IMG/VR virus record: IMGVR_UViG_3300010270_000394
Span: 36,982 to 100,981 of that record
Direction: 5' to 3' (one strand)
From: a virus
Taxonomy: Duplodnaviria; Caudoviricetes
DNA length: 64,000 nucleotides
Made by a program: the position numbers and the translations under genes. Shown in pieces: positions 1 through 64,000 of this stretch. Every line of letters starts with the position of its first letter. Positions within the stretch are counted from its first letter, which is position 1. The notes under the pieces are model-generated. The model ran no database searches. It worked only from the letters and a program-made list of their open reading frames with translations, and was not told where the DNA came from.

Positions 1-27
1 ATTCTCCTTTTTTACAGCAATTTCTTG

Positions 28-121
28 TTGACTTTGATAAAATCTTGCTTTATACTGTGCTTGAAACCGTATTATTTTACTGCTCGAAAAGAAATATACC
101 ATACTATTTTATTGTTGTCAA
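28..121. promoter_or_regulatory. Face-to-face sigmaA-type promoters of an ImmR-like switch
   Basis: Plus strand: TTGACT(28-33)-17 bp-TATACT(51-56). Minus strand: TTGACA(121-116)-17 bp-TATATT(98-93), pointing to an RBS (AAGGAG) at the window edge. Confidence 0.6.
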
Positions 122-161
122 TACCAAAAACAAGAAAATTTTATCGTTGTGAGGTATTGTT

Positions 162-524
162 ATGGACTCCACATTATATATTAGGATCAAAGAACTCTGC
201 AAAGGCGAAGGAATCACGCTTAAAGAACTCTGCGAGATCACCGGCGTAAAAGAAACAAATCTGAACAAATGGAAAAACGGGACTTCCCCTTCCATTGATT
301 CGATCCGTCCGATTGCAAACCATTTCCATGTTTCTCTGGACTATTTAACCGGCAACAGCGACATTCCGCAGAACGCCGACGCAATTCTCCAAGACGCTGA
401 TATTATTTCACTTCAACGCGCAAGGCTGCGGCTTTCCAAAGAGGATGAAGCGCTTTGGAACAGCTCAATGGAAATGCTGCGACGCACATTTGACCGCGCT
501 TTCGGCAAAGAGGAAAACAAATGA
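162..524 (+). CDS. XRE/Cro-CI family HTH repressor (ImmR-like)
   Basis: HTH_3 pattern (GITLKELCEITGVKETNLNKWKNG...IANHFHVSLDYL), overlapping a downstream ImmA-like gene. Confidence 0.9.
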   Translation: MDSTLYIRIKELCKGEGITLKELCEITGVKETNLNKWKNGTSPSIDSIRPIANHFHVSLDYLTGNSDIPQNADAILQDADIISLQRARLRLSKEDEALWNSSMEMLRRTFDRAFGKEENK

Positions 525-1222
525 TCCGTTACGGTTTGGTTCACAAAGAGGTTTTACATATCTACAAAATGCTCGATCCGGTTGCTTTTCCAATCGAACC
601 GTGCAATTTATCGTACATTTTTCCAAATCTCCGCATGATGACCTACCAGCAATACGCCGATTGGAACGATTGCTCCATTGAGCGTGTTATCCAGACTTGT
701 AAAAGCAAATTCGGCTGTACGCACTACGATCCGGTCAATGACAGGTATCTCATTGTCTGGAACGATGATACGGCAGATAACAATGTGCTTGGACGGCAGC
801 GCTGGACAAAAGCACACGAACTCGGTCATGTTGTGCTGAAGCATTTGCCGATGACTGCGCAAAAAAAGATGTCGCGTGACGGATTTTACAGTAAGCATGA
901 CGACGAACTTGAGGAAGAAGCAGATTTGTTTGCAGCTCTCCTACTCTGTCCGTGGGCGCTCTATCGGCAGCTCTATATTGATTCTGCCGCAGATATAGAA
1001 AACATCTTCGGGCTTTCCGAAATGGCGGCGAATATCCGTTGGCAAGACTATCTACGCTGGCGAGGTTGCCGACGAGCGCCGGAGGAAAACACTTGGGCTG
1101 ACAGAATGCGGAGCATTATCCAATTGAGAAAACGTGCAGGACATTTGGAACATCCACCGTTCCGTTACAAAGGCTTCCGAAACAGCACGATCATGGTTTG
1201 GAAAGACGCGGAGAACTTTTAA
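521..1222 (+). CDS. ImmA/IrrE family metallopeptidase (anti-repressor)
   Basis: RQRWTKAHELGH (HExxH) and EEEADLFAALLLCP motifs; coupled to the XRE gene. Confidence 0.9.
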   Translation: MIRYGLVHKEVLHIYKMLDPVAFPIEPCNLSYIFPNLRMMTYQQYADWNDCSIERVIQTCKSKFGCTHYDPVNDRYLIVWNDDTADNNVLGRQRWTKAHELGHVVLKHLPMTAQKKMSRDGFYSKHDDELEEEADLFAALLLCPWALYRQLYIDSAADIENIFGLSEMAANIRWQDYLRWRGCRRAPEENTWADRMRSIIQLRKRAGHLEHPPFRYKGFRNSTIMVWKDAENF

Positions 1223-1223
1223 T

Positions 1224-1250
1224 AAAAGGCTGGTTATGCGCCAGCCTTTT
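1224..1250. terminator. Bidirectional intrinsic terminator
   Basis: AAAAGGCTGG-ttatgcg-CCAGCCTTTT between convergent genes. Confidence 0.7.
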
Positions 1251-2451
1251 CTTTTTGCATCTGCTTGATGATTCGGTCGATCTCCCGCGCCACCAGCACA
1301 AAATCATCCTCTATATAACCCTTGGTCGTCATCGCCGCCGTTCCGATCCGAATACCGGACGTGAGCTGCGGCGAACGAGTTTCATTCGGAATACAATTCT
1401 TATTCAGAGAAATATCGTGCCGATCCAGACGTTCTTGAACTTCCTTGCCGGTCAATCCGGTCTTGGTAAGGTCTATCAAGAACAGATGATTGTCTGTCCC
1501 TCCGGTCACAACATCGTATCCGAGACGAATAAACTCGTCGCACATGGCGCGGCTGTTGCGAACCACCTGACGGATGTAAGTTTTGAACTGCTCCGTACAA
1601 GCCTCTTCCGCTGTGACCGCTTTTCCGGCGATGACGTGCTGCAATGCGCCGCCCTGCGTACACGGAAATACCGCGCTGTCGATCTTCTTGGCAAGTTCAG
1701 GCTTGCAGAAAATCAGACCGCCTCTTGTGCCGCGCAAGGTTTTATGCGTGGTCGTCGTGATCACGTCCGCAAGTCCAAATGGCGAAGGATGTTCACCGGC
1801 AGCAACCAAACCGGCGATATGCGACATATCCACCATGAAATACGGGCGCTGCATCGCGGTCTTGTTGTAGCACGAATAATAATCGTCAATGATCTTGTTG
1901 ATCCGACGAAAATCAATGATTCTGCTGTACGCGCTTGCTCCGGCAAGAACCAGCTTGGGATGATGTTCATGCAGCTTATGGTACAAGTCATCGTAGTCAA
2001 TCCTACCGTCCGCGTCCACGCCGTAAAATTCCACATTGAACAATTTTCCGCTGAAATTTACCGGCGAACCGTGCGTCAGATGACCTCCATCGTTTAGGCG
2101 CATGGAAAGGATCGTGTCGCCGACGTTCAGGAGCGCCATATATGCCGCGAAGTTTGCGGACGATCCGCTGTGCGGCTGAACATTGACATGATACGACGTG
2201 CCGAACACTTCACTCCACTTCTGGCAGCAGTATTCTTCCAGCTCGTCTACATACTGACAACCGCCGTAATATCTGCCGCAATTTCCAGTCATACGATATG
2301 CCGGATAACCTTCGGAGTATTTGTTTGTCAGGCACGATCCGACCGCCTTCATGACGTTTTCGCTGACAAAATTCTCGCTGGCAATCAACTCAATTGTGTT
2401 GCACTGGCGAATATGTTCTTTCTCGATAATCTCAAATACTTTCGATTCCAT
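1234..2451 (-). CDS. glyA: Serine hydroxymethyltransferase (auxiliary metabolic gene)
   Basis: LIASENF, TNKYSEGYP, RYYGG, VNVQPHSGS, GGHLTHG and TTTTHKTLRG (PLP lysine) motifs. Confidence 0.97.
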   Translation of the reverse strand: MESKVFEIIEKEHIRQCNTIELIASENFVSENVMKAVGSCLTNKYSEGYPAYRMTGNCGRYYGGCQYVDELEEYCCQKWSEVFGTSYHVNVQPHSGSSANFAAYMALLNVGDTILSMRLNDGGHLTHGSPVNFSGKLFNVEFYGVDADGRIDYDDLYHKLHEHHPKLVLAGASAYSRIIDFRRINKIIDDYYSCYNKTAMQRPYFMVDMSHIAGLVAAGEHPSPFGLADVITTTTHKTLRGTRGGLIFCKPELAKKIDSAVFPCTQGGALQHVIAGKAVTAEEACTEQFKTYIRQVVRNSRAMCDEFIRLGYDVVTGGTDNHLFLIDLTKTGLTGKEVQERLDRHDISLNKNCIPNETRSPQLTSGIRIGTAAMTTKGYIEDDFVLVAREIDRIIKQMQKEKAGA

Positions 2452-2582
2452 TACGCGCTTTCCCTTTCCTGTTCTTCAAGTTCATGATATGCTTCAGATA
2501 CGGTGTCCGCAGAGAGGATAAAATTGCCGGAACTATCACGGACTTCAACGTGTCCGTTAATGTGAAAGATGGCGTAGTTCAT
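2451..2582 (-). CDS. Small hypothetical protein (43 aa)
   Basis: ATG at 2582 with GGAGG RBS; the longer track ORF overlaps a tRNA-like element. Confidence 0.6.
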   Translation of the reverse strand: MNYAIFHINGHVEVRDSSGNFILSADTVSEAYHELEEQERESA

Positions 2583-2611
2583 AATATCCTCCATTATTGT
2601 ATTTCTTGTTA

Positions 2612-2683
2612 TGGCGGCAGATGCCGGAATCGAACCGGCGTTTCCGTGTGAACCACAGCGTATTACCACTATACGAATCCACC
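2612..2683 (-). tRNA. Atypical tRNA-like RNA (Glu-like TTC, shortened anticodon arm)
   Basis: Acceptor GGTGGAT/ATCTGCC+GCCA, D arm GTAT-AGTGGTA-ATAC, T loop TTCGATT; anticodon stem CTGTG/CACGG closes only 5 nt (GTTCA). Confidence 0.65.
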
Positions 2684-2685
2684 GT

Positions 2686-2940
2686 AGAGGCTGCCGGATA
2701 TTGCAATTCTCCAACAGCATACCCTTGTCTGCCGTCGAAAGTGTTTATGGCTGTACGGGCGCATAAACAGCATTTCAACGTACTTCCTGCACTTGGGATG
2801 GCAAGGACTCCCTCGATACTCTTCATAGACCGAAAACACTTATCCGCGATATAAGACTCACGCGATAACGCTGCTAAAACTCTCACAGCTTTGAAGGATT
2901 TTTCCATTGTGCAGATGGCGGCGTTCACTCTGCCGTGCTA
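2686..2940 (-). ncRNA. Candidate structured ncRNA (about 255 nt)
   Basis: Region inside the tRNA cluster with several hairpins (GCAGA/TCTGC, TTATCGCG/CGCGGATAA, GTTTATG/CATAAAC, GCTGTTGGA/TCCGGCAGC) and no convincing ORF. Confidence 0.4.
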
Positions 2941-3088
2941 TGGATAACAGCTCGACGATGTATCCGGAAGGAGGTGAGACACATGGATTCGTCAAGAGAA
3001 AGGAGAACAAGATGTCAGAACAAGAGAAGAACCGTCTGATCTTTTTTGATGATTTGTCGCTCGGCAAAGCGATTCGAGCTGCTATCCA
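2941..3088 (-). ncRNA. Candidate anti-Shine-Dalgarno sRNA
   Basis: 15-bp closing stem (3088-3074 with 2955-2941); internal loops UCACCUCCUUC and UUCUCCUUUCUC; begins 1 nt after the tRNA-Lys CCA. Confidence 0.55.
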
Positions 3089-3089
3089 G

Positions 3090-3165
3090 TGGTGCGTCAG
3101 GAGAGGATCGAACTCTCGACTTACAGATTAAAGGTCTGTTACTCTGCCAACTGAGTTACTGACGC
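3090..3165 (-). tRNA. tRNA-Lys(TTT) with C33
   Basis: Full 76-nt cloverleaf, anticodon loop CCTTTAA, encoded CCA. Confidence 0.9.
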
Positions 3166-3171
3166 ATATAG

Positions 3172-3245
3172 AACAGAAGGCAAGAATCGAACTCGCGCAT
3201 AGCAAGCCGTTTATGCTTGCCGTGTTACCACTTCACCACTTCTGT
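3172..3245 (-). tRNA. Atypical tRNA-like RNA (extended anticodon arm, no CCA)
   Basis: Acceptor ACAGAAG/CTTCTGT, D loop AAGTGGTAA, T loop TTCGATT; anticodon stem GCAAGC/GCTTGC with loop ATAAACG. Confidence 0.6.
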
Positions 3246-3249
3246 TCTT

Positions 3250-3340
3250 TGGCGCAAGAGGCAGGATTTGAACCTACAACGGAGTTGATCAGACTCCACC
3301 GCTCACTTCGCGGCGCGTTTAACCATTTCGCCACTCTTGC
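3250..3340 (-). tRNA. Atypical type II (Ser-like) tRNA with non-canonical anticodon loop
   Basis: Acceptor GCAAGAG/CTCTTGC+GCCA, long variable arm GGAGT/ACTCC, T loop TTCAAAT; anticodon loop GAAGTGA lacks U33. Confidence 0.7.
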
Positions 3341-3428
3341 GTATGGCGGCTGCGTCCCCGAAAACAACCGTCATACCGAAAAGGAGGGAAAACTTTCCAA
3401 AACCGGTTAAAAACCGAGAATTGGCAAA

Positions 3429-4208
3429 TCAGGAAATCTTTGTCGCATTATCATCGTTGGTAAGCGCTGGAAATTTGAAATCCTTGAACCGCTTGAGCTG
3501 CGACTTGCTCAATCGCGGAGAAACAATCTTGAAATTCTTGATCATGTGATCCGAAACGACCACTACCGGAATTTGAGTCATTCCCATCATGCGATAGATC
3601 AGATAACTTGTATAACCGTCAAACAGCGTTCCATCGCTCTTGATGAAGATTTCCGTATCACACTTGCCGTTCTTTTTGAATTCTTCCAGACGACGGTTGA
3701 GCTTTTCCGTGTTCGGAATCGTCCGCGCAAATGCCTCCGTGATATGGATTTTCTCTGCACCGATATTAAGACGCGGGAGATTCAGGAAAACGCAGTCACA
3801 CGACGCGGCAGCTTTATCGACATAGAGTTGATTCGCCTCAAACTGAAGGACTTCTCCGACTTCCGTTTGAACAAAAAACATAGCGATTTCGTCATCCATT
3901 GTCTTATCGAAAGTCATCGAAATAATCTTGCCGCACTTGACACCGTAGATCAGGTAGTTCGGCTTGAGTCTGCCCTTGCCGCCACAATGCGGACATTCGT
4001 GTTCTGCACTGATGATCACAGGCTTTTCCGGATCGAACATATTCATCACCATTGCATAGCGGAACTGCGGATCGGAGAACTCATATTTGTTCAAGCTCCG
4101 GTAGAACTTCTTTTTGCCAGTCCCCTCACAGAGCCAACACGGTACGCTGGATTGACGCGCAAGATAAAAAACGCTTTGTCCGATTTCAAAATCAGTTTTG
4201 AACTCCAT
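3429..4208 (-). CDS. Hypothetical protein with DnaJ-type Zn-finger repeats and possible ParB-like C-terminus
   Basis: CWLCEGTG and CPHCGGKG (CxxCxGxG); LFDGYTSYL segment; AAAGGA RBS. Confidence 0.6.
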   Translation of the reverse strand: MEFKTDFEIGQSVFYLARQSSVPCWLCEGTGKKKFYRSLNKYEFSDPQFRYAMVMNMFDPEKPVIISAEHECPHCGGKGRLKPNYLIYGVKCGKIISMTFDKTMDDEIAMFFVQTEVGEVLQFEANQLYVDKAAASCDCVFLNLPRLNIGAEKIHITEAFARTIPNTEKLNRRLEEFKKNGKCDTEIFIKSDGTLFDGYTSYLIYRMMGMTQIPVVVVSDHMIKNFKIVSPRLSKSQLKRFKDFKFPALTNDDNATKIS

Positions 4209-4282
4209 AGCGAATCCTTTCTTGTAAATGTTGTTATGTTGTCTTTAGGAATGCCGGTCATCACCGGCTCTTTTCACTTGAC

Positions 4283-4311
4283 ATTATACTTGTAATTCTT
4301 GTTATTGTCAA
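4283..4311 (-). promoter_or_regulatory. Consensus sigmaA promoter whose spacer is the 17-bp motif
   Basis: TTGACA-ataacaagaattacaag-TATAAT on the minus strand. Confidence 0.9.
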
Positions 4312-4450
4312 GAGCTTTTTTGAAAATTTCCGAAAAATTCTTCAAGATCGGTTTTTCACGGCGAAACGGGCAATCACGCAAACACATGACGCAGCGCTGT
4401 CCGCAGGAATGATCCGCGCTTGGATAAATACCGGCGACCGGCTGCATGGT

Positions 4451-5092
4451 TTAATCTCCGTATGGGCTTCCCCACTGGAAATCCCACTCAACACGATAGC
4501 CGTCCGAATTGAACTTATAGAAATGATTATGTACGCCGTCACCGTAGAAATACTCATAATCCACCGGCAACACACGACCGACATCCTCCGAGCCGTTACG
4601 CTCCGCGTTCCAGCGTTCCAGAACGTCATAAGAAAGTTCAAGCAGATCATCCCACACGGGAGAGCTGGAACGATAGGCAAACTGGTTCTGCTGCGTCAGA
4701 ATTTCCGCAATGGTATCGGGAAACTCCGGATCATCAATGCGATTGAGCGCCGTCCAAACAACAGCGGCTTTCTCTGCTTTGCTCGGTACGCCGCGACATT
4801 CCGCATACATTAATTTTGCAAGCATGATCGCGTCATCATCCGTATAATACTTGACAGGTTCAGGCTCGGCTTCCGGCTGCGGCTCTTCCAGTTCGATCAT
4901 TGCAGAACTGTACTGTACGAGACTTTCCATTGTCGGCATGGACTCCTGCGCCGCCTTCAGCTCGTCTACCTGTGTCTGCAAAGACCGAATCTTCAAGTTG
5001 TTGATCATGATTCCGGTCATGAGGACTGCCATAAATACCATAATAGCAAGCACCTCATAAAAGATTTTACACTGTTTTCTTCGTTCTGTCAT
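4451..5092 (-). CDS. SleB-like cell wall hydrolase (Hydrolase_2) with N-terminal TM anchor
   Basis: LAKLMYAECRG...ALNRIDDPEFPDTIAEILTQQNQF. Confidence 0.8.
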   Translation of the reverse strand: MTERRKQCKIFYEVLAIMVFMAVLMTGIMINNLKIRSLQTQVDELKAAQESMPTMESLVQYSSAMIELEEPQPEAEPEPVKYYTDDDAIMLAKLMYAECRGVPSKAEKAAVVWTALNRIDDPEFPDTIAEILTQQNQFAYRSSSPVWDDLLELSYDVLERWNAERNGSEDVGRVLPVDYEYFYGDGVHNHFYKFNSDGYRVEWDFQWGSPYGD

Positions 5093-5122
5093 TTTTCCAT
5101 AGTCTCCTTCTTGTAATTATTG

Positions 5123-5983
5123 TTATTCAAGTCCAATGAGACGATTAATATACTCCGGCTGTTGATGAAAAATCGGAATATCATAATCAATTACCCACTT
5201 GTTGCGAGTGAGAACGTTTTCTCCATCGGTCTGTGCAACTCCATTATGGACAATCGGCATTGGCTTTTTGATGCAGCATACGCCGCGCTTGCTCCGCGTT
5301 GTATAGTTGTTCCAGTTGATTCCCTTCTCCACGAAAAGCATTTCCTGAATATCGTTACAGGATTTTCCATGAAGCTGCTTGTGAGAGAAATTTGCCTGAC
5401 CGACCATCTGAATACTGTTGCGCGTTGCGTCCTGTTGCCGCCATTCCAGCACATTCATCACGTCATCGCACGGAACGTTAAATACGCGGGAATCAAACAA
5501 CGCTCCGCGATCCAACGCTTTATTGTAAGCGACGCATATACATTCCTCTACTGCAAACGTGTTTTCCGGATAATCCATTTTCATATCAAGAATACGTTCG
5601 TTATGTGACGCAACACATTTTGCAAACGCACGATTGAATGCCAAAGTCGCCATCGACGCGGAAATACTGGTAATTTTTTCCACATTATAGTCAAACCACG
5701 CATCCGAGGTCAAAGTCTGATAGTCGATCAGAACAAGCGTGATCTCGTCAGACTGTGTATAGCCGAGGACGCAGCCCTGAATGTTCTCGCAGAGATATTT
5801 CATCGTATCTTCCATCGCGTTCATCAAAACAAAATCAAACGGTTTTTGAAAACCGCGCGTGAACGTGTGAAACGCCTTGCCGTCCAGACGGATAATCACC
5901 GGTACGCGGCGCGTCAGGAACACCTTCGGCACTGCTTCATAGGTTTTCATCCGATCTCCAAGACTGTCGTGCTTATTGCTCAT
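5123..5983 (-). CDS. tRNA(His) guanylyltransferase Thg1-like protein (3'-5' polymerase)
   Basis: DRMKTYE, IIRLDGKAFHTFT, YTQSDEI, FDSR and WRQQDATRNSI motifs. Confidence 0.93.
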   Translation of the reverse strand: MSNKHDSLGDRMKTYEAVPKVFLTRRVPVIIRLDGKAFHTFTRGFQKPFDFVLMNAMEDTMKYLCENIQGCVLGYTQSDEITLVLIDYQTLTSDAWFDYNVEKITSISASMATLAFNRAFAKCVASHNERILDMKMDYPENTFAVEECICVAYNKALDRGALFDSRVFNVPCDDVMNVLEWRQQDATRNSIQMVGQANFSHKQLHGKSCNDIQEMLFVEKGINWNNYTTRSKRGVCCIKKPMPIVHNGVAQTDGENVLTRNKWVIDYDIPIFHQQPEYINRLIGLE

Positions 5984-6215
5984 AGTTTTCCTCACTTTCA
6001 AATCCAGCAATGACACATTGCATTATTTGTTGCTCTTTTTTCTTTTGTCGATATAGATTTGCTTGTCGCAGTTGATTTTTCTCTGCGTCATGCAGCATTT
6101 TCACAAGAATATCAATTGCTTCTTCCTCGTCTTTATTATTGTATCCAACGTGAAAATTCTCCATCGCTTCAATCGCCATGTTTAACGCAACAATTTTCTT
6201 TTTACTCAAGTACAT
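5973..6215 (-). CDS. Hypothetical protein
   Basis: ORF with GAGGG RBS, coupled to the Thg1-like gene. Confidence 0.6.
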   Translation of the reverse strand: MYLSKKKIVALNMAIEAMENFHVGYNNKDEEEAIDILVKMLHDAEKNQLRQANLYRQKKKEQQIMQCVIAGFESEENYEQ

Positions 6216-6407
6216 GGTTATTCCCTCACAGCGAAGCGATATACAAATTAGCAACTTGTTTCATAGTCAAATCCTGAAAAAGCCCATCGTCTTTTGCCGC
6301 TCTCGCAAGTCCAAGAATGAACCCATACAGCAAATATAGTTTTTCGTTATCTGTCACATTCAATCACTTCCTTGTAATTATACTTATTGGAGTAAAAAAC
6401 ACTACTC

Positions 6408-7226
6408 CTATTCGTATTGCTGAAGCATATTCTCCACCTTGGAGATTTGCGCCTGATCCATGATGCGACCGCCGCGATTGAGCATCAGGAAGAGGTTGAG
6501 AATGTCCTTTTTCTCCGCGTTGCGAACTTCCGCGACGGAAATATTGTGATTCTTGAACGTGCATTTATCCGTTCCGGAAAGCTGCGAGAAGGTCTTGCCG
6601 CGATAGGTGATCCTGTCCTCGTAGAATTCCAGAAGCGTATTCAAGCGCTGCTTGCCGTCCAGAATTTCATAGGAATATCCGTCTGCTTTCCAATCCGTAT
6701 CGCTGCGATGGATCAGGACAAATTTTCCAATGTCGATGTTCTTGAAAACGCTGTCCAAAAGATACTCTTTGTCCGCGCCGTTCCAAACAAAGTCACGCTG
6801 ATAGTCCGGATTCATCTGGATTCCAAAGAAATAAGCGCGATGAAGCAGGGATTCAATGGTCTGATTGTTAAAATTCAGGCGAATATCGTCATTTTCCGTG
6901 AATTTCGTGTCCTCAATCGCTTCGCGGGAGCGGACTTCCATCCATCTTGCAAGGCGATAGGTGTTATAAGTATAGGGGTGTCCGTAGTTGTTGTTCGTCG
7001 CTTCGCAGTACAGAAGATAGGCTTTTCCATCTGCAAGAACTTCTTCCACGACCGCGCTGTTGAGCGCTCCAAAAAGAACCGAATCTCCAACATTGAAATA
7101 ATACATCGGTTCTGGCGTGAATTTGATCTCCTGCTCCAACTCACGATAACAATGCTGTTTTTCCTGCGCGAGTCGTTCTTCCGGAGTAAGCGGTTTCTTT
7201 TCAACTTTTCGTGCCATTATTGCCAT
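6408..7226 (-). CDS. DUF262 (ParB/Srx-fold) domain protein
   Basis: PDYQRDFVW and ILDGKQRL motifs, F..LN. Confidence 0.85.
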   Translation of the reverse strand: MAIMARKVEKKPLTPEERLAQEKQHCYRELEQEIKFTPEPMYYFNVGDSVLFGALNSAVVEEVLADGKAYLLYCEATNNNYGHPYTYNTYRLARWMEVRSREAIEDTKFTENDDIRLNFNNQTIESLLHRAYFFGIQMNPDYQRDFVWNGADKEYLLDSVFKNIDIGKFVLIHRSDTDWKADGYSYEILDGKQRLNTLLEFYEDRITYRGKTFSQLSGTDKCTFKNHNISVAEVRNAEKKDILNLFLMLNRGGRIMDQAQISKVENMLQQYE

Positions 7227-8351
7227 CCTTCCTTTGCGCGGCGTTGTATAAAATCTTTCAAATCCTGCAAAGCGATTTCGGATTTTTCCTTACACTCAAG
7301 AATATAATCGTCGTCAATCTCGCCTGTTCCGATTCTATTTTTCCATCGCTGATAGGTGCAAAGACTTGTCAAAAATTCCTGCGACTTAAAGATGATATAT
7401 TCACAATCCCGCACACCGACACGATATATTCCGACATCTGTTACAACAGGACTGACTTCCGGAACTTGTTTCATCAAATCTGCAAGTTCCATCAGTTTTT
7501 CCATTTCCACTTGCGTCATGTAAATTTCCTCCCGCAACGCGGACAGTAATCCACATTGAACCGAATCGTGTAGTCATGTGCCGTGACAAGAATTTCTCCG
7601 TGACTATCCACAAAGGCGTTATTTTCGTTGTTCGCCCAAAAAAGTGCAAGATCACCTTGACAGCATGAACAGTTCGGCTTGTTTTCTGAATTTTCCATCA
7701 CAGCACCGCTTTCAGTTCATTGATGATGATGCTGAACGCATGGGAAACTTCCACGCTGATTTTTCCGTCGATCCTTGCGTCTCGAATCTGCGTAGCTATG
7801 CGCTGCAACTGCTCCTGATCATGACAGGCTGCGAGATCAGTCAAAAAGTCTTTCATTTCGTTCATGATTAATCTCCTTTCAACTTATCGAACATATTGAT
7901 TGCATAAACAATATCCAACAGTTCGTCACGCACCTCAATGATTTCTCCGTTTTCGTAGTCATCCGCTAATTTCCGGAGCATGGCAGTAATTTCCTCGTCG
8001 TCCAATTGTCCTTTGACAGTCATGTACTTCATGTACTTGCTCATGATGATTTCTCCATTTCCATCAATACTGATCTTCTTTGGTACAGATTTGGAAAATA
8101 AGAATGTCAATTCCTGTGTTTGCAATATGATATGGCTTGATACCACGAACTTGTGAAGCGAACCACCTGCCGTCCCTATACGATTTTCCGGAAACCTGAT
8201 CGTCAAAAACAACTGTTCCCTTTGAACAATCCGGCGTATCGTCATTGGAAAGTTCATAAGAATTGGGATAGTCAACGATCCGAATGTACTCATTGCCTCG
8301 AATGATATAAGTGATCGTTTCGATCGCGACTTTACTTGCGATACGTTTCAT
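7217..8351 (-). other. Run of about 5 small hypothetical genes (7217-7519, 7516-7701, about 7698-7865, 7868-8044, 8064-8351)
   Basis: Tightly packed minus-strand ORFs with RBSs; one has CxCC...CPRCG. Confidence 0.6.
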
Positions 8352-8415
8352 TGTTTTTCTCCTTTTTCAGTAATCGTACACACAAAAGCGAATTGTGTGA
8401 ATGAATTCTCCAAAA

Positions 8416-9756
8416 TCAGCTCTCAAACAATAAGCCCTTTGCTATTTCCAGCAACGCTTCCCGTTCGTTCGGAATTATATCATCAATAACCAATGTAAGC
8501 AAGTTTTTCAGGCAATAGCCAATCTGCCGTCCTTCCGAAGCGCCAATCGCTATCAGATCACGTCCATTGACTGCCAAATCCTTGAGCTGGAAACAGTCTT
8601 GATCCGCTTTAATTTCCTCAATCAACGCAAAGATGTCATTTTTCCAAATTCTTTCTGTTTCCTGCGGTACTTGCGCCTTTTTGTCCGCGTCCTGCACTTC
8701 CAGAAGGCGTTTGAACTGTTCCTCTCCGAGATTGTTGAGTCTGCGGCGCACAATTGCCTTGCGCGGCGGCGTTTCCATGTCGTGAAAGCGGACGAGCTGC
8801 GTCACCGCATCCACGGTTTTGTTGTCATAGCGCAGTTCGCGCAGTCGTTTTTCCGCGATCTCCGCGCTGACTTCCGCGTGTCCGTAAAAATGACCGATTC
8901 CGTTCTCTATACTGAAAGTCTGCGGTTTTCCGAGATCGTGAAACAAGAGCGCAAGACGAGTAATCAAGTCCTGCGGCGCTTCCGAAATCGCCATGACGGT
9001 ATGATGCCAAACATCCAAATAGTGATGCGGATTGTGCTGCTGGAAGTTTACAGTTTGTGAAATTTCCGGCAAAAAGACGGAAAACACCGGAGCGCCGTAC
9101 AGAATGATTCCATAGGCATATTGCGACACAAGAATTTGATTGAGTTCCGCTTGAATCCGCTCAGACGATACGTTCCGAAGGAGTTCTTTATTCGTCTGGA
9201 TCGCCTTTGCCGTTTTTGTTTCCAATCCAAAACCGAATCTTGCCGCGAAACGCAAGGCGCGAAGAATACGGAGAGCATCTTCCTGAAAGCGGTCGTTCGC
9301 GTTTCCGACGCACTTGATATAACAGTCCTCTAAATCGCGCTGACCGTGGAACGGATCAATGATTTTTCCGTCAAGTCCCGCCGCCATTGCGTTCATGGTG
9401 AAGTCACGGCGCTTCAAATCTTCCGTCAAATCTCCGGTAAACTCCACCGAATCCGGATGGCGATGGTCTGAATAGTCTCCGTCCTTCCGAAATGTCGTGA
9501 TCTCATAGGGTTCGCCGTCCAGCATGATCGTCAGCGTTCCGTGCTTGAGTCCGGTTTCAATGACTTTGTATTCAACAAAGACTTCCTTCATCTGCTCCGG
9601 CTGCGCGTTGGTACAAATATCCCAATCGTGCGGCGTAATGCCAAGAATACTGTCGCGGACGCAACCGCCGACCACATACGCCTGATAACCGGATTTTTCC
9701 AGTTTTTCCATCAGCAAACGCGGCGACTTTGGAATGTCGATTTTGGTTTTCTTCAT
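8416..9756 (-). CDS. cca: CCA tRNA nucleotidyltransferase with HD domain
   Basis: VGGCVRD, DWDI, EDLKRRDFTMNAMA, RFQEDALRILRALRF and LFHDLGK motifs. Confidence 0.93.
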   Translation of the reverse strand: MKKTKIDIPKSPRLLMEKLEKSGYQAYVVGGCVRDSILGITPHDWDICTNAQPEQMKEVFVEYKVIETGLKHGTLTIMLDGEPYEITTFRKDGDYSDHRHPDSVEFTGDLTEDLKRRDFTMNAMAAGLDGKIIDPFHGQRDLEDCYIKCVGNANDRFQEDALRILRALRFAARFGFGLETKTAKAIQTNKELLRNVSSERIQAELNQILVSQYAYGIILYGAPVFSVFLPEISQTVNFQQHNPHHYLDVWHHTVMAISEAPQDLITRLALLFHDLGKPQTFSIENGIGHFYGHAEVSAEIAEKRLRELRYDNKTVDAVTQLVRFHDMETPPRKAIVRRRLNNLGEEQFKRLLEVQDADKKAQVPQETERIWKNDIFALIEEIKADQDCFQLKDLAVNGRDLIAIGASEGRQIGYCLKNLLTLVIDDIIPNEREALLEIAKGLLFES

Positions 9757-9833
9757 GAGATCATACCCTTTCGGTGGCAGTTTCGCCATTTTCCCAAGAT
9801 TTGTACCCGTTCGGGTGCTTCTTGTAAAATGAC

Positions 9834-10934
9834 TTATGTTCTGTAATCAAAAACGCAGTTTCCGCGCGGTCTTTCATTTTCAGGCTTCGGATAGTAACCA
9901 AACCAAGTTTTCCAAGTTGCGTTCATGACTACGGATGAATTGACCGCCATGACAAACTCTTCGATCTGCTTATAATCCGGTTTCGGCGGCAAGGATGTGT
10001 TTTCCTTCGCGTAGTGCAAACGCTTTTCGTATTCGTCCACCATTTGATAGAACTCGTCGCGGAACGTGCCGTCCGGTTTCTGGAATTCTCCGGCGCGGAT
10101 GGACAAAAGAAGCGGGATGTCGTGTTCTCTGTATGTAATGATTTCTTCCTTTTCCAGAATATCCAGACACATGAGATAGAGACGGATCAAGTGCATGGCG
10201 TGTTTGTTCAAATGCGCGTCGTCCTTCTTGTGGTTTCTCCGGTTGATTTTTCCGTAGTCCTTGACGATGTTGTTGAGATCGCTCCAAATGTTTTTATAGT
10301 CGCGGAGCGGATAATGCTTCAGGTTCACGTCCACAAAGATTTCCGAATCCAAATCCTCATGCTCCGATTTGTCCACATAGAGTTCCATGCCGCCGTTCTC
10401 GAATTCTCTGTATCGTCCGTTGAATTCCAACATGGATGCCTGACAGGAGGACAAAATCTGCGCTTCCTTGTCCATCTGCGCGAATCGGTCACGCGCAAGC
10501 GCGGCTTGCAGTCTGCGGAGCTGCTGCATGGCGTAACCGCCAAAGGACGCGACTGCTTTCTGCGAGAGAAAGAGCTTGCGTTTTTCCAACATCTGCCGTC
10601 CGATGGGAGAAAAGAAGATGTAGGAATCCGGTCTGCAACCAAGCATTTCAATTACGTTTGGATTGCAGTTTTCCAAGAGAGTTATCAGCTTATTAAAGGA
10701 ATACACAACGGTATCCGTCTGATTATCTATGACCTGTTCAAAGTTGGTTCTTCCAATCAAATCACTCACGGAATTTAGCGCACAACCGCGCACGTCCACG
10801 TCCGATCCTTCCACATTTGTTCCGTAAGCGTGACTACCGCCGAACGTCACAAAGAGCATGGTTTCTCCAAGATGGGGATTTGTCTTGAGGAAGTCATATT
10901 CCGGCTGCGAAACAACATTTTGAATATCAATCAT
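9834..10934 (-). CDS. Pol-beta superfamily nucleotidyltransferase (YcgL/RlaP-like)
   Basis: GSHAYG...SDVDVRG, CNPNVIE and KHAMHLIRL motifs. Confidence 0.8.
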   Translation of the reverse strand: MIDIQNVVSQPEYDFLKTNPHLGETMLFVTFGGSHAYGTNVEGSDVDVRGCALNSVSDLIGRTNFEQVIDNQTDTVVYSFNKLITLLENCNPNVIEMLGCRPDSYIFFSPIGRQMLEKRKLFLSQKAVASFGGYAMQQLRRLQAALARDRFAQMDKEAQILSSCQASMLEFNGRYREFENGGMELYVDKSEHEDLDSEIFVDVNLKHYPLRDYKNIWSDLNNIVKDYGKINRRNHKKDDAHLNKHAMHLIRLYLMCLDILEKEEIITYREHDIPLLLSIRAGEFQKPDGTFRDEFYQMVDEYEKRLHYAKENTSLPPKPDYKQIEEFVMAVNSSVVMNATWKTWFGYYPKPENERPRGNCVFDYRT

Positions 10935-11049
10935 AGTTTCGTCCTCGTATCGTACTTGATTTCCGCAAGCTGCTCGTTCGCTCTCTGCAATTCTCCACGG
11001 ATCAGCCGCGCTTCCGCAAGAAGGTCTTTCAATACAACGGTGAGTCTCG

Positions 11050-11589
11050 TCAACTGTTCTTCCATATTCTGTCCATTTCCTTTCTGATCATCTGATCCAT
11101 ATAAGTTCTGGCTTCCGCAAAGGTCATCCGGCGCGGCGCTTCATACATGGTAATGTCCTTTCCGACTTGAACCAAACCATGACGAAAATCCTCGCGTGTT
11201 TCGTCGCTGTATCTGTCCACCCACATCATCGGCGTGTCCAAGTGGCGCTTGTTTCCGTATGTTGTCCATTTGATTTCCTTGCGCCGCTCCGCAATATAGT
11301 CCTCGACATCGCAAAGGTTGAACGTTTTTCCGTCCGGAAGTCTGACTGGATATTCGTTGCGCTCTAATTTTTCCAGAATGTCAAGCGCGTCTTGATACGG
11401 AACATCTGTTTTTCCGGCAAACTGGAATCTGTCGCGCTTGCAACCATGCAAATATTCAAGTTTTTTGTTCCATTCGGCTTGCTCTTTCTGTCTGCGTTCC
11501 GCGTCAAAATCTGTATGAATCAGCGCCCAAACACAGACGATGAATCCAGCAAAAAGGAGTAGCGTAATTATTACAGTGATTACGTTCAT
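11050..11589 (-). CDS. Membrane-anchored hypothetical protein
   Basis: ATG at 11589 with GGAG RBS; hydrophobic N-terminus; first gene after a consensus promoter. Confidence 0.65.
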   Translation of the reverse strand: MNVITVIITLLLFAGFIVCVWALIHTDFDAERRQKEQAEWNKKLEYLHGCKRDRFQFAGKTDVPYQDALDILEKLERNEYPVRLPDGKTFNLCDVEDYIAERRKEIKWTTYGNKRHLDTPMMWVDRYSDETREDFRHGLVQVGKDITMYEAPRRMTFAEARTYMDQMIRKEMDRIWKNS

Positions 11590-11619
11590 AATCTCTCCAA
11601 AGCAAATAATGATATTTGC

Positions 11620-11648
11620 ATTATACTTGTATTTGTTGTTATTGTCAA
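11620..11648 (-). promoter_or_regulatory. Consensus sigmaA promoter whose spacer is the 17-bp motif
   Basis: TTGACA-ataacaacaaatacaag-TATAAT on the minus strand. Confidence 0.9.
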
Positions 11649-14600
11649 GAGGAAATTGCGCAATTTTCCGCATTTCTCCGTTCCAGCTTGCGGGATTTGA
11701 GTGTTTCACGCTGCTTCCAGAACGGATGATCCTCGTATTTCTGCAAGTGACGGCATTGCTTTCCAAGGCAACCGCGCATTTTCATTTCGTGCGCCGTCAA
11801 AACACCGTCATGCAAGGCGCAATAGGCAACCGCGCTTCTCGGCTTGCCGCCGTAAATTGTCTTATTCATCCGTTTATCCTTTCTCCTGTTCAGGATTTAT
11901 TATAGCGCACGATCAATTTCATATCGCGGATTCCGGCGCTGCGGCTGTACCATTCTTTGCCGTTCATCCGGATCGCGTAGTTTGCTTTGATCTGGCATTT
12001 TTCCAGCGCCATGCGCCGCTCTTCCGGCGTGAGACGGCGCACCGTGATATTGTGGCACTTCATGTACTCTGTTTTATTTAGGTTCATGGGTTCAGCTCAC
12101 CTTCCCAATAGGCATATTTCTTTCGTCCGATGCAATCAAAATCCAGCATGGACAAACTCGGAAGCTCGATGCCGCAACTCTCTTTGATCGCCGATTTCAA
12201 CTTGCGATAGGAAACGTATTCCGGCAAACCGCCGACCATTTCTCCGTTGATCGTCACATTCGCGTAATAGCTGCCGTCATGATCCTTGACAATCTCCACG
12301 CGATACGGCTTCCGAGCCGCTGCTTCTCTGTTCTGGCGCTGTTCCTGCTTCTGTTGATCCACGATTCCGAAAACTCCGGCGTTCGGATGCTCGGAAAGAT
12401 GCTCATAAAGCGTCGTGCGCTTCGGATGATTGATCTTGTCGATTAAGCTGTTCATGATTTTTCCTCCATAATCTGTTCAACTTTTGTATTCGTTACATAA
12501 AAAGCTCCATCTTTTATAATCTTTTCTTCGCCAAGAATACGCGCTTTCCGTTCTGTATTTGCCTTAACCTCAACAGTTTTATATCTGGACGCATCCATGT
12601 TGATCTCTGCTGTAACTCTCCACTTTTTAATATGATTTCTCATGCTATTTTCTCCATTTCTCTGAATCCATTGACATATTTTCCATTTTCACGCACTCTA
12701 CTTAAACGTAATGCAGAAATAATGCCTTCCGTATCATCGTCAAATGATCCGTCACGTTCCGCATACTGTTTAGCTTGCTCCGGAAAAACCGATCTGAGAT
12801 TTTCTTGCTGTCGCTTTGCGTCAAAGTATTGCCATACGTCAAATGCCGGATTATCCGCAGTTTTTAGATAATCAATGAACGCATCACGGATAATTTGCGT
12901 GATTTTTACACCAGAATAATACTTTTTCTCCGTTCCGGTATAATTAGACATAAACTGAATAACGGACTGCATCGCATTTTGTCCTTCAGGCTGTTTCAGT
13001 GCATAGATGATACCCAATGTCATATCATTCATTTTAATTCCTCCGTACAATTTTTCAGACATTGTTCTGCCTTTTCCTTCGCTGCCAACTCAAGCAAAGT
13101 ATTCCGCGCATGATCCAGCTTTTGACCAAGCGGAGAATATGGCGTAACTTTCATCCGACGTTCCATGAGAATAGCGGCTGCAAATTCCAAATCCGTCAGA
13201 TTTCCAAGTTCTTTTATCGTCCATCTATCCATTGTTTGATCCTCCTTCAGAAATTGAATTTGTTGTAAAGGTTCTGCAAAATTTCCAAAACCAAATGGAC
13301 GTTCTGGCTCGTTTCTTCGTGGATCACAGCGCAAGCGTCCGTATCCATTGCGTCCAGCATTTCCATATAGGCATGGAATTTTCCAATGCTATGCTCCGCA
13401 TTGAGTAAGCGCGTAACGCGCATTGTGCCGGTTTCAAACTTCCACTTCCGCGCCTCATTCAACGCATCCTTCGCGTAAAACCGGCATTTCTCCATGATCT
13501 GTTCTTTGTTCATGATTCATTCCTCCACAAATTCATAACGCGGACTGTATAAGCTGCCTTCTCGTCTGATATAGTGTCTACGGCGTTTGAAAGTAATGTA
13601 CTGCTTTGATCCGTCATCCTTTATCGGACAAACCTTGCGTATTTCTCCATCAGACACAAGTAATTTTCCGTAAGGAAAAATGCGTCTGTTTCCAAACATG
13701 GGAATGGTATAGTCGATGATCTTTTCAATTTTCATTTCTATGTCCTCCGTCAGATTTCGACGTGTTCAAAATGTCCATCCGATCCCCAAAATGTCCAGCC
13801 GCTTTCCGTCTGATTTTCCATCAGAATATTTCCGTCATAGTCTCCGACGTTTCCATGAATAGCTTCCAGATTAATCTTGTATTTCTTGATAAATTCCAAC
13901 GCCGTCATTATCGTATCCTCCTATGCTGCGCGACAATCTCTAATGCAATTACTCAAATAAGAATACAAATAATCAAGATCGTCGCTGTAATTGTTCATTT
14001 TTCCGTTATGATAAGTAAACCGTGATAGATTCTTCCATTTCTCCGGCAATTTCTCCGGTTTTTCCACTTTGATATATAACCAAATGTGCTTCATGCCGCG
14101 CTCGAATTTCTCAACTGAAATGCGAAGTTTTCCACAATTCGTATCAATCCAATATGCACCATAATTATCTTTTTCTGCGTCATATCGCGTCGCTAATGCT
14201 TCTACGCGCTGACAAAAGCGGTCATATTCTGCTTTATAAACCATTGTTCCGTCCTCCTTTACACAACCGGCAAAAATGCCTCTTTTATGTCATAATGTTT
14301 CGTGACTTCTCCGTAGAAATAGCCGTCTCCGCAAGCGCCGGTTTTTCCGCTTGACTTATAATATTTCTTTGGGATTTCTCCGCATTCAATCAACGCATTG
14401 AACGCTTCGTGAATCTCGCCACGCATTGATCCGCGCCGGAATGAAAACTCCGTCACAAACTCAATATCATTGTTCCGAATGCGAAAAATGTTTCCGTAAG
14501 TATCGTAACGCTTCGTTTTTCCTATTACATAAATGTATCTTTTCATTGTTCGTTCCCTGTCCTTTCCGGCAAGCTGCCAAATCTGCTTATTCTTACGAAA

Positions 14601-16112
14601 TGATCTCCGCGCCGTTTAACTTACTTGACGGCTGCGCGTAAATCGTCTGCTTCGTCTTTACGTCCTGAATGGTAAAGTTGACCGATCTTCCGTCCGCGCT
14701 TTGGATCACGTTTGTCACCATATAGCAATCGCCATAGGCAAAACGCAAATAATCTCCTATTTTTACAAAACGCTTTGTATCTTTGTTCAGTTTCATTTCC
14801 AATCACCGTATTCAATCGTATTGTTCGGATACTTGCGGTTGAATCTCCAAAACGTTGCCGGTCTTGCTCCTGCGTCATCCGTTGTAACGATCATTTTGTC
14901 ATAGGAATTAAACAGACGATTTGCAATCCTGCTTGCCTTCGCCTTGAGTCCGGCAAGTGTGTTTGCCTCGATCTGCTTTCCGTAAATCTCGCCGTAAAAC
15001 ATGGTTCAATCCTCCAATCTGCCGATTTCCTCAATCAGAATTCCGTCAAAGGGATATTTGCCAAACCATTCATTGAAACGATACAGAACGCCGTTTCTTG
15101 TCAACAAACGGTTGAATTCGATCCCTTCCCAAACAATGTCTTGATAGTTCTCCAAATCCAGAACGTTGACGCTCTTATATCCATATTGCGCCGCAATATC
15201 GAAAGCTGCCGGATTCTTTTTGCCGCTTCCGGCAAGAGACGTGATTTTTCCGGTTCTCTGAATGACTGCTTTCATGGTCTGATCCTCCCTAATGCGAATT
15301 GTAATAGTAGATTTCCGGTCTGCGTGATACGTTGTATATCCAGCTTCCGCAACGCACCAAAAGCGCGTCTTTTCCGTAAAACTGTTCGCGCATTCCCTGA
15401 ACGCTGCCGGTGACGTGGAAACATGGGAAACATCCGTCCACTAATCGCTGATCCTTGACGTACAAGGTTTTTACTCTTCGCGTTCCGCGCATTGTTCCAG
15501 CCTCCTTAATACTCGATTTCAAACTTCCAGCAAAGAATTCTACCGATTGCAAGGCGAATATCATCTTCGTTATACGTTCCTTCGTCCATCCATCCGCTTG
15601 ATTCTTCAACGTCGCTGCGGATCGTCAGGATAAATTCATCATGATCAAGCAATTTTCCAACATAGTCGCTGCTGATTGACTGATTCAAAATGTTCCGCAC
15701 TTCTTCCTTGAAAATGTCCAAGTCAATATGCAAATCATTCATTTCACACTTGATAAAGGAATAGTTGTCGCAAGATAAACGCATTGTTCCTCTTTCTCCG
15801 TCATCGTTGACGGCTAACTTCCATTTACCGGATTCTGCATCAAGCGAAAATTCCTCTATGTTGTCCAGACGATAAAAGCTATCTGTATTCTTTTGGTAAA
15901 ATTCTACGATCATTTGTCCGTCCTCCTTAATACAAGTCCTTCCATGCCTGAATGATCGCGTTTCTCCGCGCCTCGTTATCGTCTGTGTTTGTTCTGTACG
16001 TCTCGCCTTCTTCGCGGAAATACGTTGTGATTTCTCCAATGAATCCATCATCCAGCTTCACGCGCATAAACGCGCTTGTTCCGTAAGTATGTTCACAAAG
16101 TTTCGTTGCCAT
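11645..16112 (-). other. Array of about 17 small hypothetical early genes (e.g. 12084-12455, 12640-13062, 13247-13513, 13921-14244, 14259-14546, 15006-15275, 15506-15913)
   Basis: Head-to-tail minus-strand ORFs of about 55-140 aa with GGAGG-type RBSs; no family recognised. Confidence 0.7.
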
Positions 16113-16154
16113 TGCATCAGTCCTCCGTTTTGTTGTCTGGATTCTCCGGCGCGG

Positions 16155-17225
16155 TCAATCGACCGCTGCCGGATTCTCCATGTTCTCAAGCTGTATCTGT
16201 TCCGCTTCGTCCTCGCCGGATTCTTCCGCATCATCCGCGCCGTCATCCGGCGTTTCCTCCGCAAGCTGGCGCATGATCCTCTGGCGCGTCTGGACGGCGT
16301 TCGGCTTCGCGCTGCCAATCGTTACGCTTGTGTTGTAGTCCTCGTTCGTGGACGGTTCACCGGAAAAGAACGTTTCCAGAATGTCCTTGATCTCGTCGCG
16401 CGTCTTGCCGTTGTTCAATGCCTCATAGATGAAATAGGCGCAAGAGACAAAATGCGTTCTCGTCGTGATTTTCTTGATCATCTTCTTGTCCGTCATTTCT
16501 CCGACAATCATCTTGAACGCCAAAAGCGCCGTTTCCAAATCGTCCATAACGCGCTGATCCACCGTGACTTCATTCGCCCATTCGCGGAAAGACTTTGTAG
16601 AGAAGTCCGGCTTTTCCTCCGTTGCCATGTGGTAAAGCTGCATTGCAATGACTTCATCCATAAAGCGCTTCTTTGCCGATTCCGTGACGGCGTTCTGGAT
16701 CGCATCGTGCTTTGCAAGGTTCTGGAATTTTCCGATCTCCGGCGTATTCACGCGCGTCAACTCAATGCTCGAAAGCGGCTTGCCGTTGTTCAAGCGCCGG
16801 AAAAACTCTCTCACTTCCGATTCCGTCATATCCTCGTAATAGTAGATAGTCAGGTTGTAGTCCTTGATCCGATCCTTCGCCCAATCCGGCAACTGTTCAT
16901 AGTACAAACCGGTGAAATTATTGCGGTTTCCGTCATCGTCGTAAACGTCCGGAATATCCAGCGAAAGCGCAAACTTTCCGCTCATGTACTCCATGATCGC
17001 GTTGCAACGCTGCTTGCCGTCCAGACTGTCATAAATGCCGTTCTCGTCTCGCGTGAAGTACATTGCCGGAATTGCGTAACCGTACATCATGGAATGGATC
17101 AAAAGACTTTTCCGCGAAACGTCCCAAGTATAGCCGCGCTGTACGGCGTTATCAAAGTTCAGTTTCCCCTTCGTCATCTGATTGATCAACGCCTTCGCCG
17201 TCCAGTTAATATTAAATCTCTGCAT
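16155..17225 (-). CDS. Second DUF262 domain protein
   Basis: VQRGYTW, LDGKQR and FFRRLNNGKPL motifs; start MQRFNINW after AAAGGAG. Confidence 0.85.
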   Translation of the reverse strand: MQRFNINWTAKALINQMTKGKLNFDNAVQRGYTWDVSRKSLLIHSMMYGYAIPAMYFTRDENGIYDSLDGKQRCNAIMEYMSGKFALSLDIPDVYDDDGNRNNFTGLYYEQLPDWAKDRIKDYNLTIYYYEDMTESEVREFFRRLNNGKPLSSIELTRVNTPEIGKFQNLAKHDAIQNAVTESAKKRFMDEVIAMQLYHMATEEKPDFSTKSFREWANEVTVDQRVMDDLETALLAFKMIVGEMTDKKMIKKITTRTHFVSCAYFIYEALNNGKTRDEIKDILETFFSGEPSTNEDYNTSVTIGSAKPNAVQTRQRIMRQLAEETPDDGADDAEESGEDEAEQIQLENMENPAAVD

Positions 17226-17277
17226 TGTAATTTCTCCTTTTCGTTGTAATTGTTGTTGTGGTTTCCTGATTCTTCCG

Positions 17278-18217
17278 TTACGCTGCCGGCAATGCCGCAA
17301 AGAGCGGTTCTCCGGTTTTCCGATCCTGCAACTCGTAAATATCGCCGTCAAACACAACCTTGCATTTGCCGCGCTTGCAACTGATCCCAAGGCGCTTTAA
17401 TGCGTTCAGAAACGCGCGTTTGTGATTCTCCGATCCGGTCTTAAAATCTCCGATATGATACGATTCATTCCACGTCCAGCCTTCTTCGCTGTTCCATGCG
17501 TCGATCTGTCTGATCTCATACTTGAATTTATCCATTGTTTCAATGCTCCTTCCATTATTTCATCCGGTTTTTAACAAATGCAATTCTCGTGAAACTCTCG
17601 CAAGAGTCCATAGCGCCGTCCGATCCGCTCAAAGTAGGATTGCCAATCCGCTAATTCTTCGTAACTGTAATTGTGGTTTTCAAAATCAGCTTGCCAATCA
17701 ATAGCCTTCTGTCGCGCGGTTTCCTTGTGCCGCTGATAGTTGCTCATTTTTCCATGCCATCCTTCCTGAATAAATCGCTAAACGATTCCGCTTTCAATGC
17801 CTCTTGCGCGTCCTCCGTCATTTCGATATATTCCTTGATATAGTACATACAACTTTCAAAGTTTGCGAATTCTTCCAAAGTTGAGTCCACAAAACCGGTA
17901 TAACCTTTAATCCGGAAACAAACTTCAAACGGATTCTTTTTTCGCTTATGACATTTCACAATGATCTTGAATTTTCCAAAATCCAGCATTGCAACCGTTT
18001 TCATGCTCCGTCATTCTCCCTTCATGCTTTCGCAAATCTTTGTGTTTAGGCGCTGCAATTCTCCGATATAGTCTCTGATCGCGTCAATAGACTTCCGATC
18101 CGCAATCAGCTTTTGCGCCTGATAGCAACCTTCCAGCGCCTTCAAAATGCAATCGCTCATAAGATGCTTTTCATGCTCCGAAAACACAACCATTTTTCCA
18201 TACTTCCTTTCGCTCAT
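17278..18217 (-). other. Four small hypothetical genes (17278-17535, 17571-17747, 17744-18004, 18011-18217)
   Basis: Packed ORFs with RBSs; 17571-17747 (58 aa) is below the track cutoff and was translated by hand. Confidence 0.65.
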
Positions 18218-18963
18218 GCCGTCCGGTAACTGTAAATTGTCTGCGTTGATACGTTGTCGATCATTTCAAGCTGCGTTTCCTCCGGTTCGATTCCAGCCCA
18301 TTCACAAACGATCCTTTTATAATCGTCATCGTTCCGCGCTTCCGAATCCGCTACAATATATCCATAGCAACGATCTGTTTCCGTATATGTTGCTTCTTCG
18401 TCCTCGTCCTCCGGCGCTGCGTAATTCTCAATATCAATCACGCAAAATTCTTTCGCGCAACCTAACCACACTTCGCCGTACTGCTTTACGCCGTCTCTGT
18501 AATGCTCCGGACAATAAACCATTTCTACATAATCGCCTTGACAATAACCGCTTGCGCTGTCTGCTTTCCAGATAACGCCGGTTTTGATCGTCAGGAATTC
18601 CGCAATATCGTCTGTATGGTTTACGTCCGCATTCTTTGACCATTCCTTCAGCAAATGGCACTTGCGGCTATTATAGGGAATTCCGGCTTCCGTCATAACG
18701 TCTTTATAACCGATCCGTTTTCCGTCATAGTCCACGATCCCTTCCGCAACATCCGCGAATCCGTCAAGAATCGTTTCCGCTTGTCTCTGGATCGCTTTGT
18801 ACGTTTCAATATTAAAGCCGCTGATTCTTCCCCAACCGTCATTTGAAATAATGAAAAGGTTGTTGTTCCAATCTCCGCTTGCTTCCGTCAAGCCGTCATT
18901 GTCAAAATAAAATTCAAAGTCGCATTGATCCGGCGCAATCTCTCTAATGATATGGTTGATCAT
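18214..18963 (-). CDS. Acidic hypothetical early protein
   Basis: 249-aa ORF with AAGGAG RBS. Confidence 0.75.
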   Translation of the reverse strand: MINHIIREIAPDQCDFEFYFDNDGLTEASGDWNNNLFIISNDGWGRISGFNIETYKAIQRQAETILDGFADVAEGIVDYDGKRIGYKDVMTEAGIPYNSRKCHLLKEWSKNADVNHTDDIAEFLTIKTGVIWKADSASGYCQGDYVEMVYCPEHYRDGVKQYGEVWLGCAKEFCVIDIENYAAPEDEDEEATYTETDRCYGYIVADSEARNDDDYKRIVCEWAGIEPEETQLEMIDNVSTQTIYSYRTA

Positions 18964-18980
18964 TTTTCTGTTCTCCTTCC

Positions 18981-21900
18981 TTAACCGTAAAATTTCCAGA
19001 CTTCAAAACAAGCCGTTATTTCATCAATGACCGGATCAAGAATGCCGTCCGGCGCTTTGTGGTAACGCTTCATCCATGCTGCATAATCCGCGCAACGGTC
19101 AAGCGGCAATTCCGGCGTTTGTCCGTTCCTGATTCTTTCGCATGAACGCTTGATTTGTGCAAGCCGCTTTTCCGTTGTCATTGGTTGCCGCTCCTTCCTC
19201 TATGCGCCGTTTCGCGCCGTCTGTACTGCGTTTTTGAACGCTGTATAATTTTCGTCCGTTTCATCTGCTATGCGTTCTTCCGCTGCGTCAATCTCTGCAA
19301 GGATCGCTTTTGAAAGTCTCTTGCAACGTCTGATTGTTTGTCCGCTTGTCCATGAGTTGATATATACTTCGCGGATCACAAAGTTATAATGTGTTTCGTC
19401 CGGCGCAATCAATACGCAATCGCCATTGCCTAATGTGCCTTCCGCAAGCTGCTTTAACTCATATCCAGCTTGCAAACATTCATTGATCAATTCTGTCGTT
19501 CCGGCAATATCATAAATATTTGTAACGCGCCGTTTTCCGCTCAACATTTCCTTAACTGTACTTTCATATCGTTGATCAATTACTTTAATCTTTGCCATTT
19601 GTCGCGCCGTCCTTCCTCTGTTTTGTAATTGTTGTTATGTCCGTTTTGATCCTCTGTTGTGCCGCTGCTGATACACTAGCACAATATAACAACAATTACA
19701 AGTAGCTTTCGCAAATTTCTGTATTCGCCGTTTTGATGTTTTTTCCAGAATGGATTATTATTTGTAATTGTTGTTATGCGTCGAAAACTTCCAGCGCCAA
19801 AACAGACAAGCCCAACAAAAGCAAGTTGACGCAAGCCCAAATAATAGCCGTCCAGAATTCCGCGCCGGTTGTACTCTGTTCGGCTGCGCCTATATTGCCG
19901 ATCATCAGGACGAAAAACAAAGGGATCATATATCCGGCAATCGTCCGCGCCGTTTTTAAAAGTTTCATGTTGTGCCGTCCTTCCTATATCATAGCAATTA
20001 GGGAAAATTCCAGCTTGCTAATTGTTCTATATTTCGGATCGCGCCAATTTGCCAAATCTACGCGCCATTGTTTCAGAATTCCGCAAAGGATCACAACGAC
20101 TTCCGCAAGCTGCAATACGCCGTTTTCTATGTCCTCTAAATATAGGTTATATTCGCCGTTTGGATCATTGCGCTGCATGAATGCAAGCGCCTTCTGTAAT
20201 GTCTGTTTGTCCTGATTTGTCATTATCCGCGCCTCTTTTCTAGTCAATTTTCCGGCGCTTTGCCGTCCGTCCAGCGTTCAAAATGCTTGTTGTGCTGCAC
20301 AACCGCGCCATAAAGAAAACCGGCGCAATAATCCGCATTTTCGCAAAACTGAATATAACTTGATGTGAATTCTTCCGGCTTTACGTCCGGATCACGAAAA
20401 ATCAAAATTGCGCCGTCTTGCGTCTTATAAAACGCCGGATCAAAAAAGTTTGCCTTGAATGCGTCAAGATACTTTTCAATTCTTGCCGCTTCCGTTGCCG
20501 TAAATTTGCGGCTATCGTTCATAACGATCATTTATAAAACCGTCCTTCCGTCATTTTTTCAGAATGCCGCACAACCGCATTTTTCGCGCCGTCAAGCGCT
20601 TGATTTGCCGCGCCGGTATTCTGTACGCCGTCAAGCTGCAAGCCGTCCAGCGCGGCAAATTACGCCGTTCTTATGCGGTCAAATCGTCAACTTCTCTAAA
20701 GCCGTTCTTTTCTAACTGTTTCCGCAATTCGTCATAGTCGCGGCTTTTAATTTCGATCCCTTCCGTTATCATGTGTGGATCAAGTCTTGTATACGTCCGG
20801 TTGTCCGTATCGACTGCAATATATTTTCTATTTCCGTTGACGTTTCGCGCCGTCTTAAACTGCATAATCATAAAATCAACCTTCCTTCCATTCATCAAGA
20901 AATTGTTTTGTAATATCCGTTTCTTTGTATCCGTTGTTATGCGCTGCAAGCGCAATTATTTTTGATACTGTATAGCCATTTTTCCGCGCCGTTTTCATGC
21001 CGCGCAACGCAAGCGCGTTTAATTCGATTGCATGAAATAGCAACTTTTCCGCGCCGTCTTTCATTCCGTAGACTTTCGCAAGGTTGTATTGTCCGCGAAC
21101 GTTTAACAATTTTTCCATGCTGCAACCGTCCTTCCGTCAAGCTACGCCGTCTTTCCGGATCGCGTCAAGCAACTTTTCAACTTCCGATTTGACCGGATCA
21201 AGAACGGAATAATCACAACCGTATTTTGCAAGGTACTTTTTCAGTTGTTCGGAAGTCGCGCGATATTCCGCGCCGTATTCGTTTTCAAGCGCCGTATTTG
21301 CAAAATCAAGAAAAGCATTCCAAATAATAGCATTCAAAGAACGGCGCTTATAATTTGCGGCAATATCGCGCAAAATGGACTTTTTGCCGCTTCCGCGATT
21401 ATGCCTATATACAATATCAAACTGCATATAAATTTGATCGTTCAAATAGTCCGCATTCAACTTCATGTTTCCAGTATTCAAAAAGTAGCTATCCAGCGCG
21501 TTAAAAGTGTAATTCTGATTAGTCATTGCAATATGCCTTCCCTTCTTAAATATAGCCGTATTTCATCCAGCGCCGCGCAAGTTTCCGCGCGTCTTTGATC
21601 GTATCAGCGCCGCAAATTTGCACATATGCGCCGTAAAAATCGTTATAGTATAACAAGCTATACTTTGCGTTAAAACCGTTGCGCGGCTTGAGATTAAGCG
21701 CGAATTTTACGCCGTCAATTGTGAATTCTCTACTACTCATTTTTACGCCGTCCTTCCGTCCATTGCGAAACGTGCGCCAAAACTGAAATAAACGTTTTTC
21801 TTGCTAATTTCAACCGGATCAAGATATTTCAGGTTTAACCGCTGCACTTCGACTTCGCGCAATGTGTATAACTCATTTGCTATATAAATATCGCCGTTGT

Positions 21901-23237
21901 GAATTTTTAGATTTTTATATTTATTGTCCGCTTCAGGTTTAACGCGATAATATAACATTTTTAACGCCGTCCTTCCCTTTACATTTTGTTTCAAGCTGCT
22001 ATTCTGTTTTGCCGTTGTTTTGCGGTTTATCCGGCGCGGCTTGCTATCATTTCCGGCGCTATTGTACCGGCGTAACAAGCCGCGCGGATCACGTCTTGAT
22101 CAAGCTGCATTTTCGCCGGTAACTTCGGCAATAAACGCGCGGATCAATGCGGACAACTCTTCTTTTGCTTCCGTCCAGCTTGTTTTATTTTCAAGAATCT
22201 TTTCCGCGCGTTTATCGTATTTCTTGCACGTTTCATAATCCGGCTTGATATTGCCAATAGGCGCATAACCGGTACAAATGGCAACATTGTCAAAAGCGTA
22301 AACGTCATATTTCCAGCCTTCAACGCGCGTATTATACGCAACCGCTTCTTCACATTTCAAAAGAAACTGCAAGTTTGCATATCCTACTTTGATAATCTTG
22401 TTATATCCGGCGCGGATCGCTTTATCAGTCGTTTTATATTTCATTGTTTTATACCTTCCTTTTCAAATATTTGTAATTGTGGTTATGTTGCGCGGTTAAT
22501 CGGTTGTATCAACTTCGCCGGTTATCATCATTGTTTTAATTCCGGTTAATTCATTTTGCAAGTAGCGGATCGCATAACGTTCTAATTGATCAAGCTCTTT
22601 TTTAGTGTATTGCTTGAAATTGTACGCCGCGCGGCAATAATCTTTTATATAACTATAATCATAAGAGAATAAAAACCGGTTGACGTTCTCTTCGCAATAC
22701 TCATAAACTTTTTTAATTTCTTGCGACTTTGCAAAATGTTCGTTTTTGTGGTTAACGGTTGCGTTGATCGCTTTTGTTTGCCGGATCGCTTCATTAACGG
22801 CGCTGCTGCTATAAATTGCGCGTTCAATTTGCATTTTGTTTCACCTTCCTTTAGTGGTATTTTGTCAAGTCAAGTATTTGATTTTTCAGGAATTTTCTAA
22901 AAACCGTGATACAATCTTCCGGATAAAAATTTTCTTGCGTAAAGTAGTAGCTTGTTATGATCGAAAGAATACTATTATAAATTGCCGGTGGAATTGCGGC
23001 TTGCTTGCTTGCGTCTTTCTTCATTGTTTCAAGTGCCGTTTGATAGCTGATTAAAACTTCGCCGTTTTGCGGATTATCGACCTCAATAAAATTTTCGTTG
23101 CCGTAACTAATACCATGTTCAACGCCTTGATCATCATTCACAATATAGCCGATATTTTCGGGGATATAATCAATTATTGCGTATTTCTTGCCTTTTGTGA
23201 AATAGTCGGAATTTTCGATTGCTACTAAATACTTCAT
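18981..23237 (-). other. Array of about 13 small early genes (e.g. 19200-19598, 20244-20531, 21137-21526, 22100-22444, 22496-22834, 22851-23237)
   Basis: Packed ORFs, many preceded by GGAAGGACGG; downstream of the promoters at 23401-23429 and 19673-19701. Confidence 0.7.
19673..19701 (-). promoter_or_regulatory. Early sigmaA-type promoter overlapped by the 17-bp motif
   Basis: TTGTAA-17 bp-TAGTGT with extended TG; near-identical to 23401-23429. Confidence 0.65.
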
Positions 23238-23400
23238 TGCGCTGCACCTTCCTTTACTTGTTTTTGTTGTTATGGAATAGCGCTTTTTTGCTAGAAAAAA
23301 CGCTTTAGAAAAAACTGTTATCACGGCGAAGGACTGATAACTACCCGTTGTTGTACTATACGCGCCAACAACCGCGCGCCGTTGTTTTGTTGTTACTGAT

Positions 23401-23429
23401 ACACTAGCACAACATAACAAGAATTACAA
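23401..23429 (-). promoter_or_regulatory. Early sigmaA-type promoter at the head of the left arm, overlapped by the 17-bp motif
   Basis: TTGTAA-17 bp-TAGTGT with extended TG. Confidence 0.65.
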
Positions 23430-24197
23430 GTATTTTTTGCAAATTTGTTTATGAAGGAAATTAAACTATTTTGCGGAATGGATTAATTTTTGTAATTGTT
23501 GTTATTTGCTATTATATATGTATATCAATGGCGCGAAAAAGAAAACGAAAAACGATTGACAATTAACTGTTATTTTTGGGCTGGACAAATCAACAGCGCC
23601 GCACAAATAAGCGCCGCGCCGCGCTGGACAAATTGAACGCCGGAAGGCAAGTTGTTATGATCCGCGCGGCTTTTGCGGTTATTTTTGGTTGCGTTGCAGC
23701 TTGAAGCGGTTATGATCCGCGCCGTTTGTTTTGTTCGGTTTTTGTGGTTTACAGAACAAAAGCCGCTTTTGCAAGGAATTTTTGCCGCGCGTCGATCCTA
23801 TCGGAATTGATCGCGCCGCGCCTTGATCCGGTACTTGATCCGCGCCATATATGCCGGTATGGTTTACATTTTGCGCCGGTGGATTTTTCGCGCCGCGCTT
23901 AAAGTACATCTACTCAAAACATACACCAGCCCACCAATCCAGTCTCCCGCCCACCATTCTCCCGCAGCTCCACACACTCTCCCAATGCTCCCTCCCCCAT
24001 CGCCGTCCACATCGCAGAACTCCCCTCTTTCAAACCACTATCCAGATTTCATCAAACGGCAGCATCCCATGCTCCACCGTATCACTCCGCAGATCACCAG
24101 CCAACAAAATGACCTTTTACCAGCGTCTTTGTCGTGTTTGCTGTCGATGACAGACAAAACACGGGTAATTCTCCATAAGTAAAATTACAAATTTATC

Positions 24198-24226
24198 TTG
24201 ACAGCGCGAAAAAATTTTGTTATAAT
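24198..24226 (+). promoter_or_regulatory. Consensus sigmaA promoter of the right arm
   Basis: TTGACA-17 bp-TATAAT with extended TG, flanked by motif copies at 24175 and 24285. Confidence 0.9.
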
Positions 24227-24321
24227 GAGCATAGCGAAAATACCTGTGGAGTGGTTCTTTTTGTTGATTTCGCTGCCGTCGTTTATAACAAGAATTACAA
24301 CTTACTATGGAGGTAAGCACG

Positions 24322-25155
24322 ATGAATACAAATACTGCGAAGAACTATAACGAGGTTCAGGTCAATATTGCGCCGTGGTTGGAGTCCTTTATGCGGCGGC
24401 AGACGGGGGATGGGTTTGCATTTCATACCGACGACGGACAGTTCCAAATGGGGCTAAATCAAACCAGTGTCGGTAATACTGCCGCAGAGACACAACTTAA
24501 AGTTGCGCCGCCTATTATGGACGTACAGTATCAGCAGGGGCAGAAAAAGACGCATAATCCAACTGATCCTATTTACTCACTGGAAGATGTGGAGCGGTTC
24601 AAGGAATACTTTCTCAGCCGCAAGGGACATAAAAACAATAACATCCGCGACTATGCGTACTTTGTGTTCTCTCTTAATGTGTCGCGCCGTGCGGGGGATA
24701 TTCTGGCGCTCCATGTGTATGATGTTCTAAATCCGGACGGATCGTTCAAGAGCCATGTTGTGTTTGACCATGAACAGAAAACCGGCAAGAAGGCGACGGT
24801 GCTGATCAACAGCAAGGCGCGGGATGCGTTGGCGATGTATTTCAACGCTTGGGGCAACTACCGGATGTCTGATTGGCTGTTTCCGAAGTCGAATAACAAA
24901 ACAGAGCCGCAGACGGTGGACGGTATGAGAAGAATGCTCCAACGTGCGGCAGCGGCGCTTTGTGTGGATATGCACATGGGAACTCACTCGCTGCGCAAGA
25001 CAAATCCATACCACATTATCAGTCAGAGTACAGATACCGAGGACGAGGTAATGGTGTCGCAGTTCTTGAACCATAGTAATATCAAGACGACGTACCACTA
25101 TATTAACCGCAGTCAGAACGAAATGGATCAGTTCGTAGAGACGCACGGGCTGTAA
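24322..25155 (+). CDS. Tyrosine recombinase (short, catalytic-domain type)
   Basis: R (SRRAGD), K (EQKTGK), HSLR, LNHS and TTYHY; start placed after GGAGG. Confidence 0.88.
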   Translation: MNTNTAKNYNEVQVNIAPWLESFMRRQTGDGFAFHTDDGQFQMGLNQTSVGNTAAETQLKVAPPIMDVQYQQGQKKTHNPTDPIYSLEDVERFKEYFLSRKGHKNNNIRDYAYFVFSLNVSRRAGDILALHVYDVLNPDGSFKSHVVFDHEQKTGKKATVLINSKARDALAMYFNAWGNYRMSDWLFPKSNNKTEPQTVDGMRRMLQRAAAALCVDMHMGTHSLRKTNPYHIISQSTDTEDEVMVSQFLNHSNIKTTYHYINRSQNEMDQFVETHGL

Positions 25156-25166
25156 GGAGGGCGAAT

Positions 25167-25388
25167 ATGGAAATAAAGCGGTGTCCATTTTGCGGTTCGG
25201 AAGATACACACTTGGATTTTTCCGGAACTGGAAACAAACCATACATCAATGAAAAAGGATTTGTAGTAAACACGCCGTTTACCTATATTGTGATGTGTTT
25301 GGACTGCGGTGTGAGGACAATGGAGTTTTTAGAGCCGCAAATGGCGGTTAAGGCGTGGAACAGGAGAGCAGCGGCGGCAACTGCCTGA
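25167..25388 (+). CDS. Lar family restriction-alleviation Zn-ribbon protein
   Basis: KRCPFCG...CLDCG...AVKAWNRR. Confidence 0.8.
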   Translation: MEIKRCPFCGSEDTHLDFSGTGNKPYINEKGFVVNTPFTYIVMCLDCGVRTMEFLEPQMAVKAWNRRAAAATA

Positions 25389-25762
25389 CGGCAGATTGCC
25401 TTGCTGTTGTGTCCTTGCCTACGGCAAGTCCACAAAGAAATTCAATTTTTTATTATTCGTGGTGAATTTTCAGAGGTTATAAGTCAAATTTGTTGCGTTT
25501 TTGAGATTGACAAAAGTTGCTAATTTTGAAAACAGGCTGAAAAGCTCTGACAGCAGGAGTTTTTGGCGGCATTCCCCTATGTACCAAAAGCCCATAATAA
25601 GATATATATTTATTATGGCAAAAAAGTACATAGGCAAAAACCCGCAAAGCCGCATGAATAAAGGGTTTGAGGCACATCGAGCCGGAGAGCAACTTTTGTT
25701 TCAAATTTCTTGAGCTGCAAAAAATGATACTTGGCGCATACATTCATGGAGGGTTTTGACAA

Positions 25763-26548
25763 ATGAAAAAACACGTTACTTTTCGGAGCGCGGAAGCAAG
25801 TGAGTTTTACCGTGAAATCAAGAACGTCGCGGAGAATCGTCCGATTTGGTCTGTATGGTCTGACTGGATCGAGGCTTCGGCGCTGGTGATCTCCATAGCG
25901 TCGGAATTCAGACTAAACGTTCGTGCGGCGAGAGTCAAGCGGTTTCAGGAATTGCTTGATTCGTATAAAGAGAACGAGCAGATTTCGTTTGACCGAATGT
26001 TCGATTTGATGGTTGAAGCATTAGAACGTCAGCCGGAGCAGGATTTCCTTGGCACGATGTTTGAGACGCTTGGATTGAGCGATCATTGGAAAGGTCAGTT
26101 TTTCACGCCATACGATGTGTCCTATATGATGGCGACGATCAATTTGATGGATACGGATGTGGTTCTGGAACATCAGACATGGACGGATGTGTTCGATCCG
26201 TGTTCCGGCGCGGGAGTGCTACTGATCGCGTCGCGGAATTTTCTGCTGAAGAAGAAAATCGGATGTGACCGTATATTGTTTGTCGGGCAGGACATCGACA
26301 AGGTTGCAGGACTTATGGGATATATTCAGATTTCACTTCTTGGCTGCGCCGGATATATTGCCATAGGAAATTCTCTTACTGATCCGTTGACATGGAACGG
26401 AACAAGTTTGATCCCAAATGAGAATGAACACTATGAACTTTGGTTTACGCCGATGTACCGATCCCCTGTTTGGGAATATCGCCGTGCCAAAGAGTTGTTG
26501 AAATTAGAAGCGGCAAATAACAACAAATACAAAGATAACGCAGATTAG
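25763..26548 (+). CDS. N-6 DNA methylase-like protein (SAM-binding half only)
   Basis: GQFFTP, DPCSGAG, GQDID and GNSL present; no NPPY/F catalytic motif. Confidence 0.75.
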   Translation: MKKHVTFRSAEASEFYREIKNVAENRPIWSVWSDWIEASALVISIASEFRLNVRAARVKRFQELLDSYKENEQISFDRMFDLMVEALERQPEQDFLGTMFETLGLSDHWKGQFFTPYDVSYMMATINLMDTDVVLEHQTWTDVFDPCSGAGVLLIASRNFLLKKKIGCDRILFVGQDIDKVAGLMGYIQISLLGCAGYIAIGNSLTDPLTWNGTSLIPNENEHYELWFTPMYRSPVWEYRRAKELLKLEAANNNKYKDNAD

Positions 26549-26563
26549 GAGTGGTTGTAAATC

Positions 26564-26899
26564 ATGAGCAATGTTTACATCGAGCTTGATAAGGCAGTTA
26601 CGGAATGCAGGGAAATCGCGGATGAATACGGCAGTTCAAAGCGAATATCTGATAGGCAGACGTGCGCCGGAATCAATACGGCGATCAGAGTTCTTGAGAA
26701 CATTCCTGCCGCAGATGTTGTTGAGGTGATCCGATGTAGAGACTGCAAATTCAGCCGTGAGGACGGCGGTTACGAATATAACGGACAAGCGGAAACACAT
26801 CTGAATTGCGTCCATTGGTTGAGACAAAATCATGGAACTGCCGTTGTGAGAAAAGACGGTTTCTGTTCCGAGGCAAAAAGGAAGGGCGACAATGGCTGA
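26564..26899 (+). CDS. Hypothetical phage protein
   Basis: PAADVVEVIRCRDC motif common in Clostridia phages; AGGAG RBS. Confidence 0.7.
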   Translation: MSNVYIELDKAVTECREIADEYGSSKRISDRQTCAGINTAIRVLENIPAADVVEVIRCRDCKFSREDGGYEYNGQAETHLNCVHWLRQNHGTAVVRKDGFCSEAKRKGDNG

Positions 26900-27188
26900 T
26901 GGATATATTTTGAAATCGGACGTAAGGCGAGAATTAAGGCTGCGGAGGTATTTTGAAACGGCTGATCTCTTAACGGCGACGGCAGTTATTGATTATCTCC
27001 CTGACGCGGATGTGCGTGATAAGCGTGAGGTCGAAGAGCTGGTGGATGAAGCAATCCGGATTCTCAATGCGGTTAATTCCAGCGGACGTATGGATTACGG
27101 TGATTATTGCGAATTGTATGATACGATCTCGGCGATTTACGGAACGGAAAGGAGTGAGGATGTATCGGAGAAGAATTTGTCAAGCTGA
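26892..27188 (+). CDS. Hypothetical protein
   Basis: Coupled ORF with RBS. Confidence 0.65.
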   Translation: MADGYILKSDVRRELRLRRYFETADLLTATAVIDYLPDADVRDKREVEELVDEAIRILNAVNSSGRMDYGDYCELYDTISAIYGTERSEDVSEKNLSS

Positions 27189-28288
27189 AGCGAGGAACAT
27201 ATCAGGAAAGCACATTGGTTGACAAGGTTTGCTCCGAGGCGCAACGGCGCTCCTATCATAACAAGGAGAAATTTGCCAGCGGCAAGCACCAAAGTATGTT
27301 CCTCGACACGCTGGCGCGTTATTGCGACTATGAGTATGACACGGAAACCAAGAAATACACGATCACGGAAGTATTTGCTTATCCGAAGTCTCTTGCCGAT
27401 GCGAAAATCCATAAGGGCATTTACCAATATCTTGCGCCGCTCATTTTGAACGAGGTTTTGTTTGGAGATATGCACAAAGATCGCAAGGCGGTGATTACTT
27501 CGATAGATTTGGCGCATATGACAGAGATCGTGAACGGAAACTATAACAACGCGAAATTCAATCAGGATGCCATGCAGACAGATTTGGGATTTTCCAATTC
27601 CGTTTTGACAGAATATTTCAATAAGGCAGACAACCGAATCGACGACTACATACGGCAGTGTATCAAATACTTGGCAAGTATGAACTGCGTTATTTACAAC
27701 GAAATACATATGATCGGGATTATGCCGAAAACTGCCGCAATCGAAAATGGTCATGTGATTGTTGAGCCAATGCAAGTTCGAGCCGCGACGGATGACGAAA
27801 TGAAGCTCTACTCTCGACTTGTGGAAAAGGCAAGCCGGAGAGCCAAGATCATGTCTGATAAAGAAAAATGGTATGGCAAGAAAGCAGCTCGTTATAATAC
27901 GGAGCTGACACGCTTGATGAAAGAGAACAACATTCAATTTGTTTGCAGAGCGTTTGAGTTGTGGCGCGTGGACGAAAAGCGATGTAAAGACGTGATGAAA
28001 AGTTTTGCAGATAAGACGATCAGCCAACGAAAACAAGAAATCGGAACAATACTCAAGTGCATCATGGATACGAATGCTGAAAATCGGTTGGAAAAGAATC
28101 AGGCGCTTGGAAACGATTATCTGGAACAGTTCAAGAGGCTATCCGATATTACACTTTTGTATGGAGCGGAGGATGTTATGAAGTCTCTCCCCTCTGCCCG
28201 TATAAAAAATATTCAAGAAAAGATGCAGGAGCGATACGGGTTTGAAGTCGAATACGCAACAGGAGGAAAAGATAGTGAAACTGAGTGA
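27164..28288 (+). CDS. Hypothetical protein (possibly replication-related); possible ATC start
   Basis: Long ORF upstream of the helicase; AAGGAG precedes an in-frame ATC at 27164 (track start 27215). Confidence 0.7.
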   Translation: MGEEFVKLKRGTYQESTLVDKVCSEAQRRSYHNKEKFASGKHQSMFLDTLARYCDYEYDTETKKYTITEVFAYPKSLADAKIHKGIYQYLAPLILNEVLFGDMHKDRKAVITSIDLAHMTEIVNGNYNNAKFNQDAMQTDLGFSNSVLTEYFNKADNRIDDYIRQCIKYLASMNCVIYNEIHMIGIMPKTAAIENGHVIVEPMQVRAATDDEMKLYSRLVEKASRRAKIMSDKEKWYGKKAARYNTELTRLMKENNIQFVCRAFELWRVDEKRCKDVMKSFADKTISQRKQEIGTILKCIMDTNAENRLEKNQALGNDYLEQFKRLSDITLLYGAEDVMKSLPSARIKNIQEKMQERYGFEVEYATGGKDSETE

Positions 28289-30074
28289 AGTACAAAAAGA
28301 GGCGGTGGATTTTTACGAAGGGTGCTGTAATGTCATCGCTTCTGCCGGTTCTGGAAAAACAAGAGTGCTGGTCAATCGTATCGTCAACCTGATCGAGAAG
28401 TATGATGTTGAGCCAAATCATATTCTGGCAATTACGTTCAGCAAGAAAGCCAAGGAGAATATGGAGGAACGTCTAAATAAAATGATTCCGGATTATGCCG
28501 GACATTTGAACATTGAGACGTTTCACTCTTTCGGATTCAGAATTATCAGGCAGTTTGAGCGCGAGGAATATGAGATTTTGGATCAGGATTGGAAAAAGGT
28601 CAAGATCATTGAGGAAATCTTGAGTCAAAGATTTCGGATCAAAGAGCCTGACGGTCAGGAAATCGCGGAAATCCTGCACTTTATTTCCGTACAGAAAAAT
28701 CAGATGATTGCGCCGGATCATACGAGGCTTGGCAAAATCTATCGGCAGTACGAGGAATACAAGCAGACGAAATATCTGCTGGATTTCGATGATATGCTGA
28801 CGAAATGCTATGAAATCCTGCAAAATAATTCAAAAGCGCTAAACTATTGTCAGGAAAAATATCAATTTATTCTTGCGGATGAAATGCAGGATACGAACGC
28901 AGTGCAGTATGCGATCCTGCGGATGATCGGAGAAAAGTATAAAAACGTTTTTGTTGTTGATGATCCGCTTCAGAACATTTTTATGTGGAGAGGCAGCGAC
29001 AATAAGTATGTTTTGGAATTTGACGACGATTGGCAGGGCGCAAAGACGATACAGCTCAACAAGAACTACCGGAGCAGCAAGGATATTGTGGATGCGGCGA
29101 ATCGGTTCGCGCGGTGTATTCCGGAGTCACAGCACAAGCATTATATTGAGAGCGTCGCGGACAAGGGAGAATTTGAACAGCCGCATTTTCAAAAGTATTA
29201 TGACGAGACGGAAGAGGCAAACGAGATCACAAACATGATCAAGGTTTATGCCGCAGACGGATACGACTACAAGGATATTGCGGTGCTGACGAGGACGAAC
29301 GCGCAGCTACAATACTTTGAGACTGCCATGTATCGCGGCGAAGTTCCCTATACGGTCGTGGACGGCGTTTCGTTTTTGGATCGACGAGAGGTTAAGATTG
29401 TACTGTGTTATCTGAGACTGCTCATGGACATTAACGATGATGAAGCGTTTGAGTACATTTACAACCGACCGAACCGCTGGTTAGGTTCGGCGTTTTTGCA
29501 GGAGTGTAAAAGAATAGCGAGAAAAGAAAAGATTTCCCTATACTGTGCTATGTTCAAGATCAGCAAGACGAACTGGAAGTATCGAAACGGCGTTAATTCG
29601 ATCTACACGGCAATCAAACAAGTGAGCGATATAGATTATAAGAGCGTCACAGAATTGATCAAGGGCTTGAGAGAATGTCTGAACTTGGACTCGTATGTTT
29701 CCAAGGATTTGTGCGACGACGATGACAGTCGCATTGAGAACTTGAATACGCTTGAGCGTATGGCTTCCAATTATGACGACGCAAAACGGTTTTTGTCGTT
29801 CATGACGCGGTTCGGAAAAGAAAAGAAAAATGATCCAAATTCCGTGCAGCTCATGACGATCCACAAGGCAAAGGGATTGGAATTTCCAATTGTGTTTGTT
29901 GCAGGAGTGAACGACGGTGTACTCCCTCATCGAAAAAACGAAAATGTGGACGAGGAAAAGCGGTTGATGTATGTCGCCATGACGAGAGCCGAAAAGATTT
30001 TGAACATTTCTTCTACGCAGAGATTCGGCGGCGACGAGGTAAAGCAGAGCGAATTCATTCAAAATATTTTCTGA
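28275..30074 (+). CDS. UvrD/PcrA-like SF1A helicase
   Basis: ASAGSGKT, DEMQD, NYRS, TIHKAKGLEF and EEKRLMYVAMTRA motifs. Confidence 0.95.
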   Translation: MKLSEVQKEAVDFYEGCCNVIASAGSGKTRVLVNRIVNLIEKYDVEPNHILAITFSKKAKENMEERLNKMIPDYAGHLNIETFHSFGFRIIRQFEREEYEILDQDWKKVKIIEEILSQRFRIKEPDGQEIAEILHFISVQKNQMIAPDHTRLGKIYRQYEEYKQTKYLLDFDDMLTKCYEILQNNSKALNYCQEKYQFILADEMQDTNAVQYAILRMIGEKYKNVFVVDDPLQNIFMWRGSDNKYVLEFDDDWQGAKTIQLNKNYRSSKDIVDAANRFARCIPESQHKHYIESVADKGEFEQPHFQKYYDETEEANEITNMIKVYAADGYDYKDIAVLTRTNAQLQYFETAMYRGEVPYTVVDGVSFLDRREVKIVLCYLRLLMDINDDEAFEYIYNRPNRWLGSAFLQECKRIARKEKISLYCAMFKISKTNWKYRNGVNSIYTAIKQVSDIDYKSVTELIKGLRECLNLDSYVSKDLCDDDDSRIENLNTLERMASNYDDAKRFLSFMTRFGKEKKNDPNSVQLMTIHKAKGLEFPIVFVAGVNDGVLPHRKNENVDEEKRLMYVAMTRAEKILNISSTQRFGGDEVKQSEFIQNIF

Positions 30075-30144
30075 TTTTGCATCATCATAAGTCGAATTAC
30101 AAGTAAAAGGAGGAATTCTATGACAGATAGGAGAAGATGCTTAT

Positions 30145-30411
30145 ATGACTCAGGACGAGAAAATTTCTTGTAAGAATTGTATTTGGCGCGATCAGTGCGA
30201 AAATGATACTCCATGCAATGATTTTGACGACGGCGTAAGCAGCGCTGCGCTTCCAAGCGAGGAAGAAATTGAATTGCAAGTTGAAATCAGGCGTGAACAA
30301 TATCGAGACGGATTTGAGAAATATACCGATTCGTCTTATGTGGAACGATACGATTATTTCAGTGTTCGTTCTGTTGAGGATTTGGAAAAGTTGGAGAAAG
30401 GTAGTGTTTGA
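30145..30411 (+). CDS. Hypothetical protein
   Basis: AGGAG RBS; CKNC motif. Confidence 0.6.
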   Translation: MTQDEKISCKNCIWRDQCENDTPCNDFDDGVSSAALPSEEEIELQVEIRREQYRDGFEKYTDSSYVERYDYFSVRSVEDLEKLEKGSV

Positions 30412-30412
30412 A

Positions 30413-31561
30413 TTGGTTTATTTGGATAATGCCGCAACGACGCAGCCGAGCAAACTTGTCTGCGATTGGATGAAGATTATTGCGGAAACACATTACGGAA
30501 ATCCGAGCAGTCTGCATAATGCCGGGAAAAACGCGAAAAATATTCTTGACGAGGCGCGGTGTGAAATTGCGGATATTATCGGAGCAAAGCCGCAGGAAAT
30601 CTATTTTACTTCTGGCGGCAGCGAGAGCGACAATATTGCGCTGCGTGGGATCGTGCCTCACCTCAAGGCAATCGGCAGAACGACAATCATCACAAGCAGG
30701 ATCGAGCATCACGCGGTTCTGCACACCTGTCAGGAACTTGAGAAGGATGGAATGACCGTTATCTATATGCCGGTTGACGGTGAAGGTCGTGTTGACATTG
30801 AAGAATTTGAACGAATTTTGAAACAATATAAGGATAGCGTCGGTCTTGTTTCAATTATGACGGTAAACAATGAAATAGGTTCGATCCAGCTCATTGAGGA
30901 TATTGGCGATCTTTGTCAGGAATATGGCGCGATTTTTATGACGGACGCGGTTCAGGCGTTTTGTAAAGTTCCGTTGAATGTTAATGAGGATCACATTGAT
31001 ATGATGTCAATGTCCGGTCATAAAATCCACGCGCCGAAAGGGATCGGAGTTCTGTATGTGCGCGATGGTATTCCGCTCTCTCCTGTTATGACTGGCGGCG
31101 GTCAGGAACGCGGACTGCGATGCGGAACGGAGAATGTCAGCGGTGCGTTTGCAATGGCGAAGGCGGCGCGTGAGCAGTATGACGCAATGGAGAGGATTAC
31201 GGAGCATTGTGCGGCGCTCAGAAAGACGTTTTTGAACACACTTCAGAAACGCGGCGTTGAGTTTACGGTCAACGGTGTTGGCGGTATTCCTAGTATTATC
31301 AGTCTGACACTGCATGGGTGTGAGAGCGAGGCGGTACTTTTGCTTCTCAACGAACGTGATATTTGCGTGTCTGCCGGTTCTGCCTGTAATGCCGGTTCTC
31401 TTGATCCGTCTCATGTTCTGCAAGCAATCTATTTGAGCGACGAGGAAGCAAGCTGCACAATTCGCGTTTCAACGTGCGGTTATACGACGGAAGATGATGT
31501 GATCTGCGCGGCGAATGCGATTGCCGACGTGACGCAAACGCTCAAGGCGATGATGAAATGA
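30413..31561 (+). CDS. iscS: Cysteine desulfurase (IscS/NifS)
   Basis: YLDNAATT, GNPSSLH, DAVQ, SGHK and SAGSAC (catalytic Cys). Confidence 0.95.
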   Translation: MVYLDNAATTQPSKLVCDWMKIIAETHYGNPSSLHNAGKNAKNILDEARCEIADIIGAKPQEIYFTSGGSESDNIALRGIVPHLKAIGRTTIITSRIEHHAVLHTCQELEKDGMTVIYMPVDGEGRVDIEEFERILKQYKDSVGLVSIMTVNNEIGSIQLIEDIGDLCQEYGAIFMTDAVQAFCKVPLNVNEDHIDMMSMSGHKIHAPKGIGVLYVRDGIPLSPVMTGGGQERGLRCGTENVSGAFAMAKAAREQYDAMERITEHCAALRKTFLNTLQKRGVEFTVNGVGGIPSIISLTLHGCESEAVLLLLNERDICVSAGSACNAGSLDPSHVLQAIYLSDEEASCTIRVSTCGYTTEDDVICAANAIADVTQTLKAMMK

Positions 31562-32112
31562 CGGAGCAGTGGCGCGGCGCATGGTATGGTGGTGTGGATT
31601 ATTCTTGGCGGTTTGAGGTATCAAATCTCGGACGAATGCGAAACAAGGTAAAAAAGAATGTTTATATTCCCCATGTCGGCAAGAACGGATACTTGAAAAT
31701 TTGTACGTCGATTTATGGAAGGAATAAGAACATTTACATACATCGCTGCGTTGCCGAAACCTTTTTGCCGAATCCGGCAAATTGGTCGCTTGTGAATCAT
31801 TTGGATGGAAACAAGCAGAATAATCGGAGCGATAATCTGGAATGGTCTACGCCAAAGGAGAATTACCGTCATGCCGTGCGAATGTGTCTTATATCGCCGG
31901 AGTCAGTGGAACGGTTTTCGAGGAAAGTTCAAAACGGATGTGACAACGGCAGAGCAAAGCTGACGGAATCGGTGGTGCGGTATATCCGAGCAAACTACGT
32001 TCCGAAAAGCAGAGGGCAGAAATGTAACCGGCGTGAGTTGGCGAAGATGTTCGGCGTGAGCGTCGGGTTGATTTCGCAAATTGTCAATAGGCAAATCTGG
32101 ACACATATTTGA
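31558..32112 (+). CDS. NUMOD4/HNH homing endonuclease
   Basis: EVSNLGR, HRCVAETFLPNP and VNHLDGNKQNNRSDNLEW motifs. Confidence 0.9.
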   Translation: MTEQWRGAWYGGVDYSWRFEVSNLGRMRNKVKKNVYIPHVGKNGYLKICTSIYGRNKNIYIHRCVAETFLPNPANWSLVNHLDGNKQNNRSDNLEWSTPKENYRHAVRMCLISPESVERFSRKVQNGCDNGRAKLTESVVRYIRANYVPKSRGQKCNRRELAKMFGVSVGLISQIVNRQIWTHI

Positions 32113-32117
32113 GGTGA

Positions 32118-32606
32118 ATGATGGAGAAATTCTTTTTGGTCAACGAGAACAGCAAACTCTTTTCTGATTATTTCGCGTGGAAGAAAAATGTAAAAGAGCG
32201 GATCGGCGGTGTGAACGATTTTCTTGCGGAACATGGAATTGAGGCGAATCTTTTCTTTGACGGAACGGATTCCCTCGCCATTGTTCCGACCGCACATGAT
32301 ATTGAGCGGTTTGGAAAGCAGTTTACCGGAACTGTCGGAAGCGACGGGCTGAGAATTTTTCGCAAAAATTCTGTTGTCGGAAAGGCATGGAAGGAATTTG
32401 CAAAGAGTCGTCATGTGATCTACAAGCCGTTTCCGACCATGTATTTGAAGGATGTTTGCGGACGATACCAAACGCGGCTTTTTGATTTCAAAGGAAAGTT
32501 GTATTGCTCCATTGAAGGAGAAACCGTTCAGGTGCATGATGGGTTTATGACGGAAATCAAAGGCAGCGAGTTTTATCAAATCATGGAGGCGATGACGGAT
32601 GATTAA
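32118..32606 (+). CDS. Hypothetical protein
   Basis: 162-aa ORF with GAGGTG RBS. Confidence 0.7.
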   Translation: MMEKFFLVNENSKLFSDYFAWKKNVKERIGGVNDFLAEHGIEANLFFDGTDSLAIVPTAHDIERFGKQFTGTVGSDGLRIFRKNSVVGKAWKEFAKSRHVIYKPFPTMYLKDVCGRYQTRLFDFKGKLYCSIEGETVQVHDGFMTEIKGSEFYQIMEAMTDD

Positions 32607-33045
32607 AACAGTGGACGGCGACGTGCTGTGCGCGAAGGAAACTTACATTGTGCATCAAGTGAATTGCAGCGGCGTTATGGGAAGAGGGCTGGCGCTTTCG
32701 ATCCGGAATAAATATCCTGACGTATATCGCCGGTATCAGCAGTATTGCGACGAGCATCGGGCGAAATATCTGCTTGGGCGTGTGCTTCTGATTCCAACGG
32801 ACGACGGCAAGGTGATCTGCAACGTGTTCGGACAGAACGGATACGGCACATCTTCCCAGCAGACAGATTACGCGGCACTGAGTAAGGCGTTGACGAGTCT
32901 TGAAAAGATCGTGCCGGAGCGCGAGGCGATTGCCATGCCCTATCAGATTGGATGTGGTCTTGGCGGCGGTAACTGGATGTATGTCGAGCGAATGATCCGA
33001 GATATTTTCAAACGGCATGATGTAGTTCTGTATCAATATAAGTAG
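32599..33045 (+). CDS. Macro domain protein (Poa1p/DarG-like ADP-ribose hydrolase)
   Basis: IVHQVNCSGVMGRGLA...IAMPYQIGCGLGGGNW. Confidence 0.88.
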   Translation: MIKTVDGDVLCAKETYIVHQVNCSGVMGRGLALSIRNKYPDVYRRYQQYCDEHRAKYLLGRVLLIPTDDGKVICNVFGQNGYGTSSQQTDYAALSKALTSLEKIVPEREAIAMPYQIGCGLGGGNWMYVERMIRDIFKRHDVVLYQYK

Positions 33046-33065
33046 AATTACAAGTAGGTGATAAT

Positions 33066-33458
33066 TTGAAATGTGAGATTTGCGGTAAAGAAATAGAACG
33101 GAGTCATTATTCAAATGCCATTCTTTGTAGTTCAGAGTGTTTTGAAAAACACTATTGGAAAAGAATCATAGCGGAAAAGGATCAGCACATTATCATTGAC
33201 GGAAACAGCTATTGTGACGGCGGTGATGTGAAGAATCCGAATTCAGATATGTTTTTGGGATGCAGTGGTTGCCGGTTTTGGATTCGATTTAAGGACGGCA
33301 GGACGATCACAACGAATAATCTGTGGGTTCAGGGCAGGATTCCGGATGAATTTCGCGCGGAGCTGCCGGATACGGCTGAGTTCTATACGCCGGAGCATAT
33401 CAGGTTTGCGAATTCGATCAAACTGGATCAGCATGGCAAAGGAAACAATACTATCTAA
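33066..33458 (+). CDS. Hypothetical Zn-finger protein
   Basis: CEICG...CSSEC; TTNNLW. Confidence 0.65.
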   Translation: MKCEICGKEIERSHYSNAILCSSECFEKHYWKRIIAEKDQHIIIDGNSYCDGGDVKNPNSDMFLGCSGCRFWIRFKDGRTITTNNLWVQGRIPDEFRAELPDTAEFYTPEHIRFANSIKLDQHGKGNNTI

Positions 33459-33473
33459 GAATGGAGTGATGGA

Positions 33474-36413
33474 ATGCTTGAAAACGGCGTTCGTATTCCG
33501 TCGCTGGACGGAAAAGATATTTACATATCGAACCATTGTATCAAGCAGAAGGTCAACGAAAAGGGATTCCCTGTTGGTTTTCGGTTGAGAAATCAGAACG
33601 GTGATTTGAACTTGAGCCGTTTTATCAATACACTGGATTACAGTCTTGATTTGATCAAGATGAAAGACGTGTATGAAAGCGTTTATCGCCGCAGGGATTT
33701 TACGTTCAATAAAAACGGCAAAGAATATACGCAACGTGTGATCAATGTGACGTTCAAGTACAGCGTAAAGGAATTCAATCATGTGCATGGAAACCAGTAC
33801 GTCAAGTATGGATACACGATTGAAGATTTGCGTTTTGTGGATCATATTGCCATGATTGACGGTGAAGTTGTCGGCGTTGAGGTTGGGCTTCCGGTGGAGA
33901 ATCCAGTTCCAAATGATGTGCTTGGGCGATGTTTCTATTATAACGATGGGATGTATCATGCCAAACATAATATTCCGTCACGAAACAGCGTTGCAAATAT
34001 CCGTGAGGAAATTTACACCAAAGGATTCTATTGTGATGGAATCAAGTACATCCGGTTTAAGCGGAGCGCCGGTTCGAGCCGCGTCGGTAAGTGCCTGTTC
34101 ATTGACGAAAAGCTCTATAAACAGATGCACAAATGGGAAATGTGCGGAATCAAGGTGCGAAAGGGACAGAACATTGATCTTGCCGCACTTGAACCGTATA
34201 TTGCATTGACGTTGAGCAGTATCATCGGTACATTGGAGTTAAATAAAGAAAATATTTTAGTAGTTAAGGACTACAATAGTATTTTCAAGGATTACGCGGT
34301 GGCAACGCGGTTTGTTGATGGGCGGCTGGTATCCAAGCCTGAAGAAGTGGAAATCTGTAATACGATTTGGGATGGTCAATCGCTTATGGATCGCGGCGTA
34401 TTTCAAGATTTTCAAAAATGGCAGCAACAGACCAATCCGCAGGCGCGTGAACATGGTATGCTTCTTCTGCGCGGACGGTTTTTTAAGTCATGTTGTTTCA
34501 ATGCGAATATTCAGCAATGGTTCAAGGATAATGGGATCACCGATGTTTCGCAACTTAACGGCGAGACGATGGCGACACGCATTGAGGATATTAAGCTCAT
34601 TACAACAAAAAAATCAATCAAGTATGTGAAATTTGGAACAATTCAGCAGTGGTTGGAGCAGCTTGAACCGATGTTTGGCGTGGTGAAATATGAGAAACCG
34701 ACGCATTTCTTTGAAGGTAGGATGGTGCAGACGCATTATCAGCTCTTAAATACGCTTCAGATGACATATGACGAGGTTGCGGAATTGGTAAAACCGTCTC
34801 TTGATTATGCGCAGATGATCAAGACCGATCCTGCGGCGCTGCGTCATCAGATTGGTTATCAGTTTCAATCGCCAAATGATGAATTCTTTAATAAGGCTGT
34901 TACGACAAAGAATGATATTATTTACAAAATGCTTGGCATTTCAGATAAATTTGCAGATACAAAAATGTATCAGCAGTTTCGAGACGATTTGATCAAGTCA
35001 TTTGTAAAAAATTTGCGGTGCGGTCATATTCTTGTTCGTGGGAATTACAGTACGCTTTGCGGCAATCCGATTGAAATGCTCAAAGAGGCAATCGGAGCAT
35101 TTGACGGAACTTCTATCATTGAAAAGAACACTGTTCATAGTCAAAATTTTGAAGATGGAAAAGAGCTGCTTGGTTCTCGTAGTCCCCATGTGACGATGGG
35201 AAACGTCCTTGTTACGCGAAATGTATTGCGAGACGAGATCACGCGGTATATGAATTCCACCAATGAGATTGTCTATATCAACAGCATTAAGGACAATATT
35301 TTGGAGCGTCTTTCCGGCGCTGACTTTGACAGCGATACGATGATGCTGACGGACAATGAAATTTTGGTACGGGCGGCAAAGCGGAACTATGACCACTTCC
35401 CTGTTCCGACTAAGTTGGTTGAGGCAGCGGAACGGCAACGGAAATATACGGACGAGGAAAAGGCTGATCTTGACATCAAGACAAGCGTGAACAAAATCGG
35501 TGAGATTATCAATCTTTCGCAAGAACTCAATTCGATTCTTTGGGATCGTCTATATCATGGCGAAAGCATTGAGAACGTCATGGATTTGTATTGCGATATT
35601 GCGCAGCTTGACGTTATGAGCAATCTGGAAATTGACAGTGCCAAGCGCGAGAATCCGGCGAACAATACGTTCGAGCTGATGTGTCTCAAGAAAAAGTACG
35701 ACGTGCGGGATAAAAAGAATCGCCATGTGCGTCCGCTGTTTTTCAAGTATATTGACGGGTATAAAGGGTATCGTGACAGATATTATATTTACGCGGAAGA
35801 AGATAACGAATTTATCAAGCAAGGAGATACAGACAGTTTTAAAGAAGCACTTGAAATGAAACGATCCAAGGAAAATGTTCATGTGGAACGCGGCAGAATG
35901 TCATATGAGAAGCATGAGACAAGCATGGATTATCTGGAACTTTGTATTAACAAGTTCAGGGCAAGAAGAATGGAAAAGAAAAAACTGCTGACATTCTCGG
36001 ATTGTTTGGTGTCGGCAGACGAATTATCTGGACAAGTTTGGTATCCTCAAATTACAAAGATTATTGAGTGTGTCAGAGATTACAAATTGAAATCAAGTCA
36101 AATTTGGAACGCAAGTCCGGAACTGACGAATAGAAAGAAACGAGAACTTGCTTATGCAGAGTATCAAGAATGCGTAGCGTATATTTCTTCTTTGATGTTG
36201 GGTGAGAAAACAATGCGTCATTTGTTGACGCTGATAGATAAAAAAGAGTATTCAGACGTATCAAGATTTTTGTTCTCGGTTTTATTCATGACCGCGAATA
36301 ACGATTTTTACAAGTTAATAGCACAGAGCAAAACGCCAATTGAATTGTTAAAAGAGGATGAAAACGGAGAAGTTCGGATTTATGATTTCTCTTATATAAG
36401 AGAAATGTGTTAG
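33474..36413 (+). CDS. YonO-like single-subunit RNA polymerase (double-psi-barrel, cellular-RdRP-related)
   Basis: RSPH and LSGADFDSD metal-binding motif; position ahead of the HU/phosphoesterase/terminase block as in SPbeta. Confidence 0.8.
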   Translation: MLENGVRIPSLDGKDIYISNHCIKQKVNEKGFPVGFRLRNQNGDLNLSRFINTLDYSLDLIKMKDVYESVYRRRDFTFNKNGKEYTQRVINVTFKYSVKEFNHVHGNQYVKYGYTIEDLRFVDHIAMIDGEVVGVEVGLPVENPVPNDVLGRCFYYNDGMYHAKHNIPSRNSVANIREEIYTKGFYCDGIKYIRFKRSAGSSRVGKCLFIDEKLYKQMHKWEMCGIKVRKGQNIDLAALEPYIALTLSSIIGTLELNKENILVVKDYNSIFKDYAVATRFVDGRLVSKPEEVEICNTIWDGQSLMDRGVFQDFQKWQQQTNPQAREHGMLLLRGRFFKSCCFNANIQQWFKDNGITDVSQLNGETMATRIEDIKLITTKKSIKYVKFGTIQQWLEQLEPMFGVVKYEKPTHFFEGRMVQTHYQLLNTLQMTYDEVAELVKPSLDYAQMIKTDPAALRHQIGYQFQSPNDEFFNKAVTTKNDIIYKMLGISDKFADTKMYQQFRDDLIKSFVKNLRCGHILVRGNYSTLCGNPIEMLKEAIGAFDGTSIIEKNTVHSQNFEDGKELLGSRSPHVTMGNVLVTRNVLRDEITRYMNSTNEIVYINSIKDNILERLSGADFDSDTMMLTDNEILVRAAKRNYDHFPVPTKLVEAAERQRKYTDEEKADLDIKTSVNKIGEIINLSQELNSILWDRLYHGESIENVMDLYCDIAQLDVMSNLEIDSAKRENPANNTFELMCLKKKYDVRDKKNRHVRPLFFKYIDGYKGYRDRYYIYAEEDNEFIKQGDTDSFKEALEMKRSKENVHVERGRMSYEKHETSMDYLELCINKFRARRMEKKKLLTFSDCLVSADELSGQVWYPQITKIIECVRDYKLKSSQIWNASPELTNRKKRELAYAEYQECVAYISSLMLGEKTMRHLLTLIDKKEYSDVSRFLFSVLFMTANNDFYKLIAQSKTPIELLKEDENGEVRIYDFSYIREMC

Positions 36414-36461
36414 TTCATTTTCGCAATTTTGGGGTGTTTTTGCAAGAAAACAGTCATTTAG

Positions 36462-36497
36462 AAAGCCCTGAAAGCGTCCTGTTTTCAGGGCTTTTTC
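36462..36497 (+). terminator. Hairpin/terminator after the RNA polymerase gene
   Basis: AAAGCCCTGAAA...TTTCAGGGCTTTTT. Confidence 0.55.
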
Positions 36498-36603
36498 ATG
36501 TATCAAGAAAAAAGTGATAAGGGTAAGAGTATCGTTTTCGCGCGGGTGTGCGTGAATAATATGATGTCGAAATCCCAAAATCTATTGTAAAGGACTGAAG
36601 AAT

Positions 36604-36819
36604 TTGATTCCGATTACGAAAGCTGAGTCGCAGAAAATTCGCAAGGTGTATCCCGATGCTGGGATCACGCGGACGTGCGTTCAGAAAACCAAGCGCCATC
36701 ACTATTATCTGACGGAATATGAACCGTATCTGCGTATGATTGTTGATACAAACGAGTCTGCGTCAGAGATTTGTAGCCGTATTGACAAAAATCGCAACAG
36801 ACGCAGAAATCGAAATTAA
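36604..36819 (+). CDS. Small basic hypothetical protein
   Basis: AAGGA RBS, TTG start. Confidence 0.65.
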   Translation: MIPITKAESQKIRKVYPDAGITRTCVQKTKRHHYYLTEYEPYLRMIVDTNESASEICSRIDKNRNRRRNRN

Positions 36820-36833
36820 CGGAGGAACACGGG

Positions 36834-37478
36834 ATGGATAAAAAAGAAAAAGGCTTTTATGACATTGATTGGGATTACGACGAGAAGCAATTTCTGAAAA
36901 CTTGGGGGGTTGAGGAACTTTTTAATCTGCGTAATTTGCAACAGCGCAAATTGTTCCTTACCGACGACATTGATGAATATGTTATTGACAACATCGTTTG
37001 CCATATTATGCAGTATAACGCCGACGACAAGGGAATTCCCGTGGAGCAGCGCAAGCCGATTCTGCTGTATGTTTCTTCCAATGGCGGCAGTGTTGATCCG
37101 GGCTTTGTTCTGATTGATGTGATCCAGCAGAGTAAGACACCTGTTTACACAATCAATCTTGGGTATCAGTACAGCATGGGATTCTTGATCGGTCTTGCCG
37201 GTCACAAGCGTTACGCAACGAAAACAGCAAAGTTTCTGATGCACGACGGGACGAATTTTATCATCAATTCCGGCACGAAAGCACAGGATCAGATGGAATT
37301 TAATCGCCGTGTGGAACAGCGCGTCAAGGAATACATACTCTCGCGCAGCAAGATCAGTTCTGAGGAATATGACAGCAAATTGCGCGTTGAGTGGTATCTA
37401 TTTGCTGACGAGGCAAAAGAAAAGGGATTTTGTGACTATATCATCGGAGAGGATTGCACACTCGACGATATTGTGTAA
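36834..37478 (+). CDS. clpP: ClpP-like protease
   Basis: YVSSNGGSV, YSMG (catalytic Ser) and FLMHD (His). Confidence 0.85.
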   Translation: MDKKEKGFYDIDWDYDEKQFLKTWGVEELFNLRNLQQRKLFLTDDIDEYVIDNIVCHIMQYNADDKGIPVEQRKPILLYVSSNGGSVDPGFVLIDVIQQSKTPVYTINLGYQYSMGFLIGLAGHKRYATKTAKFLMHDGTNFIINSGTKAQDQMEFNRRVEQRVKEYILSRSKISSEEYDSKLRVEWYLFADEAKEKGFCDYIIGEDCTLDDIV

Positions 37479-37490
37479 GGGTGATGGAGA

Positions 37491-38204
37491 ATGGCAACAA
37501 AAAAGAAAAGCGCCGCGCCGGACTTTTCTCAGAAGAAACCAAAGGATTTGAGCGAAAGCCCGTTTTATGGTCTGACGCTCGATGACGAACAACTGAAATT
37601 TGCAAACGCGATTTGGAATCCGAATATTGATATTGTGTTTTGCAACGCGAAAGCCGGTACGGGCAAGACGACGATTGCCGTTGGCGTTGCGAATATGCTG
37701 GTGCAGTATGGGGATTTCGACGAACTTATTTATATCATGTCACCGTATGGAGAGCGCAAGCAGGGCTGGTTGCCGGGAACGCTGACAGAAAAGAGCAGTG
37801 TTTACTTTGAAGCGTTTTATCAGGCGCTTGTCAAGTGCAACGTCAATCCGATGACTGCGATCAATACGGACAGCATGGTAAATCAGAAGCAAGGGACGGC
37901 GTATATCTCTTGTATTACGGATACATTTCTGCGTGGATCGAACCTTAATGATGCGGTTATTATTCTGGACGAGGCGCAGAACTATACCGTGCCGCAGCTC
38001 AAGAAAACGCTGACGCGCGTGGGCGATCACGCAAAGGTCATCGTAATCGGACATGAGCTGCAATGTGACTTGGAGAATCCTGAAAAGAGCGGGTTCATGA
38101 AGTATATTGAACATTTTTCCGATCAGGAACGCGCGGCGTTTTGCGAATTGTCGCGCAATTACCGCAGTTGGATCAGCAGATGCGCCGATGAATTAGCGGA
38201 ATGA
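37491..38204 (+). CDS. phoH: PhoH-like ATPase
   Basis: AGTGKT, FLRG, IILDEAQN and LTRVG motifs. Confidence 0.9.
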   Translation: MATKKKSAAPDFSQKKPKDLSESPFYGLTLDDEQLKFANAIWNPNIDIVFCNAKAGTGKTTIAVGVANMLVQYGDFDELIYIMSPYGERKQGWLPGTLTEKSSVYFEAFYQALVKCNVNPMTAINTDSMVNQKQGTAYISCITDTFLRGSNLNDAVIILDEAQNYTVPQLKKTLTRVGDHAKVIVIGHELQCDLENPEKSGFMKYIEHFSDQERAAFCELSRNYRSWISRCADELAE

Positions 38205-38238
38205 TATAACAACAATTACAAGAAAGGACAATAATACT

Positions 38239-38424
38239 ATGATTGAACATTTCATGTGCGATAACTGCACTCATTATCTTGTTTGCGAAAAGCTCAAGCC
38301 CCTGATGAAGTTCCATGAGAGCGCGAAAAAGGACTTGATGATCACGCTGACGATGAACGACTGCGCTGATTTTGTGGACGAGAACGACGGCGCAAAGCAG
38401 AACGACGGAGAGGACGACGAGTAA
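38239..38424 (+). CDS. Small hypothetical protein
   Basis: AAAGGA RBS; CDNC motif. Confidence 0.6.
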   Translation: MIEHFMCDNCTHYLVCEKLKPLMKFHESAKKDLMITLTMNDCADFVDENDGAKQNDGEDDE

Positions 38425-38442
38425 TCTCCGCAAAGAAAGGAA

Positions 38443-39648
38443 GTGTTGACAATAGAACAGACGGATTTTTTGAAACGCCAGTTTGATTTGCTGACTTCCC
38501 GTTTGAATGATCCTTCGATTGAGTGGCAGGATGTCGCCGACCTTAGAGCGGAGTGCTTGGGCGAAGTGGAACACCGCGACACTGTACGAAAGGGATCAAA
38601 GTTGTTTTACGAATACTTGAATGCAGGGTGGATCAAAAATCCGGATGAACAGCCGTCCGCTGTGACGAGTAGCGTGGTATTGAGCCAAATGCGCGATCTG
38701 CAAAAGGAACGGTATAAACTTCAAACGGAAAAGTTGGAGGTCAATCGTTGGCTGCGTGAAAACGCGCGGGATGAATTGATCGTGGAACATATTGCACAGG
38801 CAATCAGTCAGCTTGCTCCGCTGGACATTCCGGAGAGAATCAACGAGCCTGTCAGTTCTGAGGAACGCGCCGGTATTTTGGCGTTTGGCGACGAACACTT
38901 TGGCACGGAGTTCGCAATCAATGGTCTGCAAGGCGAGATCATCAACGCATACAGTCCTGAAATCTTTATGGCGAGAATGTGGGAACTGCTGCGGCAGACA
39001 CTTGATATTGTGGAGCGAGAGGGTTTCACGTCGATCAAGGTATTCTCGATGGGAGATTTTTCGGATGGTCTTTTGCGTGTCAAACAGTTGATGCAGCTTC
39101 GTTACGGTGTTGTTGAGGGTACGGTCGTTTACGCCGATTTTTTGGCGAATTGGCTCAATGAGCTTTCGCGCCGTGTGCGTGTGGAGTTCCAGATGACGAA
39201 TGGAAATCATACCGAGCTGCGGATGTTGGGACAACCGAAGGGTACGTTCACGCGGGAGAATATGGGCTTGGTGGTCGCGGCGATGCTGCGGACGCGCCTT
39301 GCTGACAATCCGAATTTTACGTTTGTGGAGAATCCGAGCGGATATATCTTTACGAACGTGCTGGATTTTAATATCTTGGGAATTCACGGCGAAGTCAAGA
39401 GCATGGAACAGGCAATTAAAGATTTTTCTTCTACTTATCGTGTGCAGTTGGATTATTTGATTGCCGGACATAAGCATCATTCTTACAGCGAAGCGGTTGG
39501 AATCAATCGTGAGGTTATTTCCGTTCCGAGTTTGATCGGTGTGGATGACTTTTCCATGTCGCTTAACCGAACCTCGAATGCCGGTGCGACATTCCTTGTT
39601 CTGGAACGAGGTAAGGGCAAAGTGATCGAGTATGCAATCAAGTTGTGA
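38443..39648 (+). CDS. Calcineurin-like metallophosphoesterase (YonJ-like)
   Basis: GDEHFG, GD, GNH, HG and GHKH motifs. Confidence 0.8.
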   Translation: MLTIEQTDFLKRQFDLLTSRLNDPSIEWQDVADLRAECLGEVEHRDTVRKGSKLFYEYLNAGWIKNPDEQPSAVTSSVVLSQMRDLQKERYKLQTEKLEVNRWLRENARDELIVEHIAQAISQLAPLDIPERINEPVSSEERAGILAFGDEHFGTEFAINGLQGEIINAYSPEIFMARMWELLRQTLDIVEREGFTSIKVFSMGDFSDGLLRVKQLMQLRYGVVEGTVVYADFLANWLNELSRRVRVEFQMTNGNHTELRMLGQPKGTFTRENMGLVVAAMLRTRLADNPNFTFVENPSGYIFTNVLDFNILGIHGEVKSMEQAIKDFSSTYRVQLDYLIAGHKHHSYSEAVGINREVISVPSLIGVDDFSMSLNRTSNAGATFLVLERGKGKVIEYAIKL

Positions 39649-39657
39649 GGTGCGCGA

Positions 39658-39936
39658 ATGAATAAGAATGATCTGATTCGAGACATTGCGGAGAGAACGG
39701 GATTTACGAAACATGACACGTCTATCTTTATGGATGCGTATGAGGCGGCTGTTTTGGATGCTATTCGACGCAATGAACGTGTGTATCTGCACAATTTTAT
39801 GCGTCTTGAACGCAAAACAAGGAAAGCACATCAGGGATATGACTTCCGAACCAAAAGCACGTTGACCGTTCCGGAACGTGAAACGATAGGGGTTGAACTC
39901 GGAAAAGCATTTTTCGGATTGCTGAATAACAATTGA
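39658..39936 (+). CDS. hup: HU-like DNA-binding protein
   Basis: MNKNDLIRDIAERTGFTK N-terminus, 92 aa. Confidence 0.8.
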   Translation: MNKNDLIRDIAERTGFTKHDTSIFMDAYEAAVLDAIRRNERVYLHNFMRLERKTRKAHQGYDFRTKSTLTVPERETIGVELGKAFFGLLNNN

Positions 39937-39990
39937 ATAATGAAATGAAACAGGGCTGTGTCTACGCGGCGCAGCCCTCCCCTTCTATAT

Positions 39991-40066
39991 TGCGGAGTGG
40001 AGCAGATGGCAGCTCGTCAGGTTCATGCCCTGAAGGTCAGTGGTTCAAGTCCACTCTCCGCAACCA
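39991..40066 (+). tRNA. tRNA-Met(CAT), initiator-like
   Basis: Cloverleaf, loop TTCATGC, fMet-like D arm, CCA. Confidence 0.85.
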
Positions 40067-40157
40067 AGGATAGCGGGTACAGTTTGCGGACTGTACGGAG
40101 GATGAAAACCACCTCCCGTCGTTCCTACCGGCAGAAGTCGAAAGACAGTAGGAATTT

Positions 40158-40243
40158 GCTGGTGTGATGGAATGGCAGACATGGCAGATTCAAAATCTGT
40201 TGGCGGCAACGTCGTGAGAGTTCAAGTCTCTCCACCAGCACCA
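40158..40243 (+). tRNA. tRNA-Leu(CAA)
   Basis: Loop TTCAAAA, long variable arm, CCA. Confidence 0.92.
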
Positions 40244-40246
40244 TAC

Positions 40247-40320
40247 AGCGGTGTGGTCTAATGGCAGGACACGAGACTTTGACTCTCGCATTGTTGGTTC
40301 GATCCCAACCGCCGCCGCCA
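40247..40320 (+). tRNA. tRNA-Gln(TTG)
   Basis: Loop CTTTGAC, T loop TTCGATC, CCA. Confidence 0.9.
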
Positions 40321-40392
40321 AACATTGTCCCTTGCGGACGCTTGAAAATGACAATGAAAGGCGCTTCTTCGGAAGCGTCTTTCGCTATATAT

Positions 40393-40468
40393 GGTCTGTT
40401 AGCTCAGTTGGTAGAGCAATCGGCTGTTAACCGATGTGTCGTAGGTTCGAGTCCTACACAGACCGCCA
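40393..40468 (+). tRNA. tRNA-Asn(GTT)
   Basis: Loop CTGTTAA, CCA. Confidence 0.93.
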
Positions 40469-40562
40469 GTGGAACAAAACCGGACGGAGAGTTTATGAAA
40501 ATGAGTGTCTACACTCGCTTTCTTTTTTGAACCGCCAAATATAACAGGAAAGGTGTGGCAGT

Positions 40563-41606
40563 ATGGCTACAAAAAGAGGCAGACCTAAAACTGCCGCAAC
40601 AAAAAACTGCTCCGCTTGCGGAACTGCAAAGGCTGAAAAAGACTTTTATTTCAGCTATAACGCTTTGCATGGCGATGGGAAGATGCCAATTTGCAAGGAG
40701 TGTTTTAAGGCGGCTTGCAGGGATGAAAATGGGATTTTTGACTTTGACAAGTTTCTTTCACTCCTGCGGCAGTTTGACAGACCGTTTATACAGATTTTGT
40801 GGGACAACACGGAAAATGAGGTGCGGAAGAACGCCGCAAACATCGGCGAGGACATCATGGATGCTGTTGTTGGCAAATATATGAAAAATCTTTCTCTTCC
40901 GCAAAATCGCGGCAAAAAGTGGGATGACAGTGACGTGTCCGGTGCAAAAAGCGGGAAAATTGAGTCGTCTCGCAGAAAATCCAATTATGCGGAGAAGGTT
41001 TATTACCTGACAGATGATTCCTTTGAGGTGACGGACGATATGATCCGGCTGTTTGGCGAGGGTTATACGGCGAAAGAATATGAGATCATGAACCGTATCT
41101 ATGAAAACAGCAGACAGGATTATCCGGACTTGTCGAGTAATCAGCGGACGCTTCTTCTTCGTTATGTTCGATTTGCCGCGAAAGAGGAAATTGCAACGAG
41201 CAGCGGACAGATCGCAGACGCGGAAAAGTGGTCGAAAATGTCCACGGAAGCGCTTAAACAGCTCAATGCCATTGACACACACAACGGAATGAGCAGTTTT
41301 TCGGAGTTCTTTCAGCAATTTGAACGGGCAAAAGATATTTCAAGGATTTTGCCGAAGTTCAAGTATCGTCCGAATGACGCGCCGGATTTTATTATTTGGT
41401 GCTATATCAATTATTGCCGTCGTTTGGAAGGCAAGCCGGAGGTCGAGTACGCGGATATATACCGGTTTTATGATACGCGCGTTGAGGAATATGTCAAACA
41501 GTATGGTGATCCGTATGGTATTTTTACAGACGATCCGAGAAAACAAAATCGAGAAAAGATCAAGGAGTTCATTACCCTTCCTGATGATTATAAGCAGGAG
41601 GTGTAA
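40563..41606 (+). CDS. Probable terminase small subunit (YonG-like)
   Basis: CSAC...ICKEC Zn finger; directly upstream of the terminase large subunit. Confidence 0.6.
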   Translation: MATKRGRPKTAATKNCSACGTAKAEKDFYFSYNALHGDGKMPICKECFKAACRDENGIFDFDKFLSLLRQFDRPFIQILWDNTENEVRKNAANIGEDIMDAVVGKYMKNLSLPQNRGKKWDDSDVSGAKSGKIESSRRKSNYAEKVYYLTDDSFEVTDDMIRLFGEGYTAKEYEIMNRIYENSRQDYPDLSSNQRTLLLRYVRFAAKEEIATSSGQIADAEKWSKMSTEALKQLNAIDTHNGMSSFSEFFQQFERAKDISRILPKFKYRPNDAPDFIIWCYINYCRRLEGKPEVEYADIYRFYDTRVEEYVKQYGDPYGIFTDDPRKQNREKIKEFITLPDDYKQEV

Positions 41607-41609
41607 CGG

Positions 41610-43259
41610 ATGAAACTGAACGAAAATGAGCTTGATAAATATGAGGAATTTGCAAGCTGGGTAGTATGGTATCCGGACTTGTTTTTGGATATGTTAGCGC
41701 CGGAAACGGGCGGTATCAAGCTCCATTTGGATCAGCGCGTATTCCTGCGAGGGGATACGCGCTTTTTCAGCGAACATGGCTGTCTGCCGCGCGGATATGG
41801 AAAGACGTTTCTTGAATTCGCGGCGATGGTCGTTATCTGTATCCGTTATCCGAACATGGAACTTGCGCTGACGGCACAGACCAAAGAAAACGCGGCGGCT
41901 CTTTTGAAAGACAAGTACAACGAAATCATCCGGTATTATCCAATGCTGGAAAATGAAATTGTGAAAACGAGTTTTATCAAAGGCGATGCGACGATTTTGT
42001 TTAAGAACGGCGCAAAGATCGACGCGCTTGCCAACGCACAGAGTTCCAAAGGTCAGCGCCGCAGACGGCTTAGTATCGAGGAATCGAACCTGATGGATAA
42101 CGTCACGTTTGAGGACGCGCTTGAACCGGTTGTTGAGGTTGGTCGTACCACTTGCGGCAAGTTGGCTATCATCAATCCGGAAGAACTCAATCAGCAGATC
42201 AATTATTACACAACGCCCGGATTTCGCGGTTCGGACGAATATAATCGCAATCTGACCATGTATCGGGATATGGTGGAGCTGCGCGGAAAGATAGTCGTCG
42301 GATCGAACTGGATGCTTGGCTGTTGGTTTGGTCGCGGTTCGAGTAAAAGCACGATCCTCAAGAAAAAGGAGGATATGTCCCCTATCGCATTCGACATGAA
42401 CTATGGCGGGAATTGGGTAGGAAGCAGCACGGGGGCATTGGTCAATATCAATCAATTGATGAACTGCCGGACTCTTTCTGAGCCGGTTTTATTTTGCGCG
42501 AATGACGAGGATGAATACTACCTTGGCGTTGACGTGGCAAGATCGCAGAAATCGACAAACAACCAATCATCTGTCGCGGTTGGCAAAGTAATTCGCGGTT
42601 CTGACGGAAAGATCAGAGAGGTTCAGTTGGTGAACCTGATCCATATTTCAAACTTGCTGAGTTTTACCACGCAAGCCTGTATTGTAAAGCGAATCCGCAA
42701 GCGTTATCGTGCAAAAGCGGTTGTTGTGGATGGCAATGGATTGGGCGTTGGACTGACGGACGAACTGATAAAAGAGACGTTTGATCCGCTGACCGGCGAG
42801 ACGTATCCCGCATGGAAGGCGATGAACACGGACGCGCAGCCGGAAGCGGAAAAATACGACGAGTGTATGTTTGATCTCAAGGCGCAGTCCTATCAGACAC
42901 AAATCATTTCAAATTTCATGGATGTGATCTCGTCTGGAAAGTTGCGGTTTTTGGAAAGCAGGAACGGCGGCGACTACGCGATCAAGGATGATTTTGATTT
43001 GGAATCCAAGGTCATGCCATATGTGCAGGAGGAATTGTTTTTCCAAGAGGTAGGAAACTTGAAATTACTGCAAAATGGCAAGAATCTTTCTGTTGAAAAG
43101 GTAGTTTCGAGGTTTGATAAGGATAGGTTTTCCGCGACGGCGTATCTTCTGTTTTATATCCTCAAGATTGAGGAAAAGAACGGAGGAAAGTCCGGTGTGG
43201 ATATGAAAAAATTCGGTGAACGTCTCAAGGCGCTGAACCGGAAACCAAAAATGTATTAA
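41610..43259 (+). CDS. Terminase large subunit
   Basis: PRGYGKT Walker A, LSIEE Walker B, LGVDVA/DGNGLG/DRFSA nuclease motifs. Confidence 0.9.
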   Translation: MKLNENELDKYEEFASWVVWYPDLFLDMLAPETGGIKLHLDQRVFLRGDTRFFSEHGCLPRGYGKTFLEFAAMVVICIRYPNMELALTAQTKENAAALLKDKYNEIIRYYPMLENEIVKTSFIKGDATILFKNGAKIDALANAQSSKGQRRRRLSIEESNLMDNVTFEDALEPVVEVGRTTCGKLAIINPEELNQQINYYTTPGFRGSDEYNRNLTMYRDMVELRGKIVVGSNWMLGCWFGRGSSKSTILKKKEDMSPIAFDMNYGGNWVGSSTGALVNINQLMNCRTLSEPVLFCANDEDEYYLGVDVARSQKSTNNQSSVAVGKVIRGSDGKIREVQLVNLIHISNLLSFTTQACIVKRIRKRYRAKAVVVDGNGLGVGLTDELIKETFDPLTGETYPAWKAMNTDAQPEAEKYDECMFDLKAQSYQTQIISNFMDVISSGKLRFLESRNGGDYAIKDDFDLESKVMPYVQEELFFQEVGNLKLLQNGKNLSVEKVVSRFDKDRFSATAYLLFYILKIEEKNGGKSGVDMKKFGERLKALNRKPKMY

Positions 43260-43277
43260 GAAAGGGCGGTGATACCG

Positions 43278-44819
43278 TTGGCTCAATCAAGAGAAAAAGT
43301 AGTTTACAGCGTTAGTGATTACAAAAGAGATCAGGAAAATTTCAGTCTTGCGGAGAAAGGTAAACGCCCTTTTGATCTGTCTGGATTCAAGCGGCTGATG
43401 GTTCACGATCTTGTGACGAACACGGACATTTTGCGAACCTATAAGATTGGGAATTATCCGGTGGAAAAGATTCGTGAGGCATTGGAGCGTCCTATGAATC
43501 ATCCCAATATGCTGATCGACGTGAGCAATTATCTGATGGGCGTATCGACGTTCTATATGCGTCTTTGTCAGTATTTTGGGAAAATGGGACTATTCAATTA
43601 CAATATCGACATCTACGACGTGCGAGAAGATAAGCTCGAAAGCGAGGAACAGATTACGGCGCTGAGAAATGCGCTTGCTGGTGTTTGCGGAGAGTTTGAA
43701 AAGATGGGATTCCGGCACGAAATGATGAAAATTATGAGCATTCTTCCAGTCGAGGATGTGTTTTATGGTCTTATTTTTGAGGATACAACCGATTTCTTTA
43801 TTTTGAAAATCCGTCCGTCGATCTGTCAGATTTGTCAGATGCAGGACGGTGTTTTCAATTTCAGGATCAATTTGAGTGGCATCAATCCGTTGAAAATCAG
43901 CGGCTATCCGGATTATCTGCAAAGGGCGTATCTGGATTATAAGGACGGCAAGGATTATCGGGACGGGTGGTATATCCCCCCTGCCGATAAGCAAGTTTGC
44001 CTGAAGCTAAATGAATCAACGTTGTATCCTGTTCCGATGATGCTGGCTGTTGCCGGTGACATTATGGATTTGGATATTTACAAACAGCTCAAATTGCAAA
44101 AAGCGCGTGTTGACAACTATAAGGCAATCGTGATTGAGATTCCGATTGATAAGGACGCGGTTGACAAGCCGCTTTTGACAGATGAAACGCTGTCGTTCTT
44201 TGCGGAGCTGAACAAGGCGAATATGCCGGATGATCTCGGTTTGATCCACGCCCCCGGCAGCGCTGAAGCGGTCAGCTTCAAGGACAATGCCAATACGACA
44301 AACAATTTGAGCGATGCGATCAAAAATCTTTACGACAATGCCGGTGTTCCCTCTCAGGTGTTCAACAGCACGGCTTCAAGTACGGCGCTGAAACTGGCAA
44401 TTGAGAATGACGCGGCAATTATCTATGCGTTTTATCGTCAGGTGGAGCGGTATTTCACGCGATTTATCAAACTGCGGAAGTATAACAAACCGAATTATAA
44501 GTTTGCGATCCGCATTCATGATTCGACCGTGTTTAACCGCTATGACGTTGCTGACGCGATGCTCAAAGCCTCGCAAAACGGTTTGCCGTTCAAGATCGAC
44601 TATGGCGTTGCGCTTGGCAAATCCCCTTCGCGTCAGCTTGGAGCGCTGTTTGTTGAAAACAATGTGCTGAAGCTGCATGAAAAATATATCCCGCTGGCAA
44701 CTTCTTATACGTCGAACGGCAACGATATAGGCGGTCGTCCGACCAATGAGAGCCAAGGCAAGGATTTGAGCGATGCGGGAGAAAAGACCTCGGACAGCGA
44801 GGCGAATTCCAATCGGTAG
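43278..44819 (+). CDS. Portal protein
   Basis: Size and position after the terminase; C-terminal GGRPT motif. Confidence 0.75.
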   Translation: MAQSREKVVYSVSDYKRDQENFSLAEKGKRPFDLSGFKRLMVHDLVTNTDILRTYKIGNYPVEKIREALERPMNHPNMLIDVSNYLMGVSTFYMRLCQYFGKMGLFNYNIDIYDVREDKLESEEQITALRNALAGVCGEFEKMGFRHEMMKIMSILPVEDVFYGLIFEDTTDFFILKIRPSICQICQMQDGVFNFRINLSGINPLKISGYPDYLQRAYLDYKDGKDYRDGWYIPPADKQVCLKLNESTLYPVPMMLAVAGDIMDLDIYKQLKLQKARVDNYKAIVIEIPIDKDAVDKPLLTDETLSFFAELNKANMPDDLGLIHAPGSAEAVSFKDNANTTNNLSDAIKNLYDNAGVPSQVFNSTASSTALKLAIENDAAIIYAFYRQVERYFTRFIKLRKYNKPNYKFAIRIHDSTVFNRYDVADAMLKASQNGLPFKIDYGVALGKSPSRQLGALFVENNVLKLHEKYIPLATSYTSNGNDIGGRPTNESQGKDLSDAGEKTSDSEANSNR

Positions 44820-44862
44820 ATACGGATAAAACCGTTTCTATAAATTTTAGAACAGAAAGGCG

Positions 44863-46332
44863 GTGATGAAGAAAGTGAATCAGAAACGAAATAGGTTGCC
44901 GGTTGAGTTTACGATCAACAAAGTCGTTGATGCGGACGACACTCGTTTTCTTGCCATAACGATTGACGTTTTGCATACGGGTGAAAACTTTAACGGCAGT
45001 ATTTTCTCCAAGGAAGTTGTGGATGCGTGTGCCGACACCATCTTTAACACGCCGGTTTTGGCGTACATCGAAACGAGTCCAGACGGGACGATGGATTTCA
45101 AGGGGCATGAATACAAAGTGATCGAGGACGAGAACGGCAAGCGTTACGTTTATATTGGTTCTGCTTACGGCGTGATTCCGGAATCGTGTAACTATCGTTG
45201 GATCGAAAAGGTCTGTTCTGACGGCGTTTTGCGCGAATTCTTCCAAGTGGACGCTCTGCTTTGGACGCGATTCGAGGATGCGATTGAGATTTTCAACCGC
45301 GACGGCAAAAAGCCGCACAGCATGGAATTGGAGCTTTCATCCATCACCGGCGAGGAAAATGAAGAGGACGGCACGTTCACGTTTACCGGTTTTCGGTTTA
45401 ATGGGTGCTGCCTGTTATCTTCGACGGACGAAAATATTCAACCGGCGATGATTGACAGCGAGGCGGTGCTTGCCAACTTTACGGCTGACAGCATTGCAGC
45501 GGAGATCAAAAACAAGCTCGTTGAGTATACGGCGATTTCTGTTTCAAAACAAACAATCAATAACAAGGAGGATGGTTCGATGCCTGATACAAAGAATGCG
45601 AACTTCACTCTGAATCTTATGGCAAAGATTGACGAGATCGAGGCGGTTCTTGCCGAGAAAAAGTATCGTGACAGCTATGGCTGGGAATGCAATCAGTATT
45701 ACTTTGTCGAGGTTCAGGATGATGAAGTGATCGTGATGGATCGCGCGGATCATTGGCGCTTGAAGGGCTTTAAGATCACTGAGGACGGCGACAAGATCAC
45801 GATTGATTTCAAGTCTGAGGTTCGGAAAAAGGCAACCTACGTCAACTTTGAGGACGGCGCGGAAGATACTTCCAATTCTACGTTTGAAAAGGCGATGGGT
45901 GATATTGCCGAGTTCATGAACAATCAGATCACCGAGGCAAACGAGGCGAAAACTGAGGTTGAGACGAATTTCACCGCGCTCAAGACTGAGTACGACGAAA
46001 TGAAGCCCAAATTCGACGCTTATGTTGCCGACGCGGAAAAGCGCGAAAAGGAAAGTATTGAGGCGGCGAAGGACGCTGAGTTCCAGAAGTTCGACGAACA
46101 TCTTGGCGACGAGGCTGAGTATACCGCGCTCAAGGAGAACCGTGATCAGTATACGCTTGAGGACATTCAGGGCAAGTGTGCCGTGTTGTTCACCAAGAAG
46201 AATCTGAACCGCGATTTTAGCCGCAAGGACGGCAAGAAGGACAAAGAGCCGATGGCTGCGAATGTGTTTACGGAGCAGTCTGCTACGGAGTCCAGTTCTC
46301 GTTATGGCACTTTGCCGACGAAGAACAATTAA
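44863..46332 (+). CDS. Prohead protease/scaffold (YonD-like)
   Basis: HTGENFNGS and HSME motifs; coiled-coil C-terminus; synteny. Confidence 0.7.
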   Translation: MMKKVNQKRNRLPVEFTINKVVDADDTRFLAITIDVLHTGENFNGSIFSKEVVDACADTIFNTPVLAYIETSPDGTMDFKGHEYKVIEDENGKRYVYIGSAYGVIPESCNYRWIEKVCSDGVLREFFQVDALLWTRFEDAIEIFNRDGKKPHSMELELSSITGEENEEDGTFTFTGFRFNGCCLLSSTDENIQPAMIDSEAVLANFTADSIAAEIKNKLVEYTAISVSKQTINNKEDGSMPDTKNANFTLNLMAKIDEIEAVLAEKKYRDSYGWECNQYYFVEVQDDEVIVMDRADHWRLKGFKITEDGDKITIDFKSEVRKKATYVNFEDGAEDTSNSTFEKAMGDIAEFMNNQITEANEAKTEVETNFTALKTEYDEMKPKFDAYVADAEKREKESIEAAKDAEFQKFDEHLGDEAEYTALKENRDQYTLEDIQGKCAVLFTKKNLNRDFSRKDGKKDKEPMAANVFTEQSATESSSRYGTLPTKNN

Positions 46333-46360
46333 GAACAAATAGAAAGTGAGGTTTGTCACA

Positions 46361-46936
46361 ATGGATAAGAATTACACTGTCGTTGAGACTTCTAAGCTCG
46401 CCGCCGTGCAGGGTGGCGGTCACAATTACAGCCTGATTTCCGAGGACGATATTCAGAACGGTGCTATCGGTTATGTGGGTGATCTCGCGGAGGATGTGGA
46501 CGGTCTTGAGACGCATGAGTTCCTTGCTCCGACCGCAGACCTGATCAATAAGGATAAGGTCATTCTTGTTGCGAATCCTGAGTGGGATTATGACGAGTCC
46601 AAGCGTGAGAATCAGGCGCTTTACAACTACATCAACGAGGCTGGCAAGATTTTCCGTGGTTACGATCTTGCGGCGCATGATGTGTTTGCGATTTCCGCTC
46701 CGGGTTTCAACCTTGGCGCGGCGACTGAACCCGCTATTGGCAAGTATGTGATTGCCGAGGCTGGCAAGACCACGCTCAAGATGGTCGAGAAGGCTGGTAT
46801 TGCCAATCAGGGTTTCTATGGCAAGATCATTGGCAGCGCGAAGCGCGGTCTTGGTTGGACGACCAAGGGCGGCAAGGTGTACGGTCGTCCGTACATCATC
46901 TATTTCGTGGAAGTTCTGCGGAATGATATTGTCTAA
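46361..46936 (+). CDS. Head decoration/structural protein
   Basis: Between scaffold and capsid genes; strongly biased codons. Confidence 0.6.
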   Translation: MDKNYTVVETSKLAAVQGGGHNYSLISEDDIQNGAIGYVGDLAEDVDGLETHEFLAPTADLINKDKVILVANPEWDYDESKRENQALYNYINEAGKIFRGYDLAAHDVFAISAPGFNLGAATEPAIGKYVIAEAGKTTLKMVEKAGIANQGFYGKIIGSAKRGLGWTTKGGKVYGRPYIIYFVEVLRNDIV

Positions 46937-46972
46937 TCAAAAGACAAATACGAAGAAAGTGAGGTAGACACT

Positions 46973-48043
46973 ATGGCTTGCAATATGGATAGACTTGTTA
47001 ATTTTACCGAGTCTCAGAAGCAGTTGATCGCCCTTGGTGTTGACAATTACACCGGCGACATCGGCAACTTCACCGCTGATAACGTTGATACGTCCGCGAA
47101 GTCGATGGACGAGACGATTCGTGAGCGTTTCACCAACGAGATCATGCACGGTGAGAAGTTCAATTATCGTACTTTCCGCAAGTACAAGAACGACATCTAT
47201 GCGATTATCGAGGAAACTCTTGATCAGACTCTTCCGGAGGGTTGGAGCGATAACGAGTTCATGAACCGTTTCGTTGAGATTCGCCGTGTGGACTTGGGCG
47301 ACGAGCCGGAGTTCTATGCCGAGGACAACAGCCTTTTGGTTGTTTCCAACTTCAGCGGCAATCATTGGGATACCATTCGTGAGCGTATGGACTTGGGTGC
47401 TTCGTTCAAGGTTGCTACGTCTTGGTGGGTTGTTCATTTCTACAACGAGTTCGAGCGCTTTATGAAGAACATCGACTCGTTCAGCCGTATGCTGGATAAG
47501 GTTCGCAAGAGCTTCCTTCAGCAGTTCCAAGACGCGATCTATGTTGCGTTCTCCAATCTCGGTGACAGCGTTCCCGCTGGCTTTACCGGTCACGGCGCTC
47601 TGTCCACCGATACCGAGCGTGACGAGCTGCTTGCTCTGATCGACAAGGTTGAAACCGGCAACCACACCAAGCCCATTATTGTCGGCACTGCTGCGGCGCT
47701 GCGTAAGCTCCAGAAGAACATCGACGAGGAATGGGTTGCTGACAGCGCCAAGGAAGAGCGCAAGCGTCAGGGCATCATCGCCTCTTGGGAGGGTTATGAT
47801 CTGATGCCGCTCAAGCAGGTGTTCAAGGCTGGTACGTTTACCTTTGCCCTGTCCAACACCCGTTTGCTCATTGTTGCGAACAACGATCAGCCGATCAAGT
47901 TCGTGTACGAGGGCGATTCCCGTGTTAAGGAAGTTACCAACAACCGCGAGAATCAGGATCAGACGCTTGAGTATCAGCTTCAGGTCAAGGCTGGTATTGC
48001 CACGGTCGCAAGCTCTATCATGGGCGAGTGGCAGTTGGCGTAA
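46973..48043 (+). CDS. Major capsid protein
   Basis: 356 aa, biased codons, followed by a terminator; synteny. Confidence 0.8.
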   Translation: MACNMDRLVNFTESQKQLIALGVDNYTGDIGNFTADNVDTSAKSMDETIRERFTNEIMHGEKFNYRTFRKYKNDIYAIIEETLDQTLPEGWSDNEFMNRFVEIRRVDLGDEPEFYAEDNSLLVVSNFSGNHWDTIRERMDLGASFKVATSWWVVHFYNEFERFMKNIDSFSRMLDKVRKSFLQQFQDAIYVAFSNLGDSVPAGFTGHGALSTDTERDELLALIDKVETGNHTKPIIVGTAAALRKLQKNIDEEWVADSAKEERKRQGIIASWEGYDLMPLKQVFKAGTFTFALSNTRLLIVANNDQPIKFVYEGDSRVKEVTNNRENQDQTLEYQLQVKAGIATVASSIMGEWQLA

Positions 48044-48058
48044 GTCAATATGGCTTTT

Positions 48059-48089
48059 GGACTCCGGCGTTTGTGCGTCGGAGTCCTTT
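48059..48089 (+). terminator. Intrinsic terminator after the capsid gene
   Basis: GGACTCCGGCG-tttgtg-CGTCGGAGTCC-TTT. Confidence 0.7.
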
Positions 48090-48125
48090 CAATAAAATCA
48101 AAATTTAATTTGGGAGGCGTTTATT

Positions 48126-48707
48126 TTGGGTAGACCAGCTAATAAGAAAGATATTCCGGAGAATGAAAGCAAGGTGAATCCTGCTGCTCCGGAAGATACC
48201 ACGCAGATGAATACCAATCCCGCGCCCGCTGCGCCGGAGGAAAACAAGATTACTAATCCCGTCAAACTTGGCGACGATACGGCTATTACTGTAAAAGCGC
48301 TTGTTCCGAAGGTGTATTACACTTGTCCCGTTACGCATGATGTGTTTGCGTGGGAAGAGGTTGGCGATACGCAGGATATGACGTTCAAGCAGCTCAAGAC
48401 GATGAAGGCAAAGTATTCGCGTTATCTGACGGACAAGTGGATTCTGCCGCAGAATGACGAGACGATCAAGAAACTGGGGCTTGATAAGGTCTATGGAGAA
48501 AAGCTGACCATTCAGGATCGTATTCTTCTGCGCGGCAATGACGTAGACGCGGTTGCGGAGCTGATTTCCAAGTTGAATAACGATGGCAGAACTGAGTTGG
48601 CTCGTTATGCTGAAAAGTCCGCGAAGGAAGGCAAGCTCGTCAATATTAAGATCATTCGTTTGCTGGAAGAGCAGTTGGACATTGAGCTGATGCAGTTGGT
48701 TATGTAA
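48126..48707 (+). CDS. Hypothetical virion-module protein
   Basis: GGAGG RBS, TTG start; synteny. Confidence 0.65.
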   Translation: MGRPANKKDIPENESKVNPAAPEDTTQMNTNPAPAAPEENKITNPVKLGDDTAITVKALVPKVYYTCPVTHDVFAWEEVGDTQDMTFKQLKTMKAKYSRYLTDKWILPQNDETIKKLGLDKVYGEKLTIQDRILLRGNDVDAVAELISKLNNDGRTELARYAEKSAKEGKLVNIKIIRLLEEQLDIELMQLVM

Positions 48708-48724
48708 AAGGAGCGTGATGCCGC

Positions 48725-49138
48725 ATGGGTACACCTTTTACGGCTCTTTACGACGGCGTTTTACGAAATTTGAAGGACTATGATTTTTTCAGCATGAGTC
48801 AGGAGGAAATCTATGCGGTTTTGTCTGACTATGTACGTCCTGCGATTGCGGCTTTTCGGGGCTGCAAACAAGATTTGACACAGAGGACAGATTCAGAGTT
48901 TACAATCGACTTGACGGATACGGAGATCGAAATTTTGATCAATTACATGACAATTGAATGGATTGACAGTAACTATATCCGTGTGCCGCTTGCACTCAAG
49001 CAAACGCTGTCAGCTAAAGATTTCAATGCGTTTTCGCAAGCCAATCATTTGAACGCGATGAAAGACTTGCGTGAGACATACCGGAAGGATAACGAGACGA
49101 AATTGGTTCGGTATCGTTATATTCCGAAAAATTCATGA
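48725..49138 (+). CDS. Probable head-tail adaptor
   Basis: Size and synteny; DFNAFSQANHL motif. Confidence 0.55.
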   Translation: MGTPFTALYDGVLRNLKDYDFFSMSQEEIYAVLSDYVRPAIAAFRGCKQDLTQRTDSEFTIDLTDTEIEILINYMTIEWIDSNYIRVPLALKQTLSAKDFNAFSQANHLNAMKDLRETYRKDNETKLVRYRYIPKNS

Positions 49139-49152
49139 GGGAGGTGAAATTT

Positions 49153-49908
49153 GTGGGTGGTTATGAAAATTTCATGCGCCGCATGAACGCCGGAGGTACA
49201 ACCTATCGTGACGAACAGATTGAAAACGCGCGGATGCTGGTTGAACAGACCTTCGAGGATGATCCTTCCTATCTTGTGGATGGCGCAAGGATTTGGAATT
49301 CGGATCGAATCATCCATCCGCGAATTTATGAGGATAAACACCGCGCATCCTCCCCCGCACAGGCAAAAATCATGACACGGCTGAACGAACCTGTTTATAT
49401 GGGCGATGTGATTCCGTGGACGGAGCATGGTTATTGGTTGTGCATTCATTCTTCCAATCTGCACGGTATTCAATGGGAAGGGACACTATCATTCTGCAAT
49501 CATGTGGTACGTTTCCGCTCTCCCAAGACAGGCGAGGTCGTTGAATATCCGATCAGTGTGTCCAATGCGACGCAGTCCGGAAGCGGTGAAACCGAAAAGC
49601 AGAGAATTATCATCGGTTCTTCGCAGTTGTTGGTTGACATCAGCTACGATGAACATACGGTGTTGCTTGACAGCGGTTTTCGTTTCCTGTTGGACAGGAA
49701 TAAGGTTCTTCCGACTGCGTATAAGGTCACACAGGCAGATACGATTTCTTATTCCGATTCCGGAGAACGCGGGTATATCCGGCTGACAGTCACAGAGGAT
49801 CAGTTCAATCCAAAGACTGACAGCAAGGAAGAAATGATTGCAGATTATACCGATGATCCCGTTGGTACGGGGACGGAAATTGCGGAAAAACCTGATCTTT
49901 GGTTGTGA
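49153..49908 (+). CDS. Probable head-closure/neck protein
   Basis: Synteny; GGAGGTG RBS. Confidence 0.55.
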   Translation: MGGYENFMRRMNAGGTTYRDEQIENARMLVEQTFEDDPSYLVDGARIWNSDRIIHPRIYEDKHRASSPAQAKIMTRLNEPVYMGDVIPWTEHGYWLCIHSSNLHGIQWEGTLSFCNHVVRFRSPKTGEVVEYPISVSNATQSGSGETEKQRIIIGSSQLLVDISYDEHTVLLDSGFRFLLDRNKVLPTAYKVTQADTISYSDSGERGYIRLTVTEDQFNPKTDSKEEMIADYTDDPVGTGTEIAEKPDLWL

Positions 49909-49919
49909 GGTGAACGAGT

Positions 49920-50408
49920 ATGCTGTTACATGAATTGACAGAGTATCGCGCGACGGTCATGCGACTGCTTTGCAGCGATCAGGCGATTGTGGATTTGATT
50001 CGAGATCAGGATGGCGCAAAATGTCCGGATAAAACATTGATGTATGAGAATATTTTTCCTTATGCCTATACACCGGACGTTACAAAAGAAACAGATACTT
50101 ACATCTGTTTTAGAATCTCCGTGCCGGAGGTCATGAACAAGACGTTTAAGCGGATGCACATTACATTTTATGTATTCAGTCATCAAAGTCATATCCGCAC
50201 CAGCGACGGGCTTCGCCCCGATTTGATTGCGGAGCGTCTTGAAAACCTTTTTAACGGTGCGTTGGATTTGGGCGTTGGGCGCATGAGGCTGGAAGGTACG
50301 GAGGACATCAATCCGGCATCGCAGTTCCACGGTATTGCCTTGGAATATTCCGTTTCCGAATTCAACCGTCCTACTATCAAGGGCGATCCGAGAGCGGGTG
50401 CAAAATAA
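49920..50408 (+). CDS. Probable tail-completion protein
   Basis: Synteny; RPDLIA motif. Confidence 0.5.
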   Translation: MLLHELTEYRATVMRLLCSDQAIVDLIRDQDGAKCPDKTLMYENIFPYAYTPDVTKETDTYICFRISVPEVMNKTFKRMHITFYVFSHQSHIRTSDGLRPDLIAERLENLFNGALDLGVGRMRLEGTEDINPASQFHGIALEYSVSEFNRPTIKGDPRAGAK

Positions 50409-51136
50409 TGGTGCAAAAGCCAAGTATGCTCTGCCATACGGATTATCCGATCAATGACAGGATTTCCGTGCATATTCCGAGTGTTCAGGAAATCTATGAC
50501 TTTGGGGAGCAGAAGTATTACAGCATTGTCCAATCGCTGACCGCGACACCATACGATTTGATGGTAGAATTGGACGATATAGGGATAGATTTTGAAACGA
50601 TCAATGAGTATCAGTTGTTTATTCTGATGTTTGGTTCGATTGCCGCGCGAGAAAAAGACACGTCGATTTTGTTTGGAAATTTGGATTTGACAAGTTTTTG
50701 TGAAATGGAAAACATACAAACGGGAGAACGGGTTTTACGCGACGAGGAAAACAACATCACGATTGACCGCTTGCTTGCGATGGAAATTTGCCAAGCGATT
50801 CGCAAGATGCACTTTTGGACTGCTCCGGAAGCGCACATGGGGAATTTGGAGGCAAAGAAATACATCATTGAGCGGACGCGAATCAAGAAAAAGCGCAGGG
50901 CAAAAATGCCGTATCAATCGCTTTTGGATAATATGATCATCAAATTGGTCAATACAAGCGAATTTCCCTATAATTATGAATCTGTTTTGCAGTTGAGTAT
51001 CTATAAGCTCAACGCGAGTTGGCATCAGATTCCAAAGATGAAGCAATGGGAGCAGACCATGAACGGAGTATATTTCGGGACGGTTGATTCTTCCAAGCTC
51101 GATCTGCAAAAACTCAGTTGGATGTCGCCGGATTAA
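50408..51136 (+). CDS. Hypothetical tail-module protein
   Basis: Coupled ORF. Confidence 0.6.
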   Translation: MVQKPSMLCHTDYPINDRISVHIPSVQEIYDFGEQKYYSIVQSLTATPYDLMVELDDIGIDFETINEYQLFILMFGSIAAREKDTSILFGNLDLTSFCEMENIQTGERVLRDEENNITIDRLLAMEICQAIRKMHFWTAPEAHMGNLEAKKYIIERTRIKKKRRAKMPYQSLLDNMIIKLVNTSEFPYNYESVLQLSIYKLNASWHQIPKMKQWEQTMNGVYFGTVDSSKLDLQKLSWMSPD

Positions 51137-51241
51137 ATTGCGGAAACGCGATTGATTTGCGGCGATTTCTTTTCGGGTATGTCCCGATTCTTTTATAAAA
51201 AGCGTGACAACGCTGAAAAAACAAAAAAGGAGGACTGTGAT

Positions 51242-52042
51242 ATGTCTGTTAATGTGAACGATCTGTCGATCACCAGCCTTGAGACGATCATGGCTTTCGG
51301 CATCAATGGCGGCGCGTATCGTTTTACGCTCGACGAGCTTCAGAACGCGACGATTTCCAACTCTCAGGACAACACTGCTTTGACCGGTAAGGGTGGTCGT
51401 ACCATCGGTCAGCTCAAGCGCAACAAGAGCGTTACCGTGTCTGGTACGAACGGCATGGTTTCTGTTGGTCTTGTTGAGGCTGAGGTTGGCAGCGCCGGTG
51501 AGCATCAGAGCGCCGCGAAGGTCAAGTACATGGATTATCTGACCGTCAACAGCAACAAGGCGACGACTTCTTATAAGGCTGTCGGTACTGTCGGCAATGA
51601 GATTGGCGAGGTGCTTGTCAAGAACAGCGACGGCACGATCAAGGAGCGTCTTACGCAGAACGCAACTGCCGCAGAGGGCAAGTTTGCCTATGATCCCGCT
51701 ACGAAGGAGCTGACGTTTAACACCGGCGATCTTGCCGACAAGACCGAGATCGTGGTTTATTACACCCGTGAGGTTGAGGGCGATGTCGTCAGCAACATTT
51801 CGGATAAGTATTCCGAGACGCTTGAGCTGTATGTTGACGCGATTGCGGAGGACAAGTGCCACAATCAGTATCACGTTCAGTTCTATATCCCGTATGCCGA
51901 CTTCACCGGTTCGTTCGATCTGGCGATGGGCGACACGCAGACCACGCACGGCTTTGAGGCGACTTCCCTTGCTTCCGCTTGCGGCAATGGCGGCACGAAG
52001 TTCTGGGATATGACGGTGTTTGGCGAAGAGACTGCCGCCTAA
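51242..52042 (+). CDS. Major tail (tube) protein
   Basis: Thr/Gly-rich, biased codons, AGGAGG RBS; synteny. Confidence 0.65.
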   Translation: MSVNVNDLSITSLETIMAFGINGGAYRFTLDELQNATISNSQDNTALTGKGGRTIGQLKRNKSVTVSGTNGMVSVGLVEAEVGSAGEHQSAAKVKYMDYLTVNSNKATTSYKAVGTVGNEIGEVLVKNSDGTIKERLTQNATAAEGKFAYDPATKELTFNTGDLADKTEIVVYYTREVEGDVVSNISDKYSETLELYVDAIAEDKCHNQYHVQFYIPYADFTGSFDLAMGDTQTTHGFEATSLASACGNGGTKFWDMTVFGEETAA

Positions 52043-52064
52043 TCTAATTACGAGGTGATTTGAT

Positions 52065-52406
52065 ATGGCAACGCAAGCTGTTCCGTGCCGCGTTTGCGGG
52101 AAGGCTTTTGTCCCCTGCAACAAGCCGAGCAGCGCGTTAGGCGCTTTCAATTACCGTGCTGTCGCTTGCTCTCCTGAGTGTGGCGCTGAATATCTGCGCC
52201 GCGTTCAGGAGGCGCGAGGGCAAACCGTTTCCTCTCCCGCCCCCGATGCAGCGGTGTCTACGGGCGCGGAGGAAACGGCAGTCGCGGAAAACGCGGTTGC
52301 CGTTCCCGTCGTAGAGGAACAGGAGGACGAACCGATTTTTACGGAGCGTTTGAGCCGTAAACAGCGCAAAGCGATGAAGCACGGGGCTGACGCGGACAAT
52401 ATGTGA
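52065..52406 (+). CDS. Small Zn-finger hypothetical protein
   Basis: CRVCG...CSPEC. Confidence 0.6.
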   Translation: MATQAVPCRVCGKAFVPCNKPSSALGAFNYRAVACSPECGAEYLRRVQEARGQTVSSPAPDAAVSTGAEETAVAENAVAVPVVEEQEDEPIFTERLSRKQRKAMKHGADADNM

Positions 52407-52456
52407 GATACGGGGAGGGTTCGCCCTCCCCTTTTCACAGACTTTGGAGGTATTGC

Positions 52457-53062
52457 TTGGGAACTACATTACATTTGGTTTCAGATATTCCACCGTCTGT
52501 TAATCATTATTTGGCATATCGAGCTGTTTTGAAAAACGGAAAGCCTATCGGAACAAGTTATAAAACGCCGGAGGCTGTACGGTATCAGGAACGGTTCAGA
52601 CATTATGTGTGGAATGAGGTTCGTAAACAGGGCTGGAAGCTCAAGCCGAATAAAGAACAGCATTTTTATGTGGATGGATATTTCTATTTTCCTCGCGTGG
52701 ATATGGATTGCAACAACTACTGGAAGTGTTTGCTTGATGCAATAACAGATACTAAAAAAATTTGGCTGGATGACAATGTTGTTTGCGAACGCGCTCAGAG
52801 AATTTATTATGATCCGGAGCATCCAAGAGTGGAACTCAATATTTATCCGGTTGACTACATAGGTATTTTTGACGACTTACCTCAGTTGGAGCAGTTTGAA
52901 GCTCACTGCATCGGTTGTAACAGATACAAGCGAAATTGTAGTCTTTTGGAAAATGCAAAGGCTGGAAAAATTCAGAAAGAAATTGAACAATGCCAATGCA
53001 AGGCATATAAACAAATTGCCACAAAAGGCAAATCTAAAAAACAAGGAGAATTGAAACAATGA
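52457..53062 (+). CDS. rusA: RusA-like Holliday junction resolvase
   Basis: PPSVNHY, DCNNYWKCLLDAI and DDNVV motifs. Confidence 0.8.
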   Translation: MGTTLHLVSDIPPSVNHYLAYRAVLKNGKPIGTSYKTPEAVRYQERFRHYVWNEVRKQGWKLKPNKEQHFYVDGYFYFPRVDMDCNNYWKCLLDAITDTKKIWLDDNVVCERAQRIYYDPEHPRVELNIYPVDYIGIFDDLPQLEQFEAHCIGCNRYKRNCSLLENAKAGKIQKEIEQCQCKAYKQIATKGKSKKQGELKQ

Positions 53063-53706
53063 GTTTGATTGATAAGAACGCGATTTCCCGCATTATGGAA
53101 GTTGCTGATGATCTGAAAGTTGATGGGATCACATATACGCTTTCTAATCCGAAGAATAAGGATGAAGTGGTTGCGGTAGTCAACATCAAGGTTGAACTGA
53201 CCGTTGATGAAAAGGCGGCGTTTGTGGATCGTGTGGTCAATGGTGTATTTGACAGCGACGGAGATTATATGCCTTGGCTGTTTGATCCTCTGTTTATGAT
53301 CACGTTGATTCAGATGACGACCAATGTTCCGGTTTTCAAGCGCAAAATCATAAATGAGGAAACCGGCGAGAAAATTAACGTGGTTGATGTTGAAAAGACT
53401 TATGCGCTGGCAAAGGCGATGAATCTGCGCGGTGTAAATAATGGCGCGTATCAAAATCTTATGAATGAGCTGCAAGGTCTGATCGCGGATAAACTCGAAT
53501 ATCGCAAGCGTATGAATATGAGTCAGGAGCGTCAGATGCTTTCCAAGGCGCGTGAGGAATTGGAAACCGGTGTTGCAATGGTCAGCGCGGTTGCCGATAA
53601 ACTCAATGGAACGCTTGCCAATATGGGTAATATTTCTGATCTTGCGGATGCGGTCAAGAGCGTTGATTACGACGCATTGAGCCGTTCTGTGCTTGCTCAA
53701 GCATAA
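53059..53706 (+). CDS. Hypothetical protein (possible tail chaperone)
   Basis: Synteny; AAGGAG RBS. Confidence 0.55.
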   Translation: MSLIDKNAISRIMEVADDLKVDGITYTLSNPKNKDEVVAVVNIKVELTVDEKAAFVDRVVNGVFDSDGDYMPWLFDPLFMITLIQMTTNVPVFKRKIINEETGEKINVVDVEKTYALAKAMNLRGVNNGAYQNLMNELQGLIADKLEYRKRMNMSQERQMLSKAREELETGVAMVSAVADKLNGTLANMGNISDLADAVKSVDYDALSRSVLAQA

Positions 53707-53737
53707 GTATAATTACAAGGTTATTTTTGATAATAGC

Positions 53738-53766
53738 TTGACTTGATTTGTGTTTTATGGTATAAT
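53738..53766 (+). promoter_or_regulatory. sigmaA promoter of a moron gene
   Basis: TTGACT-17 bp-TATAAT with extended TG. Confidence 0.8.
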
Positions 53767-53794
53767 GTCCATAATCTTAATGGAGGGATTTGAT

Positions 53795-54847
53795 ATGAAA
53801 CGCAAATTGAGTTTTGTTTTGATCATTGGTTGCTGTTTGATTTTCTCCGCTTGTAGCAGTCAAACAGATGTTCAAGGAGAGAATCAGAATGAACCGATTC
53901 AAATTCCGGAGCAAAATTCAGCGCAACAGATCGAAGTTGTGCAGGAACAGGAGCAAAAATCGGAAATTGTGTCGATTGATACGGTTGCGCAAAGCAATTT
54001 TAACAATGATTATCTCTTTCTTGCGGAAAATGGCTGGATATATGGACGCGGAATTAATGGCGGTTATTCAAGTTTCGTGAAAATGAGGACTGATCTTTCC
54101 GATTTTACGACGTTGAATCATATCTATGCGTTGTATCCGCAGCTATCTGATAATTATTTGTATTTTGTTGGAGTTCAGCAAAATGATGAATGTGACATTT
54201 ACAAAATGCGAACCAGCGGAGAAGATATAAGACGTATAGTAAAAAATGGTCATTCTGTTCAGGTGGTTGGTAATTATTTGTATTACGCAGATGAAATAGA
54301 ACATCATTTTTATCGTTGTGATCTTGAAGGTACAAATCAAATCTCGATTATTGACAAAGCAGTATATTTTCCGTTTGTTTTTAACGATATGATTATCTAT
54401 CAAGATGATGCAGACGGAGAAACAATTCATGTCTGTGATTTGGATGGTGGAAATGATCGCAGGATCACGTCGCTGCCTTCGTATTATCCTGTTTATGACG
54501 GCGAGTTTGTGTATTATGTTGCAGATAACACGATCCATAGGGTTTTGCTGGATGGAACTGATGATCAGGAAATCGCTTCATATGAAACGTCGCGTGGTAT
54601 GCTGGCTCAAGGAGATTATCTATACTTCGTTTATTTTGATGACAGCAACAGATTGTATCGGATGAAAAAGGACGGTTCTGGAATCGAACTTGTGACGCAG
54701 GATACCAATGTCGGAGTCGTTCAGTTTTTCGGAACGGGACTGAAGTATTCGGTATTTTCCGATGGATATGAAAATGTTGTCGGAGAATATTTTTGTGAGT
54801 TGAATGGCGGCGAGAAGGTGGATTATTTCGCCATGCTGCAAGAATGA
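53795..54847 (+). CDS. DUF5050-like beta-propeller lipoprotein (moron)
   Basis: Lipobox FSAC; repeated GDYLYF...LYRMKKDGS blades; AT-rich; own promoter and terminator. Confidence 0.75.
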   Translation: MKRKLSFVLIIGCCLIFSACSSQTDVQGENQNEPIQIPEQNSAQQIEVVQEQEQKSEIVSIDTVAQSNFNNDYLFLAENGWIYGRGINGGYSSFVKMRTDLSDFTTLNHIYALYPQLSDNYLYFVGVQQNDECDIYKMRTSGEDIRRIVKNGHSVQVVGNYLYYADEIEHHFYRCDLEGTNQISIIDKAVYFPFVFNDMIIYQDDADGETIHVCDLDGGNDRRITSLPSYYPVYDGEFVYYVADNTIHRVLLDGTDDQEIASYETSRGMLAQGDYLYFVYFDDSNRLYRMKKDGSGIELVTQDTNVGVVQFFGTGLKYSVFSDGYENVVGEYFCELNGGEKVDYFAMLQE

Positions 54848-54857
54848 AATCAAAATA

Positions 54858-54892
54858 GGAGAACCGGAGGTTTCGTACCTCCGGTTTTCTCC
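54858..54892 (+). terminator. Terminator after the moron
   Basis: GGAGAACCGGAGGT-ttcgt-ACCTCCGGTTTTCTCC. Confidence 0.65.
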
Positions 54893-54912
54893 ATATTTGG
54901 GGAGGTGTTTTG

Positions 54913-55371
54913 ATGTCTTTGGACAATGTTTTGAAAAACTTGGATGTATCCAAGGTAAAAGCGCCTTCCGGACTTACCTACGCACAGGAATTGGCGTTGG
55001 CGGCGAATGAGCTGCGAGATTGTATTCAAGCTAGAATACGACGCGAGAGTATGTGTGATGTGCTGTCTGTTGCGACGCTGGCAGACGTTGAGGTGGATGG
55101 AATGTCGCTAAAAGTACGGCTCAAGGTGCAGAATGCACTTCGACCGTCTATTTTTAAGAAATGGAATCAAAGCGACGCGAACGTGTTTTGGCTGCTCAAT
55201 GACGGTTTTGTGGTCAACAAGCCGGTGTGGTTTCGGAACATTAAGAATTTCGGATACCGAGAGGCAGAACAGTTTGTTGAAAAAGGGATTGCTGATTTCA
55301 ACCGGCAAAATCGTTGGGGAATCAAAATCGAAGTGAAAAGACCGCTGCTGTATTATGGCAGAATCGGCTAA
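54913..55371 (+). CDS. Hypothetical tail-module protein
   Basis: GGAGG RBS; precedes the tape-measure gene. Confidence 0.65.
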   Translation: MSLDNVLKNLDVSKVKAPSGLTYAQELALAANELRDCIQARIRRESMCDVLSVATLADVEVDGMSLKVRLKVQNALRPSIFKKWNQSDANVFWLLNDGFVVNKPVWFRNIKNFGYREAEQFVEKGIADFNRQNRWGIKIEVKRPLLYYGRIG

Positions 55372-55436
55372 ATGTGAAATTGATACCTCGCCTGAAAGGG
55401 CGAGGTTTTGTCATATTTTGGAGGTGAAGAAAGAAA

Positions 55437-57467
55437 ATGGCTGTTGACGGACAGATTATACTTGGCTTGGATATAGCGCAGACCAAGGCGCAAATTGAAA
55501 GTGATTTGACTGCTGTATTGGGAACGACGAAAGCAAAACAGTTGGTCATTAAAACTGCGATTGATAAGCAGGAAACGGAAAAAGAAGTTTCAAGTCTTGT
55601 GAAAGACCTGAATGAAAAGATGAAACGGGCGCAAATCGGGCTGGAAATCAACAGCAAGGATGTCACCACCGTTTTGAACCAGCAGAATAAGATCGCAACC
55701 AAGCAAGCGGATTTGAACCGCCAGATGAAAGAGTATCAGGAACTTGCTCAAAAAGCAGGGCTGACGCTCAAGCAAGTCAATTTGAATAAGTTCGATCAGG
55801 CAATCAAGACGGAAAACTTTGACGCGGCAAAAGAGAGCATCCGCGCTGTTAAAAAGGAACTGGAACAGTTTCAGGTTTCCGTCGATAAAATGTTTGGCGA
55901 CACGAAGATTTATTTCGACGTGGATTCTGCCGTGCGGCAGTTTGAACAGCTCAAGACGAAATCAAAAGATGCTGCGGAGCTGATTGAACAACTTAAAAAC
56001 GAGCAGAAAGAGTTTGACGATCCGAATGTAGGCGTTCAAGAAAAACTGCGTGTTTATGAGAACATGAAGCTGATTCTTGGCGAATTGGATTTGGAGTTCA
56101 AACGAATCAAGACTTCCGAGGACGCGATTGCAAAGGATAATACGCTCAATAAGCACATCGCGGACGCGCGAACAATGCTCAAGAATCTGGAAACAACTTA
56201 TCAAAATCTTGGAAGCAGTGATTCGGCAACGAAACTGTCAGCGTCGATTCAGGCGCTTAAAGATGCGCTTGGCGGGATAAAGAAAGGCACAAGCGGCGTT
56301 GAGCTGGCGCAAGGCTGGGAAAGCGTCAGCAATGCCATTGACGCGGCAAAACGGGCTGTTTCCGAGTATAAGGCTGAACAGTCCGGACTTTCTAAGCAGA
56401 ATCAAATTCTGAACTCGATGCGGGATAGGCTGAAAGAGATTTCTACCATTTCTATGCCAAAGTCGAGTTACACTGACGATTTGAGCGAACGAATTCAAGC
56501 GGCACGGAAAGAAGCGGATGAATTGATCCAGACACTTTCTACACTTGATTCGTCCGATGCGGACGGAGTTGCAAAATTAAACGAAAAGTTGGATGCGCTT
56601 CGGGAGAAGTTCAAAGGTTTGCAGAAAGAAGCAAAGCCTTATGAATCGACCGATGGCTGGGATAAACTTCAGCAGAAAATTGATCGCGCCAAGAAAAGCG
56701 TTGAGGAATACGCGGATAAATACAGTGCAATCAAGGGAAATCCAAAACTTGTCAAAGACCTTGAGGAATTGCGCAAGCAAGCGGATCGGTTGACAAATGA
56801 AACCGATCTCAAATATTTTAATAAGAAATTTGCTGAATTTGATAAAGAAGTCCAGCAAGCGGGTTTGCATACCAAGTCTCTTTCCGACCGATTCAAAGAG
56901 GCGTTTAAGAATTTCTCGTACTTCTTCAGCGCAAGCCGGATCATCTATGAGATCGTCAGAGATATTAAGCAGATGGTTACGAATGTTAAGGAACTTGACA
57001 GCGCAATGGTGGAGCTGCGGAAAGTTACCGAGGCGACGGACGCGGAGTTTAAGCAGTTCTTCGCGGACGCGAAAAATGACGCGGTTGAGCTTGGCGTTAC
57101 GGTCAAGGATTTGATCAATGCAACGTCGCAGTTCTCGCGTTTGGGCTATTCTCTGCCGGAGGCGCAGGAACTTGGCAAGATCGCGGCGATGTATTTGAAT
57201 GTCGGCGATGATGTGGAGAGTATTGATCAGGCATCCAAGAGCCTTGTTTCTACGCTCAAGGGCTTCAACATGACTGCGGATCAGTCTACGTCTATCGTTG
57301 ATAAATTTAATGAAGTTGGCAACAATTTTGCAATCAGTTCCGGTGGCATCGGTGATGCTCTGCAACGAAGCGCGGCGGCATTGTACGCGGCAAACAACAC
57401 AATTGACGAGTCGATTGCGCTGATTGTTGCGGCAAATAACGTTATCCAGAATCCCGATCAAGTGGGT
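55437..57467 (+). CDS. Tail tape measure protein, exon 1
   Basis: Coiled-coil followed by a TP901-type core (ELDSAMVELRKVT...DKFNEVGNNFA...NPDQVG). Confidence 0.9.
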
Positions 57468-58750
57468 AGACATTTGCCCGTGAATATAGTAATATATTCT
57501 TTGAAAAACAGCTATATCGGTTAAAAGCCTGAGAAGGTCAAGACCGAGGAAAGATTTTATGATGTATATTGACACTTTGGCGAGTTAGGAGATCGCCAAA
57601 GTATCGGAGGTGAACAACATCGCAAAGAAAACTGGCGTTTATGTGAAATGCGAATGCTGTGGTAAGGAAATTTACAAGACAATGTATAATTTCAAGAAAC
57701 ACAAGCATCATTATTGTTCCAATGAATGTCAATTGATCGTTCAGCACAATGCGGCATTTGAAATGCGAAAGTGTGAAATTTGCGGTAAAGAATTCTCCGT
57801 CAGCAAGAAATCAACGCAAAGATTTTGTAGTAATGAATGTCAACATAAATGGCAGAAGAAGCAAACAGGTGAAAACAACTCACATTATGATAGAGTTCAA
57901 GTTTGGTGTGATTATTGCGGAAAGCCATTATTGATTATTCCAGCAAATGAAACACGATTCAAACATCATTTCTGCGATGAAAATTGCAGAAAGAAATGGT
58001 ATGCGTCAACATGGTCGCAAAATCCAAATTGGAAACTTGAATCTCGTAGACGAGCTGCAAAAATGCTTCCGAATTCCGCGTCAACAGGAACTTTACCACA
58101 TCGTTTAGTAAATGAAATGTTGGATACGATGGGAATTGAATATCAAAATGAAAAGGTAATTGATTTCTATTCTGTTGATATTTATTTGCCAAATTACAAT
58201 CTTATGATTGAAGTGATGGGAGATTTTTGGCATTGTAATCCGCAAAAATTTGATACAGTTTCGCATGACATTCAAAAGAAACGAGTTGGAAAAGATAAAT
58301 CAAAGCATAGTTTTGTTCTGAAGAAGTATGGAATTGAGATTTTATATCTTTGGGAATCTGATATTTATAAGAATGCCGAATTATGCGAAAGATTGATTCA
58401 GGCATATATTGAACACAAAGGGAAACTTCACAATTACCATTCTTTTAATTGGACATTTGATAATTCAATTCTCAAGCTCAAGTCAGAATTGATTTATCCA
58501 TATTGGCAAACTGCAAGTTAATGACCTAACCATTTGACTTGTGGCATATACATCATAAAAAATCCGTAGAGACTGTAATACTTTGTATGGTAACATACAG
58601 AGTTTCGCTGTTCCCCTACTCTTTTCAGAGGGTGAAGATACAGTCCGATCTTGCGCTATAATCTAAAAATGAAACGCAAGAGGAAGGTTGAAAGACCTTC
58701 CCGCCATAGAAATATGGTCAGTAGTCAGACATGGCGAAAGTAACAGAATG
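57468..58750 (+). ncRNA. Group I self-splicing intron (IA-like)
   Basis: Exon ends in U and intron ends in G; P1 GGGU-A/UGCCC; P3 AACAGC/GCUGUU; P7 GACUGUA/UACAGUC; splicing restores QVG-TMWKTVAMRIRGA in frame. Confidence 0.92.
57610..58521 (+). CDS. Intron-encoded putative homing endonuclease (3 TRASH-like Zn fingers + Vsr/DUF559-like nuclease)
   Basis: Three CxxCGK...(F/Y)CxxxC repeats; VDIYLP...IEVMGDFWH...LWESDI; AT-rich. Confidence 0.82.
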   Translation: MNNIAKKTGVYVKCECCGKEIYKTMYNFKKHKHHYCSNECQLIVQHNAAFEMRKCEICGKEFSVSKKSTQRFCSNECQHKWQKKQTGENNSHYDRVQVWCDYCGKPLLIIPANETRFKHHFCDENCRKKWYASTWSQNPNWKLESRRRAAKMLPNSASTGTLPHRLVNEMLDTMGIEYQNEKVIDFYSVDIYLPNYNLMIEVMGDFWHCNPQKFDTVSHDIQKKRVGKDKSKHSFVLKKYGIEILYLWESDIYKNAELCERLIQAYIEHKGKLHNYHSFNWTFDNSILKLKSELIYPYWQTAS

Positions 58751-61700
58751 ACAATGTGGAAAACAGTTGCGATGCGTATTCGCGGAGCAACGACAGAACT
58801 GGAACAAGCTGGACTTGAAACTGAAGGCATGGCGAAAAGCACCGCTTCCCTGCGCGATACGATCATGCAGATCACAAACATCGACGGCAAGGGCGGTTTT
58901 GACATCATGCTTGATGATAAAACGTTCAAGTCTACCTATGACATTATTCTTGGTATCGGTAAGGTCTGGAAGGACATTGCCGACGTGGATCAGGCGGCTC
59001 TTTTGGAGCTGCTTGCCGGTAAGCGGCAGGGCAACGCTCTGGCGGCGGCGCTGACAAACCTTGAGGATTTGCAGAAAGCACTTGAGACTTCTGCTGATTC
59101 CGCTGGCAGCGCACAGAGAGTGTACGAAGTTTGGCTGACGAGTCTTGAGGCAAAGATTAATCAGTTTAAGGCTGTATTTGAGGCGCTTTCCGATACGGTT
59201 TTCAATTCGGAACTTCTCAAGAACGCTGTTGATTTTGGAACGGAACTCCTGAAAATTTTGGATTCTTTGATTCAGAGCTTTGGTGGTTTGGGAAATATGC
59301 TGGTGAATATTGCTGCTATTGTGGCAATGTTCAATGTATCTCAGACCATTTCCCTTCTGACTAAACTGTTGAACAAGATCAATCTGTTCTCCAAAGCAGA
59401 AAAGACGATCAGAAATGTTGCGGCGGCAATTGATTTGGCAAAGAACGGAGCTGCCGAGGGCGGCACTACGCTTGGTCGATTCGCAAGCGCGTTGACTGGC
59501 GTGAGTCAGACTGCGGCGTTGGCAACAATTGGAATTGCCGCCGTTGTCGCGGCGATTACAATTGCGATTGCCGTATATAAAAAGCATCAGCAGGAGTTAG
59601 AGGAAACACGGCGTAAAACTCTGGAAACAGCGAACGCGGCGATTACTGAAGCAGACGCTTTCCAAGAGGCGTATATCAAGTATAAGCAGTATGCGAATCG
59701 CACCGATTTGACGGAGAGTGAAGAAGAAGAGTTTAAGGCGGCAATTGATGAAGTCAATAAAGCCTTAGAGGATAAGGCATATTGGCTTGGAGTAAACACG
59801 GATCGAACCAACGATTACGCGGATGCTTTGGATAGAGCCGCGCAGAAAGAGTTTGAAAAAGCGCTTACAACCGCTAAACAGGCACAACAAGCGGCGAAAG
59901 AGTTGTTAAATTCTGATTCTTACAGCTCTTGGAACGGGAGTCTGATTACGCTTGATCTTTCCGGTCGAACTGGCATTGAAAAATTCCAGAATGCTTTGGA
60001 AACGGTTCGCAAATACATGGGTGACTATCTGGATGAAGGCACTTATGGCTTGGAACTTGAACCGATCAATTGGGACAGCAATGCCGGAACATTGGATGCG
60101 ATTGATTCTGTTGTTCAGTATTATCATAAGTTGATTGAGACACGGGATGCTTTGACTAATCTCGATCAAATGGATAATGACATTTACAATGGAATTGTAA
60201 AAATTATCGGTAGCATCGAAGATGATGTTAAGGCGTATGAAAAGGCAACATTTGATGTACTGAAAAATCAATATTATATTGACAATGGCATACCGAAAAC
60301 TGTTGAGGAATTCAAGACATTCCGTCAGAATATCATTGATTCAATGGGTGAAGATTTTCAAGTTGATGTTTCTGATGACAGCAGTTTTGTAAATTGGATC
60401 GACAAACAGTTGCTTGATGACGACACTTATAAAAAGTTTGCATCTGAAATTGCTAACGAAAGTGCCGTTGCAGATCAGATTCGGCAGAATCGCAAGGATT
60501 TGGTCAATGAACTTACAAAGTTTGACGAATTCCAGAAAGCGGACTGGCATGGAGCACTTGGATTGCTTCAGCAGTATCGGGCATATGTGGACGATCTTTC
60601 CAGCGACGAGCTGACCGCTGCATTAGAGCAAATCAAAAACGGCGCGGTAAAGAGTTTTGGAGATTTGAAAACCGCGATGGAAGCGTTCAAAATTCCGACG
60701 CTGTTTTCTGGCAATGAACTTGGTAATCTGCGTGAGTTCTATGACGACATTCAAAGGCTCAACAAACAGGCGCAGATGCTTGGCGTAGAGCTGGATAAGA
60801 CGGTTTACGGCAACATAGACACAAACAACCGTCAAATCTTGGAATGGACGGACGAGAATATTGAACGATTCCGCAAGGAAATTGAATCGTGGGATATGAT
60901 TCCGGAGGAATTGGCTGGCAATATTTCGACTGTGTTAGGTTCGTTTGATGAATTTGATGGCGTTGAAATTGCTTATACGCCAATTCTAAATACAAACGAC
61001 GGCGCGGAGCTGTTGAGTAAGGACACGGTATTCCGTTATTTTGAGGCGCTTGCGGAGAAAGCCGGAGAGGGCTGGACAAATGAAGATTTTCTGCGTCTTG
61101 ACGCGGAAGGTCTTGAGATCGACGGGCGAAAGATCAGCAATTTGATCGCCGGTATCGGTGAGGAAGCGGAACGCGCAAGCTACGCGATGCACTTTACGGG
61201 CAATGTCGGCGCGATTGCGCTGGATATGCAGGAGCTTGAAAACGCGGCTGAAAATGCTGGTATTTCCGTTGAGGCGTTGATGTTCTATCTGGAACAGATG
61301 ACGACGCGGTATGCCAACAGCGCGGAAGGTATTCGCAATACGCTTTCCGAGCTTTGGGGCAGCGACGATTTTAAGACGGCGCGGCAAGAGATCGAAAAAC
61401 TGGCAAAGACCGCTGGCGGCGTGACCGTTGATGCGGTAAACAAACTTGCCGATTCGAGCGAAGAGCTGCGAAATATTCTCAATCAGGACGGTATGAGCGC
61501 CGAGTTTTTGGCAAAGGTGCTGACGCAGCTCGGCAAAGGCAATTATGACGCGCTGAATCTTGTTACCGAGGATGCTTTGCGGCTTGGCGACGCGCTGATG
61601 GGCTTGGAGGATCAGTTCGGCAACGTAACGGCGGCAAAAAGCAAGTTTGATGCCGCTATGAGTGCCGGTGAAAAGAACGATAACTTCAAGTCTTATGCAG

Positions 61701-64000
61701 AGGCGTTCAAAAAGCTCAACGACGAATTTGTTGCCGGAACGACCAACAGCAATGCGTTTTGGGCGGCGGCTGAATATCTGTTTGGTTCGGATCAACTGAA
61801 TGAATGGGGATGGGCTGACGGCATTGACCAAATCTATGAGGCAATGCAGAAGAACGTCGCTATTTTCCAAGACGCGGAATCGTCCGGCGCTGGATTCCTT
61901 GAACAACTTTACAAGATCGCGGAGGGTGGCAAGGTTCTTGACAGCGAGGGCAATGTCCTTGCGGAGATTCAGAAGTTCTCTGACGGTTCGTATGATTTTA
62001 ATATTGACGCTTCCAATCTGGATGCTCTTGCGGACAGAATGGGAATCACCAAAGAAGCGGTAATTGCCTGTGTTCAGGCGATTTCCATGTTTGGCGAGGT
62101 CAATTTGTTTGATGTGAACGAGGTTATTGACGCGCTGACCGGAGCTGCGCTTGCATTTGACACGCTGAACGGTACGGCTGTCAATCTTGATGGATTCATT
62201 GATCAATTGACGACGCTTGGTAAGACAGATAAAGAAATCTATGACATCCTCAAGGTTCTGCGAGAGGTTGACGGTATTTCGTTTGTCAGCGCAAGCGGCA
62301 ACGTGGAAGAACTGACCAACAGCCTTATCAATTTGGGCTTGGCGGTTCAGGACGAGGATGCGTTCAAGATCAATACCACGGGGCTTTCTGTTTTGATGGA
62401 ACAGCTTTCGTTCACAAAGGACGAGGCTGAAAATGTTATCAAAAAGCTCAGTGAAACGGATGATATTACGTTGACCAATGCAAATGGCGAGGTCGTTACG
62501 CTATCCGAGGCGCTTTCCAAGTTGAATGATCTCAACTTTACGGAAGTGCAGAACAGCGTTGACGGGATCGCGGATGCGCTTGGCGATGTGAATGAAACCG
62601 ACACGGACGACGCGGAGGATTCGCTTTATGAAATCCGTGACGCGGCTGATCTTGCCAAGAAAGAGATTGAACAACTGCAAACTAAGATCAATTCTCTGAC
62701 CGGCAAAGAAGTTACGATTACAGTTGATGTAAAGCGCAAGAGCAATGTCCTTTCCCTGCTTGGTTTTGCCAAAGGAACTGATGACGCGCCGGAAACGGAT
62801 GCAGTTGTCGGTGAAAAGGGCGAGGAATTGATCGTCGGTAAAGACGGCGCGTATATTGCCGGACAAAACGGCGCAGAGATCGTTCATCTACACAAGGGCG
62901 ACGCGGTTTATACTGCGGAGGAAACTGCAAAGATCAGACGAAATGGAAAAGTCTTTAGCGGCAGGATTCCGGCGTATTATGATGGCAGAGCGTCCGGAAC
63001 GATTTCGACTGGCAGCGGTAATTACACTTCCCTGCTTCCGACGAGCGGAAGCGGTAAGTCCGGCAGCAGTTCGAGTTCGACAACGGCGAAGGCTGAGTCC
63101 GAGTTTGAGCGGCTTTACAAATATCATCAACATTTGCTTGCAATGGAGCAGGAATCGACCGAGGAATATTTGAATTGGCTGGTTGTTGCTTACAAAGAGG
63201 CATTTGACAAGGGCGAAATTGAGCTGGATGATTTCAGAAAGTATGAGGAAGAAGTCTTTAAGGGACTGAAAACCGTACTGGATGAAGTGATCGGCGACTT
63301 GGAACACGGACTGTTCTTGGGAGAAAAGAACAACAATATGTCTGTGGATCAGGTCGTGGCAACATATCGCAAGATGCAGGAAGAGGTTCATGACCTCGCA
63401 GAGCATTATCGTGAGCTTGGCATTGACGAAAACTCCGATTTGATCCAGACGCTTCAAAAGCAGTGGTGGGATTATCATGACGAGATTGTGAAAGCAATTA
63501 CCGATGCTTATGAAAAGGTGCGTCAGGAGAACGAAAATGCCATTACGCTCAATGAAAATTGGCTGAACAACGCGATTTCCAAGGGCGATTATGATTCGAT
63601 CCGAGAATACACGAACAATGTGATCAATCATTATCGCGCCATGCAAGAGGAAATCCACAAGCAAGCGGAATACTATCGTTCGCTTGGGTATTCCGATACA
63701 TCCGACGAGGTTAGTAAACTCTCTGACCTTTGGTGGGATTATTACGACGCAATCAAGAAAGCATCCGCTGATGCTTGGGCGGCAGTGGTTAGCAACGCGA
63801 ATGAGGCGCTTGATTCCATTCAGGGCGTTTACGATACGCTCAAGAACGCCGCAAAGGAGTACGCGGAGAATGGGTATTTGACGATTGACACGCTGCAAAA
63901 GATTTGTTCTTGGGGGCTTGAGTATCTTGACTTCCTGAAGGATGAAAACGGGCAGCTTGTCATCAATGAGGAATCCATTCAGCGTGTGATTGCCGCGCGA
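58751..64000 (+). CDS. Tail tape measure protein, exon 2 (continues past the window end)
   Basis: Frame spot-checked at 58751, 62762 (GFAKGT...VGEKGEEL) and the window end; its absence from the ORF track fits an ORF with no stop in the window. Confidence 0.88.

Follow-up and report, generated by a model that had tools for sequence, protein, structure and literature searches.

A non-palindromic motif recurs along the viral DNA analysed here (a stretch of 64,000 nucleotides, hereafter the window, from a 100,981-bp record), which raises the question of which phage protein reads it and to what effect. Exact ATAASNNNAATTACAA copies number 15 in the window, where dinucleotide shuffles predict 0.01, and 33 copies with at most two mismatches compare with 4.1 expected; in the complete record there are 26 exact matches and none of the backwards control. 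An iterated matrix scan of the whole record, in which sites were kept at a score of at least 18 (the next matches fall below 15, leaving a clean gap), returned 42 sites, or one per 2.4 kb, 23 of them inside the window. This fits the roughly 21 copies counted in an earlier note on this DNA. The informative span covers about 19-21 bp, (a/c)ATAA(C/G)(A/T)A-N-AATTACAA(G/A)(t/g/a)A, with a purine at position 17, and thus describes a long asymmetric box dispersed in many copies.

The boxes favour gene junctions and the direction of local transcription. Though called ORFs make up about 91% of the record, 32 of the 42 sites overlap them by at most 8 nt, and 36 of the 40 sites outside the switch region read with local transcription (28 of 32 on the left arm, all eight on the right), as had been claimed for both gene-junction placement and direction. 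Stop codons are overlapped at 5111, 19762, 33038 and 53703, the four cases named before, and at four sites outside the window, while the matrix scan found zero sites between 38.3 and 53.7 kb of the window, the structural block already described as free of the motif. About 30 of the 42 boxes have no sigma-A promoter; in sense orientation, they occupy the gap that separates one gene's stop codon from the ribosome-binding site of the following gene. The leftward arm carries the following sites.

2597-2612, minus strand: box directly 3' of the end of a tRNA-Glu and 5' of a Shine-Dalgarno (SD) sequence (motif and matrix scans)
4222-4237, minus strand: leader box 13 nt ahead of the start of a 259-aa gene; the promoter box at 4290 lies 68 bp upstream (matrix scan)
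4283-4311, minus strand: perfect sigma-A promoter TTGACA-17-TATAAT with box 4290-4305 as spacer (exact motif match and promoter scan)
5111-5126, minus strand: junction box that provides, with its TAA, the stop codon of the preceding gene (exact match)
6372-6387, minus strand: junction box preceding an SD (exact match)
11620-11648, minus strand: perfect sigma-A promoter in which box 11627-11642 forms the 17-bp spacer (motif with at most two mismatches and promoter scan)
17244-17259, minus strand: junction box 5' of the SD of a 356-aa gene, with a box at the orthologous junction in relative G002 (matrix scan)
19623-19777, both strands: three-box module of 19762(-), reversed 19686(+) and 19623(-) (exact matches)
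20925-20940, minus strand: weak in-gene match, score 19, which may be non-functional (matrix scan)
22471-22486, minus strand: junction box, with the orthologous junction boxed in G002, G003 and G004 (exact match)
23258-23505, both strands: switch-region module of 23490(-), reversed 23414(+) and 23258(-) (exact matches and matrix scan)

The modules at 19623-19777 and 23258-23505 are homologous to each other and to modules in relatives. In the former, 19686(+) sits over a leftward promoter-like TTGTAA-N17-TAGTGT and 19623(-) precedes an SD; in the latter, the complement of 23414(+) provides TTGTAA (-35; 23424-23429) together with TAGTGT (-10; 23401-23406), and 23258(-) stands 20 nt ahead of the first leftward gene. 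Both reversed copies therefore supply the TTGTAA hexamer, in agreement with the -35 overlap reported for them, and the leftward arrangement is conserved, although its status as a promoter at 19686 and 23414 is only predicted.

Eight strong sigma-A promoters meet a box, which forms the spacer in three of them, lies over -10/+1 in one and stands just upstream of the -35 in four. The two TTGACA-17-TATAAT promoters at 4283-4311 and 11620-11648, for which the motif had been proposed as the exact spacer, were confirmed, and a third perfect one is located outside the window at record position 10319. In each related phage, 3-4 consensus-like promoters (TTGACA or TTGATA, 17 bp, TATAAT or TATACT) carry the phage's own box variant as spacer, and all four phages compared pair a promoter box with another box located 62-72 bp downstream. 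The rightward arm shows promoter-associated and promoter-less boxes as well.

24175-24300, plus strand: box 24175, 7 nt, perfect TTGACA-17-TATAAT promoter (24198-24226), leader, box 24285, SD and recombinase gene (promoter scan); the layout recurs in 12 related loci, each with its own phage's box type
26517-26532, plus strand: box within the last codons of an N6-methylase gene, 31 nt ahead of the next start (motif, at most two mismatches)
30087-30102, plus strand: junction box, its position conserved in G002, G003 and G004 (exact match)
33038-33053, plus strand: junction box over a TAG stop, upstream of a small ORF and the RNA polymerase (RNAP) gene (exact match)
36298-36313, plus strand: weak, doubtful match within the RNAP gene, score 20.5 (matrix scan)
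38206-38221, plus strand: box filling the gap between stop codon and SD where the 15-kb structural operon begins (exact match)
53703-53766, plus strand: box 53703-53718 (its TAA a stop), 19 nt and TTGACT-17-TATAAT (53738-53766), heading the second late block (exact match and promoter scan)

The place of box 38206 is occupied by phage-specific boxes in G002, G003 and G004. At this head of the structural operon no promoter other than the box is visible, and a promoter would also be expected there.

About 30 sense-strand copies end 5-42 nt before a start codon, and the motif might accordingly act in RNA, as an unstructured CAA-rich leader just 5' of the SD with a role in translation (operator or enhancer) or in RNA processing. 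This appears very improbable, since those promoters would not transcribe the three copies that form their spacers or the four that precede a -35, reversed copies exist, the distance to the start codon ranges widely, and the sequence changes across relatives in concert with a DNA-binding repressor.

The closest known systems are those of the integrase-fold repressors MrpR and SroF. MrpR binds the dispersed repeat SPBRE, as demonstrated by ChAP-seq and EMSA (PMC10516654), and SroF is a monomer with a 26-bp asymmetric box and many genome-wide sites (bioRxiv 10.1101/2025.11.27.690993); in this solved case of phi3T, the repressor clamps its long asymmetric DNA site as a monomer. Re-derivation of SPBRE from NC_001884 gave 14 exact core matches, at least five copies being the spacer of TAGACA-N17-TATAAT-like promoters and others lying just before an SD, so the SPbeta boxes and the present ones fall into the same two classes. 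The earlier note had suspected an MrpR-like gene outside the window, and such a gene was found 1,273-2,193 bp to the left of the window start.

G000:C1:34788-35708 of the record (= L174:14788-15708), minus strand: gene of a 307-aa putative repressor of the MrpR/SroF family with an integrase fold (fold, profile and transitive evidence)

The 307-aa protein is a member of the MrpR/SroF family by predicted fold, profile and transitive evidence. In a Foldseek search of the PDB, its AF2 model (pLDDT 88) matched best 8A0A (MrpR), 8BPZ/8BJ6 (YopR) and 9RD5 (SroF-DNA), with 9RGL also among the top hits; MrpR, YopR and SroF entries fill the first six places (E 7.5e-9 to 2e-7), with lambda Int, Xer and Cre ranking behind. 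The family profile aligned end-to-end with SPbeta MrpR in hhalign (93.9% probability, E 1.6e-7, 275 columns). In the ESM Atlas the protein scores 0.99 to clusters whose members have PF22822 (MrpR_N_CB) in 70-78% of cases, a domain present in 16 of 41 sampled profile relatives, while a Pfam search on the protein itself did not detect MrpR domains; identity to MrpR/SroF is 11-16% in structural and profile alignments. In an alignment of four orthologs, the presumed first catalytic Arg, equated by eye, is K/E/D/D (WLGIK, WFGIE, WLGID), whereas an Arg (R212) and the C-terminal Tyr (Y298) are kept. Its promoter has a box 5-8 nt upstream of the -35 in all four phages, of each phage's own type, and this box, slightly off-consensus in the present phage, suggests autoregulation of the repressor gene.

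From the computed motif statistics, positions, repressor family and co-variation, we infer binding and repression: the motif likely serves as operator box for a repressor of the MrpR/SroF family encoded by the phage, for which the 307-aa protein is the candidate. In the prophage state, the roughly 42 boxes would be occupied by this presumably catalytically degenerate, integrase-fold protein, the candidate reading its box as in the phi3T case, and the eight strong sigma-A promoters would be shut through occlusion. The likeness to the MrpR/SroF systems extends to an integrase-fold repressor (by profile and fold), a long non-palindromic dispersed box, a phage of more than 100 kb with a YonO-type polymerase, boxes as sigma-A spacers with some before an SD, and a boxed repressor promoter. 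There are also differences: the host is Clostridia-type rather than Bacillus, the box core is 17-21 bp compared with the 26-bp phi3T box, 42 boxes contrast with ten reported ChAP-seq peaks in SPbeta (14 exact core matches), most boxes here lack promoter elements unlike in SPbeta, and the module adjoins an XRE-ImmA pair and a MazF-like gene. The known systems feature an arbitrium module and Sar, a small DNA-mimic antirepressor controlled by LexA that inactivates the repressor; the XRE-ImmA pair is the neighbour found here instead. The analogy with SPBRE and MrpR drawn before is upheld by the family gene and by boxes in or against sigma-A promoters, a design present here, in relatives and in SPbeta. 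Of the proposal that one phage protein silences this genome, promoter occlusion is well supported, if circumstantially; the binders it named inside the window are disfavoured, as described below.

Four related phages have the same box network at orthologous junctions with other box sequences, whose ends are conserved and middle variable; among testable cases, orthologous junctions are boxed in 17 of 20 in G002, 13 of 19 in G003 and 12 of 13 in G004. In a comparison limited to four genomes with three box types, the box type appears to follow the divergence of the MrpR-like protein and not that of the polymerase: the MrpR-like proteins of G002 and G004, which have different boxes, are 48% identical and those of G003 and G004, which share a box, 79%, whereas the RNAPs are 90% and 67% identical, respectively.

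The polymerase comparison bears on a further explanation, in which the phage's own polymerase uses the motif as its promoter, with a start at purine 17 and short SD-bearing leaders as in a T7-like set.

33474-36413, plus strand: YonO-like single-chain RNAP (phrog_8308), whose clade does not follow box type (homology)
36510-36529, plus strand: conserved single-copy element just after the RNAP terminator (comparison of relatives)

The presence of this enzyme, and of directional boxes one per 2.4 kb with a purine at 17, just 5' of SDs and at a late-operon head, would fit such a set, and the T7/T3/SP6 sets and P_YonO likewise place directional motifs, about 17-19 bp long, in front of genes at similar density, conserved ends and a variable middle across relatives being a T7/T3/SP6 pattern too. 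However, this reading is unlikely. Polymerases of 90% identity coexist with different boxes and those of 67% identity with the same box, so that polymerase genes appear to have been exchanged regardless of the 20-40 resident boxes, which argues against a motif specificity set by the polymerase. In every phage of the clade, the box is the exact spacer of consensus sigma-A promoters, that is, it sits in host promoters, an operator design with a precedent in SPbeta, where YonO uses a single promoter (PMC5467207) and the dispersed repeat belongs to MrpR (PMC10516654). G001, with a polymerase 66-67% identical, has only three cognate boxes, all at the switch, within the 74% of its genome covered. 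The separate single-copy element 3' of the polymerase terminator, kept in all five phages, is a lead for the polymerase's real promoter. A dense directional motif in a YonO-type phage thus need not be a polymerase promoter.

It is also conceivable that the boxes, still regulatory, are bound by another phage protein, namely the 277-aa recombinase, the XRE protein, a neighbouring 247-aa protein or a small unannotated one.

24322-25155, plus strand: 277-aa tyrosine recombinase with intact catalytic set, a putative regulated target (alignment)
162-1222, plus strand: XRE-family repressor (162-524) and ImmA/IrrE-like M78 peptidase (521-1222) (domain search)

The recombinase gene has two flanking boxes in all relatives and its N-terminal ~55 aa vary, but the protein retains the full R/K/HxxR/H/Y set and is 66-72% identical over all box types with no type pattern, making it an unlikely binder. 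The XRE protein, the only helix-turn-helix protein found among about 55 scanned, shares 75-78% identity between phages whose boxes differ, and box-free face-to-face promoters lie at its locus, at 28(+) and 93(-); it is disfavoured as binder, and with the M78 peptidase it would form a separate induction module. For both, conservation across box types speaks against the earlier proposal. Divergence of the 247-aa protein mirrors that of the MrpR-like protein, and a fold search found no DNA-binding fold match for it; no homologues could be detected in the relatives for the two leftward genes nearest the switch. Since the 307-aa protein alone comes from a family with known binding to sites of precisely this kind, another binder is improbable, and the MrpR/SroF-family repressor is preferred.

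To our knowledge, MrpR/SroF repressors have been described (2023-2025) only in SPbeta-like Bacillus phages. The present network is most likely MrpR-like silencing, in a denser form, outside Bacillus phages, placing a distant MrpR/SroF relative with a full box set in a clade of gut and rumen Clostridia phages with genomes of 100-135 kb. Four relatives with three box types at the same positions provide a data set for how this fold reads DNA and for immunity switching.

The roughly 30 promoter-less boxes go beyond the published picture of SPbeta, and it is not obvious why repression by itself would need them. Probably they would be a second lock against transcripts escaping from upstream; a polar roadblock role is plausible, and the conserved pairing of promoter box and leader box strengthens this reading. 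We consider it possible, with a chance somewhat short of even, that integrase-fold monomers act, besides at promoters, as some 30 directional clamps stopping elongating polymerase, which would be a stoperator system independent of the mycobacteriophage one, with at least 12 orthologous boxes rewritten in step with the repressor between immunity types as a natural recognition-code series. The system allows a clean test of a DNA-encircling monomer as a transcription roadblock. The stoperators of L5 gp71 in cluster A mycobacteriophages, asymmetric sites reportedly described by Brown et al. in 1997, are said to show polar blockage, with one repressor acting at the promoter and within transcription units. 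Like the present boxes, they are asymmetric, number in the dozens and fall into short gaps between genes, most of them facing one way relative to transcription, but L5 uses a helix-turn-helix binder on 13-bp sites, compared with an integrase-fold candidate on sites of at least 17 bp here, and blockage was shown there whereas here it is inferred only.

The source record is an IMG/VR provirus of 100,981 bp (79% complete), positions 36982–100981 of which form the window. Transcription runs leftward up to window ~23.2 kb, in an arm that encodes replication and nucleotide-metabolism functions (NrdD, NAD-dependent ligase, DnaB-like helicase, Pnkp-like RNA ligase, methylases, and SHMT), and rightward from ~24.3 kb, where UvrD helicase, a YonO-like single-chain RNA polymerase (RNAP; phrog_8308), and the structural genes are found. 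The repeated directional motif (box) described in the earlier note is real, with 15 exact copies in the window against 0.01 expected and 26 in the whole record, and in a matrix scan of the record 42 sites stood clearly apart in score from all weaker hits. The informative span is ~19–21 bp, and two sub-types (ATAACAA and ATAAGTA) were distinguished. Its location at gene junctions was also borne out: despite ~91% ORF coverage of the DNA, 32 of the 42 sites overlap ORFs by no more than 8 nt, at eight sites the preceding gene ends with the TAA of the motif, as had been noticed for some of them, and the next start codon usually lies 5–42 nt away. Outside the switch, the non-coding region between the two arms, 36 of 40 sites are oriented along local transcription. 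Strict intergenic placement, asymmetry, and copy number ruled out Chi/KOPS-like, parS-like, and nut-like readings. Two tRNA clusters were also annotated:

2612–3340, minus strand: four tRNA genes; the 3' end of tRNA-Glu abuts a box with zero gap
39991–40468, plus strand: four tRNA genes

Two classes of sites could be recognized. In the first, eight strong intergenic predicted sigma-A promoters touch a box:

window 4283, window 11620, and record 10319: box forming the exact spacer of a perfect TTGACA-17-TATAAT promoter
record 36158: box over the -10/+1 region of a predicted sigma-A promoter
window 24175, window 53703, record 35760, and record 30186: four boxes 5–24 nt upstream of -35

Two of the three spacer promoters had been reported before; the flanking sequence differs among the three, which are thus not simple duplicates. 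The reversed copies at 19686 and 23414 indeed overlap predicted -35 elements, as the complement of the motif supplies TTGTAA in a conserved leftward TTGTAA-N17-TAGTGT arrangement; they lie in two homologous modules, in which this arrangement is flanked by a forward box upstream and another in the leader. The second class comprises ~30 boxes that have neither -35 nor -10 in the right register and occupy the gaps between a stop codon and a ribosome-binding site (SD). Action of the motif at the RNA level is very improbable. Few intrinsic terminators co-directional with transcription were found, so that a terminator-then-motif logic could not discriminate. The promoter-less boxes might serve as roadblocks to transcription, at slightly short of an even chance, given that they are sense-oriented and located within long, terminator-poor operons, and that pairs of promoter box and leader box are conserved.

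Several routes to related phages were unproductive. An IMG/VR scan with the exact motif returned 76 contigs with one match apiece, which is the chance level and therefore yields no relatives, and the switch region had no megablast match among phage records. For window 17000–26900, no RNA data set was listed as containing the segment, and the only matches were small DNA shares in animal-gut metagenomes. Among relatives derived from the RNAP (~45% identity), an apparent repeat, AGAGAATATATAA, was rejected as merely RBS context, and a mismatch-tolerant 12-mer finder was too noisy. A single-sequence search with P0001, the 277-aa tyrosine recombinase (window 24322–25155, plus strand), found no relatives; an alignment-based search succeeded, and a syntenic clade was retrieved with the alignment of P0001 and its G001 homologue. 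The phages and their boxes are as follows:

Own phage: box ATAAC-AAS-AATTACAA-G
G002: 133,491 bp, complete with direct terminal repeats; box ATAAC-MAN-AAATACAA-T, 36 sites
G003: 124 kb; box ATAACG(G/A)NNTAWTCAA-T, 22 sites
G004: 69 kb; same box as G003, 24 sites
G001: 95.6 kb, incomplete contig; box ATAAMTACAAAAACAAGTT, with three sites in the available part of the genome, all at the switch

G002, a relative of which is contained in the scaffold 'Clostridiaceae bacterium strain 9', is a useful reference genome for the clade; its physical ends, which by synteny are near the terminase genes, lie ~16.8 kb away from the start of the recombinase gene, towards the RNAP and late genes. All four relatives contain the polymerase, the recombinase, and an XRE-ImmA pair, and all but the incomplete G001 contig contain an MrpR-like gene. 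All phages share the box ends, ATAA(C) and CAA, and differ in the middle. In each phage, the local box is the 17-bp spacer of 3–4 consensus-like sigma-A promoters (TTGACA or TTGATA; TATAAT or TATACT), with a second box 62–72 bp downstream, directly 5' of the SD. Among testable cases, boxes occur at orthologous junctions in 17 of 20 (G002), 13 of 19 (G003), and 12 of 13 (G004), including the head of the structural operon.

That a box heads this late operon would suit promoters of the YonO-like polymerase; however, the polymerase does not follow box type. It is 90% identical between G002 and G004, whose boxes differ, and 67% identical between G003 and G004, whose boxes are the same; the own-phage enzyme is 74% identical to that of G003 and 67% to that of G002, though its box is nearly the G002 box. 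Since the genes flanking the RNAP are 72–80% identical between G002 and G004, the polymerase gene has apparently been exchanged across box types, which would be fatal if 20–40 promoters depended on it, and this reading is thus unlikely. A conserved element directly 3' of the polymerase terminator (window 36510–36529, plus strand), single-copy in each of the five genomes, is a candidate for the real promoter of the polymerase and is placed similarly to P_YonO of SPbeta. In the own phage and G003 its sequence is AAAAGTGAT(A/T)AGGGTAA; in G002, G004, and G001 it is TAA(G/A)TG(T/G)GCAGAAGGGATA. These two versions group as the polymerase clades do; linkage alone could produce this grouping, so the element is only a lead.

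Among the binders proposed in the earlier note, two are not supported. P0001 has little beyond the catalytic domain, keeps all catalytic residues, and is 66–72% identical across all box types; absence of PDB sequence matches and of BLAST similarity to YopR (MrpR) or YopP, together with the intact catalytic residues, ruled it out as an MrpR-like binder. Its relatives at ~30% identity are located mid-genome in Streptococcus and Bacillus phages, adjoined by ArpU-type regulators in the latter. At 12 loci, the region 5' of its gene has retained the order box, TTGAC(A/T)-17-TATAAT, leader, SD; the leader usually contains another box, and the boxes are always of the local type. The XRE protein is 75–78% identical across box types and its own promoters lack boxes. 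Binding by a protein other than the candidate considered next is accordingly improbable.

For the third, an MrpR-like gene outside the window, a candidate was identified. A 307-aa protein (record 34788–35708, minus strand), 1.3–2.2 kb left of the window, has an MrpR/SroF-like predicted fold and profile and is among the fastest-diverging shared proteins in the orthologue comparison (48% identity between G002 and G004, 79% between G003 and G004). Direct Pfam and NCBIfam searches gave no match and a word-based homologue search only five, whereas ESM Atlas placed it at 0.99 to clusters in which 70–78% of members carry PF22822 (MrpR_N_CB). A profile of the protein and seven close homologues collected 533 relatives, PF22822 being present in 16 of 41 sampled; hhalign of the 41-sequence profile against SPbeta MrpR was end-to-end (93.9% probability, E 1.6e-7), compared with a weak match from four sequences only. 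The best structure matches of its AF2 model (pLDDT 88) were MrpR 8A0A, YopR 8BPZ/8BJ6, SroF-DNA 9RD5 (phi3T; TM 0.61), and SroF-Sar 9RGL, with lambda Int, Xer, and Cre ranked below. In four of four phages, a slightly off-consensus box lies upstream of the gene, followed after 5–8 nt by TTGACA-17-TATTAT/TATCAT, and a further box is found 3' of the gene past the stop and a hairpin. The boxes are quite likely operators of an MrpR/SroF-family repressor, with this protein as the candidate, a reading that explains spacer embedding, autoregulatory layout, co-variation, and family precedent.

The SPbeta repeat (SPBRE) was re-derived from NC_001884 at ten genes with MrpR ChAP-seq peaks (PMC10516654). 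At yonP, yorE, yorM, yorZ, and yosX, its core, AATATGTATA with ACAAATACAAA on the left, forms the spacer of a TAGACA-N17-TATAAT-like promoter, and at yonX, yopM, and yopV it lies immediately 5' of the SD; the two site classes are thus the same. YonO has a single start place in SPbeta, upstream of yonK (PMC5467207), so in the best-studied phage with such a polymerase the dispersed repeat is assigned to the repressor. As a monomer, SroF wraps almost entirely around an asymmetric box of 26 bp, of which it reads 24 bp, and it has many genome-wide sites (bioRxiv 10.1101/2025.11.27.690993), which explains a long non-palindromic motif. By membership tests, the network probably works like and belongs to the MrpR/SroF box system, as a new member from a different phage and host group. 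Compared with the ten MrpR-bound boxes reported in SPbeta, the own phage has about four times as many, most without a promoter; the likeness to L5 stoperators is in layout only.

Genes beside the candidate repressor include:

window 162–524, plus strand: XRE repressor of a lysogeny-type module
window 521–1222, plus strand: ImmA/IrrE-like M78 peptidase, partner of the XRE repressor gene
record 35776–36126, minus strand: MazF/PemK-like toxin gene (Pfam E 6.6e-34), between the 247-aa and MrpR-like genes
record 36235–36975, minus strand: 247-aa protein, encoded at the head of the XRE-controlled operon that runs leftward

The box-free XRE-ImmA module (window 1–1222), with face-to-face sigma-A promoters at window 28 (plus) and 93 (minus), is probably a damage-sensing layer above the MrpR-like repressor. 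The 247-aa protein gave nothing usable from PHROGs, ESM Atlas, or Foldseek and has no recognizable fold; because it diverges in the pattern of the repressor (43–44% versus 76% identity) and is first from the XRE-controlled promoter, it may be a specific partner, and our guess is an antirepressor. The promoter of the MazF/PemK-like gene has a reversed box on one side and a forward box on the other; MazF is linked to lysis-lysogeny control in phi3T. In the switch, ~1.1 kb of non-coding DNA, three GC-rich TTATGATCCGCGC(C/G)G-like repeats with GATC (window 23540–23860) may represent origin iterons or methylation-sensitive sites.

Follow-up and report, generated by a model that had tools for sequence, protein, structure and literature searches.

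A structured unit in the tRNA operon of a rumen phage carries two tracts matching the 16S rRNA 3' tail and could mask Shine-Dalgarno sites

Introduction

Regulatory RNAs can reportedly originate in the spacers of tRNA operons: Lalaouna et al. 2015 are said to have described 3'ETS-leuZ, an RNA that is cut from the E. coli glyW-cysT-leuZ tRNA polycistron and acts by base pairing. This Hfq-bound RNA, which ends in a terminator, serves as a sponge for RyhB and RybB. We know of no description of 16S-tail mimicry for RNAC and RNAD of phage T4, the species 1 and 2 stable RNAs, which are non-tRNA small RNAs within a phage tRNA gene cluster. Other small RNAs, namely RsaE/RoxS, the loops of S. aureus RNAIII and the alphaproteobacterial Cuckoo/alpha-r14, present C/U-rich motifs in loops or unpaired stretches that pair with Shine-Dalgarno (SD) sequences. 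RNAC and RNAD, detected by Northern blot, are referred to as RNAs of yet unknown functions (PMC9697503), and the topic of 3'ETS-leuZ is mentioned in passages of PMC5286369 and PMC8383071.

Here we describe a 148-nt unit behind a tRNA-Lys-like gene in a window of 64,000 nt, the last 64 kb of a 100,981-nt IMG/VR record that is classed as a provirus and estimated to be 79% complete. An earlier note had proposed this unit to be an sRNA that is released by tRNA processing and displays anti-SD loops. The sRNA reading is unproven; tentatively, and with less than even confidence, we read the unit as a folded module within the transcript of the tRNA operon, one that exposes tracts resembling the 16S tail and could mask SD sites.

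Results

The unit lies inside a minus-strand tRNA operon

The unit belongs to a rumen phage, its ~98% identical copies coming from bovine-gut runs, and the host is presumably an organism of the bovine gut. It occupies the first 148 nt (2941-3088) of a 406-nt gap on the minus strand between a tRNA-Lys-like and a tRNA-Glu-like gene. Read along this strand, a promoter is followed by a 259-aa ORF, three tRNA-like genes, the 406-nt gap, the tRNA-Glu-like gene, a 43-codon ORF and a serine hydroxymethyltransferase (SHMT) gene:

6016-5123: Thg1-like gene, upstream of the promoter and the tRNA cluster
4283-4311, minus strand: consensus promoter TTGACA-17-TATAAT (12/12 positions), ahead of the tRNA cluster and the 259-aa gene
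4208-3429, minus strand: 259-aa ORF without family assignment
3340-3250, minus strand: first tRNA-like gene
3245-3171, minus strand: second tRNA-like gene
3090-3165, minus strand: tRNA-Lys(UUU)-like gene (66.6 bits) with an encoded CCA (3092-3090) and C at position 33
2941-3088, minus strand: 148-nt structured unit, a multibranch fold with a 15-bp closing helix (MFE -43.8 kcal/mol, z -4.12)
2684-2940, minus strand: rest of the spacer, 257 nt, reaching the tRNA-Glu-like gene
2612-2683, minus strand: tRNA-Glu-like gene, which closes the spacer
start at 2582, minus strand: 43-codon ORF
2451-1234, minus strand: SHMT gene

The unit was placed correctly in the earlier note: it runs from 3088 to 2941 and begins 1 nt (C, 3089) past the CCA of the tRNA-Lys-like gene. 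It lies within a tRNA polycistron, on the strand of the tRNAs, with tRNA-like genes of that strand on either side (3090-3340 and 2612-2683). From the promoter at 4311-4283 to the unit we found no terminator-like site except one that coincides with the T-arm of a tRNA, and at the bounds of the unit itself (2941-3088) neither a promoter-like nor a terminator-like site was detected. Because the unit sits inside a minus-strand operon, RNA of that strand should cover it, if only as a precursor. With neither a promoter nor a terminator belonging to the unit, nothing implies a discrete 148-nt species, and the natural product bounded by RNase P would be the whole 406-nt spacer rather than an RNA of ~150 nt. 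The same-strand tRNA-like genes on both sides, the 12/12 sigma-70 promoter and the terminator-free stretch between them thus argue for an SD-masking module, whereas the missing promoter and terminator of the unit argue against it.

A 16-nt motif, ATAACAANAATTACAA, occurs at 20 sites in the window (at most 2 mismatches) compared to 0.37 expected, on the coding strand and usually just upstream of an RBS, the sites including 2597-2612 (-), 4222-4237 (-), 4290-4305 (-), 19623-19638 (-) and 38206-38221 (+). Within the consensus promoter at 4311-4283 one copy takes up the spacer, and another lies directly behind the tRNA-Glu-like gene. The motif is probably a phage-specific promoter or 5'-leader element, and on the basis of the copy behind the tRNA-Glu-like gene the small ORF and SHMT may have a transcription start of their own. 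At the far end of the operon, an XRE/ImmA pair on the plus strand (162-524 and 521-1222) converges with the minus-strand SHMT operon, leaving 11 nt between the stop codons (1222-1234). No terminator-like site was found at this convergence point, and the XRE/ImmA and SHMT transcripts may therefore each run antisense into the other by readthrough.

A predicted fold with an exposed anti-SD loop

Folding predictions divide the unit into the following parts, to which we add a third pyrimidine tract found elsewhere in the operon (X1 and X2 are the two relatives introduced below):

3074-3088, minus strand: 5' arm of the closing helix, set off from the tRNA CCA by 1 nt; unchanged in both relatives
3057-3072, minus strand: predicted inner hairpin 1, 6 bp with loop UGCC
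3009-3043, minus strand: predicted inner hairpin 2, longer and imperfect
2997-3016, minus strand: second pyrimidine tract with the CUCCUUUCU core (9-nt 16S-tail match), mostly unpaired
2958-2984, minus strand: anti-SD hairpin, 8 bp, with loop CACCUCCUUCC, of which 10 nt (UCACCUCCUU) are common to the 16S 3' tail; identical in X1 and X2
2941-2955, minus strand: 3' arm of the closing helix, changed in the relatives at 2947 (A>G) and 2950 (G>A)
3380-3387, minus strand: third pyrimidine tract, CCUCCUUU; it belongs to the leader that precedes the first tRNA-like gene and has no plus-strand start codon

The 15-bp closing stem, as drawn in the earlier note, pairs UGGAUAGCAGCUCGA (3088-3074) with UCGAGCUGUUAUCCA (2955-2941) through 14 Watson-Crick pairs and one G-U. 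The minus-strand energy of -43.8 kcal/mol compares with -29.9 ± 3.4 for dinucleotide shuffles, and 0/200 shuffles folded as well. The hairpin proposed to expose an anti-SD loop is likewise part of the MFE fold, with 8 bp (AUGUGUCU/GGAUACAU, including 2 G-U) around the 11-nt loop CACCUCCUUCC at 2976-2966. The predicted unpaired probability of this loop is 0.87-1.00 by partition function, in line with SD masking.

Raw folding energy cannot choose between the strands, because the plus strand folds about equally well (-45.9 kcal/mol, z -2.95), and this equality counts against the SD-masking module. Conversely, three G-U pairs of the closing helix and the anti-SD hairpin form on the minus strand only, and both elements are complete only there, which, along with the z of -4.12, speaks for it.

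The two longest 16S-tail matches of the window lie in the unit

We scanned both strands of the 64 kb for substrings of at least 8 nt of the complement of GATCACCTCCTTTCTA. The two longest matches on either strand, AAGGAGGTGA at 2968 (10 nt) and AGAAAGGAG at 2997 (9 nt), sit on the plus strand 29 nt apart, and the minus strand of the unit reads 10 and 9 nt of the 16S tail. The resemblance of the loop to the 16S 3' tail that the earlier note had pointed out thus holds, at 10 nt the longest in the window, and the double match is not chance. The second tract named there, GACAUCUUGUUCUCCUUUC, is present at 3016-2998 and is indeed the antisense of an RBS plus ATG. Both SD-complementary pyrimidine motifs, loop CACCUCCUUCC and the second tract, fall in regions predicted to be unpaired, the CUCCUUUCU core being mostly single-stranded in the prediction (unpaired probability 0.76-0.97). 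SD-dependent initiation is in use, since ~70% of crude gene starts in the phage record carry SD-like motifs. The proximity of the two longest matches, the high share of SD-like starts and the leader tract CCUCCUUU, which has no start codon on its plus strand, all favour an SD-masking module. The same two matches weigh against a neutral origin of the unit (see below), for two best SD matches within 29 nt, each with an ATG, are unlikely in decayed sequence.

The plus strand of the same sequence reads as two gene starts:

2983-3039, plus strand: mini-ORF1, 18 codons (6 AGR Arg), 5 nt after AAGGAGGTGA
3012-3131, plus strand: mini-ORF2, 39 codons, 6 nt after AGAAAGGAG, overlapping mini-ORF1 out of frame

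Both have an open frame and a start codon preceded by an SD at the right distance. The SD-to-ATG spacing of 5-6 nt is that of the phage's real gene starts, the SD matches are stronger than at any of those, and the probability of finding CAU twice at RBS spacing by chance is estimated at ~0.01. A generic anti-SD RNA needs no ATG complement at exact RBS spacing; real or former plus-strand start sites are therefore indicated, which counts against SD masking for both tracts. These start-like features, together with a T-run behind the mini-ORF1 stop, suggest that one or both mini-ORFs might be translated from an antisense transcript, the minus-strand anti-SD loops being the mere complement. We regard such translation as improbable. 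No sigma-70-like promoter was found on the plus strand within 900 nt upstream and no plus-strand copy of the phage's 16-nt upstream motif near the mini-ORFs, and the surrounding genes and tRNAs are all on the minus strand, with no plus-strand operon setting. The ORFs overlap out of frame, the final 14 codons of mini-ORF2 (42 nt, stop included) are antisense to the tRNA-Lys-like gene, and the T-run is preceded by a weak hairpin that was not called as a terminator. Neither Pfam nor a tblastn search of 50,697 phage records gave a match to the peptides, which also lack a paralog in the record, and a search of 1.84 billion representative proteins gave four long repetitive proteins that match the tRNA-antisense part, none of them of mini-ORF size, in other words repeat or tRNA-antisense artefacts. 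The quiet plus strand (promoter, motif and peptide homologs) is in turn a point for the SD-masking module. A guess from the string LGKAIRAAI that the mini-ORF2 peptide is a remnant of an XRE-type gene found no support in Pfam or tblastn and was rejected.

Close relatives keep the anti-SD hairpin but divide on structure

The sequencing runs listed as containing the region included no RNA run. Variation was read from Logan contigs (DNA), which cover the unit at ~98% identity in X1 and X2, two bovine gut metagenomes of different studies; the contigs of two further runs, X5 and X7, leave it uncovered. X1 and X2 share the substitutions 2947 A>G, 2950 G>A, 2956 C>T and 3017 A>G, and X1 also has 3059 G>T. 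On the minus strand the change at 2947 turns a G-U into a G-C pair and that at 2950 a G-C into a G-U pair, so that the closing helix is kept, while the plus strand has an A.C mismatch in each haplotype. The change at 2956 falls at an unpaired position. At 3017 the minus strand acquires a C.A mismatch in inner hairpin 2 where the plus strand retains a G.U pair, and 3059 G>T disrupts, on both strands alike, a G-C pair in inner hairpin 1. In mini-ORF2, 3017 (TCA>TCG) and 3059 (TCG>TCT) are synonymous third positions (2/2 changes), an outcome estimated at ~6% by chance; in mini-ORF1 the one change (1/1), at 3017, is non-synonymous (Q>R).

The synonymous pair and the G.U retained at 3017 add to the case for translated mini-ORFs, from which the chance level of ~6% and the replacement in mini-ORF1 detract. 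Two substitutions speak for minus-strand structure, one speaks for the plus strand and one against either, and 2/2 are synonymous; statistically the tally is a draw. The fold and covariation check suggested in the earlier note thus had two outcomes: the fold stands out from its shuffles, but covariation does not emerge from relatives that are only ~98% identical and whose changes are split. In favour of an SD-masking module, the helix and the anti-SD hairpin are intact in the two ~98% relatives, the arm changes being G-U/G-C exchanges; against it, two changes harm inner hairpins of the minus strand, and inner hairpins 1 and 2, themselves predictions, are probably not under selection.

Divergence of the unit is no slower than that of its neighbours, with 5/148 nt changed compared to 2/257 in the adjacent spacer and 0/207 in the tRNAs. 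Strong purifying selection on the unit is not evident, because it changed more than spacer and tRNAs, and this too argues against SD masking. Such divergence would suit a neutral or structural spacer, whose helix acts as a pre-tRNA processing or stability element (for instance a double-strand RNase site, or an exonuclease block beside the CCA) and whose SD-like tracts are former plus-strand starts or captured filler DNA with no role in trans. This explanation is possible, if on the unlikely side. The orphan status of the unit, its faster divergence relative to the adjacent spacer and tRNAs and the inner hairpins that were not maintained all fit it. By contrast, the anti-SD hairpin and both tracts are unchanged in X1 and X2 despite 5/148 changed positions, and the inverted repeat keeps its pairing through wobble changes, neither of which a neutral spacer would lead one to expect. 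As a separate observation, the X7 relative has a 30-nt insertion after 2813, and the 257-nt part of the spacer therefore tolerates a change in length.

Inverted repeats with arms of at least 15 nt at 93% identity or more and no more than 300 nt apart occur at only two other places in the window, both of them parts of a repeated 16-nt motif. As terminal inverted repeats that match at 14/15 positions and flank 118 bp, the arms of the unit could also belong to a DNA-level element, either a miniature inverted-repeat mobile insertion or a segment invertible between the 15-bp repeats, and a flip would put both RBS-ATG units on the transcribed strand. Of all the explanations weighed here we give this one the least credence. 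The unit is single-copy in the 100,981-nt record, the 27 one-arm matches in IMG/VR are chance matches that have neither second arm nor interior, no target-site duplication was seen, and the contigs of four runs, in which rare forms would be hidden, contain no inverted junction. Moreover, the arm mismatch differs between haplotypes, and mini-ORF2 would still stop at ~31 codons after the notional flip.

The unit is an orphan in a rearranged region

No homolog of the unit beyond ~98% identity was found in IMG/VR, JGI metagenomes, GTDB genomes or INPHARED phages, hence no covariation, a further point against the SD-masking module. Rfam searches up to E 10 placed no family on the unit, only tRNAs, and gave no signal of a retron, T-box, GOLLD/ROOL or tmRNA; a YrlA-like Rfam match (E 0.11) falls on the tRNAs outside the unit and was set aside. 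With the unit region as query, blastn against INPHARED returned the tRNA-Lys only, and exact-pattern scans with one arm, the hairpin or the tRNA/unit junction in IMG/VR, JGI metagenomes and GTDB genomes yielded chance matches or none. At the loci of relatives of the Thg1-like gene (17 loci, 42-60% aa) and of SHMT (16 loci, 59-90% aa) the unit is absent and the tRNA-Lys part alone matches, and it was not found in five whole records taken from among the related large phages with these 33 loci. The 259-aa gene has no relatives in IMG/VR, JGI metagenomes or GTDB genomes, and a search of 5.8 billion proteins gave near-identical cluster mates only.

The closest SHMT relatives (90% aa) differ in gene order and have no tRNA cluster before SHMT, an absence of the whole cluster that agrees with a neutral or structural spacer. 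In these relatives (L046 and L047) the Thg1-like gene directly follows SHMT (3001-4951), and in our window (1234-6016) it lies ~2.7 kb upstream of SHMT with the tRNA cluster in between. Since the order of SHMT and Thg1-like genes differs and the cluster is missing in relatives, the region has been rearranged and is fluid.

Neither a target nor a wider class stands out

We scored, by duplex energy, the pairing of the unit or of the two tracts it exposes with crude start regions of the whole record (165; 355). The complementarity to a capsid RBS, which the earlier note had raised as a loose match, is not special, ranking 25/165 and 76/355 among start regions, and we attribute it to chance and dropped it as a target. 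Nor did the ORF at 46973 prove identifiable as the capsid gene, its only match being phrog_4088 (function unknown), so that PHROGs gives no capsid identity. The operon's own start regions rank low (276-324 of 355 for loop 1). No outlier target appeared among the 165 or 355 phage start regions, the top matches being genes with strong SDs; this speaks against the SD-masking module and is in keeping with a neutral or structural spacer.

In 57 distinct inter-tRNA spacers from the window and related loci, read on the tRNA strand, we counted 13 anti-SD and 19 SD-like matches of at least 7 nt. This absence of enrichment is another point against SD masking, and the finding that the spacers of related tRNA clusters are long, mutually unrelated and not enriched in anti-SD tracts is one for a neutral or structural spacer. 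A scan of IMG/VR for a T-loop followed after 15-45 nt by CACCTCCTT gave at least 120 matches compared to 5 for the reversed motif. The matches listed, at least 120, collapse to 7 families, one of 101 near-identical contigs and four in which the motif is the anticodon arm of the next tRNA, and the excess is unusable as class support owing to this collapse. The two enrichment tests did not confirm a general class of anti-SD RNAs in tRNA spacers.

Some individual spacers are recorded here as observations in their own right. In a large family of ~45-kb phages, made up of L072 (2896-2952) and about 100 similar IMG/VR contigs, a T-loop-like GGTTCGAATCC is followed 37 nt on by GGCUCACCUCCUUG, and the upstream sequence is not an obvious tRNA. 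In a related 168-kb phage (L057), an insert of ~75 nt behind the anticodon stem appears to interrupt a tRNA gene at 202-354, which ARAGORN missed; the spacer tract AUCACCUCUUUCUA downstream of it (388-402) copies the 16S tail except for one missing C. In the second tRNA cluster of our window, a hairpin in the Met-Leu spacer (40095-40122, plus strand) pairs GGAGG with CCUCC, and here the anti-SD is paired, not displayed.

Aberrant anticodon loops and a MazF/PemK-like gene nearby

The bodies of all four tRNA-like genes of the operon are intact, but their anticodon loops are non-canonical ('Lys' has C33, 'Glu' G33, the 91-nt 'Thr' A33 and 'Phe(AAA)' C37); the four tRNAs of the second cluster (39991-40468) score normally. 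A PemK/MazF-like toxin gene (Pfam E 6.6e-34; L196 2280-2627, minus strand) lies about 0.9-1.2 kb before the window start and ~3.8 kb from the unit, and the 283-aa ORF upstream of it has no Pfam family. MazF toxins that remove the 16S anti-SD are reportedly documented (PMC12274833). The aberrant anticodon loops and the MazF/PemK gene ~3.8 kb away suggested the idea, towards which the adjoining Thg1-like enzyme gene was also counted, that the operon is a battery of RNA decoys and the unit its fifth member, a 16S-tail mimic that soaks up, or acts as an RNA antidote to, an endoribonuclease cutting the anti-SD. The candidate nuclease would be a host toxin of the MazF/PemK type or the phage's own MazF/PemK. 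We hold this decoy idea to be very unlikely.

Discussion

Our tentative preference is for an SD-masking module of the tRNA-operon transcript, and the following course of events would fit it. Judging from gene order and the lack of terminators, the promoter at 4311-4283 would start a transcript that runs through the 259-aa gene, the three tRNA-like genes, the unit and the 257-nt spacer to the tRNA-Glu-like gene, and the spacer would be released once RNase P has cut at 2683 and the tRNA 3' end has matured at 3090. The 15-bp helix, 1 nt past the CCA, may delimit and protect a compact domain or may itself be a site for a double-strand nuclease. The domain would present two pyrimidine tracts that are identical to 10 and 9 nt of the 16S 3' tail, a match that the sequence itself shows, and that are single-stranded in the predicted fold. 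These tracts could then pair with SD regions and reduce initiation on strongly SD-dependent messages of host or phage.

If the minus-strand RNA is real and active, the phage would possess a device that copies the mRNA-docking tail of the ribosome and is co-produced with tRNAs. It might provide cheap damping of SD-dependent translation or serve as a decoy for nucleases aimed at the 16S tail, and the non-tRNA RNAs of phage tRNA clusters, long without an explanation, would gain a function. As a single orphan case with an ambiguous strand assignment, the unit is not a stand-alone discovery.

Compared to the known systems, the unit shares with T4 RNAC/RNAD its place as a candidate non-tRNA RNA within a phage tRNA gene cluster; those RNAs were seen experimentally, whereas the unit is known from sequence and has no Rfam match. 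With 3'ETS-leuZ it has in common that a spacer RNA of a tRNA polycistron would lie beside a tRNA 3' end, but the unit is operon-internal, has no terminator, carries anti-SD tracts instead of sRNA-binding sites and bears no sequence relation to 3'ETS-leuZ. The features by which SD-occluding sRNAs are recognised, namely a promoter and terminator of their own, a family match, and conservation with covariation, are missing from the unit: RsaE/RoxS, RNAIII and Cuckoo/alpha-r14 have their own promoters and terminators and form conserved families with Rfam models, and the unit has none of these and no relatives. By prediction, its C/U-rich motifs in loops and unpaired stretches would nevertheless pair with SD sequences as those of RsaE/RoxS, RNAIII and Cuckoo/alpha-r14 do, and its loop copies 10 nt of the 16S tail compared to the CCC/UCCC motif of RsaE/RoxS-type RNAs. 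At most by analogy, then, the unit may work like T4 RNAC/RNAD, 3'ETS-leuZ and RsaE/RoxS.
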